A stretch of 46,506 nt of DNA from a virus (taxonomy: Duplodnaviria; Caudoviricetes). Location of the stretch: positions 1 to 46,506 of the IMG/VR virus record IMGVR_UViG_3300032326_002117, one strand, 5' to 3'. Numbering within the stretch: the first letter of the stretch is position 1; each line of letters begins with the position of its first letter. The notes under the pieces were generated by a model. That model worked only from the letters and a program-made list of their open reading frames with translations. It was not told where the DNA came from and did not search any database. Shown one piece after another: positions 1-46,506 of this stretch. The position numbers and the translations under genes were made by a program.

Positions 1-92
1 GACCTTAATCTGACAGCTAAATACTTGTCAGGAGCTAAACCCATTCCTACAATTTCACCAAGCCAATTAATAGAAGCAAAAATGTTTTTCAT
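1..92 (-). CDS. hypothetical protein, 5' part (runs off window)
   Basis: ATG at 92 on the minus strand, open to the window edge (MKNIFASINWLGEIVGMGLAPDKYLAVRLR). Confidence 0.45.
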   Translation of the reverse strand, partial: MKNIFASINWLGEIVGMGLAPDKYLAVRLR

Positions 93-145
93 AATACAAA
101 TAATATTATAAAAACAAACCACCACCAACCTGTACAAAAATTAAA

Positions 146-961
146 ATGGATAAAAAAATAACCCTAATCATCACAGGACAATTAAGGCTAAAAGAAAACC
201 AAAACCCAATAGATAAAATCCAATATCATATAAATCATATAAAACCAAATAACACAATCTTATTCCTATGGGACAACGAATATCAACAACATAAAACTGA
301 TATAGATTCCCTTAACTTACCCATTATTGTTGGAGATTCAAATATGCCCCAATATTCTGAATCAACTATAGAAAATATGCTCAATGCACTAAATAGACAA
401 CATGATGCAAAAATTAAATATAATAAAGATAATTGTGATGAAAATTTTCTTATCAATATACTTAAACAAATATATAGCCTACAATACACTTTTCAAAACA
501 TAAAAGAAACTTCCAACGCATATGTAAAAACAAGATATGACAACATTTACCTTAATGATTTTCAAATTCAAATATTACTAAATAATTTCTTTCATGAAAA
601 TAATCCCATAATAGCTACACCTTTTGGCGGAGATTATAACAACATTGGACTCGGAGACCTAATAACAATCACAAACAATAAAGCTAACAAAATATTTCAA
701 AATTATTACCAAACATATATAGAAGAATTAAACTCTCAAACAACACCAATGAATAATGAACTCGCACTTAGATACATATTCAAAAACCTAAACCACTCTG
801 ATATATATAGATTTAATTTTATCCTTACAAATGAAAAACATCTCAATAATAAAAAAATCTACCACGCTAATAGAAATCTTTACCAACAACATGGACTAAA
901 CTATAAAGAAGAATACATAGGAAAAGATAACTTGTACTTGCCCGATTATAAAATAAAATGA
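146..961 (+). CDS. putative glycosyltransferase-like protein, paralog 1 of 3
   Basis: 271-aa ORF with ITGQLR, KTRYD and GIGLGD-like motifs shared with the next two ORFs; function inferred. Confidence 0.6.
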   Translation: MDKKITLIITGQLRLKENQNPIDKIQYHINHIKPNNTILFLWDNEYQQHKTDIDSLNLPIIVGDSNMPQYSESTIENMLNALNRQHDAKIKYNKDNCDENFLINILKQIYSLQYTFQNIKETSNAYVKTRYDNIYLNDFQIQILLNNFFHENNPIIATPFGGDYNNIGLGDLITITNNKANKIFQNYYQTYIEELNSQTTPMNNELALRYIFKNLNHSDIYRFNFILTNEKHLNNKKIYHANRNLYQQHGLNYKEEYIGKDNLYLPDYKIK

Positions 962-1746
962 AAACAACACTCATCATCACTGGACAACTAAGACTTATCA
1001 ATGAAGAAAATCCAATAGACAAAATCCAATACCACATCAATCACATAAAACCAAATGAAACAATTCTCTTCCTATGGCAAAATGAATACCAACAATACAA
1101 AAATGAAATTGATTCACTAAACCTACAAACAATAACACTAAATGAAAACCTGCCCGAAATTGATTATCAAAAAATATTACTATCTCAAAAACAAATCAAT
1201 AAACAACCAAATACAAATACACCACTACAACTAACAAAAGACAATATTGATTTTTTTACCAGACTAATAAAACAATATTACCAAATACAACACATCTTCC
1301 AAAACATAAAATCAGATTCCAATATATACATAAAAACACGCTATGATTTGAAATATTTAGCACCATTCAATATAAATCCCTTATCTCAATTCTATAATGA
1401 AAATTTACCCATAATTTCCACCCCTTTTGGAGGAGATCTACATGGCATTGGACTTGGAGATTTAATGACAATAACAAATAATAAAGCTAATCAAATATTT
1501 CAAAATTATTATGATGTTTTTATCCACCACTTACAAAATGAATTAAGCCCCGTAAATGCCGAATTCCTAATTAGATATATTTTTAAAAATCTAAACCATT
1601 CTGATATATATAGATTTAATTTCTTCTGCACAACACAACATATGGAAAAGAATAATTATATCTACCATGGACTAATACAACATGGAGAAATAATAGGAAA
1701 AGACAATCTGTACTTGCCCGGATATTACAAAAATCCTATTGTATAA
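958..1746 (+). CDS. putative glycosyltransferase-like protein, paralog 2 of 3
   Basis: 262 aa; ATGA overlap; highly similar to 146-961. Confidence 0.6.
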   Translation: MKTTLIITGQLRLINEENPIDKIQYHINHIKPNETILFLWQNEYQQYKNEIDSLNLQTITLNENLPEIDYQKILLSQKQINKQPNTNTPLQLTKDNIDFFTRLIKQYYQIQHIFQNIKSDSNIYIKTRYDLKYLAPFNINPLSQFYNENLPIISTPFGGDLHGIGLGDLMTITNNKANQIFQNYYDVFIHHLQNELSPVNAEFLIRYIFKNLNHSDIYRFNFFCTTQHMEKNNYIYHGLIQHGEIIGKDNLYLPGYYKNPIV

Positions 1747-2608
1747 AATTATTATGGACTTTAATTTTAAACCCACTACAGCTCTCATATTTACAGGTCA
1801 ATTAAGACTTGAAGAAAATCAAACACCACTTCAAAAAATACAAAAACAATTAGACCTTTTTCCACATGATGAAGTTTATATGTTTGTTTGGGATTATGAA
1901 TACGAAAAATATCAAAATGATTTAAAACAAATTAATGCTAACATGATAATTGGAGATTCTTCTAAACCAACTTTTGATGATGAAACTTTACAATATTTGG
2001 TGCTTCAATTCAGAAATTATTTTATTAGAAAAATGATCAAAGACAATGAAAGAGATACACCAAGAGAAAGACTTGAAAGCATACTTTTTAATTGGACAAA
2101 ACATTATTACATTATGCAAAAAACTTTTCAGGAAGTAAATCTCAAACACACTTATTACATTAAAACCAGATACGACAATCTATATATCGGTGATGCAAAT
2201 TTTGATGAAGTAAAATCTTTATTAGATAATCCAAAACCAGCTTTAGCAACACCAATATATGGAGATGCTGATGGTATAGGACTTGGAGATTTATTTGTAA
2301 TCGCTAATAAAAGTGCTGCCAAAATATTTCAAACTTATATGGATCAAATAATAGAAGAAGTTAAAAAGAAACTATGCCCCTCATCACCAGAAGCAGCCAT
2401 GAGGTATATCTTCGCAAATGTACATGATACAAATATATACAGAATAAATTTACCATGCACTACCCAAGATATGGCTAAAAGAAATTTCTGGCTACATGGA
2501 AATACACCATTCCAATACCTTAGAAAAGACAAACTCAAAGTACCAATTATATACGCTCCAGATAATGTAGATATAACTTTTGATCTACCGTTATTTCAAA
2601 CCCAGTAA
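1739..2608 (+). CDS. putative glycosyltransferase-like protein, paralog 3 of 3
   Basis: 289 aa; FTGQLR, KTRYD, GIGLGD motifs; true start may be the ATG at 1754. Confidence 0.6.
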   Translation: MYKIIMDFNFKPTTALIFTGQLRLEENQTPLQKIQKQLDLFPHDEVYMFVWDYEYEKYQNDLKQINANMIIGDSSKPTFDDETLQYLVLQFRNYFIRKMIKDNERDTPRERLESILFNWTKHYYIMQKTFQEVNLKHTYYIKTRYDNLYIGDANFDEVKSLLDNPKPALATPIYGDADGIGLGDLFVIANKSAAKIFQTYMDQIIEEVKKKLCPSSPEAAMRYIFANVHDTNIYRINLPCTTQDMAKRNFWLHGNTPFQYLRKDKLKVPIIYAPDNVDITFDLPLFQTQ

Positions 2609-3351
2609 TGTAAAAAATCTATAAGAGGAATAATAATCTCAGTTTAGTTGTCAATAATACCTTAGCCTGGTAATATAGCCTTACAACATTTCAAAAGCTA
2701 TATTCCAGGCTAAAATTATACTCTTTATACTTTAAATTCTAACTATAAAAACTAATATAACATTCTGGTGGAGTGTAGGTGGAGACTTTGTGGTGACTCA
2801 GTGGTAATATTACACCTATATTATTACCTTATTAAGCTTTTTATCCTTATATATCAAAACAATATCCCAATACAAGATATATATCCTATACTGCCTATAT
2901 CATTCACAATATAGATAATACATGTACTTAAAAAAATAATAACCTTGATTTAGCTTCAAGGTTATTAAATTATCTTAATTTCTACATAGAGAAATTACAA
3001 TTTTATTGGGGAATTTTGACCGACATGAATTTCAAATCATCGGGGCATTTGAAAACCGATGAACAATTATAAAATTCAAATATAAATTTTAGCGGTAATA
3101 TATCTTATTCTACACTGCTAAAAAAGTTTCCTGCATCGAATTTCAAAAAATTCAAAAAATAAGAAGATGAGCCTTTTCATACACAAAAGGAGATCAACAG
3201 AACACCAAACGTAGGCTCATCTTCCTGTGTTTTTTATACAGTAAATTGTTGAACCTATTTTTCGAGTGTTATGTTTCTAATGTTGTTAAAATTATAAAGT
3301 TCAATTTAGGTTCAACTTTTATAACAACTATATAAGGAAAATTGTGAGCCT
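2609..3351. other. long non-coding gap with several inverted repeats; candidate replication origin
   Basis: No ORF >=60 aa; inverted repeats at ~2662-2713, ~2938-2966, 3163-3224 and ~3248-3316; + strand changes from C-rich to G-rich across it. Confidence 0.45.
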
Positions 3352-3939
3352 ATGAATATTCACGGTTATAGTATTTCGAGGGTTAATGGTCCTGGCAATA
3401 GATTTACATTATGGACTCAAGGATGTTTTAAGAAGTGTAAGAATTGTTTTAATCCTGAGACATGGAGTTATAGTCCCAATAAGATTTTGTCACCTTATCA
3501 AATTTTCGAGCTAATAAAAAATTATCAAGATTTAGATGGTGTGACAATTACTGGTGGAGATCCTTTTGAGCAAGAGGATGATTTACTTTCTTTATTATTT
3601 CTTTTGAGTGGTGAAAATTATAAGAAAGGAGTGATTGTTTTTTCTGGATATACAAAAGAGCAAATCGAGCAACATCCAGTAAGAAAAAAGTGTTTAGAGT
3701 ATGTGGATGTTTTGATTGATGGTAAGTATGTTGATGAATTAAATATTGGGGTTGATTTGAGAGGAAGCTCAAATCAACAGTTCTATTTTTTCTCTAATAA
3801 AATAAAAGAGGAAGAATTAAAGTTCGACCATGAGATTGAGATTTCGAGCTTTGATGATAGCATTATAATTACTGGCTTTCCAAAAATTGACAGAAAATAT
3901 TTAAAGAGTTTTGGAGTGAATATTAAAAATGACAAGTAA
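3352..3939 (+). CDS. nrdG: radical SAM protein, anaerobic ribonucleotide reductase activase (NrdG)-like
   Basis: NGPGNR..W.QGC, CxxxCxxC (CFKKCKNC), GVTITGGDPF, DVLIDGKY, LRGSSNQ. Confidence 0.8.
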   Translation: MNIHGYSISRVNGPGNRFTLWTQGCFKKCKNCFNPETWSYSPNKILSPYQIFELIKNYQDLDGVTITGGDPFEQEDDLLSLLFLLSGENYKKGVIVFSGYTKEQIEQHPVRKKCLEYVDVLIDGKYVDELNIGVDLRGSSNQQFYFFSNKIKEEELKFDHEIEISSFDDSIIITGFPKIDRKYLKSFGVNIKNDK

Positions 3940-4288
3940 TGATCTTTTTAAATTAGAGAAGAAGAAAAGTAATATTGAAGAATTTTTTGCTTTATTGTAT
4001 GGGCAAAAAATTCATCCATCATTTCTTGTTTATAGTGAGCTGCCAATTGATTTTTCGAGGATTGAGTCTTTAGAGGTGTGGCAAATTGAAAATGATAATG
4101 ATTTTTATTTTGTGTTATATTTCTACAATCAGCCATTTTTGATTTTCGAGATGGATGTTGAGGCTTTAGATATTAAGAATGTAACTTGTATAAATAGAGA
4201 AATATATCGGGATTCAATTATTTATTTATCGAACAATTTAGGTTTGAGGTACGTGCCATTCAAAGATAGAAATTCGAGGATAAAATGA
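3929..4288 (+). CDS. hypothetical protein
   Basis: 119-aa ORF overlapping its neighbours in an operon. Confidence 0.65.
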   Translation: MTSNDLFKLEKKKSNIEEFFALLYGQKIHPSFLVYSELPIDFSRIESLEVWQIENDNDFYFVLYFYNQPFLIFEMDVEALDIKNVTCINREIYRDSIIYLSNNLGLRYVPFKDRNSRIK

Positions 4289-4485
4289 AAAAGAAAAATA
4301 TGTTGTTAAAAGATTTATTAATTGATTATGTTCGTCTTTATTATTCTGATCATTTAATTGACATAGAGAAAAAGAATGCCTTAAGAATTTTCGAGCTTTT
4401 ATTGGATGAAGGAATAGAGGTAAGTGATTTTATTCCGATCATGAGACAAATACAATTAGATTTAGATATGGCGGTGATGGTGTAA
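4285..4485 (+). CDS. hypothetical protein
   Basis: 66 aa; ATGA and TAATG coupling with neighbours. Confidence 0.6.
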   Translation: MKKKNMLLKDLLIDYVRLYYSDHLIDIEKKNALRIFELLLDEGIEVSDFIPIMRQIQLDLDMAVMV

Positions 4486-4787
4486 TGTTTAATAATCCAT
4501 ATGAAATGTTTTCTTATTTGGAAAAATTAAAAGAATTAGTTGATAATGTTGTTTTGATGAGAAAAGAAAAACTTAATAATCTTTGTGAATGTTGTCATGA
4601 AAAAGAAATAGAGGTAGAGTGGAGACCTTATAATTTTTGTGATGAATATATTGAAGATGGAGAAATGAAATACAAGATCAATATTAATTTCTTCTGTCAA
4701 GTGTGTTATGATATTTTGGTAGAGAAAGAAGAAATAACATTAGGAGATTTTACCATTTTCTACAATGAAAAAAAAGAGGAGATTTAG
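4485..4787 (+). CDS. hypothetical protein with two CxxC pairs (Zn-binding?)
   Basis: CECC ... CQVC. Confidence 0.6.
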   Translation: MFNNPYEMFSYLEKLKELVDNVVLMRKEKLNNLCECCHEKEIEVEWRPYNFCDEYIEDGEMKYKININFFCQVCYDILVEKEEITLGDFTIFYNEKKEEI

Positions 4788-4800
4788 ATCTCCTCTTTTT

Positions 4801-5064
4801 TTATTCTATTTCGTTTTTGCTTTCTGAAATAATGTCGAAAGCTTGTTCCATTAAATCTAATATTTCAGTTTTTCGAGGTATATCTGCAGTACGTACCTCT
4901 TCCATGATATTTAAAAATTTCTCTTGTAGCTCATATAGCATTTCGAAGTCTGAATCATCTTGTTCTGGTTTTAAAATATCTGTATTGATTTGAGCTTCTC
5001 TTTTTAAAAGCATTTCGAGGGCAACAGAATTATAACCAATCTTCTTTAATATTTCGTGATTCAT
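4801..5064 (-). CDS. hypothetical protein
   Basis: 87-aa ORF converging on a bidirectional hairpin at ~4770-4802. Confidence 0.6.
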   Translation of the reverse strand: MNHEILKKIGYNSVALEMLLKREAQINTDILKPEQDDSDFEMLYELQEKFLNIMEEVRTADIPRKTEILDLMEQAFDIISESKNEIE

Positions 5065-5120
5065 GATATTTTGGTTTTCGATATCGCTTTTGAATTTTCC
5101 TGCATATGATACAATACTTT

Positions 5121-6026
5121 ATGAACTTATCCCTGTGCTGCATTTCGAATTTATTAGCTGAAGAAGGCCATAAATTTCGGACCATGACTTTTAAGAGTTT
5201 TTCGAGCAAACCAAGAGAAGAGTCATTAGAGAAGCTGTCTGGTATTGTAGCTAATAATTTTTCCGTGAGCGAAAAAATTATTAGACATTGTGCAGCCAAA
5301 GGAATTAAGGGCTATAGAATTTCGAGTGATCTTTGTCCTGTAATAAATCATCCGGAAGTGAATGTTGCTTTAGAGGACATGCCTAATTTTGGTTTTATTA
5401 ATTATGAAATTATTAAAGTTAAAAAAGCAATAGAGGAAACAGGAATTCGAGTAAGTGCACATCCATCTGAGTATATATCTTTAACTTCAGAGGATGATAA
5501 AGTAATTAATAATTCAATTAAAGATCTTGAACAACATGCTGAGATTTTCGAGCGTTTGGGTTTAGAGAAGGGCCATTATAATCCTTTAAATATTCACATA
5601 AGAAAAGAAGGAAATGCTGCGGATCTTTCTAATATTTTTATGAAGAATTTCGAGCGCTTGAGTGATGGTGTTAAGAGTCGTTTAGTTCTTGAAAATAATG
5701 ACACTGGAATTACCTGGGATGTTGCAGCTTTAAAGAAATATTTTTACAAGCCTCATGGTATCCCGGTAACATTTGATAATCTGCATCATCAAATGTTAAA
5801 TAATGGAATTTCTGAGTATGATGCTTTTTTTGATGCATATGAAACCTGGCGTGATATAGTACCAATATTCCATTATTCTGAAGGTAAGAATAATGGAAGA
5901 GCTCACAAAGACATGGCGGACTATTTGCCTGAAAATTTTGGCAAGGAAGTTTTGTTTGATGTGGAACTAAAGAATAAGGATATTGCAATTTTGGATATTC
6001 TTAGGAGGCTTGAGAATGACAACTGA
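5121..6026 (+). CDS. uvsE: UV-damage endonuclease UvsE/UVDE
   Basis: YRISSDL.P, RVSAHPSEY..L.S, NIH, RLVLENND, P+TFD.LHH, FHYSE, RAH.D, DVELK.KD motifs. Confidence 0.9.
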   Translation: MNLSLCCISNLLAEEGHKFRTMTFKSFSSKPREESLEKLSGIVANNFSVSEKIIRHCAAKGIKGYRISSDLCPVINHPEVNVALEDMPNFGFINYEIIKVKKAIEETGIRVSAHPSEYISLTSEDDKVINNSIKDLEQHAEIFERLGLEKGHYNPLNIHIRKEGNAADLSNIFMKNFERLSDGVKSRLVLENNDTGITWDVAALKKYFYKPHGIPVTFDNLHHQMLNNGISEYDAFFDAYETWRDIVPIFHYSEGKNNGRAHKDMADYLPENFGKEVLFDVELKNKDIAILDILRRLENDN

Positions 6027-6288
6027 ATTGATAAAAGAAATTGTTCTTGACAATAATAAGGTTTTCGAGTATTTAGAGGCAGCAAATTTAATTTCTATTA
6101 GAGAGTTTAAGAATGGGAAAGAAATTGTTTTCAAAGATGAGAACGGCGATCTTTCAATTTTCATAAACAATATACCATATGCGTCCTATACATTGCTGGC
6201 CACTGTGGATGGAAAGTCATATAATGCATGTTTGAGAGCTGAAGAATTTATGAAATTTTGGAATAAATACAAGATTTTTAAGATCTAA
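6016..6288 (+). CDS. hypothetical protein
   Basis: AGGAGG upstream of the ATG at 6016. Confidence 0.65.
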   Translation: MTTELIKEIVLDNNKVFEYLEAANLISIREFKNGKEIVFKDENGDLSIFINNIPYASYTLLATVDGKSYNACLRAEEFMKFWNKYKIFKI

Positions 6289-6329
6289 CGTTTCAGCATT
6301 AGAATTTCGAGGTATAATATTAAGGATGG

Positions 6330-6406
6330 TGCGGGATAGAGCAGTCTGGTAGCTCGGCAGTCTCATAAATTGCAGGTCGAGGGTTCAAATCCCCCTCCCG
6401 CTCCCA
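6330..6406 (+). tRNA. tRNA-Met (CAT), initiator-like 1:72 mismatch, encoded CCA
   Basis: Cloverleaf; anticodon loop CTCATAA; GGTTCAAATCC T-arm; ends in CCA. Confidence 0.9.
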
Positions 6407-6409
6407 TGA

Positions 6410-6481
6410 TCCTCAATAGCTCAGCGGTAGAGCAAACGGCTGTTAACCGTTAGGTCACTGGTTCGAATCCAGTTTGAGGAG
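6410..6481 (+). tRNA. tRNA-Asn (GTT)
   Basis: TCCTCAA/TTGAGGA acceptor; loop CTGTTAA; GGTTCGAATCC. Confidence 0.95.
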
Positions 6482-6494
6482 TTTTATAATTTAA

Positions 6495-6567
6495 GGCCTG
6501 TTAGTCGAGTGGTTAAGATGCGTCCCTTTCACGGATGAGACCAGGGGTTCGATACCCCTACAGGCTA
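6495..6567 (+). tRNA. tRNA-Glu (TTC)
   Basis: GGCCTGT/ACAGGCT acceptor; loop CTTTCAC. Confidence 0.9.
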
Positions 6568-6636
6568 TTTATATTTCGAGGATTTAGAGAGATACATGTT
6601 ATTTATTCAAGTTTTCGAGGTATAATATTTATGTAT

Positions 6637-6707
6637 TTTCCGGTCGTTCAATGGTAGGACAGAGGTTTTTGGTGCCTTTAATTGGAGTTCGAATCTCTAC
6701 CGGAAAA
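6637..6707 (+). tRNA. tRNA-Gln (TTG)
   Basis: TTTCCGG/CCGGAAA acceptor; loop TTTTGGT. Confidence 0.88.
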
Positions 6708-6710
6708 TTT

Positions 6711-6782
6711 GCTTAGGTAGTTCAATGGTAGAACATCATACTTGTAATATGATTGTTGGGGGTTCGATTCCTCTCCTAAGCT
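6711..6782 (+). tRNA. tRNA-Thr (TGT)
   Basis: GCTTAGG/CCTAAGC acceptor; loop CTTGTAA. Confidence 0.92.
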
Positions 6783-6865
6783 TACCTAATTTTTCGAGGA
6801 ATTTACTTAAATAAATCGATTTTAGGGCTTGTATCATGAAAAAAGATGGTACAATATATCGGTAA

Positions 6866-6938
6866 GCAACCATAGCTCAGTGGATAGAGCAATTGCCTTC
6901 TAAGCAATTGGCCGCAGGTTCGAGTCCTGCTGGTTGCA
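6866..6938 (+). tRNA. tRNA-Arg (TCT)
   Basis: GCAACCA/TGGTTGC acceptor; loop CTTCTAA. Confidence 0.95.
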
Positions 6939-6975
6939 TTTTTCTCTCATAAAATAAAACTAAAGGATTCAGGAA

Positions 6976-7185
6976 ATGACAATCATTTCAAAAGTTCATG
7001 TGGATGATATACCTAACCTTCGCTCCCAGGGTGTAGAAATTAAATTTCTACCCTTGTCCGTGATATCAGCTCTTTATGGTGATGATGAATTAAAATCAAT
7101 TGGTGAATATCACTATGCTTACATCAATATTGATACCACCTTAGAAGCGCTCATCGCACTGCAGAAAATTCAAACAGTACGATAA
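6976..7185 (+). CDS. hypothetical protein
   Basis: 69-aa ORF with an SD-like sequence, followed by a terminator hairpin. Confidence 0.6.
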   Translation: MTIISKVHVDDIPNLRSQGVEIKFLPLSVISALYGDDELKSIGEYHYAYINIDTTLEALIALQKIQTVR

Positions 7186-7268
7186 TCTTCAGGGATGTGA
7201 GAATCTTCACATCCCTTTTCCCTTTTCTAACATGATATAATCCAAATGTCGTATGGAGGCGACAACAC

Positions 7269-9248
7269 ATGATTATAGCGGATAAGAATGCCCCTATTGA
7301 AAAATCAGGAATGGGGAATGAATCTTTCTTTAATATTAAAGAAGAGAACGTAGCCCATATCTTTTCAATTCTTCGTAACCAATTGTATTCAGATAAATTA
7401 CTCGCAATAATTCGAGAGTACATCACGAATGCAATTGATGCCCATGTTGAAGCAAATGTAGAAAAACCAATATCTATCACAATGCCAACATTATTCTCTA
7501 AAGAATTAGTTATTAGAGACTATGGCAAAGGTTTATCCCCAGAAGATATTGTTGAAATATTTGCCTCTTATGGTGCTTCAACAAAAAGACAATCCAATTC
7601 CTATACTGGTATGCTTGGTATTGGTAGTAAATCTGCTTTTGCCTATACCGATTCCTTTACTATTATTTCGAGGCATGAAGGAATTGAAACAACATATCAA
7701 GCTTATATTGATGAAACGAATGTAGGTACAATTTCCACTGTATATTCCAAACCAACAGATGAGACTGGATTATCTATTCATATCCACATAGCCAAGGATG
7801 ATTTTTCGAGGCTTCAAGATAAGATGGTTGAGTTTTTCTCTTTCATCGACTATAGACCAGAGTTTGTAAATTATAATGTTTCTATCCCTAAACATAAGAC
7901 AACAATATCTGGTACATATTGGAAATTTGTAGAATCCAAAAGAAAACATTGGCATTATGAACCAAAAATTTATTTTGTCATGGGAAATGTCACATACATT
8001 TCTGACACAAAAGAAATTAAGAGCCAAATCAATATTGATTTGTCCCTCTTACAAAATTTAGCAAGATTAGATTTGGTTGTAGATGTTCCTATTGGTAGCA
8101 TGAAACCATCTGCATCTCGTGAATCGTTAGAGTTTAATGAACTAACAAAGCAATTCATCTTCAAAGCTCTATACAATATTCGAATAGAATTAATTGAAAA
8201 GCTTAGAGATGATTTTGGTAATTGCTCTAATAAATGGGAAAGACATTGTATCGCTTTTCAATTTGATGAGTTGTTCCATTCAATCATGCCATCTGATATT
8301 TCGAGGTGGATTTATGCAGTTCACAAAGACACATTTGGAATTACAGATATCAAAATGGTTACGTCAGATTTACTTTATCCATTCCCAAAAGATAAAGTAT
8401 ATTTGACAAGCAATACAGTCTTTGTTATGTATGATGAATCTAAAAAAATTACATATGCGAACAAGAGAGTGTCAGACTATGCTGAAAGAATGGCATCCCC
8501 AGAACAAGTCAAATATGCAATTTTAAAATTCAAAAATAAAGAAGATATTGAGAATTTTAAAAACTATAGTTCTTTCATAGGTGCAACATTCATAGATTTA
8601 GAATCGTTACCAAAACCTGCAACAGTTCAAACAGTATACAAAAGTCAAGAAGCTGAAGTGTATGAGTTTGTTCGTATTTCTCAACATAACGTAACATCAT
8701 GGGTTCCGGCAAAAACTCCACCTCCCTCTGATGCTATATATTTAGAGATATCAAGCTTCAAACCAAAACATTATGAAGAGAACAGATTTATTAATAATGT
8801 TTTAGATGACTTTGATAGGCTCCGTATTCCCTTTCCAAAAATCTATGGGGTGAAAACTGCTGACTTAAAGAAAACAGTACAGCCTACATGGATTGAGTTT
8901 AAGGATTATATTATTAATCAGATAAACGACTGGAAAAAGAAAAACCCTGATGATGTTAGAGACTATGAATATTTTATGGAAGTGACAAACTTCCAAAAAG
9001 ATTTAATTGCTTATCATCCTGTATTATCTTATCTTGATTCGCACATGGATAATTACAAAAAGAGACAATCCTTGTTTGATATTTTCCAAGCCAATGTAAA
9101 GAAGATTTTCGAGCTTGATGTTTTTAAGTTTAATCCTCCAAAAGAATTAGGGCAGATATATGAAAAATATCCTTACCTAAATGCTTTCCGAGACCAAATG
9201 AATTTACTTGAATTCCAGCGTTTATTGAAATATTTAGATATGCCATAG
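7269..9248 (+). CDS. rIIA: rIIA-like protein (N-terminal GHKL/Hsp90-like ATPase), copy 1
   Basis: LYSDK..AIIREY.TNA.DAH, IRDYG.GLS, YGASTK, G.LG.GSKSAF.YTDSF, VMGNV.Y, PSASRESL. Confidence 0.85.
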   Translation: MIIADKNAPIEKSGMGNESFFNIKEENVAHIFSILRNQLYSDKLLAIIREYITNAIDAHVEANVEKPISITMPTLFSKELVIRDYGKGLSPEDIVEIFASYGASTKRQSNSYTGMLGIGSKSAFAYTDSFTIISRHEGIETTYQAYIDETNVGTISTVYSKPTDETGLSIHIHIAKDDFSRLQDKMVEFFSFIDYRPEFVNYNVSIPKHKTTISGTYWKFVESKRKHWHYEPKIYFVMGNVTYISDTKEIKSQINIDLSLLQNLARLDLVVDVPIGSMKPSASRESLEFNELTKQFIFKALYNIRIELIEKLRDDFGNCSNKWERHCIAFQFDELFHSIMPSDISRWIYAVHKDTFGITDIKMVTSDLLYPFPKDKVYLTSNTVFVMYDESKKITYANKRVSDYAERMASPEQVKYAILKFKNKEDIENFKNYSSFIGATFIDLESLPKPATVQTVYKSQEAEVYEFVRISQHNVTSWVPAKTPPPSDAIYLEISSFKPKHYEENRFINNVLDDFDRLRIPFPKIYGVKTADLKKTVQPTWIEFKDYIINQINDWKKKNPDDVRDYEYFMEVTNFQKDLIAYHPVLSYLDSHMDNYKKRQSLFDIFQANVKKIFELDVFKFNPPKELGQIYEKYPYLNAFRDQMNLLEFQRLLKYLDMP

Positions 9249-9353
9249 CCCTCCATCTATGGCAGGTCAAGGGGAATGCTAAATATTCCCCTTGACACAC
9301 TAAACACACCATGGTAATATTCTGTATCTCAAACCCTACTAAAGAGAGACGAC

Positions 9354-10028
9354 ATGAATTTCGAGGATGTTTTTTCAATCAAGCATCAAAGCAAGATTTC
9401 GAGTTATGAAGAATATTGGAAATCTGTTTCACCAACAAACCGCAATGAGATTTTTAGAAGATGGCTGTTTGCTTATACATCGATACATTCTACATGGCAG
9501 AGTAATGTACGCACTTACAACCATATCAAAAATTTCGAGCAATGGATAAACGATAAAACCAAACTCGCAGAATTATTATATATCTCTAAAGGTGGTTGTC
9601 ACAATCAACGCACCGAAAGTATATGGGATTTCAAAAATAAGTATTTCGAGAATCCTGATAATTTTGAAAAATCGAGCAGTGAGTCTTGGGTAGATTTGAG
9701 AAACCGACTCGCTGTTAACTTAAAAGGAATTGGATTGGCTAAAGTATCATTTGCCCTTGAACTTTGCTATCCAAATAATGTAGAGGTGGTGTGTCTTGAC
9801 GTGCATATGCTTCGTGCTTTGGGTCTAAACACTCAAGGATACAAAGCAGATAGCAAAAAAGATGTATCCGAATATATCAACGGCGAAAACATTTGGATAG
9901 AAAAATCTAAACGAATGGACACATCACCCTACATAACAAGATGTTTATATTGGGATATTTTACAGGGTCACAAGAACTCCCGCTATTGGTCTTCTTGCCT
10001 TGAATCCCAATTGTGCCTTGAAATATAG
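9354..10028 (+). CDS. HhH-GPD superfamily DNA glycosylase/AP lyase (Ogg/endonuclease III-like)
   Basis: HhH motif LKGIGLAKVSF followed by VCLDVHMLR. Confidence 0.7.
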   Translation: MNFEDVFSIKHQSKISSYEEYWKSVSPTNRNEIFRRWLFAYTSIHSTWQSNVRTYNHIKNFEQWINDKTKLAELLYISKGGCHNQRTESIWDFKNKYFENPDNFEKSSSESWVDLRNRLAVNLKGIGLAKVSFALELCYPNNVEVVCLDVHMLRALGLNTQGYKADSKKDVSEYINGENIWIEKSKRMDTSPYITRCLYWDILQGHKNSRYWSSCLESQLCLEI

Positions 10029-10136
10029 AATGTAGGGCTTTTATATTTCAAGATTCATGGGGAGCTTGCGCATGCTCCCCATGATATTCCTTAATTAATT
10101 TTTTAGCGCAATGTATCCAAGGTGATATAATACGTT

Positions 10137-10388
10137 ATGAAAACTGTACACTTCAATGTTAGAGGCTCCATGCAAGTCCCTGATGATGTTATCCCTCATT
10201 ACGATGTTGCAGGTAAATTATATGCGTTAGAGTTTAACGATATTTTGTATATGCTCCAAATGTGTATCGTTGCTGAAGGTGGGGCTTGGGGACATGAAAC
10301 AATCACCGAGTATGATGTCATGGAAAATCATAGCATAACAAATGTCCGCTATGATGATGCGGAGTTTGGTGAAGTTATCTCTGGCTAA
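10137..10388 (+). CDS. hypothetical protein (probably leaderless)
   Basis: GTGATATAAT 5 nt before the ATG. Confidence 0.65.
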   Translation: MKTVHFNVRGSMQVPDDVIPHYDVAGKLYALEFNDILYMLQMCIVAEGGAWGHETITEYDVMENHSITNVRYDDAEFGEVISG

Positions 10389-10566
10389 ACAAATAGCCAA
10401 AGAAACCAAAATATTCAAATGGGAGCTTGTTACTTTTAATTTTTACCATTTAGAGTATCAAGGCTTCCATTTTTACAAACGAAATTTATCCAAAAACTAT
10501 TGGCAATTTACAGTATCAGATGATATAACATCATGTACATTCAAGATGTACGATAAAGAAAGGTAG
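10351..10566 (+). CDS. hypothetical protein
   Basis: ORF filling the gap in an operon; start uncertain. Confidence 0.45.
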   Translation: MMMRSLVKLSLAKQIAKETKIFKWELVTFNFYHLEYQGFHFYKRNLSKNYWQFTVSDDITSCTFKMYDKER

Positions 10567-10574
10567 TCCCTACA

Positions 10575-11216
10575 ATGCCTAACTGGGTTTTCAACCAACT
10601 CACCTGTACCTTCAACACAGACGAAGAGTACAATGCCTTTAAAGAGAAGGCAAACGTCGAATCTCTTTACGATTCTTTCTTCCCTATGCCTTCAGTGTTA
10701 GAAGGCACACGCTCTCCTCATACTGAACCTGATGTTTTTATTGCTGGAGTAAATAACAGTAAGGGTACAAAATTTATTACTCTTGAGGGAATTGCTCTTG
10801 CAGGTGATGAATGGGATGCTCAATGTGCCAGAGAAATTATTCAAAATCTCAAAGCACAAGAAGAGACAGGATACACAAACTGGTACGATTGGCACGTCCA
10901 AAACTGGGGTGTTAAGTGGGATGCTTCAAATTGTAAATCCAAAGAACTTGAAGATTTCAACACCATCATCTATTATTTTGATTCTCCTTGGGATAGTCCA
11001 AATCAGTTTGCAGTGGAATTATCAAAATTATATCCGACTGCAAATTTCGAGTTGATTGCCGGAAGTCTTGAAAGCGATTTCCATTATGAATATATATTTC
11101 AAAATGGAAATATTGAATACCCATTGTCCTATGATTCTTTCAAGGAAGCAGTAGAATGTGGCAAATGGGGTGGACGAGAAAACTGGGAATGTCTTTTCGA
11201 GGATGAGGAAGTATGA
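10575..11216 (+). CDS. DUF1281/YubB ferredoxin-like family protein
   Basis: MPNW..N.L, WYDW...NWG.KWDA, FDSPW.SP motifs. Confidence 0.75.
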   Translation: MPNWVFNQLTCTFNTDEEYNAFKEKANVESLYDSFFPMPSVLEGTRSPHTEPDVFIAGVNNSKGTKFITLEGIALAGDEWDAQCAREIIQNLKAQEETGYTNWYDWHVQNWGVKWDASNCKSKELEDFNTIIYYFDSPWDSPNQFAVELSKLYPTANFELIAGSLESDFHYEYIFQNGNIEYPLSYDSFKEAVECGKWGGRENWECLFEDEEV

Positions 11217-11434
11217 GCATCCAAGAGTTAATTAAAAAATTACAAGAAATCGAGGCTAAATATCCACAATACAGCCAAGATACTGAAGTGGTCATGGCTG
11301 TACACTCTGAAAACGATTTCAATCCAGAAGTGCAAATTGATTATATCGATGAGGTAGTGCATCAAGCCTTAGATACACATTCAGGATACATTTGTCGGAT
11401 TGTCTTGTGTGGTGAATATTACCAAGAAGACTAA
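11213..11434 (+). CDS. hypothetical protein
   Basis: ATGA overlap; M.I.ELI..L N-terminus common in phage ORFs. Confidence 0.65.
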   Translation: MSIQELIKKLQEIEAKYPQYSQDTEVVMAVHSENDFNPEVQIDYIDEVVHQALDTHSGYICRIVLCGEYYQED

Positions 11435-11488
11435 ACTTTTTCGAGGGGAGATTTTCGAGTCTCCCCTTTTGATGTGATATAATAGAGT

Positions 11489-11692
11489 ATGGAAAACTTG
11501 AAGTGGATTCGAGCTATGGCAGACCGATTGAGAGATGAACTTTCAAAAGAGTATGATGACGAAACAAAAGATTTAATTATTCGAGCTTTCATGCAAGGTT
11601 TATTTCAACAGCCAGGAATCGTTGAAGAATTAAAATCTTCTTCTCTAATTGAGTCAGATTATTTTGAGGGTGAAGATGAAGCGACTAATTAA
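11489..11692 (+). CDS. hypothetical protein (probably leaderless)
   Basis: GTGATATAAT 5 nt before the ATG. Confidence 0.6.
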   Translation: MENLKWIRAMADRLRDELSKEYDDETKDLIIRAFMQGLFQQPGIVEELKSSSLIESDYFEGEDEATN

Positions 11693-11897
11693 AACAAGAA
11701 CTAACATTGACCCTTTTAAGCTCTATCAAATTGGCGAGGATTTTACAGCTGAGGAAAATGATGTTGAGATTTATCGCTCTAAGCATCAACATCTTGCGTA
11801 TCAATATGTAAAAGTATTATTGGCTCAAAGACGCAATTTGAGAAACGAACAAATCTTTAATAGCATAAAAGAACTTAAGGCACAAGGTATACTATGA
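11676..11897 (+). CDS. hypothetical protein
   Basis: ORF in operon; GAGGGTG before the ATG. Confidence 0.55.
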   Translation: MKRLIKTRTNIDPFKLYQIGEDFTAEENDVEIYRSKHQHLAYQYVKVLLAQRRNLRNEQIFNSIKELKAQGIL

Positions 11898-12154
11898 CAA
11901 CTTTAATTTCGAGTTTAATTATTTTATCACTCAGCTTAGAACCAATTAAGAATTTTGTCTCCTTGAAAACTTATATATCAGAGAACGCAAAAATTCATTG
12001 TCATGTTTATTTTATTAATGAGGAAATCCCAGACTTTCCAAGAGTTAACATAATTGAGAAAAGCCAAGGTGATTTCTTCGCATACCTTGATACAATAGGG
12101 ATAGAGCATACAAAGCTTGGCAGTTATTATTTTTTCCAGAAGAAGCAACAATGA
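11894..12154 (+). CDS. hypothetical protein, possible signal peptide
   Basis: ATGA overlap; hydrophobic N-terminus. Confidence 0.55.
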   Translation: MTTLISSLIILSLSLEPIKNFVSLKTYISENAKIHCHVYFINEEIPDFPRVNIIEKSQGDFFAYLDTIGIEHTKLGSYYFFQKKQQ

Positions 12155-12462
12155 CAAAACAAGAAAATAAAAAACTTGATACCTTGACCCAATATCTCTG
12201 TGGTTATCAAGACAGAATCAAACAAATCAGACAAGCATTAGAAATCAATCCTCAATTTAATTATTTAAAAGAAGTTGAGACCATTGAATATTTATATGAT
12301 ACATTGCTTCGAGACAGAAAGAAAGTTAAATCAAATTTCTTGTACGCTTCAACAAGTGGATGGACTGTTATGTATTTCAGAGCTAAAGAGAAATACAAGA
12401 AGAATGAAAAGTTCAATGTAAAAATCTATTTCTCATTTGTAGAAGATGAAACATTTGAGTGA
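12151..12462 (+). CDS. hypothetical protein
   Basis: ATGA overlap; 103 aa. Confidence 0.65.
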   Translation: MTKQENKKLDTLTQYLCGYQDRIKQIRQALEINPQFNYLKEVETIEYLYDTLLRDRKKVKSNFLYASTSGWTVMYFRAKEKYKKNEKFNVKIYFSFVEDETFE

Positions 12463-12473
12463 TATAATAAGGT

Positions 12474-12767
12474 ATGAAACCAACTCCCCTACCCACTTTT
12501 GATGTTGAATTGCCCGGTGAAGAATTGACAGAGCATTATACCAAATTCACTGTCACCTCAAAGCAGTATGTATCCAATTTCATGCAACCCACAGGAGATG
12601 GATACGAATATGGAAACTGGATTGTCGAACCAATAATTTGTTTTCGAGTACTCTGCAATGGTAAAGAAAAAATTATTACCACACCAGATGAATTCGAGCA
12701 GTTTGGAATTTTCGAGTTTGAGCATGATACAATTGAGATAGAACCGGAGAACGATTGCAATGTCTAA
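12474..12767 (+). CDS. hypothetical protein (probably leaderless)
   Basis: GTGATATAAT 5 nt before the ATG. Confidence 0.65.
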   Translation: MKPTPLPTFDVELPGEELTEHYTKFTVTSKQYVSNFMQPTGDGYEYGNWIVEPIICFRVLCNGKEKIITTPDEFEQFGIFEFEHDTIEIEPENDCNV

Positions 12768-13065
12768 AGCACAAGAAATTCGAACCTATTTAGAGGAGCA
12801 TAATCCAGAGGCATTATATATAGGTCAAGAAACAAATCATGACTCTGCTCTAATTGGTGTCGCAAGAATTAAAAGAGAAGACGAATGGGTAGAAGTTCCA
12901 ATGTATTCTTATGATGAATTAATTGCTTCTTTTACTGAAGAATTTCGAGACACAGAATCCGAAGACCCAGAACATGACCCAGAACAAGATGCGATTGAAT
13001 GGGTAGACTACAATGTGATGGGAGCTTACATGGGAATACATACTCCTTACATTGTGTATAATTAA
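12760..13065 (+). CDS. conserved phage hypothetical protein
   Basis: ALIG...Y.Y...DAIEW.DYN..GAYMG..TP motif typical of a widespread phage family. Confidence 0.7.
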   Translation: MSKAQEIRTYLEEHNPEALYIGQETNHDSALIGVARIKREDEWVEVPMYSYDELIASFTEEFRDTESEDPEHDPEQDAIEWVDYNVMGAYMGIHTPYIVYN

Positions 13066-13070
13066 TTTCT

Positions 13071-13826
13071 ATGGAAGCCTACATTCACACTTACTGTAGA
13101 AATAATTACCAACAAATTATCAATCAGAAAATCGAGAAGTTAAAGCTCTCTGGCCTATGGGATGAATTAGAATTTCTATTCATCCCTATTTCTGGTTTAA
13201 GAGAAGACGATAAAAAATATTTCGAGCAGCTCAAACAACAAGATTCGAGGATTATAATTTTCGAGCATCCAGATCATTCTTTCAGCTCAGAACCAGCCAC
13301 TCTTAATTTTATTAAAAATCGAGCATTAAATTTCGAGTCTAATAAGAAAATACTATACACACATACAAAAGGTACATCTCATAACCAATACATCATTAGA
13401 AGAAGAATGATGGCCTGGACAAGATACATGGACTTGAACTGTATTTACAAGTGGAGAGAATGTGCTGAGGCCCTTAATAATTTTGATACAGCTGGCGGAC
13501 ATTTTACTGGCGGACAAGAAGAGTACAATCAACAAACAGAAAATAAAATTCAATTTATAAATGATGTTACAGCTGATGGAAAATATTTAGACACAGGAGC
13601 CTACATGGTTTCTATCCCACATTATTCTGGAAATTTTTGGTGGGCTAATTCTGATCATTTAAAAAGATTGCCTGACATTACTCCTGAGAATCTAAATTAT
13701 TTTAATAGAGGTGAGTTTTGGCTTTGCTATCCAAAAGATACCAAATCTTATAATAACATGAATCCTTTCGTTAATCATTATGCTGAATACTACAATGATG
13801 ATAATGATTTTCCTGAAGGCTTTTAA
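13071..13826 (+). CDS. conserved hypothetical protein, putative glycosyltransferase-like
   Basis: LY.HTKG.S, HYSGNFWWA, E.W motifs seen in phage/giant-virus glycosylation clusters; function inferred. Confidence 0.6.
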   Translation: MEAYIHTYCRNNYQQIINQKIEKLKLSGLWDELEFLFIPISGLREDDKKYFEQLKQQDSRIIIFEHPDHSFSSEPATLNFIKNRALNFESNKKILYTHTKGTSHNQYIIRRRMMAWTRYMDLNCIYKWRECAEALNNFDTAGGHFTGGQEEYNQQTENKIQFINDVTADGKYLDTGAYMVSIPHYSGNFWWANSDHLKRLPDITPENLNYFNRGEFWLCYPKDTKSYNNMNPFVNHYAEYYNDDNDFPEGF

Positions 13827-14041
13827 AATTTTTAATTTGCAATTCCAAACTGGGGTGATAGTTCTATCACCCCAAGGGATGGGCCTCAAATAAAATAAAT
13901 ATTTTATTTGATCTGTGGTGTTTGAGGCCCCCCATCTTTTTCCAAATAAATTATTTTTTTTAGCTCACTTCATTAAAATTTACTGGCATAGAGTATACCG
14001 GAATGATAATATTCTATATCGGTTTCATGGAGGAGCCTATT

Positions 14042-15355
14042 ATGTCAGATAACAAATTTTCATTCCTTGAACTGGACGATGCGCCAGTCAAAGTACAGCC
14101 TAACCAGTCCGTTTTCACGGCTGTACAATCCCTGCAACCAAAAGATGGTGCTACCGCAAAGCAAGATGCCAATGGCAATTGGGTAAACGCTATCGGTCTT
14201 CAGTCTACAGCAACACATCGCCATGTCGCAAAGGTATGGCAGGACAAGTGTTCACCACTTGCAGATTTCATTGAGACTGTCAAGGAACAATCCAAGACCA
14301 AGTTTGACTATGTCAAACCAGAATCTGATGTACGCCTTCAGGACGCTTCGACCCTGACCAATGGCATGACCCTTACAAAGTCTGGTCTCAATTCGCTTCG
14401 GTCATTCACTGACATTCCATCGTCCATGGTTTCTTTCTTAGAAGAGCGTGGTTATGATGAAGACTTGACCAGATTTGTCAATTCTGAATTGAATCGTCGT
14501 GAACAAAACTGGAAAGACGATGGCAAGGAATCAAGGGAATTCCGTGTTCGTGTCCGCCAAGATGATAATGGCAACGATGCTGTACGAGCTGTTGTATCAG
14601 GTCGTTATGGCGTGATTGATAACCATGAGGCAATGGAGATGATAGCAAATTCTTTGCCATCATTATCTGATGCTCTTGCGTCTCACATATCCAATGATGG
14701 CGATGATATCTTTGGTAACGTGCTTTTGCCCGATTACATGAAGAGCGAACCTGACTCGGACTACGGTGTTGGCATTGCATTCAGGAACAGTGAGATTAAG
14801 AATTCTACCTTCAACATCTCCCCGTTCCTCTTCCGTGCTATATGCCTTAACGGTATGATTTGGGGTCGGCAGGATTCCAGTATCCAAATTAATCAAAAGC
14901 ACCTTGGCAACATTGACCGCATAGAATTGCAACAAAAGGTCAATCATGCCGTCAAGGTAGCATTGACACAAGGTAATGACCTTTTGACTTTGCTTGGACA
15001 TTCCAAACACGTTAAGGTTGAGAATCCATTACAGGTGATTGCACAACTTTCCCGTGACAATGGTATGACCATAGAGCAGGGTCGTGCATGGCACAAGGGA
15101 TACATGGAATCCCTAACTGAAGCGAATGGTCAACTACATGACCGTTCTGCATTCGGGATTGTCAATGGATTGACACGTTCTGCACAACTTTACAAGGGTT
15201 CTACCCGTGAAAGCATGGAAATAACCGCTTCCTTGATACTTTCACCTGCTATTGATGCAGATTTGCAAGCAATAAGCAAGAGATGGGGCAGAATTGCCGA
15301 TAATGCATCTCAATTGAAGGAAAAAGTAGTGCAACAGTACGCTTATATAGGCTAA
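14042..15355 (+). CDS. DUF932-family protein
   Basis: RAVVSGRY..IDN, NSE......ISP..FR..C.NGMI, FGIVNGLTRSAQ; GGAGG before the ATG at 14042. Confidence 0.75.
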   Translation: MSDNKFSFLELDDAPVKVQPNQSVFTAVQSLQPKDGATAKQDANGNWVNAIGLQSTATHRHVAKVWQDKCSPLADFIETVKEQSKTKFDYVKPESDVRLQDASTLTNGMTLTKSGLNSLRSFTDIPSSMVSFLEERGYDEDLTRFVNSELNRREQNWKDDGKESREFRVRVRQDDNGNDAVRAVVSGRYGVIDNHEAMEMIANSLPSLSDALASHISNDGDDIFGNVLLPDYMKSEPDSDYGVGIAFRNSEIKNSTFNISPFLFRAICLNGMIWGRQDSSIQINQKHLGNIDRIELQQKVNHAVKVALTQGNDLLTLLGHSKHVKVENPLQVIAQLSRDNGMTIEQGRAWHKGYMESLTEANGQLHDRSAFGIVNGLTRSAQLYKGSTRESMEITASLILSPAIDADLQAISKRWGRIADNASQLKEKVVQQYAYIG

Positions 15356-15545
15356 AACCTGCATAAGTGACACTAAATCCCCTTATAACACGCTTATAAG
15401 GGGATTATTCTGCTTAAAAATAATTTATTTGCAGCTCCGCCCATTGGGGTGGTAGGTCTACCACCCCAAAATATCCATGTCAAATAAAATAAATTTTCTT
15501 GCATCTCTTGTATGAGGTGATATAATTCAGATTGAGGAAACCACT

Positions 15546-17531
15546 ATGATAGTTGATGACATGAGAGCCACAGTTTTGGTCAATGGAACGATGACAGAAT
15601 CGTTCTTTACTGTTAAGCAAGAGAACCTTGCACATATCTTTTCTATCCTACGCAACAATTTGTATTCTGACAAGGCTGGTGCAATCATTCGTGAATATTG
15701 CACAAATGCTTACGATGCTCACGTTCAAGCTGGCATCAAAGACACTCCAATTTCAATCAAGTGCCCAACATCATTCCACCAATTGCTTTGCATTCGTGAC
15801 TATGGTTATGGTTTGTCAGAAGATGAGATTTTCAACATCTATGCATCCTATGGTGAATCCACAAAGCGTAACACAAATGACCAAGTAGGAATGATGGGTC
15901 TGGGTTCCAAGTCTGCATTCTCTTACACTGATTCATTCACCATCATATCTTACAATCAAGGTATGCAGAAAAATTACCTTGCATACATTGATGATTCTGG
16001 CATCGGTAAGGTCATGAAGGTAGAAGAGAATCCCACCACTGAGACTGGAATTGAAATTCAAATTCCTGTAGCACGTTTTGATTGTTATAAGTTTGAGAAT
16101 GCCATCACGAAACAATTGAAATTTTTCAGTCCAAAGCCTGTTATCAATCTCGCATATGTCCAAAGGTCTTTAGAAGAGAATCTCAATATTCACATCCATG
16201 GTGATGGGTACGATATCATCAATTCCTACGACACACATTTTGTTGTGATGGGAAATGTTGCATATCCTTTTACCACTGAGACATTTGAGAATCACCCGCA
16301 TTTCAAAGATGCAATTAACAGCCTGACTGAACATTCATTAAAAATTGTTCTGTATGCAAAGATAGGTGATGTAATACCATCTGCTTCCCGTGAATCTTTG
16401 GACTTGTGTGAGAAAACCATCAATTGGATTGGTAATTCGTTAATCAATGTATCTGATGACGTTAAGCAAAACCTTGTTAGCCAGATGGATTCTTCCGACA
16501 CAATCTGGAATACAAAAGTAAGATTTTCCAATCTGAAATCCAAATTCCAAAGATTATTGACTGGCTACACAAAAGATGGCATTCTGTGTGATTCAAACCA
16601 GACTGATGTACCAAAGATTCCACTCATCACAGCCAAGAGACTGAATGAGAACAAGTTTGAGGCTGTTGAGAAAATTTACAATACATCCCGGACTGTAATT
16701 TATGTCAGTAAAGGTGACGTAACATCTGGCTCAATCAAAAAGCGGATTAAGTTGGACAATCATTCATCTGATTTGTTGTATGCTGTTGAATGCAAAGATA
16801 GAGCCACATACAATGAATTTATCAATCATCCTGAAATCATCGGCGCAAACATCATAGACCTTGCGACAATTGAACTACCAAAGATTGAACGTGAGAAAAC
16901 AGCGTCCAATCATGATGCTTATCAGTTTGTAGGTGACAGATATAATAATCAACCAAGAGATGCATGGCAAAAGACCCGTGTTAATTTCAAACTTGGAACA
17001 GGCGTATACATCAAGATTAGCAATTATAATGTCGAAGGCTTCTCTCCACATATGATGTACAAGGTGCTTGAATCTCTTAAGGACTTGGGACATGAAATCA
17101 CCTTGTATGGCATCCGAGATAGTGATTCATCAAAATTGGGTGCTGGCTGGAAACACCTTAAAGTTTACGTGCAAGAGGTCATAGATAATTTGCCACAATC
17201 ATTCAAGGATAGTGCTTCCAGAGGTTACATCCATGATTATATTGATATTGATACACGCTCGTTGTATGATTCATTTGCTCACTTAGATAATGACCCATTC
17301 AACTTTAAGGACATTGTAGACTTTGATAACTACAATTATGATGATACTAAAGCAATTCAAACGATAAGTTTGTTCATCAACTGCAATTTTAGATATGATT
17401 TGACAAAAGAGAAGCAAATTGTCAATGAATTGAAAGAATTAAGGTCAAAGTACCCCTTAATTAAGTATACACAGATACATAGCGGTTCAATTCCGTACAT
17501 TAAGGAGTACATAGAGGCTATGAACAGGTAG
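15546..17531 (+). CDS. rIIA: rIIA-like protein, copy 2
   Basis: Same GHKL and PSASRESL motifs as 7269-9248; upstream of rIIB. Confidence 0.88.
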   Translation: MIVDDMRATVLVNGTMTESFFTVKQENLAHIFSILRNNLYSDKAGAIIREYCTNAYDAHVQAGIKDTPISIKCPTSFHQLLCIRDYGYGLSEDEIFNIYASYGESTKRNTNDQVGMMGLGSKSAFSYTDSFTIISYNQGMQKNYLAYIDDSGIGKVMKVEENPTTETGIEIQIPVARFDCYKFENAITKQLKFFSPKPVINLAYVQRSLEENLNIHIHGDGYDIINSYDTHFVVMGNVAYPFTTETFENHPHFKDAINSLTEHSLKIVLYAKIGDVIPSASRESLDLCEKTINWIGNSLINVSDDVKQNLVSQMDSSDTIWNTKVRFSNLKSKFQRLLTGYTKDGILCDSNQTDVPKIPLITAKRLNENKFEAVEKIYNTSRTVIYVSKGDVTSGSIKKRIKLDNHSSDLLYAVECKDRATYNEFINHPEIIGANIIDLATIELPKIEREKTASNHDAYQFVGDRYNNQPRDAWQKTRVNFKLGTGVYIKISNYNVEGFSPHMMYKVLESLKDLGHEITLYGIRDSDSSKLGAGWKHLKVYVQEVIDNLPQSFKDSASRGYIHDYIDIDTRSLYDSFAHLDNDPFNFKDIVDFDNYNYDDTKAIQTISLFINCNFRYDLTKEKQIVNELKELRSKYPLIKYTQIHSGSIPYIKEYIEAMNR

Positions 17532-17735
17532 GTTTCCTCAAATAATACCTGTTCAGAAGGGTGGAGCTTTTCCACCCTTTTTTTATTTGTCAACCCCGAT
17601 GTGGGGTGGTAGTCTTACCACCCCAATGAGAAAGCTCGCAAATAAAATAAATTTTTCCTATATAAAAAATATTTTGTTGCAGTGGTATAAAGAGATATGG
17701 TATCATTGTCTGTTAGCAAAATAATGGAGAGAAAA

Positions 17736-18920
17736 ATGGATAATATACCAGTCATTCACAACACTGACCCAATCTCAGGGTCTCTTACTGTATTCCTTGA
17801 CGGCAAGCAATACAAGATTTTTGTATCTGAGCCAAATTTCCAATCTGCTCTAAACGCATATAAAAGCAAAGACTGGGAATCTCTTCGCAATATTGTAAAT
17901 CCTGCTGAAGCCTTCAAGAAACTCTATGCCAAGTATGAGCAGATTGAGGTTAAGGATGGCAACGTCTTTGTCAGCGGAGAGCCAATCTCTACACTTGTCG
18001 CAAATCGTATCCTTGATTACTTGTCAATGGAACTTGATTGTGTCCCTATCTTCAAGTTTATCACCAAGTTAAATTTGAATCCAAGCAAACGTGCAGTAGA
18101 TGAACTGTACACGTTCCTTGAGCATAAGTTCTTGCCAATCACTGATAATGGTAACTTTCTTGCTTACAAGGCATTGCGTTCTGACTACACTGATGTTCAC
18201 ACTGGTAAATTTCTCAACACTGTAGACTCAGTTTTGGAAATGCCACGCAACAAGGTGGATGATAACAAAGAGGTAGGATGCTCTTACGGCTTCCATGCTG
18301 GCACTCTTGAATACGCCAGAGATTTCCGACCTTCCAATGGCAAGTTGGTTGTAGTGGAAATCAACCCAGCAGATGTGGTGTCGATTCCAACAGATTGCCA
18401 ATGCCAGAAACTGCGTACCTGCAAGTACATGGTTCATGCGGAATATGAGGTTCCGCTTGAAGACCTCACCTATGAATCACGCTACACCACAGAGTATGAT
18501 GATGATGTAGACCGAGAATGGGATGATGATTCTGATGATGAGGGATGCTGTAAATGCTCTGAATGTGACTATTGTTCAATCGATTGCGATGAATGCAATT
18601 GCTGTAATGACTGTTGCGATTGCGGGGATTTCCATGCAAATGTATGTATGGCAGACCCTGATGCACCAAAGACAGAAATCCAGCTCGAATTGAATCTTGA
18701 TAATAAGATAACCTCAAATTGGGCAGATGAAAGATTTCAATATCTTGTTATGTTGTCATGGCTTTATTGCCATCGACGACCAGCAGTTGGAAATGCTTTA
18801 AAAAGTTTCTATAAGGATGTTGATGACCATCATCGAATCAATCCTATATTTGCTATCCTTAAGCAATTCACATCTGACGAGGATGCTTATAAGATTTATA
18901 AAGAATTTACAAATTCATAA
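17736..18920 (+). CDS. rIIB: rIIB-like protein with acidic and Cys-rich C-terminal extension
   Basis: NPS.RAV.ELY.FL, LPITD.G.FLAYK, EMPR..VDD...GCS.G.H, V.INPADVVSIP.D...K.RTC.Y. Confidence 0.88.
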   Translation: MDNIPVIHNTDPISGSLTVFLDGKQYKIFVSEPNFQSALNAYKSKDWESLRNIVNPAEAFKKLYAKYEQIEVKDGNVFVSGEPISTLVANRILDYLSMELDCVPIFKFITKLNLNPSKRAVDELYTFLEHKFLPITDNGNFLAYKALRSDYTDVHTGKFLNTVDSVLEMPRNKVDDNKEVGCSYGFHAGTLEYARDFRPSNGKLVVVEINPADVVSIPTDCQCQKLRTCKYMVHAEYEVPLEDLTYESRYTTEYDDDVDREWDDDSDDEGCCKCSECDYCSIDCDECNCCNDCCDCGDFHANVCMADPDAPKTEIQLELNLDNKITSNWADERFQYLVMLSWLYCHRRPAVGNALKSFYKDVDDHHRINPIFAILKQFTSDEDAYKIYKEFTNS

Positions 18921-19125
18921 GAATCCTGATTTGTCAAGAGTATCCCCGGAGAAATCTGGGGATATTTTTTTATTTGAAGCTTTACCCATGGGGTGATAAT
19001 ATTATCACCCCAATAAATAAAATGATCAGAATAATTTTCATATATTTCACCTATTTCAAAATAATCAAGGTATAATGTATATGTTGATGGCGAGGTACAG
19101 CCAAAGACATGGTATAATAGATTAT

Positions 19126-19206
19126 CCTCCGGTGGTGGAACGGTATACACGACGGACTTAAAATCCGTTGGCGCAAGCCTTACGAGTTCGAATCTCGTCT
19201 GGAGGA
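19126..19206 (+). tRNA. tRNA-Leu (TAA)
   Basis: Loop CTTAAAA, variable arm GGCGCAAGCC, GTTCGAATC. Confidence 0.92.
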
Positions 19207-19209
19207 CTT

Positions 19210-19325
19210 GGAAGAGGTTAGACAAAAGAGTAATCTTAGTCATGTCATGAAGTCATCATTGTAAGTTTTGTTCAAATCGCTACTGGTTAACATGTCACCA
19301 AGTCGGGCAGAACATAACCTCTTTC
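19210..19325 (+). ncRNA. putative structured RNA between tRNA-Leu and tRNA-Lys
   Basis: Terminal 11-bp stem 19210-19220/19315-19325 and internal stem 19265-19273/19305-19313 with G-U pairs. Confidence 0.4.
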
Positions 19326-19333
19326 TTTAGTTT

Positions 19334-19405
19334 GGGTTGGTAGCTCAGAGGTAGAGCAGTGCCCTTTTAAGGCATTGGTCGTGGGTTCGAATCCCACCCG
19401 ACCCA
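19334..19405 (+). tRNA. tRNA-Lys (TTT)
   Basis: GGGTTGG/CCGACCC acceptor; loop CTTTTAA. Confidence 0.95.
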
Positions 19406-19502
19406 TTTCACTTGTCTTATCTCCCCAAGTGAATCAATCCCCTTCTCCGACAAGAAGGGGATTTTCTTTTGCATATGTCTTTGATATGTGATATAAAAGG
19501 AT

Positions 19503-19994
19503 ATGGAAAACACTACTATTGCTCCCACTTTTGAGATTCATGTCCAGTTTAGTTGGAAATATCCCGGTAAGCCAATTAAAAATATAGTCAAGGATGGCTA
19601 CATTCAATCTATCAATACAGAAGATAAATTGATTGCCGAAGAGTTTATCAATACCTTCATTAGCAACTATGAGATTGGTATTTGCGAAGTTACAGACATG
19701 AAGATTCTTTCAATCAAGAGAGTATTTACTTTTGATGAATGGGTGGAGAAATACAAGCCAATTCAGAATCATATAGAAGAATCAAGCACATTTGAGGGTT
19801 ATGCTTTTGAAACATATGGTGAAGAGTTTGATTTTGTATGTAATCAATCTCCAGACAAAATTTGGACTTTACGAAATTTAGGATATCGAGAAGTTATTAC
19901 ATTTGGCTTAGGGTGGGTTGACCGAGACTTTTACTTTGTCACTGAGAAGCCATGTGAAAAAGAAGATGAATTGAAACAAATCGTTGTGATATAA
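19503..19994 (+). CDS. conserved hypothetical protein
   Basis: W.EKYKPI.NHI...FETYGEE..FV...IWT...G...VDR..Y.VTEKP motif. Confidence 0.7.
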   Translation: MENTTIAPTFEIHVQFSWKYPGKPIKNIVKDGYIQSINTEDKLIAEEFINTFISNYEIGICEVTDMKILSIKRVFTFDEWVEKYKPIQNHIEESSTFEGYAFETYGEEFDFVCNQSPDKIWTLRNLGYREVITFGLGWVDRDFYFVTEKPCEKEDELKQIVVI

Positions 19995-20008
19995 TTCGAG
20001 GAAACAAA

Positions 20009-20212
20009 ATGCCAAACGATACACTTAATTATTTATCTGAGAAAACCGAGCATGATTTGTTAGTCATACTTGAAGGATTTCGAATGCTTTTGGCTGATGC
20101 TGAGTTATTCGATATGCTGGCTGAAAAGTTAGATTATCATGATGATTGCCTAATTGAATTAAGAGAAGATGTTCAAAATTATCTTGAAGATGTTCTTGTA
20201 GATGTGGTATAA
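20009..20212 (+). CDS. hypothetical protein
   Basis: GAGG SD; 67 aa. Confidence 0.6.
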   Translation: MPNDTLNYLSEKTEHDLLVILEGFRMLLADAELFDMLAEKLDYHDDCLIELREDVQNYLEDVLVDVV

Positions 20213-20222
20213 TTAGTTTGTT

Positions 20223-20307
20223 GGAGAGGTGGCTGAGTGGTCGATAGCGACTGTCTTGAAAACAGTTAACGTGAAAGCGTTCGCAGGTTCGAATCCTGTC
20301 CTCTCCT
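20223..20307 (+). tRNA. tRNA-Ser (TGA)
   Basis: GGAGAGG/CCTCTCC acceptor; loop CTTGAAA; long variable arm. Confidence 0.95.
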
Positions 20308-20320
20308 TTTTTAAAACACC

Positions 20321-20626
20321 ATGACTAAAGAACAAGCAGAAGAAATTAAAACAACAATAGATGGTTTTAATAAACTTTATCATCCTTTAACTTTGTCTTT
20401 TGATATGTATAGAAATCCAAAAGAAAACCATGATGATAATTGGTTTGTAACAATTGTTTATCATGTTACCCCAGATGATTGGTTTACTTTTGTTAGCTTA
20501 GGTTTTAATTTTGAAATGGTATCAGATAAGCTTAAAGGATATCAATTTGCTTTGGAAGCAGTGCAAGCATATCAAGAAGAATATGGTAATTTAAAATTTT
20601 CTCATTCTGGCTTGCCTTTGGGGTAG
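20321..20626 (+). CDS. hypothetical protein
   Basis: 101-aa ORF. Confidence 0.6.
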   Translation: MTKEQAEEIKTTIDGFNKLYHPLTLSFDMYRNPKENHDDNWFVTIVYHVTPDDWFTFVSLGFNFEMVSDKLKGYQFALEAVQAYQEEYGNLKFSHSGLPLG

Positions 20627-20791
20627 GATTCAATATTGAAACAGAATGAGAGCTATCCCCCAGTTTAGTAGTGTTTTCTGGGGGATTTTTTTATGCATGG
20701 GGTTATAATATTATAACCCCAATTCTCTTACTCAAAATAAAATTTGCATTTCCGGATAGTGTGATATAATGTTTTCAAGTGAGGTGATTCA

Positions 20792-20947
20792 ATGTCGAAG
20801 AAAAAAATTAACCCATGGACTTATTTAGAGCCATTATATTTTATAATATATTTCATTATAGCAATTATTGGTGGAATTATATTTTACCCGTTTATGTTGT
20901 TTGCTAAATCAAAATCACACCATGAGGAAAGTGGTTATGATAAATGA
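20792..20947 (+). CDS. small membrane protein (51 aa, not in ORF track)
   Basis: GAGGTG SD; one hydrophobic segment; ATGA overlap with 20944. Confidence 0.6.
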   Translation: MSKKKINPWTYLEPLYFIIYFIIAIIGGIIFYPFMLFAKSKSHHEESGYDK

Positions 20948-21174
20948 AATTTGTACTTTACGAAATAACAGATAATTACGATATTATCATTAAGTTGTCT
21001 TTCGAAGATATTAATTATCTAAGTGCTTTCATTGAACAACATACAGAAGAAAAGAAATACGAGCCCAAATTTCTTGTATTAGAGTTTGATTCCCATGGTG
21101 ATATTGAATATCTTTCTGAGTATCAAGGAATCGAACAAAAAAGCAGAAAAAGTGTGGCGGAATATACAGATTAA
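20944..21174 (+). CDS. hypothetical protein
   Basis: 76-aa ORF. Confidence 0.6.
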   Translation: MKFVLYEITDNYDIIIKLSFEDINYLSAFIEQHTEEKKYEPKFLVLEFDSHGDIEYLSEYQGIEQKSRKSVAEYTD

Positions 21175-21311
21175 GGGTATTATTAGTTTGTTCAAGACGA
21201 CTTCAGCGTGGAGAACAAAATCCAGAAGGTGGTGCTTCTGGGAGCATGAGAAGGGTGTGTCTTAATCTCCTTTGCCAGTTCGTATCTCCTTGATACATTC
21301 TTCTCATGATT

Positions 21312-21378
21312 TGGTGGGTAGCTTAAGTAGAGCAGAGGAACATAAGCCTTTGATATGGGTGCAAATCCCATACCACCT
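21312..21378 (+). tRNA. degenerate tRNA-like element (possible CAT anticodon)
   Basis: GGTGG/CCACC acceptor, TAGCTT..AGAGC D-arm, ATGGG-TGCAAAT-CCCAT T-arm; abnormal 8-nt anticodon loop. Confidence 0.45.
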
Positions 21379-21381
21379 TTT

Positions 21382-21454
21382 GGGCGATTAGCTTAATGGT
21401 TAAAGCAGGGGACTCATAATCCCTTGAGTGGGGGTTCGAGTCCCTCATCGCCCA
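21382..21454 (+). tRNA. tRNA-CAT, probably Ile2 (lysidine) or elongator Met
   Basis: GGGCGAT/ATCGCCC acceptor; loop CTCATAA; GGTTCGAGTCC. Confidence 0.9.
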
Positions 21455-21693
21455 TTGTTTCTGGTTGGTTGGTGTTTTGCATGTCCTACTCCTCCCCTCA
21501 TTGAAATATATGAGGGGATTTTTTTATTTGAAAATCGAGCATGGGGTGATTGAATAATCACCCCAATATTTCGAGATAAAACATACCACAATTACCAGTA
21601 AAAGAATAAATTGGTTGATATAAATACACGCATTAGGTATACTATATTACGTGATGAAAATCACACAATGACAAAAGAAAGTCCTACAATAAA

Positions 21694-22053
21694 ATGTCAA
21701 TTGTTCATGAAATGCAGGTAGCGGTTCAGGAACAGAAGCGTCATCGTGGTAACCCTAAATTGGGCGTTTCTCTTCCTTATTCTGTTGTGAGAGAAGCAAT
21801 AAAATCACATCAATTCAAAAACTTCAAGCAGTATCAGGATTGGGTTCGTGAGAATAATCCTGAAGGTTTTCCATTACATCCAAAAATGACCTACTCAAGG
21901 AAGAATGAATGGATAAGCAAGGCTCATTTTCTTGGTAAAACAGAAGACATGACTCCAGAGATTGTCGCACAAGAAGATAAGACCATAGAAACCCCGATTG
22001 CTTTTGGTGGATTGAGACGTATTATAAGGCAAATACTGGGGATTAGCAAGTGA
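21694..22053 (+). CDS. integrase-repeat-unit-like (putative DNA-binding) protein
   Basis: Y......I....F....QY..W......P..P...Y....W.....FLG resembles the INT_rpt unit. Confidence 0.55.
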   Translation: MSIVHEMQVAVQEQKRHRGNPKLGVSLPYSVVREAIKSHQFKNFKQYQDWVRENNPEGFPLHPKMTYSRKNEWISKAHFLGKTEDMTPEIVAQEDKTIETPIAFGGLRRIIRQILGISK

Positions 22054-22250
22054 TTCTAAAGGGGAGAGTAAAATCTCCCCTTTTTTATTTGCCATGAGAA
22101 GCTGGGGTGATAATACTATCACCCCAAAAAACAAGAAACAAATTTATTAAATAGTGCATAATTACGACCTATTAATTTGCACCATATATCACATTATGCT
22201 ATACTTCTTTTGTGGTTGATAGAACAGTAACATCAACCAAGGAGAATATC

Positions 22251-22805
22251 ATGTACAAGTCCCTACCAATTGAAGATGTCATGGACATCATCAAAGGTTC
22301 CAACATTCAGTATATGGCGCAATATCAGCGTTTTTACCGTGACAACAACCTCAAAAACTTGGGTCTCCCTTACAACCCTCAACTGACATATGGTGACAAG
22401 TTCCCCGGTGTTGATAAGTTCCTTGGCAATCCTGAAGGCACTGCACTCAAAGCGTCAAGAGAAGTCCTTTCAAACAATGCTAATAAAAACAAGCCTTGGA
22501 ACCATATTCGCAAGGGTACAAAGAAGGCTCGTAAATCACAATATGCAACTAAGCCAGTGCTGCCAGTATTGCCAGTATTGTCTGATGTGCAACCTGTTAT
22601 TGTACCGGCTAAATCAGATACAGTCTCTTTTGCTAACATAATTAAGACCCTTTATAACGATTATGGTATTGCATTACCGACATTGTTTCGTTTGAATGAA
22701 GAAGCAAAACAAACCTCTTCAATGAAGTTAGAAGCAATCAATGAGACCCTTACTGTACTGGTCAAGATTGCGATGGAGAAAACTAACTCTAAAGTCAAGG
22801 TCTGA
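22251..22805 (+). CDS. integrase-repeat-unit-like protein, paralog
   Basis: QY..FY......LPYNP..TY...F.G...FLG; GGAG SD before the ATG at 22251. Confidence 0.55.
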   Translation: MYKSLPIEDVMDIIKGSNIQYMAQYQRFYRDNNLKNLGLPYNPQLTYGDKFPGVDKFLGNPEGTALKASREVLSNNANKNKPWNHIRKGTKKARKSQYATKPVLPVLPVLSDVQPVIVPAKSDTVSFANIIKTLYNDYGIALPTLFRLNEEAKQTSSMKLEAINETLTVLVKIAMEKTNSKVKV

Positions 22806-22879
22806 TACTTGACAAACCCTATTCGATGACTATAATAGTATTGCAGTTCGCTGTAATACTATTTTTTTATAGGTATGTA

Positions 22880-23101
22880 ATGAAGAAGATTCCTATTTCC
22901 AATTTCAGGAAGAAGCATGGTGTAGAGTTGTTCGCTCAAGTATCAGAAGCAGTCAGAAAGTCCAACTGTGATAGTCATGTAATGAAGAATTCATTTGTGA
23001 ACATTTCAAAGATTATCCAACAGCTCCCAGAAAATGAAATCAAGACTAAGTTTGTGAATTGGGCCTCTGGTTATGATTTCGCTGTTATTGATGTAGTGTA
23101 A
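22880..23101 (+). CDS. hypothetical protein
   Basis: ORF after a TTGACA..TATAAT promoter. Confidence 0.6.
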   Translation: MKKIPISNFRKKHGVELFAQVSEAVRKSNCDSHVMKNSFVNISKIIQQLPENEIKTKFVNWASGYDFAVIDVV

Positions 23102-23180
23102 TTTATTTACAAGATCTTCATGGGGTGGTAATCTTACCACCCCATTTTTTATGCCAAATAAAAATGTGATAAAATAGATA

Positions 23181-23441
23181 ATGAAACCTATCACAATCAG
23201 AAAGACTTTAGCCAGATTTGCTTTTTATGCAAGTGAAATTAAATCAGGTAAAGAACATAAAATTATATTGGAAGCTATGGATTTTACCGAAGATGATTTC
23301 CAATATATGATAGAGCAATCATTAACAGTCGCAAACAATGATGATTATGATTTAGATGTTGTTCTAACTGACCACACACATAAAAGTCCCATTGGTGGCT
23401 GCTATATTTCTAAAAATGGCACCAATCTTGCATGGTTATAA
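23181..23441 (+). CDS. hypothetical protein (probably leaderless)
   Basis: GTGATAAAAT just before the ATG. Confidence 0.6.
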   Translation: MKPITIRKTLARFAFYASEIKSGKEHKIILEAMDFTEDDFQYMIEQSLTVANNDDYDLDVVLTDHTHKSPIGGCYISKNGTNLAWL

Positions 23442-23465
23442 TTTTTTGTGTATAAAAATATCAAC

Positions 23466-23553
23466 GCAGATGGCATTCCCCTTTCATCATCTGCAAGTGT
23501 TGTATAGGTCTGCAACACACAAAACAGGCAAGAATCCTCCACTTGCCTGTTTT
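23466..23553 (+). ncRNA. putative three-hairpin small RNA with C-rich loops
   Basis: Hairpins 23466-23494, 23497-23518 and terminator 23521-23553; TGGTTATAAT upstream. Confidence 0.5.
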
Positions 23554-23591
23554 TATTTGACTATTGCAGTATACAACGATATAATGTAAAT

Positions 23592-23987
23592 ATGAAAATC
23601 GCTATTAGTGCTTTTTCCAATCAAGATAACTTGACTGCATTTTTCGTCATTGATTGCAGTAACAGTTTGCATTTAGACTTGGAAGATTTTATCTCGCATC
23701 ACAAATCTTACGAATTTATGTCTTTTAAAACTGATGATGTTTATTTATTTACTGGGACATATCAATATCTGAGAAAAAAAGTAAGTTATTCTGAAATCTA
23801 TAAAAATCAATACACAAACAAAGTTACTGATTTCAATTATTCAAAGAAGCAACCAGAATCAATCAAGATTTATGCAAATCGTTTTTTGTGCTATTTTTAT
23901 GCTGAAAAAGATGGCATTGTATATCAGTCTCATGATATGACAGTAGATATAGTTAAAGAATGGTGCAAGGAGTTAGTAGTTGTCTGA
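23592..23987 (+). CDS. hypothetical protein (probably leaderless)
   Basis: TTGACT..TATAAT 6 nt before the ATG. Confidence 0.65.
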   Translation: MKIAISAFSNQDNLTAFFVIDCSNSLHLDLEDFISHHKSYEFMSFKTDDVYLFTGTYQYLRKKVSYSEIYKNQYTNKVTDFNYSKKQPESIKIYANRFLCYFYAEKDGIVYQSHDMTVDIVKEWCKELVVV

Positions 23988-24321
23988 CACAGTATGGATT
24001 TACTTTTCAAAAACAGGTACGGGATACGAACTAAAAGGTTCTGATGTAATTTCTGGCTTTGATGCATTTATTAATATGGATGGCACTTATATGGTTGAAT
24101 ATGCTTACTCTGATATGAAGAATTCTATGCACTTCTTTATATATGAATGGGACAATTCACAGAAGAAGCGCAGAACAATCTTTGAAGGATACCAGAGAGA
24201 AAATATTTTGGTGAACTTTGCAAAGAATGTTCATGTATGCCACTTAGTTAGACAAGCAATTTACAAAGAATACCTGATGGATGATGAAGAATTGGAGTTA
24301 GAAAAAAATGCAAACTCGTGA
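23980..24321 (+). CDS. hypothetical protein
   Basis: AGGAG SD; overlapping operon. Confidence 0.6.
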   Translation: MSDTVWIYFSKTGTGYELKGSDVISGFDAFINMDGTYMVEYAYSDMKNSMHFFIYEWDNSQKKRRTIFEGYQRENILVNFAKNVHVCHLVRQAIYKEYLMDDEELELEKNANS

Positions 24322-24820
24322 ACAAAAACTAAAACTCCTAAACAAAACCATAGACACTCTTTGGCATGGTGTTCAAGATACTAAAACTGGCGATTACCCT
24401 AAGATTGTCAACTTGTACAAAGAAGTGCTGAAAATCGAACCAAAAGACAGAGATGCTTGGGAAAATATGGTTTGGCTTATGTGGAGCTTGGCTATTAATA
24501 ATAAAGACACTGCATGGCTTTTAGAGGCTGAAAAGTTTGTAAGAAGATATCTTTCTATTATGCCAAATGGATATCGCTCTTATGAATATGTTGGTATGTT
24601 TTATCGCTCAATGATAAAAGATGAAAAGTTAGCGGTGAGATATTATGAATCTGCAATTAGATGGAAAGATGCTCCAAAGAGCACTCATCATTCTCTTATT
24701 AACTTGTGCGTTAAATCTAATGACAAAATAAGAGCCATTGGGTATTGCAAAATGACACTTGCCAGATTCCCCAATGACCCTTTTACGAAATCGAAACTAT
24801 TATTTTTAACTAAGAATTAA
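24308..24820 (+). CDS. TPR-like helical repeat protein
   Basis: Y..VLKIEP....AW, A..YYE.AI...., LARFPNDP repeats. Confidence 0.7.
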   Translation: MQTREQKLKLLNKTIDTLWHGVQDTKTGDYPKIVNLYKEVLKIEPKDRDAWENMVWLMWSLAINNKDTAWLLEAEKFVRRYLSIMPNGYRSYEYVGMFYRSMIKDEKLAVRYYESAIRWKDAPKSTHHSLINLCVKSNDKIRAIGYCKMTLARFPNDPFTKSKLLFLTKN

Positions 24821-25177
24821 TTTTTCATATGGAATTGAAATAGGAGCGCCTTGGGTCTTTCCATCTTTTAAGCGGATAACAACAACATAAACTTTACCAT
24901 TATGTCTGTAATCATCAAGAACGCTACCTGTTTCAATTTCTTTATGTTTATCGAGCCATGTAATTTGTTTTCCAACATCAATGATTCTGTCTTCGTTTCG
25001 AGCTATTAACTCAGAATGAAGCATTGCATTTTTTGTTTTCAATTCATTTACATCTTCGTCTAACTTATTGTTTAACTCCATCAGGTTTTTATTATTTTCT
25101 TTGAGATTTGTATACATCAAACCCAACAAACCACAAAAAAATAATACAACTGTGAACAATACACTTATTACTATCAT
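24806..25177 (-). CDS. membrane-anchored coiled-coil protein
   Basis: N-terminal transmembrane segment then heptads; AGGAG SD. Confidence 0.65.
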   Translation of the reverse strand: MIVISVLFTVVLFFCGLLGLMYTNLKENNKNLMELNNKLDEDVNELKTKNAMLHSELIARNEDRIIDVGKQITWLDKHKEIETGSVLDDYRHNGKVYVVVIRLKDGKTQGAPISIPYEKLILS

Positions 25178-25209
25178 TTTATCCGTCTCCTAAATTGTAT
25201 TATACTCAT

Positions 25210-25479
25210 ATGAAAGAAATAATAACTGCAATACACAAGAATGGAACCTTTAAGGAAAATAAGATCCTTAGGCCTCATCTCATGGACAGATTAGGTTTGA
25301 GGTTAGTTTTTCCTGAAGGCGCACAATGTATTCTCTGGACTAATGGTAAAAAATATTACGCCAGGTGTGAAGCTTTTGGTTCTTTATTCACTGTAAACAT
25401 TCCACAAAAAATAGGGGATGATATTTGGCTTAGATTCAAAACTCAATATGAAGGAAATTATTCTTATGAAGATTTTTGA
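25210..25479 (+). CDS. hypothetical protein
   Basis: ORF whose stop abuts the palindrome at 25480. Confidence 0.55.
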   Translation: MKEIITAIHKNGTFKENKILRPHLMDRLGLRLVFPEGAQCILWTNGKKYYARCEAFGSLFTVNIPQKIGDDIWLRFKTQYEGNYSYEDF

Positions 25480-25583
25480 TGGGGTGATAATATTATCACC
25501 CCAAGATCCGTTTAGCAAATAATTAATTTTTCTTGCATCAGTATACCTAATATGATATAAAAGAGTATCGAAAGGTTACTACA

Positions 25584-25925
25584 ATGAACAAGAACGAAAT
25601 CATCTCAAAGTTTATGTCTGTTGTTGAAAAGCACGTTGATGCTATTGACAACACTGCACAAGCGAAAGTCAATTATAACAATGCTTCTTTCGCATTAACT
25701 GATAAAGTGAATGCCATCTATCTCAATCATGATTCGAAAGAACTTGGTAGCAATGCAGAAATTCGTGGTGCTAAAATCGCATCTTTGACAAGTGCAGAAC
25801 AACAAGCAATTCGTACACTGGAAAACGAACTTGAAATTGCTCGTGCTAAGGAAGCCAGAACCAAAGCAGAAGTAGAGCAAATGAAGTACATTATTCGTGC
25901 TTTAGAAGCCAAAGCAGAAGCCTAA
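25584..25925 (+). CDS. coiled-coil hypothetical protein
   Basis: 113 aa; own promoter and terminator. Confidence 0.7.
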   Translation: MNKNEIISKFMSVVEKHVDAIDNTAQAKVNYNNASFALTDKVNAIYLNHDSKELGSNAEIRGAKIASLTSAEQQAIRTLENELEIARAKEARTKAEVEQMKYIIRALEAKAEA

Positions 25926-25986
25926 TCATAAGGGGGATTGAAAAATCCCCCTTGACATACTTAATTATATCAGGTATCATTAACCC

Positions 25987-26259
25987 ATGAAGAAACCACA
26001 TATCCTTATTGAGCGTTTTCAGCCAACAACAGAAAACACCATTTATCAGGTGTACTTTGCTAATGGCTCATCAAAAACAATCCTCTCTTCCAGTCCTTTC
26101 AAGCAAGGTGCATATCAGAATGCTCACCGTGAAGCAAAGAAGAACAATGTTCCCTTGTATGAAACGTACTATGTAAAAACCATTGACCGAAATGGCTTTG
26201 AGAGCATCGTTCCTACCAAAGTTGTTGAAGTACCATTGGAAAAAACAACAACCAACTAA
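25987..26259 (+). CDS. hypothetical protein (probably leaderless)
   Basis: TTGACA..TATCAT 6 nt before the ATG. Confidence 0.65.
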   Translation: MKKPHILIERFQPTTENTIYQVYFANGSSKTILSSSPFKQGAYQNAHREAKKNNVPLYETYYVKTIDRNGFESIVPTKVVEVPLEKTTTN

Positions 26260-26410
26260 TCACATCCCTTGGCTTTTGTCAAGGGATATTTTTTTTATTT
26301 GTCAAGCTCTCCCTTGGGGTGGTAAGATTACCACCCCATTTTATTTTGTCAAATAAATTAATTTTTGTTGCAAGGTTAGTATATTATGATATACTTTAAT
26401 CTGTAAGGAG

Positions 26411-26728
26411 ATGAAGATGGAACTTTCGATTCGTGGTATATTGACAGCCAACTTTGAGTTGACAATCGATGAAGCAGATTTTGCTGATGCTTGTGAGAGT
26501 GTAGAACTTGACCCAGAAAAGTTCAAGAAATTTACTTTTGCACAATGGCAAAAACTCCGTGATGCTTTGATTGAAACCACTTGCAACATGGAAAGTGAAA
26601 TTGACTATGTGGAAATCCATGAGGCAAACACTGTGTCTGTGGATGAGATTCACATTGATGACACTGACAACATGACCATTGTAACTTATCAACATGATGG
26701 TAAAGTAGATTCAGTAGATATCCAATAA
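26411..26728 (+). CDS. acidic hypothetical protein
   Basis: AAGGAG SD; D/E-rich. Confidence 0.65.
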   Translation: MKMELSIRGILTANFELTIDEADFADACESVELDPEKFKKFTFAQWQKLRDALIETTCNMESEIDYVEIHEANTVSVDEIHIDDTDNMTIVTYQHDGKVDSVDIQ

Positions 26729-26766
26729 AGAAAGGATGGGAGGGCTTTGCCCTCCCAATCACACCT

Positions 26767-26937
26767 ATGTTTTTAGATGATTGCCCTATCGTTATTTGGT
26801 TTATTCGTAAAAGTAGAAACAGCTATTGTCTGTATGATTCTTGTAATCAACTTGTAATGCGACGAGATGAAAAAAGAAAAAAAGAAATATACCAATATTG
26901 TGAAGAAAATGGTATAGATGTTCAAGAAGAATTCTAA
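26767..26937 (+). CDS. hypothetical protein (56 aa, not in ORF track)
   Basis: Open frame MFLDDCPIV...QEEF followed by a terminator. Confidence 0.45.
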   Translation: MFLDDCPIVIWFIRKSRNSYCLYDSCNQLVMRRDEKRKKEIYQYCEENGIDVQEEF

Positions 26938-26990
26938 CCAGCTTCGGCTGGTTTTTTTATTTGACAGATGATCCTGGGGTGATAATATTA

Positions 26991-27161
26991 TCACCCCATA
27001 AATAAAGAATCGCCAGAACTTTTATCCTGGCGATTTTTGTGTTTATCTTTTCGAGTGTATTTAGTTTTATCTTTAAACACTATGGGTCTTTGCCTACTTG
27101 CTCTCATCATTTCTGTTCCTGATGCAAGATTCAGCTCCTCAACATACTTTCTCTTTTTCAT
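26991..27161 (-). CDS. ArfA/BrfA-like basic peptide (56 aa, not in ORF track)
   Basis: AGGAG SD; RPIVFKDKTKYTRKDKHK motif; hairpin 27008-27035 inside the CDS. Confidence 0.55.
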   Translation of the reverse strand: MKKRKYVEELNLASGTEMMRASRQRPIVFKDKTKYTRKDKHKNRQDKSSGDSLFMG

Positions 27162-27435
27162 TTTGAACTCCTATCCATCCATATATTTCTGCGTGGTTTT
27201 TAAAATCTTCAACTAACTTATTGTATTCATTCTCGTATATCGTATATAATGACTTGAATCTTTTTTGGTATTTTGTTTCTGATAATCGTTTTGCCATGTA
27301 TTTGACAGTTGTATTACATAAATCTTCTGACATGGTAAAGCCTGTAATGTCTTGCACTAAAATTTCGTAATGATGAAAGTGATTCCATTGTCCTAAACAA
27401 TTACCTTCAGAAGTCATCCAGAAAACTTTCTTCAT
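27139..27435 (-). CDS. hypothetical protein
   Basis: GGGAG SD before the ATG at 27435. Confidence 0.6.
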   Translation of the reverse strand: MKKVFWMTSEGNCLGQWNHFHHYEILVQDITGFTMSEDLCNTTVKYMAKRLSETKYQKRFKSLYTIYENEYNKLVEDFKNHAEIYGWIGVQNEKEKVC

Positions 27436-27598
27436 CTCTGCTCTCCCACTACAATATACCAAACTATACACAAATCTGCAACAAAATTAATTTATTTGAC
27501 ATACTACCTTGGGGTGATAATATTATCACCCCAGATTCGATATTTGTCCATAAAATAATATAATGATACAATAGGTCATCAACTGTGAGGAGATTCTT

Positions 27599-27976
27599 GT
27601 GTTTGACCCATCTAACATTGTCAACCCAGAGTATTGGTTTGACAAGCCGCTCATATATACAAATCATGCCAGAGAAAGATGTTTAGAACGTGCAATCTTG
27701 TTTTATGATTTTATTCCGATAAATTCGAAACTTATGGATTGCGAAAAAGATAGCAACAATAACATCACTTTTTTATGTTTCAAGATAAATGAACGAGGAG
27801 ATTGTTTTATTGTAACTCATGATAGTGTGGTAATTACAGTGTTCAATTGCCATGATAGAGGTTTTAATAAATACACTCATAGAAAGAACTTAAGAAGGCA
27901 ACATAAGAATAATCTGATTGCTTATTTTGGAGATAGCACACACAGATTAATCCCAAGGAAATTTGCCAAGAGATGA
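27599..27976 (+). CDS. DUF4258-like (T.HA.ER...R / V+TV) putative RNase-fold protein
   Basis: YTNHARERCLERAI ... VVITVF. Confidence 0.5.
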   Translation: MFDPSNIVNPEYWFDKPLIYTNHARERCLERAILFYDFIPINSKLMDCEKDSNNNITFLCFKINERGDCFIVTHDSVVITVFNCHDRGFNKYTHRKNLRRQHKNNLIAYFGDSTHRLIPRKFAKR

Positions 27977-27983
27977 GGACAAA

Positions 27984-28286
27984 ATGAATATAAATCTTAA
28001 TGAATTTGGAGACTGTATTGTTGTTAGAGCTACATATAGAGAGACTGGCCATTTGGCTGTTTTGATTACAGATTTAGAAAATAAAGTATTGGCACAAATT
28101 TCGAAAGATTTACCAAATGCATCTACACTATCTAAGGATGAATTTTATTTTGACTCTAAAGAATACAGTGGATTATCTTCGCAACTTTTAGCATTACCAG
28201 AGTTTACAAAGACAACAAGAAAAACTAAAACATCAAGTTTGTTCGATGATACTGTTTATTATATTTGGAAATTTACTGGAGCATAA
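27984..28286 (+). CDS. DUF4313-like protein (divergent paralog of 30815-31120)
   Basis: Y...GHLAV...IS.DLP....EFYFDS....F..T pattern. Confidence 0.5.
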   Translation: MNINLNEFGDCIVVRATYRETGHLAVLITDLENKVLAQISKDLPNASTLSKDEFYFDSKEYSGLSSQLLALPEFTKTTRKTKTSSLFDDTVYYIWKFTGA

Positions 28287-28315
28287 AAAAATCCCTCTTC
28301 GGAGGGATTTTTCTT

Positions 28316-28522
28316 TTAACTGTACTTTATATTCTCTACTAAAACATAAAACTCCATAGGTGTTTTGTTCAATACATTACATAACTTTACTAAGTTTTTA
28401 GAACTTGGAATCCTCTGACCTGATAACCAGCTACTAACATGAGGCTGAGAAGTGCCTACTCTTTCTGCTATTTCCTTCTGAGTTAAACCATTCTGTAGTT
28501 CCGATATAAAAAATCTTTTCAC
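28316..28522 (-). CDS. XRE-family helix-turn-helix regulator
   Basis: GLTQKEIAERVGTSQPHVSSWLSGQRIP; GGAGG before the GTG. Confidence 0.85.
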   Translation of the reverse strand: MKRFFISELQNGLTQKEIAERVGTSQPHVSSWLSGQRIPSSKNLVKLCNVLNKTPMEFYVLVENIKYS

Positions 28523-28677
28523 ATTACAAACCTCCAAGCATAATAATACCACAATATACCACTGTAGACAAATATTATTTATGGGGTGATAATATTATCA
28601 CCCCAAGCTGAGTAAATAAAGTAAATTCCATTATGACATATGTGATATAATTGGATATCAAAGACTGGGAGAATCAC

Positions 28678-28890
28678 ATGGATAAAAGGATGGAAGTTAT
28701 CATCTTACAAAAAGGTATGACACAAAAAGAGATAGCAGAGAGAGTCGGAGTACATCAACCCAAAGTTTCAGAATGGCTTAGGGGAGTAAGAATTCCAAAT
28801 TCGAAGTTATTATATAAACTTGCTGAAGTCTTAGAAGAAGAACCAGCAGTGTTAGTAGATAAGTTAAAGCAAATATCAGAGTTAGAATAG
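28678..28890 (+). CDS. XRE-family helix-turn-helix regulator (divergent paralog)
   Basis: GMTQKEIAERVGVHQPKVSEWLRGVRIP. Confidence 0.85.
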   Translation: MDKRMEVIILQKGMTQKEIAERVGVHQPKVSEWLRGVRIPNSKLLYKLAEVLEEEPAVLVDKLKQISELE

Positions 28891-28919
28891 AAAATCCCCC
28901 AGAAATGGGGGATTTTAGT

Positions 28920-29192
28920 TTAGTCCATGATTACGCTGAGTCTGTCTTCTTTTGTCTTTATATGACCAGAAAACCAGCCATTTTTAGATGGCTCAATCTC
29001 AGACACAGTTTCAACCAGATTCAATTGATGCTTGTATACCTCTTCAAGTGATACAATCTGCTGTTGAATGTTTTCTGCTATTGCTTTATTTATAGCAAGC
29101 ATCTCAATCTTGATATCTTGAAGAGCGACAATCTGATTGCGAGTGGACAAAAGAATCTCACGAAGCCTGTCCGAATTTTTAGTAGTTCTCAT
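28920..29192 (-). CDS. hypothetical protein
   Basis: AAGGAGG SD before the ATG at 29192. Confidence 0.65.
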   Translation of the reverse strand: MRTTKNSDRLREILLSTRNQIVALQDIKIEMLAINKAIAENIQQQIVSLEEVYKHQLNLVETVSEIEPSKNGWFSGHIKTKEDRLSVIMD

Positions 29193-29357
29193 AACTACCT
29201 CCTTATGACAGAAGTATATCATAATATACAAGCCTCACCACTTAATTAATAATTTATTTTTGTATTGAATATGGGGTTATAATATTATAACCCCAAGAGC
29301 TGTTATGCAAATAAAAAAATATCCCTTGACTTTCGTCAAGGGATATGGTAGTGGAGT

Positions 29358-29540
29358 TTAGTAATCGTCTCCGTCATAACCACCATAGTCTTCATCGGTT
29401 CCGAAACCAGCAGAAGCCAATGCATCAGCATCCATCCAAGATTCATCCTCATAAGGCTCACTATCCTCCTCCCAATCTCTTGGGTCGAGGTCAACGCTTG
29501 GGAAAATTCGTGCTTCCAATTCTGCTTCAGTGTAATCCAT
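29358..29540 (-). CDS. small acidic phage protein (DADALASAG.GTDEDY motif)
   Basis: AAGGAG SD; highly acidic. Confidence 0.65.
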   Translation of the reverse strand: MDYTEAELEARIFPSVDLDPRDWEEDSEPYEDESWMDADALASAGFGTDEDYGGYDGDDY

Positions 29541-29571
29541 CTCTATCTCCTTACTCCTAAAGTATATCACA

Positions 29572-29922
29572 TTATACTGCGGTGTCAACTGTATCCCAGC
29601 CAGCTGGAGCACCTTTCTTCCAATCAATTTCTTTTGTGTCATTCCAATTTGCAGGGCAATTAGATTCTACGAATAAAGCAAAGTCTGATGCCTCTTCGTC
29701 ATCCTCAAGGTAATATACCACTGCTTCGTAGTATGAACCGTAGTCGCTACCATCCTCACGCTTAATGCCAAACCAAGCACCTTCAGGAACATTAAGAAAT
29801 ATGTCCTTGAGCATCTGTACATACTTGCGAACCTCAGCTACATGAGCAGAATAATCATGCATATCCACACATTCTTCTTCGCATGGGTTTGGTCCAAGGT
29901 AAAACCAGTTCTTTTTATCCAT
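29572..29922 (-). CDS. conserved acidic hypothetical protein (leaderless)
   Basis: GP.P.EE.C ... YGSYYE.VVY motif; TATACT 6 nt before the ATG. Confidence 0.7.
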   Translation of the reverse strand: MDKKNWFYLGPNPCEEECVDMHDYSAHVAEVRKYVQMLKDIFLNVPEGAWFGIKREDGSDYGSYYEAVVYYLEDDEEASDFALFVESNCPANWNDTKEIDWKKGAPAGWDTVDTAV

Positions 29923-30011
29923 GACGTAAGTATACCATAATATACTACCTGTGCAAGAAAAATTAATTTATTTGACAAAATTATTTGGGGTGATTTTTAT
30001 ATCACCCCAAA

Positions 30012-30092
30012 AAAAGCCCAGCAATAAATTACTGAGCTTTTTCTGAAGGAGTTGGAAATGAATAACAAGTTGAAGATCAAAGGTTCAACTTG
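30012..30092 (-). ncRNA. putative anti-RBS small RNA
   Basis: TTGACA/TATACT promoter, 5' hairpin, single-stranded ATTCATTTCCAACTCCTTC, terminator. Confidence 0.5.
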
Positions 30093-30145
30093 TTAAGTAT
30101 ACCTGTTTTTCAAATAATGTCAAGGGGAATTTCTTCCCCTTGTTT

Positions 30146-30472
30146 TTAGTTTAATTTAGATGATTGGCAAATTATGCATTTACCAATAATGCCTACCTCA
30201 TCAGTACCGTATGCCTCACGGTACATATTGGTGGCAATCATATTCACTACAGGATATGCTCTAAGCAATGCCTCTTCGTCGCAAATAAGAATCAAGTCAT
30301 CCTTAAGATTTACCACTTGGATAAGTTCACAACCTAATGCTTCGTATAGGGAATCAAGCGTAAACTCACCCTTGTACTCATAGATATCTGCAAATGTCGT
30401 GATAACAAATGACTTGCCAGATTTAATCTGGTCAAGCATCACATTCAAAGCCAACAATGGAAGTCCAATCAT
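30146..30472 (-). CDS. DUF3846-family protein
   Basis: L..LY..+GC..I..V.L.....+.DEE.L.....N..AT......I.G..+. Confidence 0.7.
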   Translation of the reverse strand: MIGLPLLALNVMLDQIKSGKSFVITTFADIYEYKGEFTLDSLYEALGCELIQVVNLKDDLILICDEEALLRAYPVVNMIATNMYREAYGTDEVGIIGKCIICQSSKLN

Positions 30473-30582
30473 CGTATACCTCACTTACAGAATAAGTATA
30501 CCAGATTATATCAGCGATGCAAATTTATTTAATTATTTGACAAAAGGATCTGGGGTGATAATATTATCACCCCAAGGTACAG

Positions 30583-30837
30583 TTATTTACCGTACCAAGG
30601 AATAATTTTTTCTGAAAAAACAAAGAGCTGGACTTCATCATTGACTACTTTGTATCTCATAATGCAATAATTGCTACCGCATTGACAAAAAGGCGCCCAA
30701 GCATTCCATCCTAAACAATCAGGCAGACAGGCATCACTCTCAAAGTGATGCCATTTCTCTTCAGCCAAAAGTTCAGAATATTTCTTGAGAAATTCATGGT
30801 AGTAAGTTCTCAATCTAATTCTCCACAATTTCCACAT
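30583..30837 (-). CDS. Cys-rich hypothetical protein
   Basis: C..C.GW......C.CG motif. Confidence 0.55.
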   Translation of the reverse strand: MWKLWRIRLRTYYHEFLKKYSELLAEEKWHHFESDACLPDCLGWNAWAPFCQCGSNYCIMRYKVVNDEVQLFVFSEKIIPWYGK

Positions 30838-31120
30838 GGTCTTTAAGTCTGAACACTGGATATTCACACCAACCTGATTGATGTGATTTGCCTGTGTCTT
30901 CAAAATGTCCAGAATTCAAAACTTCTTCTTTCATGGAGCCAGCATCATTACTGTTAAAATGAAACTCTCTTGGCTCAATGTCTGTGTCTGGAAGGTTAGC
31001 TGAGATTTTTACAAGTGGCATACCATCTTGAAACAATTGGATGCCGACATGACCATTGGTATATCTACCAATCTTTGCGGTAGCCCAACCATATCTTGTA
31101 ATGAGTTCAATTTTTTGCAT
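30815..31120 (-). CDS. DUF4313-family protein
   Basis: Y.NG...IQL...G.P....+.NL ... TG....SG+C.YP.F. Confidence 0.7.
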   Translation of the reverse strand: MQKIELITRYGWATAKIGRYTNGHVGIQLFQDGMPLVKISANLPDTDIEPREFHFNSNDAGSMKEEVLNSGHFEDTGKSHQSGWCEYPVFRLKDHVEIVEN

Positions 31121-31365
31121 TATACTAACTGCTCCATGTTTTCTTTTGCTCTGTTAAAGATAGTATACCAGTCAATAGTAGCCCATGCAGAATAAAACAT
31201 ATCCCTACCATACAAATTCATGTCTTCTGGTTTGCAAGCATCTTTGATATGAAACTTAATAGATTCTTCATTGAAACCATCATTCAACATCGCTACAATT
31301 TTTTCCATATGAAGAACATTGACAGACCAAGTGGCCTGATTCTTCCAGCCGTTGTAATCATCCAT
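31120..31365 (-). CDS. conserved phage protein (YNGW.N..TW motif; leaderless)
   Basis: YNGWKNQATW.V ... IDW. Confidence 0.7.
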   Translation of the reverse strand: MDDYNGWKNQATWSVNVLHMEKIVAMLNDGFNEESIKFHIKDACKPEDMNLYGRDMFYSAWATIDWYTIFNRAKENMEQLV

Positions 31366-31496
31366 GACGTAAGTATATCACAATATACCAGCATTGCTAC
31401 AAATATTTAATTATTTGACAAAATATTCTGGGGTGGTATTATTACCACCCCAAGTGCTAAGCTATAAATAAAAAACTCCCATTTCTGGGAGCTACT

Positions 31497-31841
31497 TTAC
31501 TTTGCGTAGTCAGTGCTTTGGAACGTTGACTGCTTGAACATATCTGCTATCTTGTAAGCCTCCGAAAGAAAAGCATAGATAGCACTTGAAAGAACCAAAA
31601 AACTGGTTTGGTTATGCAAAAGTTCTTTTGGTGGTATTTGGTAACACTGTTCATTTGCATCATTGAGAAATGTATAGACTGTGCCTGAAATCAGTGTCTC
31701 GGTTTTGTTATATAGAACATGGATTTGTCCAAAATCATGTGTAATAACTAATACTAAATCTTCAGTGGCAAAAGAGTCAATTGATTCCTTAACAAATGTT
31801 TCAGTGTCATAAATAAACTTTGCATTACTACTATAGTTCAT
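31497..31841 (-). CDS. hypothetical protein
   Basis: TAATG coupling. Confidence 0.6.
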   Translation of the reverse strand: MNYSSNAKFIYDTETFVKESIDSFATEDLVLVITHDFGQIHVLYNKTETLISGTVYTFLNDANEQCYQIPPKELLHNQTSFLVLSSAIYAFLSEAYKIADMFKQSTFQSTDYAK

Positions 31842-32155
31842 TAGATTACTCTTCTCTTTTCATTCTCATCTGCGTTACTTATCATACAGCATAAAAAATA
31901 ATAAAACAATACTGCAAAACAAGCAAGCATACCATTACTAAACAGCCAATATGCGGTTTTGCCATCACCTGTAAAAATCCACTCAAACAAACCATACACC
32001 AATGAAAGCGGAGTAGCACAAGCAAGAATGGTAAGAATGTTTTTCAATACTTTTAGGCCTGTTGTGGTGTAAAGTCTCATATGTGCAAAAAAAGCAAGCA
32101 ATCCACCGCCCCAAACAACTACATACAACAAACGATTAACCATATCTAAAGTCAT
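31841..32155 (-). CDS. three-TM membrane protein
   Basis: GGAGG SD; three hydrophobic segments. Confidence 0.65.
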   Translation of the reverse strand: MTLDMVNRLLYVVVWGGGLLAFFAHMRLYTTTGLKVLKNILTILACATPLSLVYGLFEWIFTGDGKTAYWLFSNGMLACFAVLFYYFLCCMISNADENEKRRVI

Positions 32156-32367
32156 CCTGCAACCTCCCAATTTTCCGCCAAAACATCTTCTGTTTTTAAA
32201 GTATAATATGCCCAGTTAATAATATCGCCTGTTGTAAAAATGATTTTGAATTTCAATCGCTCATCTTCTAACTTAACAAAAACGACAGTATTTTTGTCAT
32301 TATAAGGCTTTGTTCTTGTGATAGTCTTACCATCACGGAGCATTGGCAATACCTGTTCAAGTTTCAT
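32152..32367 (-). CDS. DUF2829/Tad2-like small protein (candidate signalling-nucleotide sponge)
   Basis: M.LEQ.L..LRDGK.I.R ... EDVLAENWEV matches the family's terminal motifs. Confidence 0.55.
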   Translation of the reverse strand: MKLEQVLPMLRDGKTITRTKPYNDKNTVVFVKLEDERLKFKIIFTTGDIINWAYYTLKTEDVLAENWEVAG

Positions 32368-32492
32368 GATTAGAGTATACCATAATATACTAACCTCGCA
32401 AGAAAAATTAATTTATTTGACAAAGAAAAATGGGGTGGTTTAAGTACCACCCCAAAAAGAAAACCCCAAGATAAATTTCCTGGGGTTTTATA

Positions 32493-32753
32493 TTATGCTT
32501 CTACGTTTACATACTTGGCTTCGGGATACCAGTGTTGAACCATCATGACAGCTTCTTTTGGTTCCTGATCATCAAGATTATTTACAAAGTCTTTCAACAA
32601 TGTAAAGAACTTGTATCTGGACACCAATGTCAATGCAGTGTTTTCATCACCTGTAGTGAACTTTTCCAAAAACTGTTCCTGTTCATCATCACCTAACTCA
32701 ATACTTTCAAAGATGTATGAAGCATTCCAATAGCCAATAGTCTCAACCGCCAT
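32493..32753 (-). CDS. hypothetical protein
   Basis: GAGGTG SD; 86 aa. Confidence 0.65.
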   Translation of the reverse strand: MAVETIGYWNASYIFESIELGDDEQEQFLEKFTTGDENTALTLVSRYKFFTLLKDFVNNLDDQEPKEAVMMVQHWYPEAKYVNVEA

Positions 32754-32842
32754 TATTTCACCTCAACTTTCTTTGCTAACATCCCAACTGCGATAGACAA
32801 CAACGCCAAAGTTACAAGCACAGACATCACAATACTATCCAT
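32753..32842 (-). CDS. 29-aa single-TM peptide (not in ORF track)
   Basis: MDSIVMSVLVTLALLSIAVGMLAKKVEVK; TAATG coupling on both sides; GAGGAGG SD. Confidence 0.6.
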   Translation of the reverse strand: MDSIVMSVLVTLALLSIAVGMLAKKVEVK

Positions 32843-33060
32843 TACTTTGCCTCCTCTGCAAACGGGTCACCAATCTCATCCTGTTCATCAAAAGCCTTGC
32901 CAATCGCTTCCAACTCTGCATCAAGATTTGCAAGGTCTTCAGTAATCCATGCCAGTCTTTGCTCTGGTGTTGCAATCTCTACCGAAAGAGAGGCTGAAAC
33001 TTGGCACTTGAATGCCGTCTTTGCTACTTCGCACTTGATAATGTAATCTTGATATGTCAT
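32842..33060 (-). CDS. hypothetical protein
   Basis: SD and promoter downstream of palindrome 33141. Confidence 0.65.
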   Translation of the reverse strand: MTYQDYIIKCEVAKTAFKCQVSASLSVEIATPEQRLAWITEDLANLDAELEAIGKAFDEQDEIGDPFAEEAK

Positions 33061-33204
33061 CGTCCTATCCCCTTACACTTAGTAGTATACCACAATATAC
33101 TACCCTTGCAAGAAAAATTAATTTATTTGACAAAAGGATCTGGGGTGATAATATTATCACCCCAAAACAAACAAACCCCCAAGAAAATTCTTAGGGGGTT
33201 TATC

Positions 33205-33502
33205 TGATGGTTACACTATAGAGGATTGATTTGTGGTTAGCTGGACTTCAACCAGTACGGAACACAAGGGCAGTTCTTTCGATGGTCTCTGCCTCCGATG
33301 TTATCCTTGTCCTAAAAGGAGCATGATACCCAACCACAAATCATTATACTTGGAGATATTGTTTGCGTCAATAGTCTCCAAGGTTTCAGTAAAAGATTGT
33401 GGACTAAACCACTCCAAGGTTGCTACCCTTATTTGGACTACGCAATTAGTCCGAGCCGTTCTGGTCTTTTACTGGATGAAGGTTGCTAATTACTTCAACC
33501 TT
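33205..33502 (-). ncRNA. putative ~300-nt multi-stem structured RNA
   Basis: Stems 33228-33240/33330-33342, 33349-33361/33369-33382, 33387-33396/33465-33474, 33479-33502 plus nested hairpins; lies before terminator 33173-33201. Confidence 0.6.
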
Positions 33503-33971
33503 ACTTTGTTATGATACTGGCAAAATCTTCGTTTGTCAAGGAGTAGACTGGAAGAAATTCCTTAACTAATTTCCATCCTTCTTCTTCATGCGCAAAATCT
33601 AAGACCAGCCAATTACCAGCGTTGTAAAGATAATAAAAGTCAGCCATTGTAGAATAGAAAGGTTTCATCCATTCATCCAGAGTGACAACCCCAGCACTGA
33701 CTTCTGATGAATCCTCTCCACGGTCTCTGCCATATGCTACACATACATAGGCTTGAGGCTTATCGAAAGAATGTTCACCAGTAGGATTGAGATTTTGAGC
33801 CAATTGTGAAAGGTCACCAAGCTCTAACAGTGCATCAATATTTTCTTCAGTGTCATAATACTCTACAAGAGTTTCGCCTACACCACCCTCAATATATCCA
33901 TCCCAATGACAGTAAATTTGTTTGATTGTGCCATCAGGTAACATTTTGCCGATTCTTGAATTGGTTGCCAT
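33501..33971 (-). CDS. conserved phage protein (YCHWDGY motif)
   Basis: MAT.S.IG....DG....IYCHWDGY...VG..L...Y, LGDLS.L, AYGRDRGE. Confidence 0.75.
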   Translation of the reverse strand: MATNSRIGKMLPDGTIKQIYCHWDGYIEGGVGETLVEYYDTEENIDALLELGDLSQLAQNLNPTGEHSFDKPQAYVCVAYGRDRGEDSSEVSAGVVTLDEWMKPFYSTMADFYYLYNAGNWLVLDFAHEEEGWKLVKEFLPVYSLTNEDFASIITK

Positions 33972-33998
33972 GATTGTTCTCCGTTATATTATATCAGG

Positions 33999-34253
33999 TT
34001 ATTTCCACATATTTTTAGGCTTGGTAGACCTTTCACCGGGCATATAGAATTTCTTAATCTTATTCTTATTGTATGTCCAGCGTCCAACCAATTCGCCTAA
34101 GGGATTTTCATCAGTAGCCTTGTAAATAGCAAAATACCAGCCTTCAAGCGCATATTTTTTAGCACTTTCCTTAGCCTGAATCAAAGTGGTACAAGGCGAC
34201 AAAGATTTGGTTTTTTCCCAAGTCTCACCGATAACGATTCTGTATAGTGTCAT
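33999..34253 (-). CDS. hypothetical protein (leaderless)
   Basis: TATACT 6 nt before the ATG. Confidence 0.65.
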   Translation of the reverse strand: MTLYRIVIGETWEKTKSLSPCTTLIQAKESAKKYALEGWYFAIYKATDENPLGELVGRWTYNKNKIKKFYMPGERSTKPKNMWK

Positions 34254-34383
34254 AGGTTAAGTATATCAGTTTATACCAGATATGCAAGGAAATTTATTTT
34301 ATTTGACATAAAAAAATGGGGTGGTAGTTGTACCACCCCAAAATCCTGCCAACAATATAAATTATTAGCAGGATAGAATTTTT

Positions 34384-34620
34384 TTAATTTACTCCAGTTT
34401 CCAGTCTGACGGAATATGATTTGTTTTTAGCCCACTGCATTCCAAACAAATCAAAAATTCCAATTACTAATAATGCAATATGCCATTCTTCAAACTGACT
34501 ATGAATATCAATCACACTGCCAAAAGTAAATTTGGTATTTTCATAAATGATTGAAAACATCAGAGCTGCAACAAAAACCTGAACATACAAACATAACTTT
34601 TCATAACTCTTTAACTTCAT
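34384..34620 (-). CDS. two-TM membrane protein
   Basis: AGGAG SD; two hydrophobic segments. Confidence 0.6.
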   Translation of the reverse strand: MKLKSYEKLCLYVQVFVAALMFSIIYENTKFTFGSVIDIHSQFEEWHIALLVIGIFDLFGMQWAKNKSYSVRLETGVN

Positions 34621-34674
34621 AACTTTTCTCCTACACAGGTAGTATACCATAATATACTACCTGTGTTAATTAAT

Positions 34675-35196
34675 TTAAGGAAGATTCGCAACAAAGTCAC
34701 TGAGGAAGGAATCGTAATTTCTTTTAGAGTTATCCTTAAGAATACGCTCTATGGTCATGCGACTTTCGAGTAATTTGTAATGGGAATCATTGTTTTGTTT
34801 TTCGATGAGTTTTTCGATGGATTCTTTAAGCTCTTCTGACTTAACATAGAATGAAGCATCAATATCATCCAGTGTTGCGATAAAGTCTTCAGCAACCAAA
34901 CCACCATGTTGAGATTTCTTGCCATGAGAGAGACGAGCAACCTCAGTAACAGGAACAAGCATCCAATCAATCTTAGAATCAAGTGTGCCAATTCCAAGCA
35001 GATGAATTGCCATGTTGATAGTTTCCATCTGATTGAAGTTTTGCACAGAACTGTTAAGGTCAGTTACAGAAACTTTCAATTGATAATCTTCACCATTGTA
35101 AACAAAATATTTAATCTTGTTCTTGATAATAAGAGAGTCACCCAAAATTTCTTTGAGCGATTCAAGACCATAAGTGTTAATGCTTCGGTTTTTCAT
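34675..35196 (-). CDS. hypothetical protein
   Basis: TATAAT 6 nt before the ATG at 35196. Confidence 0.65.
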   Translation of the reverse strand: MKNRSINTYGLESLKEILGDSLIIKNKIKYFVYNGEDYQLKVSVTDLNSSVQNFNQMETINMAIHLLGIGTLDSKIDWMLVPVTEVARLSHGKKSQHGGLVAEDFIATLDDIDASFYVKSEELKESIEKLIEKQNNDSHYKLLESRMTIERILKDNSKRNYDSFLSDFVANLP

Positions 35197-35232
35197 AACT
35201 GGATTATATCTCACTTTATATCAGAACGCAAG

Positions 35233-35290
35233 AAAAAAAAGACCAGATATTTCTACCTGGTCTGGGTGAAAGACAAACTATGAGCACACT
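35233..35290 (-). ncRNA. putative anti-RBS small RNA
   Basis: TTGCAT/TATAAT promoter, short CAT-containing pyrimidine-rich seed, AGACCAG terminator; no ORF. Confidence 0.45.
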
Positions 35291-35426
35291 TATTATATCA
35301 AAATATATTTATCATGCAAATTAATTTATTTCTTTATTCTGGGGTTATAATATTATAACCCCATGAGCTGTTTCGCAAATAAAAAAATATCCCTTGACAA
35401 GTGCCAAGGGATGTGATAGTGGATTT

Positions 35427-36023
35427 TTAGTCTTTGAAGCGGTCTGCGTTGGTCTCGATGACTCGCTTGGCTTCCGCTACCGTCATGAGGTCAATCAATG
35501 CTTTTTCAATGACCTTTTCCATCTGTTCAATTTCAAAGTCACCATTCTTCGTGTAGATGGCGTTTGTGCCATATCGGGTTGTATTGAATCCCACATTGTT
35601 CTTGAAATTGTTTACCACAATATGGAAATTGCGAATGAGGTCTTCGTACACTTCATCATTGTTTGAGGAGATGAAGGTAAGGTGCGTAAAGTGTTGATTC
35701 TTGCGGTCACGGGTATTCTCATACCAGTAATTCTTGTGGAACCACTTTCGAGATGCGTCTGAACCCTTCTCGGCATGAATGCGGGTAACCAAGAGAATTG
35801 GTGTACCATTGTAAGAGAACAAGTAATCGCCTGTATGCTTGAAGTCCAAAATTCCCAAGCCACCATCAAACATATCTGCGGTAATCTTGTTTGTGCCTGT
35901 GAGAAGGCTGTTAAGTTCATTGTACTTTGTTACAAGAACACTATTCACAACAAAGAGGCTATCTTGTTGAGCCTGAGATTGAGGGGTTGTTGCACCATGA
36001 GAACCAATTTGAATACCTTGCAT
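35427..36023 (-). CDS. hypothetical protein, weak resemblance to EcoRI/MunI-type endonuclease fold
   Basis: AAGGAGG SD; FDGG ... W.HKN remnants. Confidence 0.6.
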   Translation of the reverse strand: MQGIQIGSHGATTPQSQAQQDSLFVVNSVLVTKYNELNSLLTGTNKITADMFDGGLGILDFKHTGDYLFSYNGTPILLVTRIHAEKGSDASRKWFHKNYWYENTRDRKNQHFTHLTFISSNNDEVYEDLIRNFHIVVNNFKNNVGFNTTRYGTNAIYTKNGDFEIEQMEKVIEKALIDLMTVAEAKRVIETNADRFKD

Positions 36024-36243
36024 CGTATTCCTCCTTGTTGATAGTATACCACATTATCAACCCTGTGCAAGAAAAAACTTTTTATTTGACAGGTGATTTT
36101 TGGGGTGGTAGTTGTACCACCCCAATCCAGGCTTTGTAAATAAAAAAATATTTTTTATTTTTTCTTGACAAAAACCTGGAAAGATGATAGCTGAAAAATA
36201 TATTTAAGCATCCCTTGACTTTCGTCAAGGGATGTGGTAAAGG

Positions 36244-36711
36244 TTAGGCGAATACCTCACGGTTGCGCAGAACGTTAACCAGTTTGCTGTTTTCTGCCTC
36301 AATGTCACCTCTTGAGATAAGGTTCTTAATTGCGTTTTCTGGCGTATCATCGCACAGGTTAGAATGAATCTCAAGGGTTGATTCAAAGATGTGGAGGTAT
36401 TGTAACTGGAACATATACAGTTGATTATGGGTACGCTGTTCCATTGTTTCATGGTAAGGGAGGGAGTAGCGTCGGTCTTCAAAGTCATTCCGCAGTTTAG
36501 CATATGCAATTGCCTGTCCGACAGACTTGAAGGTCTCTAAAGCCCAAAGGAAGGTATCGACAATGCCTTCGTATGCAAAAACATACAGTTCGCTTGAATT
36601 CCAAGCACAGGCAATACAATCCTGACCGTTGGCTGTGCGACCTACAAACAATGACTTGACCGACGATGATTGGAAATTCTTGATTTCCCAGAGGTGCATA
36701 GTGTTTTCCAT
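36244..36711 (-). CDS. KTSC-like domain protein (leaderless)
   Basis: SSSVKS.......WNS...Y.+....+..AL....SVG; TATATT 6 nt before the ATG at 36711. Confidence 0.5.
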   Translation of the reverse strand: MENTMHLWEIKNFQSSSVKSLFVGRTANGQDCIACAWNSSELYVFAYEGIVDTFLWALETFKSVGQAIAYAKLRNDFEDRRYSLPYHETMEQRTHNQLYMFQLQYLHIFESTLEIHSNLCDDTPENAIKNLISRGDIEAENSKLVNVLRNREVFA

Positions 36712-36938
36712 GACTACAATATACCACCTTATACCAGCAGTTTGCAAGTAATTAGGTGTGAAAAAATACACTAAAAATAAATTTGACAAACTGAAAAAAA
36801 TGTGATAGGAAAATAAAAAAATATTTAATTTGACAAATTTTTCTGGGGTGGTATTTGTACCACCCCAATTGAAGCTTTGCAAAATAAAAAAATAAATTAT
36901 AATATCCCTTGACATCTGCCAAGGGATATGGTAGCTGT

Positions 36939-37133
36939 CTACTCTGCGTATATTTCAAGTTTATTTGTTTCAGGAATATACGTTATTTCAAATTCATCAT
37001 TGTTGATGAAATCTGCAATTTTTGCATTAAACTCTTCTTCAGTCATACCTTCGGCATAACCAAGGTCAGACATGGAGAGTTCCCAGAAGCGGTTGGTAGA
37101 AAAGGTAAGTTCTACAGTAGTGTTCTTGTTCAT
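36939..37133 (-). CDS. hypothetical protein (leaderless)
   Basis: TTGACA..TAATAT shortly before the ATG. Confidence 0.6.
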   Translation of the reverse strand: MNKNTTVELTFSTNRFWELSMSDLGYAEGMTEEEFNAKIADFINNDEFEITYIPETNKLEIYAE

Positions 37134-37239
37134 GTCTATATATTACGGTATAAAGTGGTATGTTGTCAAATTTATTATTGTAAGAACTATTAACTAATTA
37201 GCCCTTGCATCTGAATGTATAAAGTGGTATATTATGTAC

Positions 37240-37434
37240 ATGAACGAAATGCAAAGAGACACATCCTATACCTATAGCATTGAAGCCGGTATGCAAAAAG
37301 CATATGTGATAATTCTCCACAGAATCATCAAAAACAGCATCAAGAATAAATTTGTTCTTGCTGAAGCAGACCGCATACTTGAAGAATCAAACACTGCCTA
37401 TGAACGTGCAAAGGCTAAAGCAATGGAGATGTAG
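37240..37434 (+). CDS. hypothetical protein (leaderless)
   Basis: TTGCAT..TGGTATATT 6 nt before the ATG. Confidence 0.6.
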   Translation: MNEMQRDTSYTYSIEAGMQKAYVIILHRIIKNSIKNKFVLAEADRILEESNTAYERAKAKAMEM

Positions 37435-37561
37435 GCTCTATCATATAACCAGAGTTTTGTCAAGTAAAAAAAATATTTTATTTGATAAAATTCTGGGGTG
37501 GTTTGTGTACCACCCCAAATCCCCTAATGCAATATAAAATTACATTAGGGGATTTTATTTA

Positions 37562-37708
37562 TTAAGGTTGAAGTATGTAACCTACTAAACCATAACGACG
37601 TAGACAATGTGTAATTCCTGCCATGGAATTCGTTGTTGCCAATAGCTCACCATTTGGGTGATATAACTCATACAGCATATTTCTGTATTTGACTGTGCCT
37701 GTTTTCAT
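37562..37708 (-). CDS. 48-aa hypothetical protein (not in ORF track)
   Basis: TGATATAAT upstream; MKTGTVKY...LQP; terminator follows. Confidence 0.5.
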   Translation of the reverse strand: MKTGTVKYRNMLYELYHPNGELLATTNSMAGITHCLRRYGLVGYILQP

Positions 37709-37736
37709 AACAGGCACATTATATCATTTTAGAATG

Positions 37737-37940
37737 TTACTTGGCAACAATTCCCCTTTGTGTATAGAATTTACTACCATCATTGAGAATCCATTCTGTG
37801 TTATATTGGCGAGCATACTTCTCGCCCAATTCTTGTGCATTGCTACCAGATGCAAGCAACAATCCATTCCGAAACGCAGAGAATTTCATCTTTGGCATAT
37901 TGGTGACAAAGGTAACAATAATCTTGTCTGTAGTGTTCAT
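37737..37940 (-). CDS. hypothetical protein (leaderless)
   Basis: GTGGTATACT 6 nt before the ATG at 37940. Confidence 0.55.
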   Translation of the reverse strand: MNTTDKIIVTFVTNMPKMKFSAFRNGLLLASGSNAQELGEKYARQYNTEWILNDGSKFYTQRGIVAK

Positions 37941-38033
37941 GTCAATAGTATACCACAATATACCACCTTGACAAATTAAAATAATTTGCTGTGGATCCAT
38001 GGCAATCTTTATATAAGATGGTATACTTAAGCC

Positions 38034-38117
38034 ATGAACATAATCATCTCCATTATCGGCATCATCTTGAGTGCTATTCTTTTGTTGGCTACCATCACAA
38101 TCAACAAAGAAAAGTAA
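38034..38117 (+). CDS. 27-aa single-TM peptide (not in ORF track)
   Basis: TGGTATACT 6 nt before the ATG; MNIIISIIGIILSAILLLATITINKEK. Confidence 0.55.
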   Translation: MNIIISIIGIILSAILLLATITINKEK

Positions 38118-38152
38118 TTTGCAAAGTCTATATAAGGTGGTATACTTAATCC

Positions 38153-38323
38153 ATGAACACTAACGATGACCCAATGTTTACAATGTTCGTCTCCCAAGCC
38201 CTTCAGGAACTTGCCAAACAAAAGCCTGATATGTCGCAAGAAGACCTCTACGAAGAGGCTATTGAACTTGCATATGAGCGATGGGATTCCTACTGCGAAT
38301 CACAATACTTCCAGGGAGAGTAA
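38153..38323 (+). CDS. 56-aa acidic protein (not in ORF track)
   Basis: TTGCAA..TGGTATACT 6 nt before the ATG. Confidence 0.6.
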   Translation: MNTNDDPMFTMFVSQALQELAKQKPDMSQEDLYEEAIELAYERWDSYCESQYFQGE

Positions 38324-38424
38324 CATCTCCCTACCACACAATCTCTTTCTTGTCAAATTAAATTATTTTATTTACAAGGAAGGGATTGGGGTGATAATAT
38401 TATCACCCCATAATACAAGATATA

Positions 38425-38495
38425 ATAAAAAAAAGACCAGACAAATAAATCATCTGGTCTATATTACCTTTAAGAAAGATAACCAATGTATCAAC
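38425..38495 (-). ncRNA. putative anti-RBS small RNA
   Basis: TTGCAA-N17-TAGAAT promoter, seed GATACATTGGTTATCTTTCTT, AGACCAGA terminator. Confidence 0.45.
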
Positions 38496-38705
38496 ACTAT
38501 TCTACCCAATCATCGTTATCTTTGCAAGGTTTTCCCCATGATTTTATTGTCAAAGTCATAAGAAGACCAAAGCCGATAAAACTAACAGCGTGAATGATGA
38601 TGATAGCGTGTACAATAGGGTTCATGCGTATATCATATGGTATATTTGTTGGGCTGTCAATTAAATACCAGTATAATTACCTATAGCGAAATAAGGAGAA
38701 AGGAT

Positions 38706-38981
38706 ATGGAAATCAAAGAAAATCCAGCAGAACAGATACAAGATTTAGACCCATTACCAGAAGTATTTTTGTTTGTTAATGTTCTTACTGGGAGACATGC
38801 ACAAACAACTGATACAAATAAGTTAGCTGTGTTTAAAAATGAGAATGTAGCAAGAATATGGGAAGAAAAATCTAAAGCATTGAAAGGTATGGTGGGTTAT
38901 TGGGCTGCTTGGAAAGAAATGTTAGACATAGCCAAAAATCAAACAGGTGGTCAATATGAATACTTTGGAACTGGTGACTAA
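38706..38981 (+). CDS. hypothetical protein
   Basis: AAGGAG SD before the ATG at 38706. Confidence 0.65.
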   Translation: MEIKENPAEQIQDLDPLPEVFLFVNVLTGRHAQTTDTNKLAVFKNENVARIWEEKSKALKGMVGYWAAWKEMLDIAKNQTGGQYEYFGTGD

Positions 38982-39049
38982 TGGTTTGTTGGTTGCTTTT
39001 ATAATATGGTTTATTGTGTTTAGTTATATGGTGGGAAAAAACAAGAAAG

Positions 39050-39406
39050 ATGACAATAGTAAACAAGACTGACCATGTAGTAGCTTTGTGGGTAAATGAT
39101 GCCTGGACTACTATTATGCCTTATGGTTTATGTTCTAAGCTAAAAGAAGAAAAGCAGCTAATAGAAATAAGAAATGGTGTAACATTGAAGAAGCTTATAG
39201 TTCATGGTGTTATAGAGTTGCCTGATAGAAAACCAGACACTATATATATTGTTGAGCCAGAAGTTGCCAGATATGTTTGGAAGTCATCTTATAGAGAAGA
39301 TGTATGTTATTTAGATAATCCAGTGGTAAGAGATGATAAATACAGAACCTTAGCATCTATGGCTCTTGTTTGTTTTCATGAAGTATTATTATCTTATTGC
39401 TTATAG
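39050..39406 (+). CDS. conserved hypothetical protein
   Basis: IVN.T.H.V ... LP.....TIYIV....A......R.D pattern. Confidence 0.65.
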   Translation: MTIVNKTDHVVALWVNDAWTTIMPYGLCSKLKEEKQLIEIRNGVTLKKLIVHGVIELPDRKPDTIYIVEPEVARYVWKSSYREDVCYLDNPVVRDDKYRTLASMALVCFHEVLLSYCL

Positions 39407-39700
39407 GGGGTAGTTTTTATTTAGGGGTGGGGGGGTGTCTTAAACTTTTGGGTCCCATATGGATCCGCACCCCCTATCAAAAAAAGGCCATAGGTGGAGA
39501 AATCGCCAGCTATATTTCGGGCTATGGGGGGGGCTCTTAATTTTTTCAATTTTGCCCAGAAATAACCATCCTTTTTCGCCCCGGTATATATATAAATTTT
39601 GGAATGTACAGGGGGGTATCTTAATTTTTTGGGTTTTCTGAAAATATAACCATCCTTTTTGTTGTGTTAAGCTATATTAAAAAAATCGCCCAGGTATATT
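39405..39700. repeat. non-coding G-tract iterated repeats
   Basis: GGGGG.NTCTTAA..TTTT at ~39431, ~39528, ~39612; AACCATCCTTTTT at 39564 and 39648. Confidence 0.6.
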
Positions 39701-39767
39701 GTGTTGTGTATTGTAAAAAATTCTTATCAATAAAAAACAAAAGATAGTTTAAGTTTTGGAGGCCTAT

Positions 39768-39929
39768 ATGGAAAACTTATCAAAAGACTATCAGAATATT
39801 ATTTTGAAGATTGCATTAGTTGTTTTGAAGAATGATGCATTGAGAGTATTAGTTGCAGACATTATCAACATTCCTAATTATATGATTGGGAATTTATTAT
39901 ATGAATTAAAGAAGATGGACAAGATATAA
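39768..39929 (+). CDS. 53-aa hypothetical protein (not in ORF track)
   Basis: GGAGG SD; open frame. Confidence 0.5.
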   Translation: MENLSKDYQNIILKIALVVLKNDALRVLVADIINIPNYMIGNLLYELKKMDKI

Positions 39930-39942
39930 AAAAAGGGAGATA

Positions 39943-40437
39943 TTATTCTCCCTTTTTTTTATCAGTGAGTGGTCCGCCTGTTACCCAAGCGTCACAAGTT
40001 CTTTTAGATGCACATTTGAATTTTAGGAATTTACAGTAGCCAAGTTTTCCAGCATTTATGGTTTCTGTTGCTTCTTCTCCTATGCCTTTTTCTATACAAT
40101 CTAATGTTTTTGTTGTAATATCAAAAGCAGCACAATTGCCACAAAGCATATTCTTCACTTCTGATAGCTCGTCCACTTTCCACATTTTCATTTTTTTGAT
40201 CCAGAACTTATCATTTGGCTGTGATGGGTCAGCTGGTCCATATCCATATTCGTTTATGGCTTTTTGTCTATTTTTTAGGTTCAATTTTATGTTTTGTGTT
40301 GCTTCTGGACAATCTTCATTTTTTTCTGCTAATTTTGTCATGAGTAGATTTATTTCATTAGCTAAAAGAATTTCCTTATTATTTTCAAAGTTGTCAGCTA
40401 TATTTGCGAGTGAGGATAAGATTTGTCTTTTATTCAT
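39943..40437 (-). CDS. shared-leader protein with Cys-rich C-terminal domain
   Basis: N-terminal leader; CP.AT....N.KNR..AI....YGP, CGNCAAFD, GYC....FKC...RTC.AW..GGP. Confidence 0.75.
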   Translation of the reverse strand: MNKRQILSSLANIADNFENNKEILLANEINLLMTKLAEKNEDCPEATQNIKLNLKNRQKAINEYGYGPADPSQPNDKFWIKKMKMWKVDELSEVKNMLCGNCAAFDITTKTLDCIEKGIGEEATETINAGKLGYCKFLKFKCASKRTCDAWVTGGPLTDKKKGE

Positions 40438-40446
40438 TTTTTTCTC

Positions 40447-41229
40447 TTAAAATTTTGGTACATCTATTGTATATTTTGGCATATTAGCTTCATCTGATTT
40501 TAATTGATCATGTAATCTTTGCGCTTCTTCCATGATACTATAAGCTTCATCTCTATATTCTGAATTATAACTATCATCTATAATGTATCGGAGTAAATTG
40601 TCCATAGAAGATTGTGCACCAGATTGATTCCAATATTCACCAGCAGCTTTTTTGAGTAATGATTTTGCTCTTCTTAAAAGTTTATGATATTCATTACTTT
40701 TATTAGTTGTTTTTCTTCCAAAAGGTACAATTCCAGTGGTCAAATCAAGAGTTTCAGTGCTTGGTCTTTCTTGCATTTTTTTCTTTAGTGCAGGATATAT
40801 AGAACCTTTGAAGCTTTGGAATGTTTTATCATTGTCAATCCCTCTGTCAATCATAAACATACCTCTTAGTAGTTCTGAGACATCTGGATTTATTTGTGTG
40901 AAAACATTTTGGCTTTGTTCAAATGGGCTTAGGAACATCATTTCACTTATTCTTGGATTAGGTGATTGAAAAGCATGATAAATAGCAGCATCAAATTCCT
41001 TATAAGATGTAATAGGATTTTCCCTATTTCTATCTGCTACATACTCTTTACCAAAATCAGATAAAGTATTATATAGTCTTTCTTTAGTATAATCATATTC
41101 TGGTTTTGAATCTTCTTGTGCTAATTTATTCATTACTTTGGTAAGAATATTAGCTTCTGGATAAAGGCGATTATTGTCAAGAGTGTTAGCAATATTACTT
41201 AATGCTGTTACTATTTGTCTTTTGTTCAT
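40447..41229 (-). CDS. shared-leader protein
   Basis: MNKRQIVTALSNIANTLD..RLY.EAN.LTKVM.KLA. Confidence 0.75.
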   Translation of the reverse strand: MNKRQIVTALSNIANTLDNNRLYPEANILTKVMNKLAQEDSKPEYDYTKERLYNTLSDFGKEYVADRNRENPITSYKEFDAAIYHAFQSPNPRISEMMFLSPFEQSQNVFTQINPDVSELLRGMFMIDRGIDNDKTFQSFKGSIYPALKKKMQERPSTETLDLTTGIVPFGRKTTNKSNEYHKLLRRAKSLLKKAAGEYWNQSGAQSSMDNLLRYIIDDSYNSEYRDEAYSIMEEAQRLHDQLKSDEANMPKYTIDVPKF

Positions 41230-41311
41230 AATTTACTCCATATTTATTATTTTATCTATTTCTTCTAAGGTCCTTTTAGGAATCTTGTTTTGTTATGAGT
41301 AAAAATACATT

Positions 41312-41905
41312 ATGAGAATTAGTCCTATTAGTGTAGACAAGTTGAAAAATTATGATTGGTATTATAGTGACGATCATAATCTTTGGTATTATTTTAATAA
41401 AAGAAAAGACAATAGATTTAATAGTGCTGAGTTGGATGATACTTTAGATGTAAGTATTAGAAAAATAGTAAAGTTTTTGAATGATAAAGGTTATGAAACT
41501 TTGCCGAGTTGTGGGGGTCATAACCGCACTAAAAAGTTTATTGATAAAGCTTGGAAAAATCTTATAAGAGATAGGAAGAAAATTCGTACAACTGGTCTTT
41601 GGTTGAATAATTGTGAGAACAGCAATAAATATTTTTTATTAGATCCTGATTGGCAGATTCCATTTAGTTATGATGAGTTTAGTGAAATTTGCAGTGGTGA
41701 TAAAGAAGTGGTTGGCTATATTGGTTTTTATTGTAAAGAAAAAAGAGTATATGATTTATTAGAAGCTTTATTTAGTGGCAATACTTATGTTTCTTTACGT
41801 TTTGATGGCAAAGTGATAGAAATATTCAATAATGCTAAAAAAGATAATATCAGAAATAAAAATTGGGATTTTATTTCTGATATTTTGAAAGATGTGATTA
41901 AGTAA
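41312..41905 (+). CDS. hypothetical protein (T..SC.GH motif)
   Basis: D..I...V..LN.KGY.TLPSCGGH. Confidence 0.65.
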   Translation: MRISPISVDKLKNYDWYYSDDHNLWYYFNKRKDNRFNSAELDDTLDVSIRKIVKFLNDKGYETLPSCGGHNRTKKFIDKAWKNLIRDRKKIRTTGLWLNNCENSNKYFLLDPDWQIPFSYDEFSEICSGDKEVVGYIGFYCKEKRVYDLLEALFSGNTYVSLRFDGKVIEIFNNAKKDNIRNKNWDFISDILKDVIK

Positions 41906-41910
41906 ATATT

Positions 41911-42624
41911 TTAATTTATTTGATTACCATTTTCGTCTAATAATGGCAGGTTATGTTTTGCAGCTAATTCTTCTGCAGACATTATTTGATCAAATTTTGT
42001 AGCAGATTCATTTGGATAACTTTTTACAATTGCTATAGGTTTCCAGTTTACTAAAACAAATTCATTGAATTCATCTTCAACAAAATCTTTTTCATCTACT
42101 ATAAGAGGTAATCTATCTGTCCATCTCATTTGTCTTTGTCTTGGAGCAAAAACATATTGATTTGTTTGTAGGTCATGGTTTGCTGCTAATGTAACGTGTC
42201 CTTTTAGCATTATTCCAGCATTCCCCACCCATCTATTTTTATAAGGTGGTTTTTTGTAAGCTATGCATGACAGTTCAACATTTGACAGATTCATTCTTGG
42301 ATCTAATTTTGAAGCTTGTCCATAGTGTATATATGTAAGAGAGTTTAAGAATTCTCTATTAGCTTTTTGGTTCCAGGTAGCTTTGATGTCATGCATTACA
42401 TCTCTTTGATCTTCTACCATACCAGGTTGAAATTTTTCATTCCATTCTTTTAATTTATCTTCACCGGCCCATTCTGCAGTGTTATCAGGTTGGTTAGTTG
42501 TATTTTTTGTATCTGGTAATGCAGCTATCTTGATTTGATTTGTAATTTGATCAGCTAATTCGAATAATCCATTTACATCTAAATTGTTAGCTATTTTAAT
42601 TAGATGTTGTATTTTCTTATTCAT
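41911..42624 (-). CDS. shared-leader protein
   Basis: LIKIANNLD.NGLF..AD.IT. Confidence 0.75.
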   Translation of the reverse strand: MNKKIQHLIKIANNLDVNGLFELADQITNQIKIAALPDTKNTTNQPDNTAEWAGEDKLKEWNEKFQPGMVEDQRDVMHDIKATWNQKANREFLNSLTYIHYGQASKLDPRMNLSNVELSCIAYKKPPYKNRWVGNAGIMLKGHVTLAANHDLQTNQYVFAPRQRQMRWTDRLPLIVDEKDFVEDEFNEFVLVNWKPIAIVKSYPNESATKFDQIMSAEELAAKHNLPLLDENGNQIN

Positions 42625-43025
42625 TATTGCTCCAATTTATCGTCTAAATCTCTTGCACTATCAAAATCCATATTTTCTACAAGTAATGAAGATATTTTGT
42701 TTCCAGCTTCATGCAGATTTTGTATTAGGTCTCTTCTATGATAATAAAACATAGAGTCATCAGGGCCTTCTTCATTTTCAAGTAATTCTGGTAATGAATT
42801 TGCGGTATTGATGATTGTTAGGATTTGTGATTTTAGGTTTTCTAAAATCACATCTACATTACTATAATCTTGTTGTGTTTCTGGTTTTTGATCGCCTGGC
42901 ATAATGATATCGTCAGGAGAAACATCATAAGCTAATTTAGTAAGAGAATTAGCTTCTTTATAATAGCCAGAATTATCAAGTGTATTTGCTATTTTGATTA
43001 ATTCTTTTACTGTTTGTTTATTCAT
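42624..43025 (-). CDS. shared-leader protein
   Basis: LIKIANTLDNSGYYKEANSLTKLAYD. Confidence 0.75.
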   Translation of the reverse strand: MNKQTVKELIKIANTLDNSGYYKEANSLTKLAYDVSPDDIIMPGDQKPETQQDYSNVDVILENLKSQILTIINTANSLPELLENEEGPDDSMFYYHRRDLIQNLHEAGNKISSLLVENMDFDSARDLDDKLEQ

Positions 43026-43086
43026 TTTATTGTCTTAAAAATAAGTGGCAAAATTATGTTATTGCCACTTATTTTAGTTGTTCAAA

Positions 43087-43563
43087 TTATCCAAGAGAAT
43101 TCATTAATTGATTTTTAATTTCTTCGTATCTATTTTTTTGTTCTCTATTCATCGTCATATTTTCTACAACTAATTCATCTAAATCTCTGAACACATCTCC
43201 CATTTCTGAACGAGATGGGTTATTGTAATCTCTGGAGTAATCTTCACGAAGTTTGTCAGCAGGATGATTTCCATGCATATCCATCATACTGCTAATTTCA
43301 TCTAACCCTTCTGTAAGACCATTGCCTGAATAATTTTCATCTTCCATGTCCATATCATCGTCTTCATCACCGTATGGCATGTAATCTTCTCTCATCAAAT
43401 CCATACCATCCATTTTGTCATTATAATAATCTCTTTCATCAAAATCATCATATGCTAATCTGGACATAACTTTTGTTACAGTGTTGGCTTCTGTGTAAAG
43501 ACCAGTATTATCGAGTTCATTTGCGATCTTGTTGAGAGATGCGATTATTTGTTTTTTGTTCAT
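43087..43563 (-). CDS. shared-leader acidic protein
   Basis: LNKIANELDNTGLYTEANTVTKVMSRLAYD; D/M-rich. Confidence 0.75.
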   Translation of the reverse strand: MNKKQIIASLNKIANELDNTGLYTEANTVTKVMSRLAYDDFDERDYYNDKMDGMDLMREDYMPYGDEDDDMDMEDENYSGNGLTEGLDEISSMMDMHGNHPADKLREDYSRDYNNPSRSEMGDVFRDLDELVVENMTMNREQKNRYEEIKNQLMNSLG

Positions 43564-43642
43564 ATTTTTTTCCTTTTAAGAGGTGTTCAATATATTTTTA
43601 CAAGTATGGAAAAGTAATCCCTTTATCTTTTATAATTAGGGT

Positions 43643-43879
43643 ATGTTTTTGATATTTGGTGTTGAGTTTATGACATATGCATTTTTTGCTTACACTTCTG
43701 AAAATTTTGTAGCTTGGTTTTTGTATATTTTATGTTTATGGATAAGTGGTTATTATTGTTGGAAGTATATTTTTGAAAAAGTGAAAGCATATAGGTTGGC
43801 TTATGTATTTTTGTCTAATATTATTTTTTCATTTATATTAGTGTGTAAGCTTTTTAGTTTATGGTTCTCTAATTTATGA
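43643..43879 (+). CDS. membrane protein
   Basis: Hydrophobic 78-aa ORF. Confidence 0.5.
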   Translation: MFLIFGVEFMTYAFFAYTSENFVAWFLYILCLWISGYYCWKYIFEKVKAYRLAYVFLSNIIFSFILVCKLFSLWFSNL

Positions 43880-44060
43880 ATAATCTTATATCAATTAGAA
43901 CCGCCATTTATAGGCTAAATCTTGAAAAAAGTTGCGATAGATTGTAAATGTCGCAGGAGATAATTAAAAAAGAGGGGCAAAAACCCCTCTTTTTTAATTA
44001 TAGTATGCGGCATATGTTTTGTATAAGAAGTGTATGTTACCAGCCATTGAATATAGCAAC

Positions 44061-44873
44061 ATGTCTCAAGAATTTGTTGAAGTTAATCTTGGTTATGGTT
44101 ATATTTTGAAAGTAAAGAGTTGTTATGTTGATAGTTTGATGAATTTTAAAAAAATTCCATTTGATATCATTTTAGAAAGAGCGGCAAAAAACGACAAAGA
44201 AATAATTGGCTTCCATGGTGTAAATAATGATTGTGATAAGATTTGGGGTATTCGTTGTCTGAAGTGTGGTGAGAAAAGTAGGAAGCTATTAAGGTTTTTT
44301 TATAAATGTCGTGGTTGTGATATTATTAGAAAAACTTACACTAATGATTTTTTTGTCAAAACATCAAGTAAGCTCCACAACAACAAGTATATTTATGCAG
44401 ATAAGTATACAAACTCTAATACAAAGATAAAGATTTATTGTACTTTATGTAAAAAATATTTTTTTCAAAAGCCCAATTCTCATTTAAAAGGTACAGGTTG
44501 TCCAAGATGTAAAATCTCTAAAGGTGAGAGATTTATTGAATCTTATTTGATTGCAAGAAATATTAATTATATTTGGCATCATAAGTTTGACACATTGAGA
44601 CATATAAATTTATTAGAGGTTGATTTTTATTTGCCTGATTTTGACCTCATTATTGAATATAATGGTGAGCAGCATTATTCTTTAGAATTTTATTTGAATA
44701 AGGGGGTTCCAAATCCAGAAAAAGCATTTAGTGATTGCAAGCTAAGAGATTTAGTAAAGATTAGATGGTGTAAAGAAAATAATAAGAAGATATTTTGTAT
44801 ACCTTATTGGGATTTTAAGTTTATTGAGATTATTTTAGATGAATTATTGGGGTTTAAAAATGCAGCAAAATAG
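44061..44873 (+). CDS. zinc-ribbon plus PD-(D/E)XK (Vsr/DUF559-like) endonuclease, homing-endonuclease-like
   Basis: Several CxxC; KI.I.C..C...F.Q.P..HL.G.GCP.C..SKGE; DFYLP....IIEY.GEQHY; RD..K...C. Confidence 0.75.
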   Translation: MSQEFVEVNLGYGYILKVKSCYVDSLMNFKKIPFDIILERAAKNDKEIIGFHGVNNDCDKIWGIRCLKCGEKSRKLLRFFYKCRGCDIIRKTYTNDFFVKTSSKLHNNKYIYADKYTNSNTKIKIYCTLCKKYFFQKPNSHLKGTGCPRCKISKGERFIESYLIARNINYIWHHKFDTLRHINLLEVDFYLPDFDLIIEYNGEQHYSLEFYLNKGVPNPEKAFSDCKLRDLVKIRWCKENNKKIFCIPYWDFKFIEIILDELLGFKNAAK

Positions 44874-45084
44874 AGTTTATTTTTTATTGTCATACGTGAA
44901 CAGTTTTATTTTTGGTTTGAATTTGTTTTTGTGGCATAATTTATTTATTTTATTTTTGTGTGGTTTTTTATCTTGTGTTTTAGCTTTAAAAACATATTAC
45001 CCCAAGCACATACTTACAGAAATTATAAGTATAGTTGGGGCAATAGCGATTTTGTTTGTTATTGTATATAGAATATTCTTTTAA
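44860..45084 (+). CDS. small membrane protein
   Basis: Three hydrophobic segments. Confidence 0.55.
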   Translation: MQQNRVYFLLSYVNSFIFGLNLFLWHNLFILFLCGFLSCVLALKTYYPKHILTEIISIVGAIAILFVIVYRIFF

Positions 45085-45426
45085 TTATTTGTTTGTATGT
45101 CTGGATTCTAATTGTTTTTGGATATGTCTTTCATCTACACCTTTATTAGTAGAGTCCACCATAAATCCAAGAGGTTGATCATAAGAACCTTTTCTTGAAT
45201 ATAATCCAGCTTTGTCTAATAAGTCTTCAAAAAATTCATCATATTCATTTTGGTGTAATTTTTGGAGTCTTTCTTGTAAATGTGTTGTCACTTCGTCATG
45301 ATGTTTATTTAGTCCATCTTGAAGTGTTTCATAACTATCTCCAGTTCTCACTTCCTCAAGTTGTTCTTCTTGAGTGTCCATTCTTTCTTTTGTTTGTAGT
45401 AATGCAGTTTTTATAAATTTAGCCAT
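45085..45426 (-). CDS. hypothetical protein
   Basis: GAGGTG SD; repeated E.QL/E.RL units. Confidence 0.65.
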   Translation of the reverse strand: MAKFIKTALLQTKERMDTQEEQLEEVRTGDSYETLQDGLNKHHDEVTTHLQERLQKLHQNEYDEFFEDLLDKAGLYSRKGSYDQPLGFMVDSTNKGVDERHIQKQLESRHTNK

Positions 45427-45664
45427 AAGAATCACCTCTTCTTAATTATTCTTTTCTTTTTTCAATAATACTTTGAGTCGAACCTCATTTGTATAAATTT
45501 GATATGCTATATTCTTTCATTTTATTTATAAAATTTCTTCTTTTTTTGGTTTTAATTCTTGCAATTGGCTTTATTATATCTATGGCTATGATCTCGAATT
45601 ATATATGTCAAGGGCTTTTAGATTCGGATTATGAATAAAACTATAGTTTTTTAGGAGAAAAAAA

Positions 45665-46033
45665 ATGAAAGATGTAATTGCAAAGTTATTAAAAACTGCG
45701 AATGATTTAGATACTATTGGAATGTTTAGTGATGCTAATTCCTTGACAAGATTGGCTTACGATTTTAACAATCCTGAAAAAGAAGAATTAGTGGATGATT
45801 CTTTTGTCAATGCAGATGAGCATGAAGAGTTGATGAGAGTATTAGATGAGATGTCTAACTCTGGTGAAATTGATGACACTCAAGTTCAGCATATTATGGA
45901 AATTATTCAAGAAGGCAATCCATCAGCTCATTCTTGGGAAAAAGAAGAATTGGTAGATGATTCATTAGCTATGGATATGCCAGTAAAGCAATTTTCAGAT
46001 AAGAAGAAAAATTACAGTATTAAGGTTTTATAA
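45665..46033 (+). CDS. shared-leader acidic protein
   Basis: LLKTANDLDTIGMFSDANSLTRLAYD; EKEELVDDS occurs twice. Confidence 0.75.
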   Translation: MKDVIAKLLKTANDLDTIGMFSDANSLTRLAYDFNNPEKEELVDDSFVNADEHEELMRVLDEMSNSGEIDDTQVQHIMEIIQEGNPSAHSWEKEELVDDSLAMDMPVKQFSDKKKNYSIKVL

Positions 46034-46278
46034 TGAATAGAAATTTTGTTATTTTTGATGTCACTGAAGTTCCATTAATTGATTTTTCTACAGTGTTAGA
46101 AACTTCTCCAGATACATTGAGATTGTCAGTAGATGGCACTAAAACATTTGTCAAGTGGGAAAATGAAGAACCTGCTTGTATTTCTCTTTTAACTACAAAA
46201 ACACAAATTTATTCCTACGAAGAAATTTTAGAAATTTTAGCTGGACCTGAATGGACTCCAGTCATGCCTCCAGTGTAA
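46033..46278 (+). CDS. conserved phage hypothetical protein
   Basis: IDF..V.ETS..TLR.S.DGTKTFVK+ ... Y...EIL..L...EW. Confidence 0.7.
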   Translation: MNRNFVIFDVTEVPLIDFSTVLETSPDTLRLSVDGTKTFVKWENEEPACISLLTTKTQIYSYEEILEILAGPEWTPVMPPV

Positions 46279-46279
46279 A

Positions 46280-46506
46280 ATGAAAAAATTAAGTTATAGA
46301 ATTATAATATCTGGTATCAAAGAAGATATTGAAGCGCTTTGCAAACATATTGGTGTTACTGATCCTGAATATATAAAAGTTGTCAGACAAAAAGTTGATG
46401 ACTACAAAGGTTATCAAGTTTTTGCTGCTTGGTTATATATTAGGGACGTTGAACCTGAATCATATGTTATTGCATTAAATAAATATGTTAAAGCCAGACA
46501 ATTAGA
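46280..46506 (+). CDS. hypothetical protein, 5' part (runs off window)
   Basis: ATG at 46280, open to the window edge. Confidence 0.55.
   Translation, partial: MKKLSYRIIISGIKEDIEALCKHIGVTDPEYIKVVRQKVDDYKGYQVFAAWLYIRDVEPESYVIALNKYVKARQL

Follow-up and report, generated by a model that had tools for sequence, protein, structure and literature searches.

Integron attC sites are imperfect stems with extrahelical bases, and their mostly promoterless cassettes are read from one promoter. The CUP repeats of IncN plasmids are controlled by ArdK/ArdR in the plasmid leading region, while the host-takeover module of phage SPO1 forms two convergent clusters, in which we know of no palindromic joint. In T4-type phages, PeSL/PmSL modules combine a terminator with a sigma70-like promoter in front of small ORFans (PMC2839356, PMC4122927); mini-circles were shown for PeSLs (PMC2839356, PMC4122927), and whether a targeted protein is involved was left undecided (PMC2839356). 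Here we analysed a window of 46.5 kb, a fragment of the genome of an uncultured freshwater jumbo phage, likely a phage of Armatimonadota, for which isolated phages gave no matches beyond short rIIA and tRNA ones. The window holds an array of gene units that resembles PeSL loci in that terminator-promoter composites precede small genes, the modules are concentrated in a hyperplastic region (in two near-complete relatives), and relatives differ by indels and exchanges mapping to the module, with crossovers spread over it and no dedicated recombinase found in five incomplete relatives. Unlike at PeSLs, whose stem-loop is the terminator, a second, wobble-free palindrome lies here between terminator and promoter, is replaced by lineage and flips its loop; moreover, all copies sit in one 25-kb convergent block, in a phage with a Pol III-type replisome. 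The palindrome is not the terminator, but the whole module is still PeSL-like. We compared the array with relatives, and give a probability of about one half to the reading that each site is a terminator-promoter joint of PeSL type to which a palindrome has been added, likely extruding as a cruciform and starting general recombination. This reading is based on the anatomy, the perfect stems of free sequence, the loop inversion, the joints at the core, the lack of a recognisable site-specific recombinase in five incomplete relatives and the presence of a RusA-like gene. A literature search found no paper on this palindromic element, and the string "palindrom" is absent from the main texts of PMC12619734 and PMC13573597.

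A pattern scan of the window for TGGGGT-KRT-N6-AYM-ACCCCA gave 25 matches, the first at 13851 and the last at 38387-38410, which bears out the initial annotation of 25 copies, all within 13851-38410 and at unit boundaries (Table 1). Allowing up to three mismatches or spacers of 6-19 nt revealed no further copy in the 46.5-kb window, and a looser 12-base pattern matched once over 200 shuffles of the window. Neighbouring palindromes are 535-2359 nt apart (mean 1022). The units point rightward to 26315 and leftward from ~27.1 kb, again as first described. There was no sign of a terminal repeat over the array, since the depth of an X1 contig was 15-19 inside and outside, with no step at 13.85 kb.

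Table 1 Features of the cassette array, in window coordinates.
Feature	Position	Strand	Remarks
Cassette array	13851..38410	.	25 palindromes enclosing 24 units; both arms transcribed toward centre near 27 kb
DUF932 protein, first cassette	14003..15355	+	confident predicted structure from alignment
rIIA-like and rIIB-like genes	15546..18920	+	one unit each
tRNA genes within array	19126..21455	+	Leu, Lys, Ser, Met, one weak match
Conserved block with TPR gene (24308-24820)	23980..25479	+	order kept in 13/13 window-type relatives
Two divergent XRE-type HTH genes	28316..28890		28316-28552 minus, 28651-28890 plus
Tad2-like (Thoeris anti-defence 2-like domain) gene	32152..32367	-	PF11195 30 bits, cut-off 25
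Structured non-coding RNA cargo	33225..33490	-	~260 nt; no Rfam 15 entry
Palindrome 1	13851..13874	.	left boundary; precedes DUF932 gene (same in nine of nine partly examined DUF932 relatives)
Palindrome 2	15445..15468	.	terminator to left, promoter to right
Palindrome 3	17602..17625	.	pattern match
Palindrome 4	18989..19012	.	pattern match
Palindrome 5	20698..20721	.	TAT/ATA variant
Palindrome 6	21542..21565	.	loop inverted in L139; unit 21542-22103 missing from L142/L143/L144
Palindrome 7	22103..22126	.	pattern match
Palindrome 8	23121..23144	.	loop inverted in L136
Palindrome 9	25480..25503	.	pattern match
Palindrome 10	26315..26338	.	inverted loop in L136; breakpoint region of the L168/L171 inversion
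Palindrome 11	26975..26998	.	convergence point, terminator on each side; two different insertions, each between two palindrome copies (L136, L139)
Palindrome 12	27510..27533	.	promoters both sides
Palindrome 13	28582..28605	.	between divergent XRE-type HTH genes; promoters both sides
Palindrome 14	29272..29295	.	TAT/ATA variant
Palindrome 15	29986..30009	.	opposite end of L168/L171 inversion
Palindrome 16	30551..30574	.	joint at core in L043 and L145
Palindrome 17	31429..31452	.	pattern match
Palindrome 18	32431..32454	.	inverted loop in both L136 and L043; boundary of a replacement in an X10 contig
Palindrome 19	33141..33164	.	pattern match
Palindrome 20	34317..34340	.	deletion joint in L040/L043
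Palindrome 21	35340..35363	.	TAT/ATA variant
Palindrome 22	36101..36124	.	inverted loop in L040; joined to 37491 in an X10 contig
Palindrome 23	36844..36867	.	unit 36844-37494 cleanly missing from L040/L043
Palindrome 24	37494..37517	.	pattern match
Palindrome 25	38387..38410	.	right boundary

The usual unit had been given as a terminator hairpin, TTATTTG, the palindrome, CAAATAA and a promoter, a description that was partly too strong, with looser outer arms than given: TTATTTG is exact left of the palindrome in 16/25 copies and CAAATAA right of it in 8/25, and both are exact in 3/25, or in 10/25 with one mismatch allowed. By a strict rule, a terminator hairpin was found on 15 of the 26 sides tested, and the palindrome is separate from the upstream hairpin-plus-T terminator. 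For 19 of the 25 copies, a sigma70-like promoter was scored no more than 120 nt away. The distance from the core to the minus-10 element falls into clusters of 30-33, 40-44, 50-55 and 72-77 nt, ~10 bp apart, which take in 101 of 112 scored promoters, with none at 34-39 or 45-49 nt; a centre-to-minus-10 distance of 61-64 nt is found in G001 and G002 as well. Promoter-side spacers are copied among paralogous units. We also considered a promoter that points inward, its minus-10 lying within the core; by inspection, this fitted only some copies and lineages.

Arm positions 1-9 were paired in all 225 cases among the window copies, where positions 7/18 (GC 22, TA 3) and 8/17 (AT 15, GC 10) covary. 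In 129 distinct window-type copies, 1159/1161 arm pairs were Watson-Crick; at the three positions left free by the search the figure was 386/387, compared with 66/120 in symmetric chance matches in bacteria. No G-T pair occurred in the palindromes (0/225), whereas the adjacent terminators had 13 in 160 pairs (10/15 hairpins), and wobble-free stems are expected if both DNA strands must pair. Relatives carry the same array with a palindrome sequence that differs by lineage (at least seven types, one with a core nearly all A/T) and is homogeneous inside each lineage. One genome held 10 arm sequences, loops of 3 and 4 nt, as opposed to 6 in the window type, and one imperfect copy; L143 tolerates a foreign-type copy. 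The A/T-rich and G002 lineages have a symmetric four-part site of ~60 bp with fixed spacing. In all lineages examined, the position of the palindrome and its distance to the promoter are retained despite its wholly replaced sequence. A scan of relatives, proposed in the initial annotation, showed the motif restricted to the array in two near-complete genomes, with 20/23 matches in 154-181 kb of 358 kb and 9/9 in 282-291 kb of 300 kb. The lineage-specific sequence and the flipping loop were invisible to that annotation, which was made from the window only.

Comparison of close relatives revealed that the loop was inverted in place at 25 of 43 palindrome sites versus 3 of 58 terminator sites, where selection on the RNA may remove flips and so lower their number. 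For the A/T-rich lineages the values were 7/15 palindromes versus 0/10 other A/T-rich repeats, with flips equally frequent in weak A/T stems and strong ones. In L136, the loop was inverted relative to the window in 3/7 asymmetric copies, and another short palindrome, near 26736, flips too. In the source-like X1 run, asymmetric copies were each spanned by one unbroken contig, so switching at a fast rate was not visible. According to PMC8604942, template switching alone yields arm homogenisation and spacer inversion; the symmetry thus need not mean selection for a cruciform. The palindromes share with those template-switch repeats perfect arms of at least 9 bp and a short spacer inverted in place. 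The yeast cases covered there, however, are ten events in coding genes and rare or incidental, whereas here more than half of the palindrome sites are inverted, ~10x the adjacent hairpins.

Gene order was altered at 11/19 palindrome junctions versus 2/20 internal junctions. With gene loss counted, the excess of breaks at palindrome junctions was not significant (p 0.087), and in distant lineages rearrangement affected both kinds of junction (13/15 palindrome versus 9/12 internal). The proposal that the element serves shuffling was corroborated by whole-unit insertions, deletions and one inversion in relatives, with joints at the palindrome. The expectation that breakpoints fall there stood in part: many joints do, but the palindrome is not the sole crossover site. 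Of the joints that were finely mapped, about half fall within the 24-bp core, the others in terminator or promoter sequence that is shared; six mapped joints switch 0-2 nt from the core edge, and only 3/14 strictly defined clean joints overlap a core. We also considered a strict rule of polarity, in which the core always moves together with the terminator side; it accounted for five joints, but neither L136:8510 nor core changes in place obeyed it. There is no homology between the L136 insert and a G001 ATPase cassette of similar size.

A tyrosine recombinase, Y1 transposase or resolvase, which the initial annotation had suggested looking for, was matched in none of five incomplete relatives. 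The profiles PF00589, PF00239, PF01797 and PF16684 gave 0/5 in these records (22-89% complete), which leaves IntI-type tyrosine recombinases, Y1 HUH transposases (REP/TnpA-REP, IS200/IS605 type) and telomere resolvases (ResT/TelK-type) without a match there, and no recombinase was seen among 253 G001 ORFs; RuvC and endonuclease VII were likewise found in 0/5. All five relatives carry a RusA-like junction resolvase gene, which lies outside the window (139448-139873 in G001). RusA is a common phage gene; it prefers CC (PMC1636454), and CC is missing from the A/T-rich palindrome lineages. RecA, RuvB, RecJ, UvsW, gyrase and an SbcD-like protein are present in G001.

We propose that each palindrome acts as the joint between terminator-bounded, promoter-driven gene units of the jumbo phage. 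It would extrude as a DNA hairpin or cruciform, for which stems of 9-12 bp are short, presumably helped by phage gyrase and the adjacent strong promoter. The extruded cruciform could be cut by RusA-like or SbcCD-like enzymes, or template-switched by general replication and recombination proteins, and repair might proceed via RecA-type exchange with another copy and circular intermediates. The site would thereby become a hot spot for flipping of its own loop and for unit excision, insertion and inversion, with exchanges that may end in the core or extend into shared terminator or promoter sequence, as at PeSLs. Because insertion at the core duplicates the palindrome, one copy would stay at every boundary. 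The flips, together with unit gain, loss and inversion at the palindrome, point to a likely cruciform joint for shuffling by ordinary recombination enzymes. In a bolder form, which we consider rather doubtful, a junction enzyme (RusA-like or unrecognised) would read structure, cutting the cruciform base and rejoining it, so that action in place gives a loop flip and action at two sites an anti-defence cassette swap, while the site sequence may drift freely; if true, the system would resemble an integron but work with no integrase.

The phased promoter distances point to a bound protein and fit the co-regulation put forward in the initial annotation, and it is possible, if tentative, that the palindrome is mainly the duplex binding site of a dimeric phage regulator switching the early set, with PeSL-type shuffling and with flips from template switching at a protein-blocked fork. 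Homogeneity of the sequence within lineages is consistent with this, as is the XRE pair flanking copy 28582, whose recognition helix differs among palindrome types. However, HTH_3 was found in only one of five array records and is lacking in four, G002 (84% complete) among them; long A/T-rich-type loci gave no tblastn match, the variable loop lengths and the foreign copy in L143 fit a regulator poorly, and the phasing may come from a few promoter templates, as the promoters are not independent. A host regulator or REP-like element is unlikely since the motif occurs at chance level in bacterial genomes (~170 estimated GTDB matches versus ~140 expected, in unrelated taxa, with no Armatimonadota among the 80 matches listed). 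The ~40 single-copy viral matches precede a primase-like gene in small phages (L034 was read) and were set aside as unrelated.

If the palindrome did nothing by itself but hitch-hiked in a duplicated module of terminator and promoter, with template switching keeping it perfect and gene conversion homogenising the copies, the copied promoter-side spacers as well as symmetry and flips would be explained. This is quite improbable, however, given its retention at one place and promoter distance in every lineage examined and the imperfect state of equal-length neighbouring terminator stems. Joints within 2 nt of the core edge, the four-part site, the flipping of weak stems and repeated insertion at one central site would suit an unrecognised dedicated phage recombinase that reads the folded site and outer TTATT arms and cuts and rejoins at the stem base, integron-like with self-promoted cassettes. 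We regard this as unlikely, because the recombinase profiles found nothing in five incomplete relatives, many joints lie outside the core, and fast switching was not visible in X1. DUF932 was considered as a candidate recombinase; its alignment-based model had no PDB match, and its best VIA Z was 5.4. The array does share with integrons a folded-DNA site of free sequence at the cassette boundary and its duplication upon insertion. In contrast to integrons, no tyrosine integrase was found in the five incomplete relatives, the stems are perfect, units have their own promoter and terminator, and inversions occur. CUP repeats are plasmid elements, whereas the window is a jumbo-phage fragment. The host-takeover module of SPO1 (cited in PMC2147016) likewise groups short units, most of them monocistronic, behind strong host-type promoters in a block.

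Early and host-takeover or anti-defence roles of the cargo are suggested by the kind of promoter and by a handful of annotations (Tad2-like, rIIA/B, DUF932). PADLOC matched none of ten window cargo proteins, atlas searches gave no family for two conserved small genes, and by inspection no segment of the non-coding RNA tracks the palindrome type.

This array bears on an open question, namely by what route large phages acquire and rearrange accessory and anti-defence genes in the absence of an integrase. It leaves a countable footprint of DNA-level events, the loop flips, with adjacent terminator hairpins as an internal control, and offers natural variation of the site sequence over at least seven lineages together with a named candidate enzyme, so the question becomes testable on plasmids without phage culture. 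The array also maps ~45 small genes, predicted to be separately expressed, and one unlisted RNA, as candidates for host-takeover functions.

The initial annotation had described 25 copies of the 24-bp palindrome TGGGGT-KRT-N6-AYM-ACCCCA confined to 13851-38410, and this was borne out, as no further copy occurs elsewhere in the window even at three mismatches and a looser pattern of the element gave one match in 200 shuffles. The array element is thus real. Pairing is found at arm positions 1-9 in 225/225 cases across the 25 copies, and two variable arm positions covary across both arms. The outer arms, terminators and promoters described for each unit are also real, but their regularity was overstated: both outer heptamers match exactly in 3/25, a terminator passes a strict rule on 15/26 sides, and a scored promoter lies near 19/25. 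Copy 26975 (copies are named by start coordinate) is the convergence point of the array's two arms, with a terminator on either side. One terminator family (ATCCCTTGAC...GTCAAGGGAT type) recurs at many units (~26260, 29310, 35375, 36200 and 36890); it is common to all lineages, and some exchanges map there.

Because of its gene content (ten tRNA genes, rIIA/rIIB-like, UvdE, DUF932, two XRE-type HTH and Tad2-like genes) and its homologues in two large contigs (G001, 358 kb; G002, 300 kb), the window is a jumbo-phage fragment. The metagenomes that contain it come mostly from freshwater. When the 253 ORFs in G001 with at least 130 aa were scanned, they included replication proteins (DnaB, gyrase A and B, and the alpha, clamp and clamp-loader components of Pol III) together with RecA, RecJ, RuvB, UvsW and sigma factors; the best named relatives of one gene are in Armatimonadota (74%), a weak hint that the host may belong there. 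The window carries two rIIA-like paralogues (7269-9248, 15546-17531) and G001 one. Outside the array, a 260-aa protein (40447-41229) is 100% identical to G001:149152-149931 while its neighbours are at 60-70%: a very recent gene transfer. Six genes in 39943-46033 have a common N-terminal leader (MNK(K/R)Q..L..IAN.LD type) but bodies that are unrelated to one another. The leader also recurs in G001 and G002, and is possibly a head-packaging signal. Several array genes with MEN(T/L) starts (window 11489, 19503; L216-L229 among the related loci) begin at or beside the predicted transcription start, which suggests leaderless messages.

Relatives were retrieved via the DUF932, TPR and RNA genes. Their arrays have the same layout while the core sequence differs by lineage, making the array a clade trait with a changing palindrome sequence. 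At the scale of whole contigs the motif is clustered as well, with 20/23 matches within 154-181 kb of G001 and 9/9 within 282-291 kb of G002.

Core types of the element among relatives, and the structured RNA of the array
Feature	Type or position	Strand	Description
Structured RNA	33225-33490	minus	~260 nt, 75-98% conserved
Core type	window type		TGGGGT...ACCCCA
Core type	AGG...CCT		3-4 nt loops
Core type	GGGATG type
Core type	nearly all-A/T
Core type	G6-TTAA-C6		perfect
Core type	TTAGGCTTG
Core type	CAGGGGTA

The structured RNA occurs in 39 listed loci with all palindrome types, shows compensatory change at 24/73 predicted pairs (20 sequences), had no match in Rfam, and its motif is present in 15 viral contigs. 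In 129 distinct window-type copies, 1159/1161 arm pairs are Watson-Crick; the search fixed positions 1-6, but at the free positions 7-9 the figure is 386/387, versus 66/120 in symmetric chance matches from bacteria. Within G001 alone, ten different arm sequences occur and a single copy is imperfect. In contrast to these near-perfect stems, G-T pairs occur in 10/15 hairpins of adjoining terminators and in the RNA cargo; the element therefore behaves as DNA in which both strands must pair, or else it undergoes very frequent correction. Similar palindromes are found elsewhere. L001, L034 and ~40 similar small viral contigs, an unrelated small-phage family, carry a single near-identical palindrome between single-strand-binding-like and primase-like genes, with a mismatch in some copies. 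In another phage (L027, 2688-4640), five related TGGGG...CCCCA palindromes overlap the minus-10 of repeated promoters and appear operator-like.

The loop of the element inverts. Relative to the window, L136 (at 92-98% identity) has it reverse-complemented in place at 3/7 asymmetric copies, whose flanks retain 34-39 of 40 identities. Across all loci, both orientations were observed at 25/43 element sites versus 3/58 terminator-like and 5/24 other hairpins (Fisher p 3e-9, the sites not being independent), and among pairs with identical 35-nt flanks the figures were 14/47 versus 1/64. At terminators, RNA selection may conceal flips. Weak A/T-rich elements flipped at 7/15 sites versus 0/10 other A/T-rich repeats. 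Inversion is not a fast switch, because single contigs of X1, the run best matching the window, span asymmetric copies (21542-23121, 25480-26315, 34317-36101), although contigs drop rare forms. A second short perfect palindrome (~26736-26756), before the 26767 gene, overlaps the ribosome-binding region, and in several lineages relatives differ in the orientation of its 3-nt loop as well.

Units are gained, lost and inverted. Copy 26975 holds different inserts in L136 and L139, each flanked by two copies: a 479-aa ORF, and a methyltransferase with an ICEA-like nuclease. Units 36844-37494 and 34317-35340 are missing from L040/L043 and unit 21542-22103 from L142-L144, 26315 to 29986 is inverted in L168/L171, and in X10 contigs 36092 is connected directly to 37491 and 31368-32430 has been replaced. 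Changes in order or spacing were seen at 11/19 element junctions versus 2/20 internal ones (p 0.002; 15 loci of the window and nearest types, both genes present, 1/11 maybe a paralogue artefact). This difference vanishes in 19 distant loci, and with gene loss counted it is 69/149 versus 46/172 (p 0.087). Units do change at these joints, but also outside the core, in the shared terminator or promoter. By a strict definition 3/14 clean joints overlap a core, against an expectation of ~4%, and two of these three share one window site. By eye, the switch lies on the edge of the core in six joints (L040:3001, L040:4516, L043:5086, L136:8510, L145:7214, L171:9220) and, in a similar number, within terminator, T-tract or promoter sequence that is shared (L136:227, L139:16365, L139:17074, L142:746, L144:8571, L144:5076). 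In L143 a foreign-type copy travels with its cassette, so between-lineage transfer does not require matching cores.

An operator with incidental shuffling is a tentative alternative. Core-to-minus-10 distances fall in clusters ~10 bp apart, the main one kept in G001 and G002, and this phasing fits a bound protein; however, the sole candidate regulator, the XRE pair that flanks copy 28582, is absent from 4/5 records tested, and where present its recognition helix varies with core type in a manner confounded by descent. A dedicated recombinase acting on the palindrome is unlikely. Tyrosine integrase, serine resolvase, Y1 transposase and telomere resolvase were found in 0/5 records (22-89% complete), as were the RuvC and endonuclease VII families. 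A RusA-like gene is present in 5/5 (two exceed the Pfam cut-off; PHROG E 3e-10) and in 19 viral contigs at 62-100%. It falls outside the window. In the relatives G003/G004 ~0.5 kb separates it from the first copy of the palindrome, and in G001/G002 it is 11-15 kb away from the array. Matched by eye, its D-x-D-N-x-x-K and later DD motif resembles the RusA residues named in PMC1636454 (D70, D72, N73, K76, D90/D91). According to the same source, RusA prefers to cleave on the 5' side of a CC located at the crossover. Most cores terminate in CC close to the base of the stem; the A/T-rich ones lack it. The DUF932 protein has a confident predicted fold, which matched no solved structure. That the palindrome has no function is likewise unlikely.

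We consider it about an even chance (roughly 0.5) that the array uses a PeSL-like joint, to which a palindrome has been added that folds into a cruciform or hairpin and initiates exchange via general enzymes. The logic is common to the promoter-stem-loop modules of T4-type phages, whose crossovers are described as distributed across the module and whose stem-loop is described as the terminator itself (PMC4122927, PMC2839356), whereas here the palindrome is separate; the literature searches turned up no palindrome that is separate, flips and is replaced between lineages. According to PMC8604942, arm homogenisation and spacer inversion both arise from intermolecular template switching. At the element, the loop would be flipped either by two diagonal cuts followed by religation or by a template switch. 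Units would be lost, gained or inverted when repair uses a different copy, and if the two copies involved in an inversion lie on opposite arms, the convergent layout of the array would be preserved.
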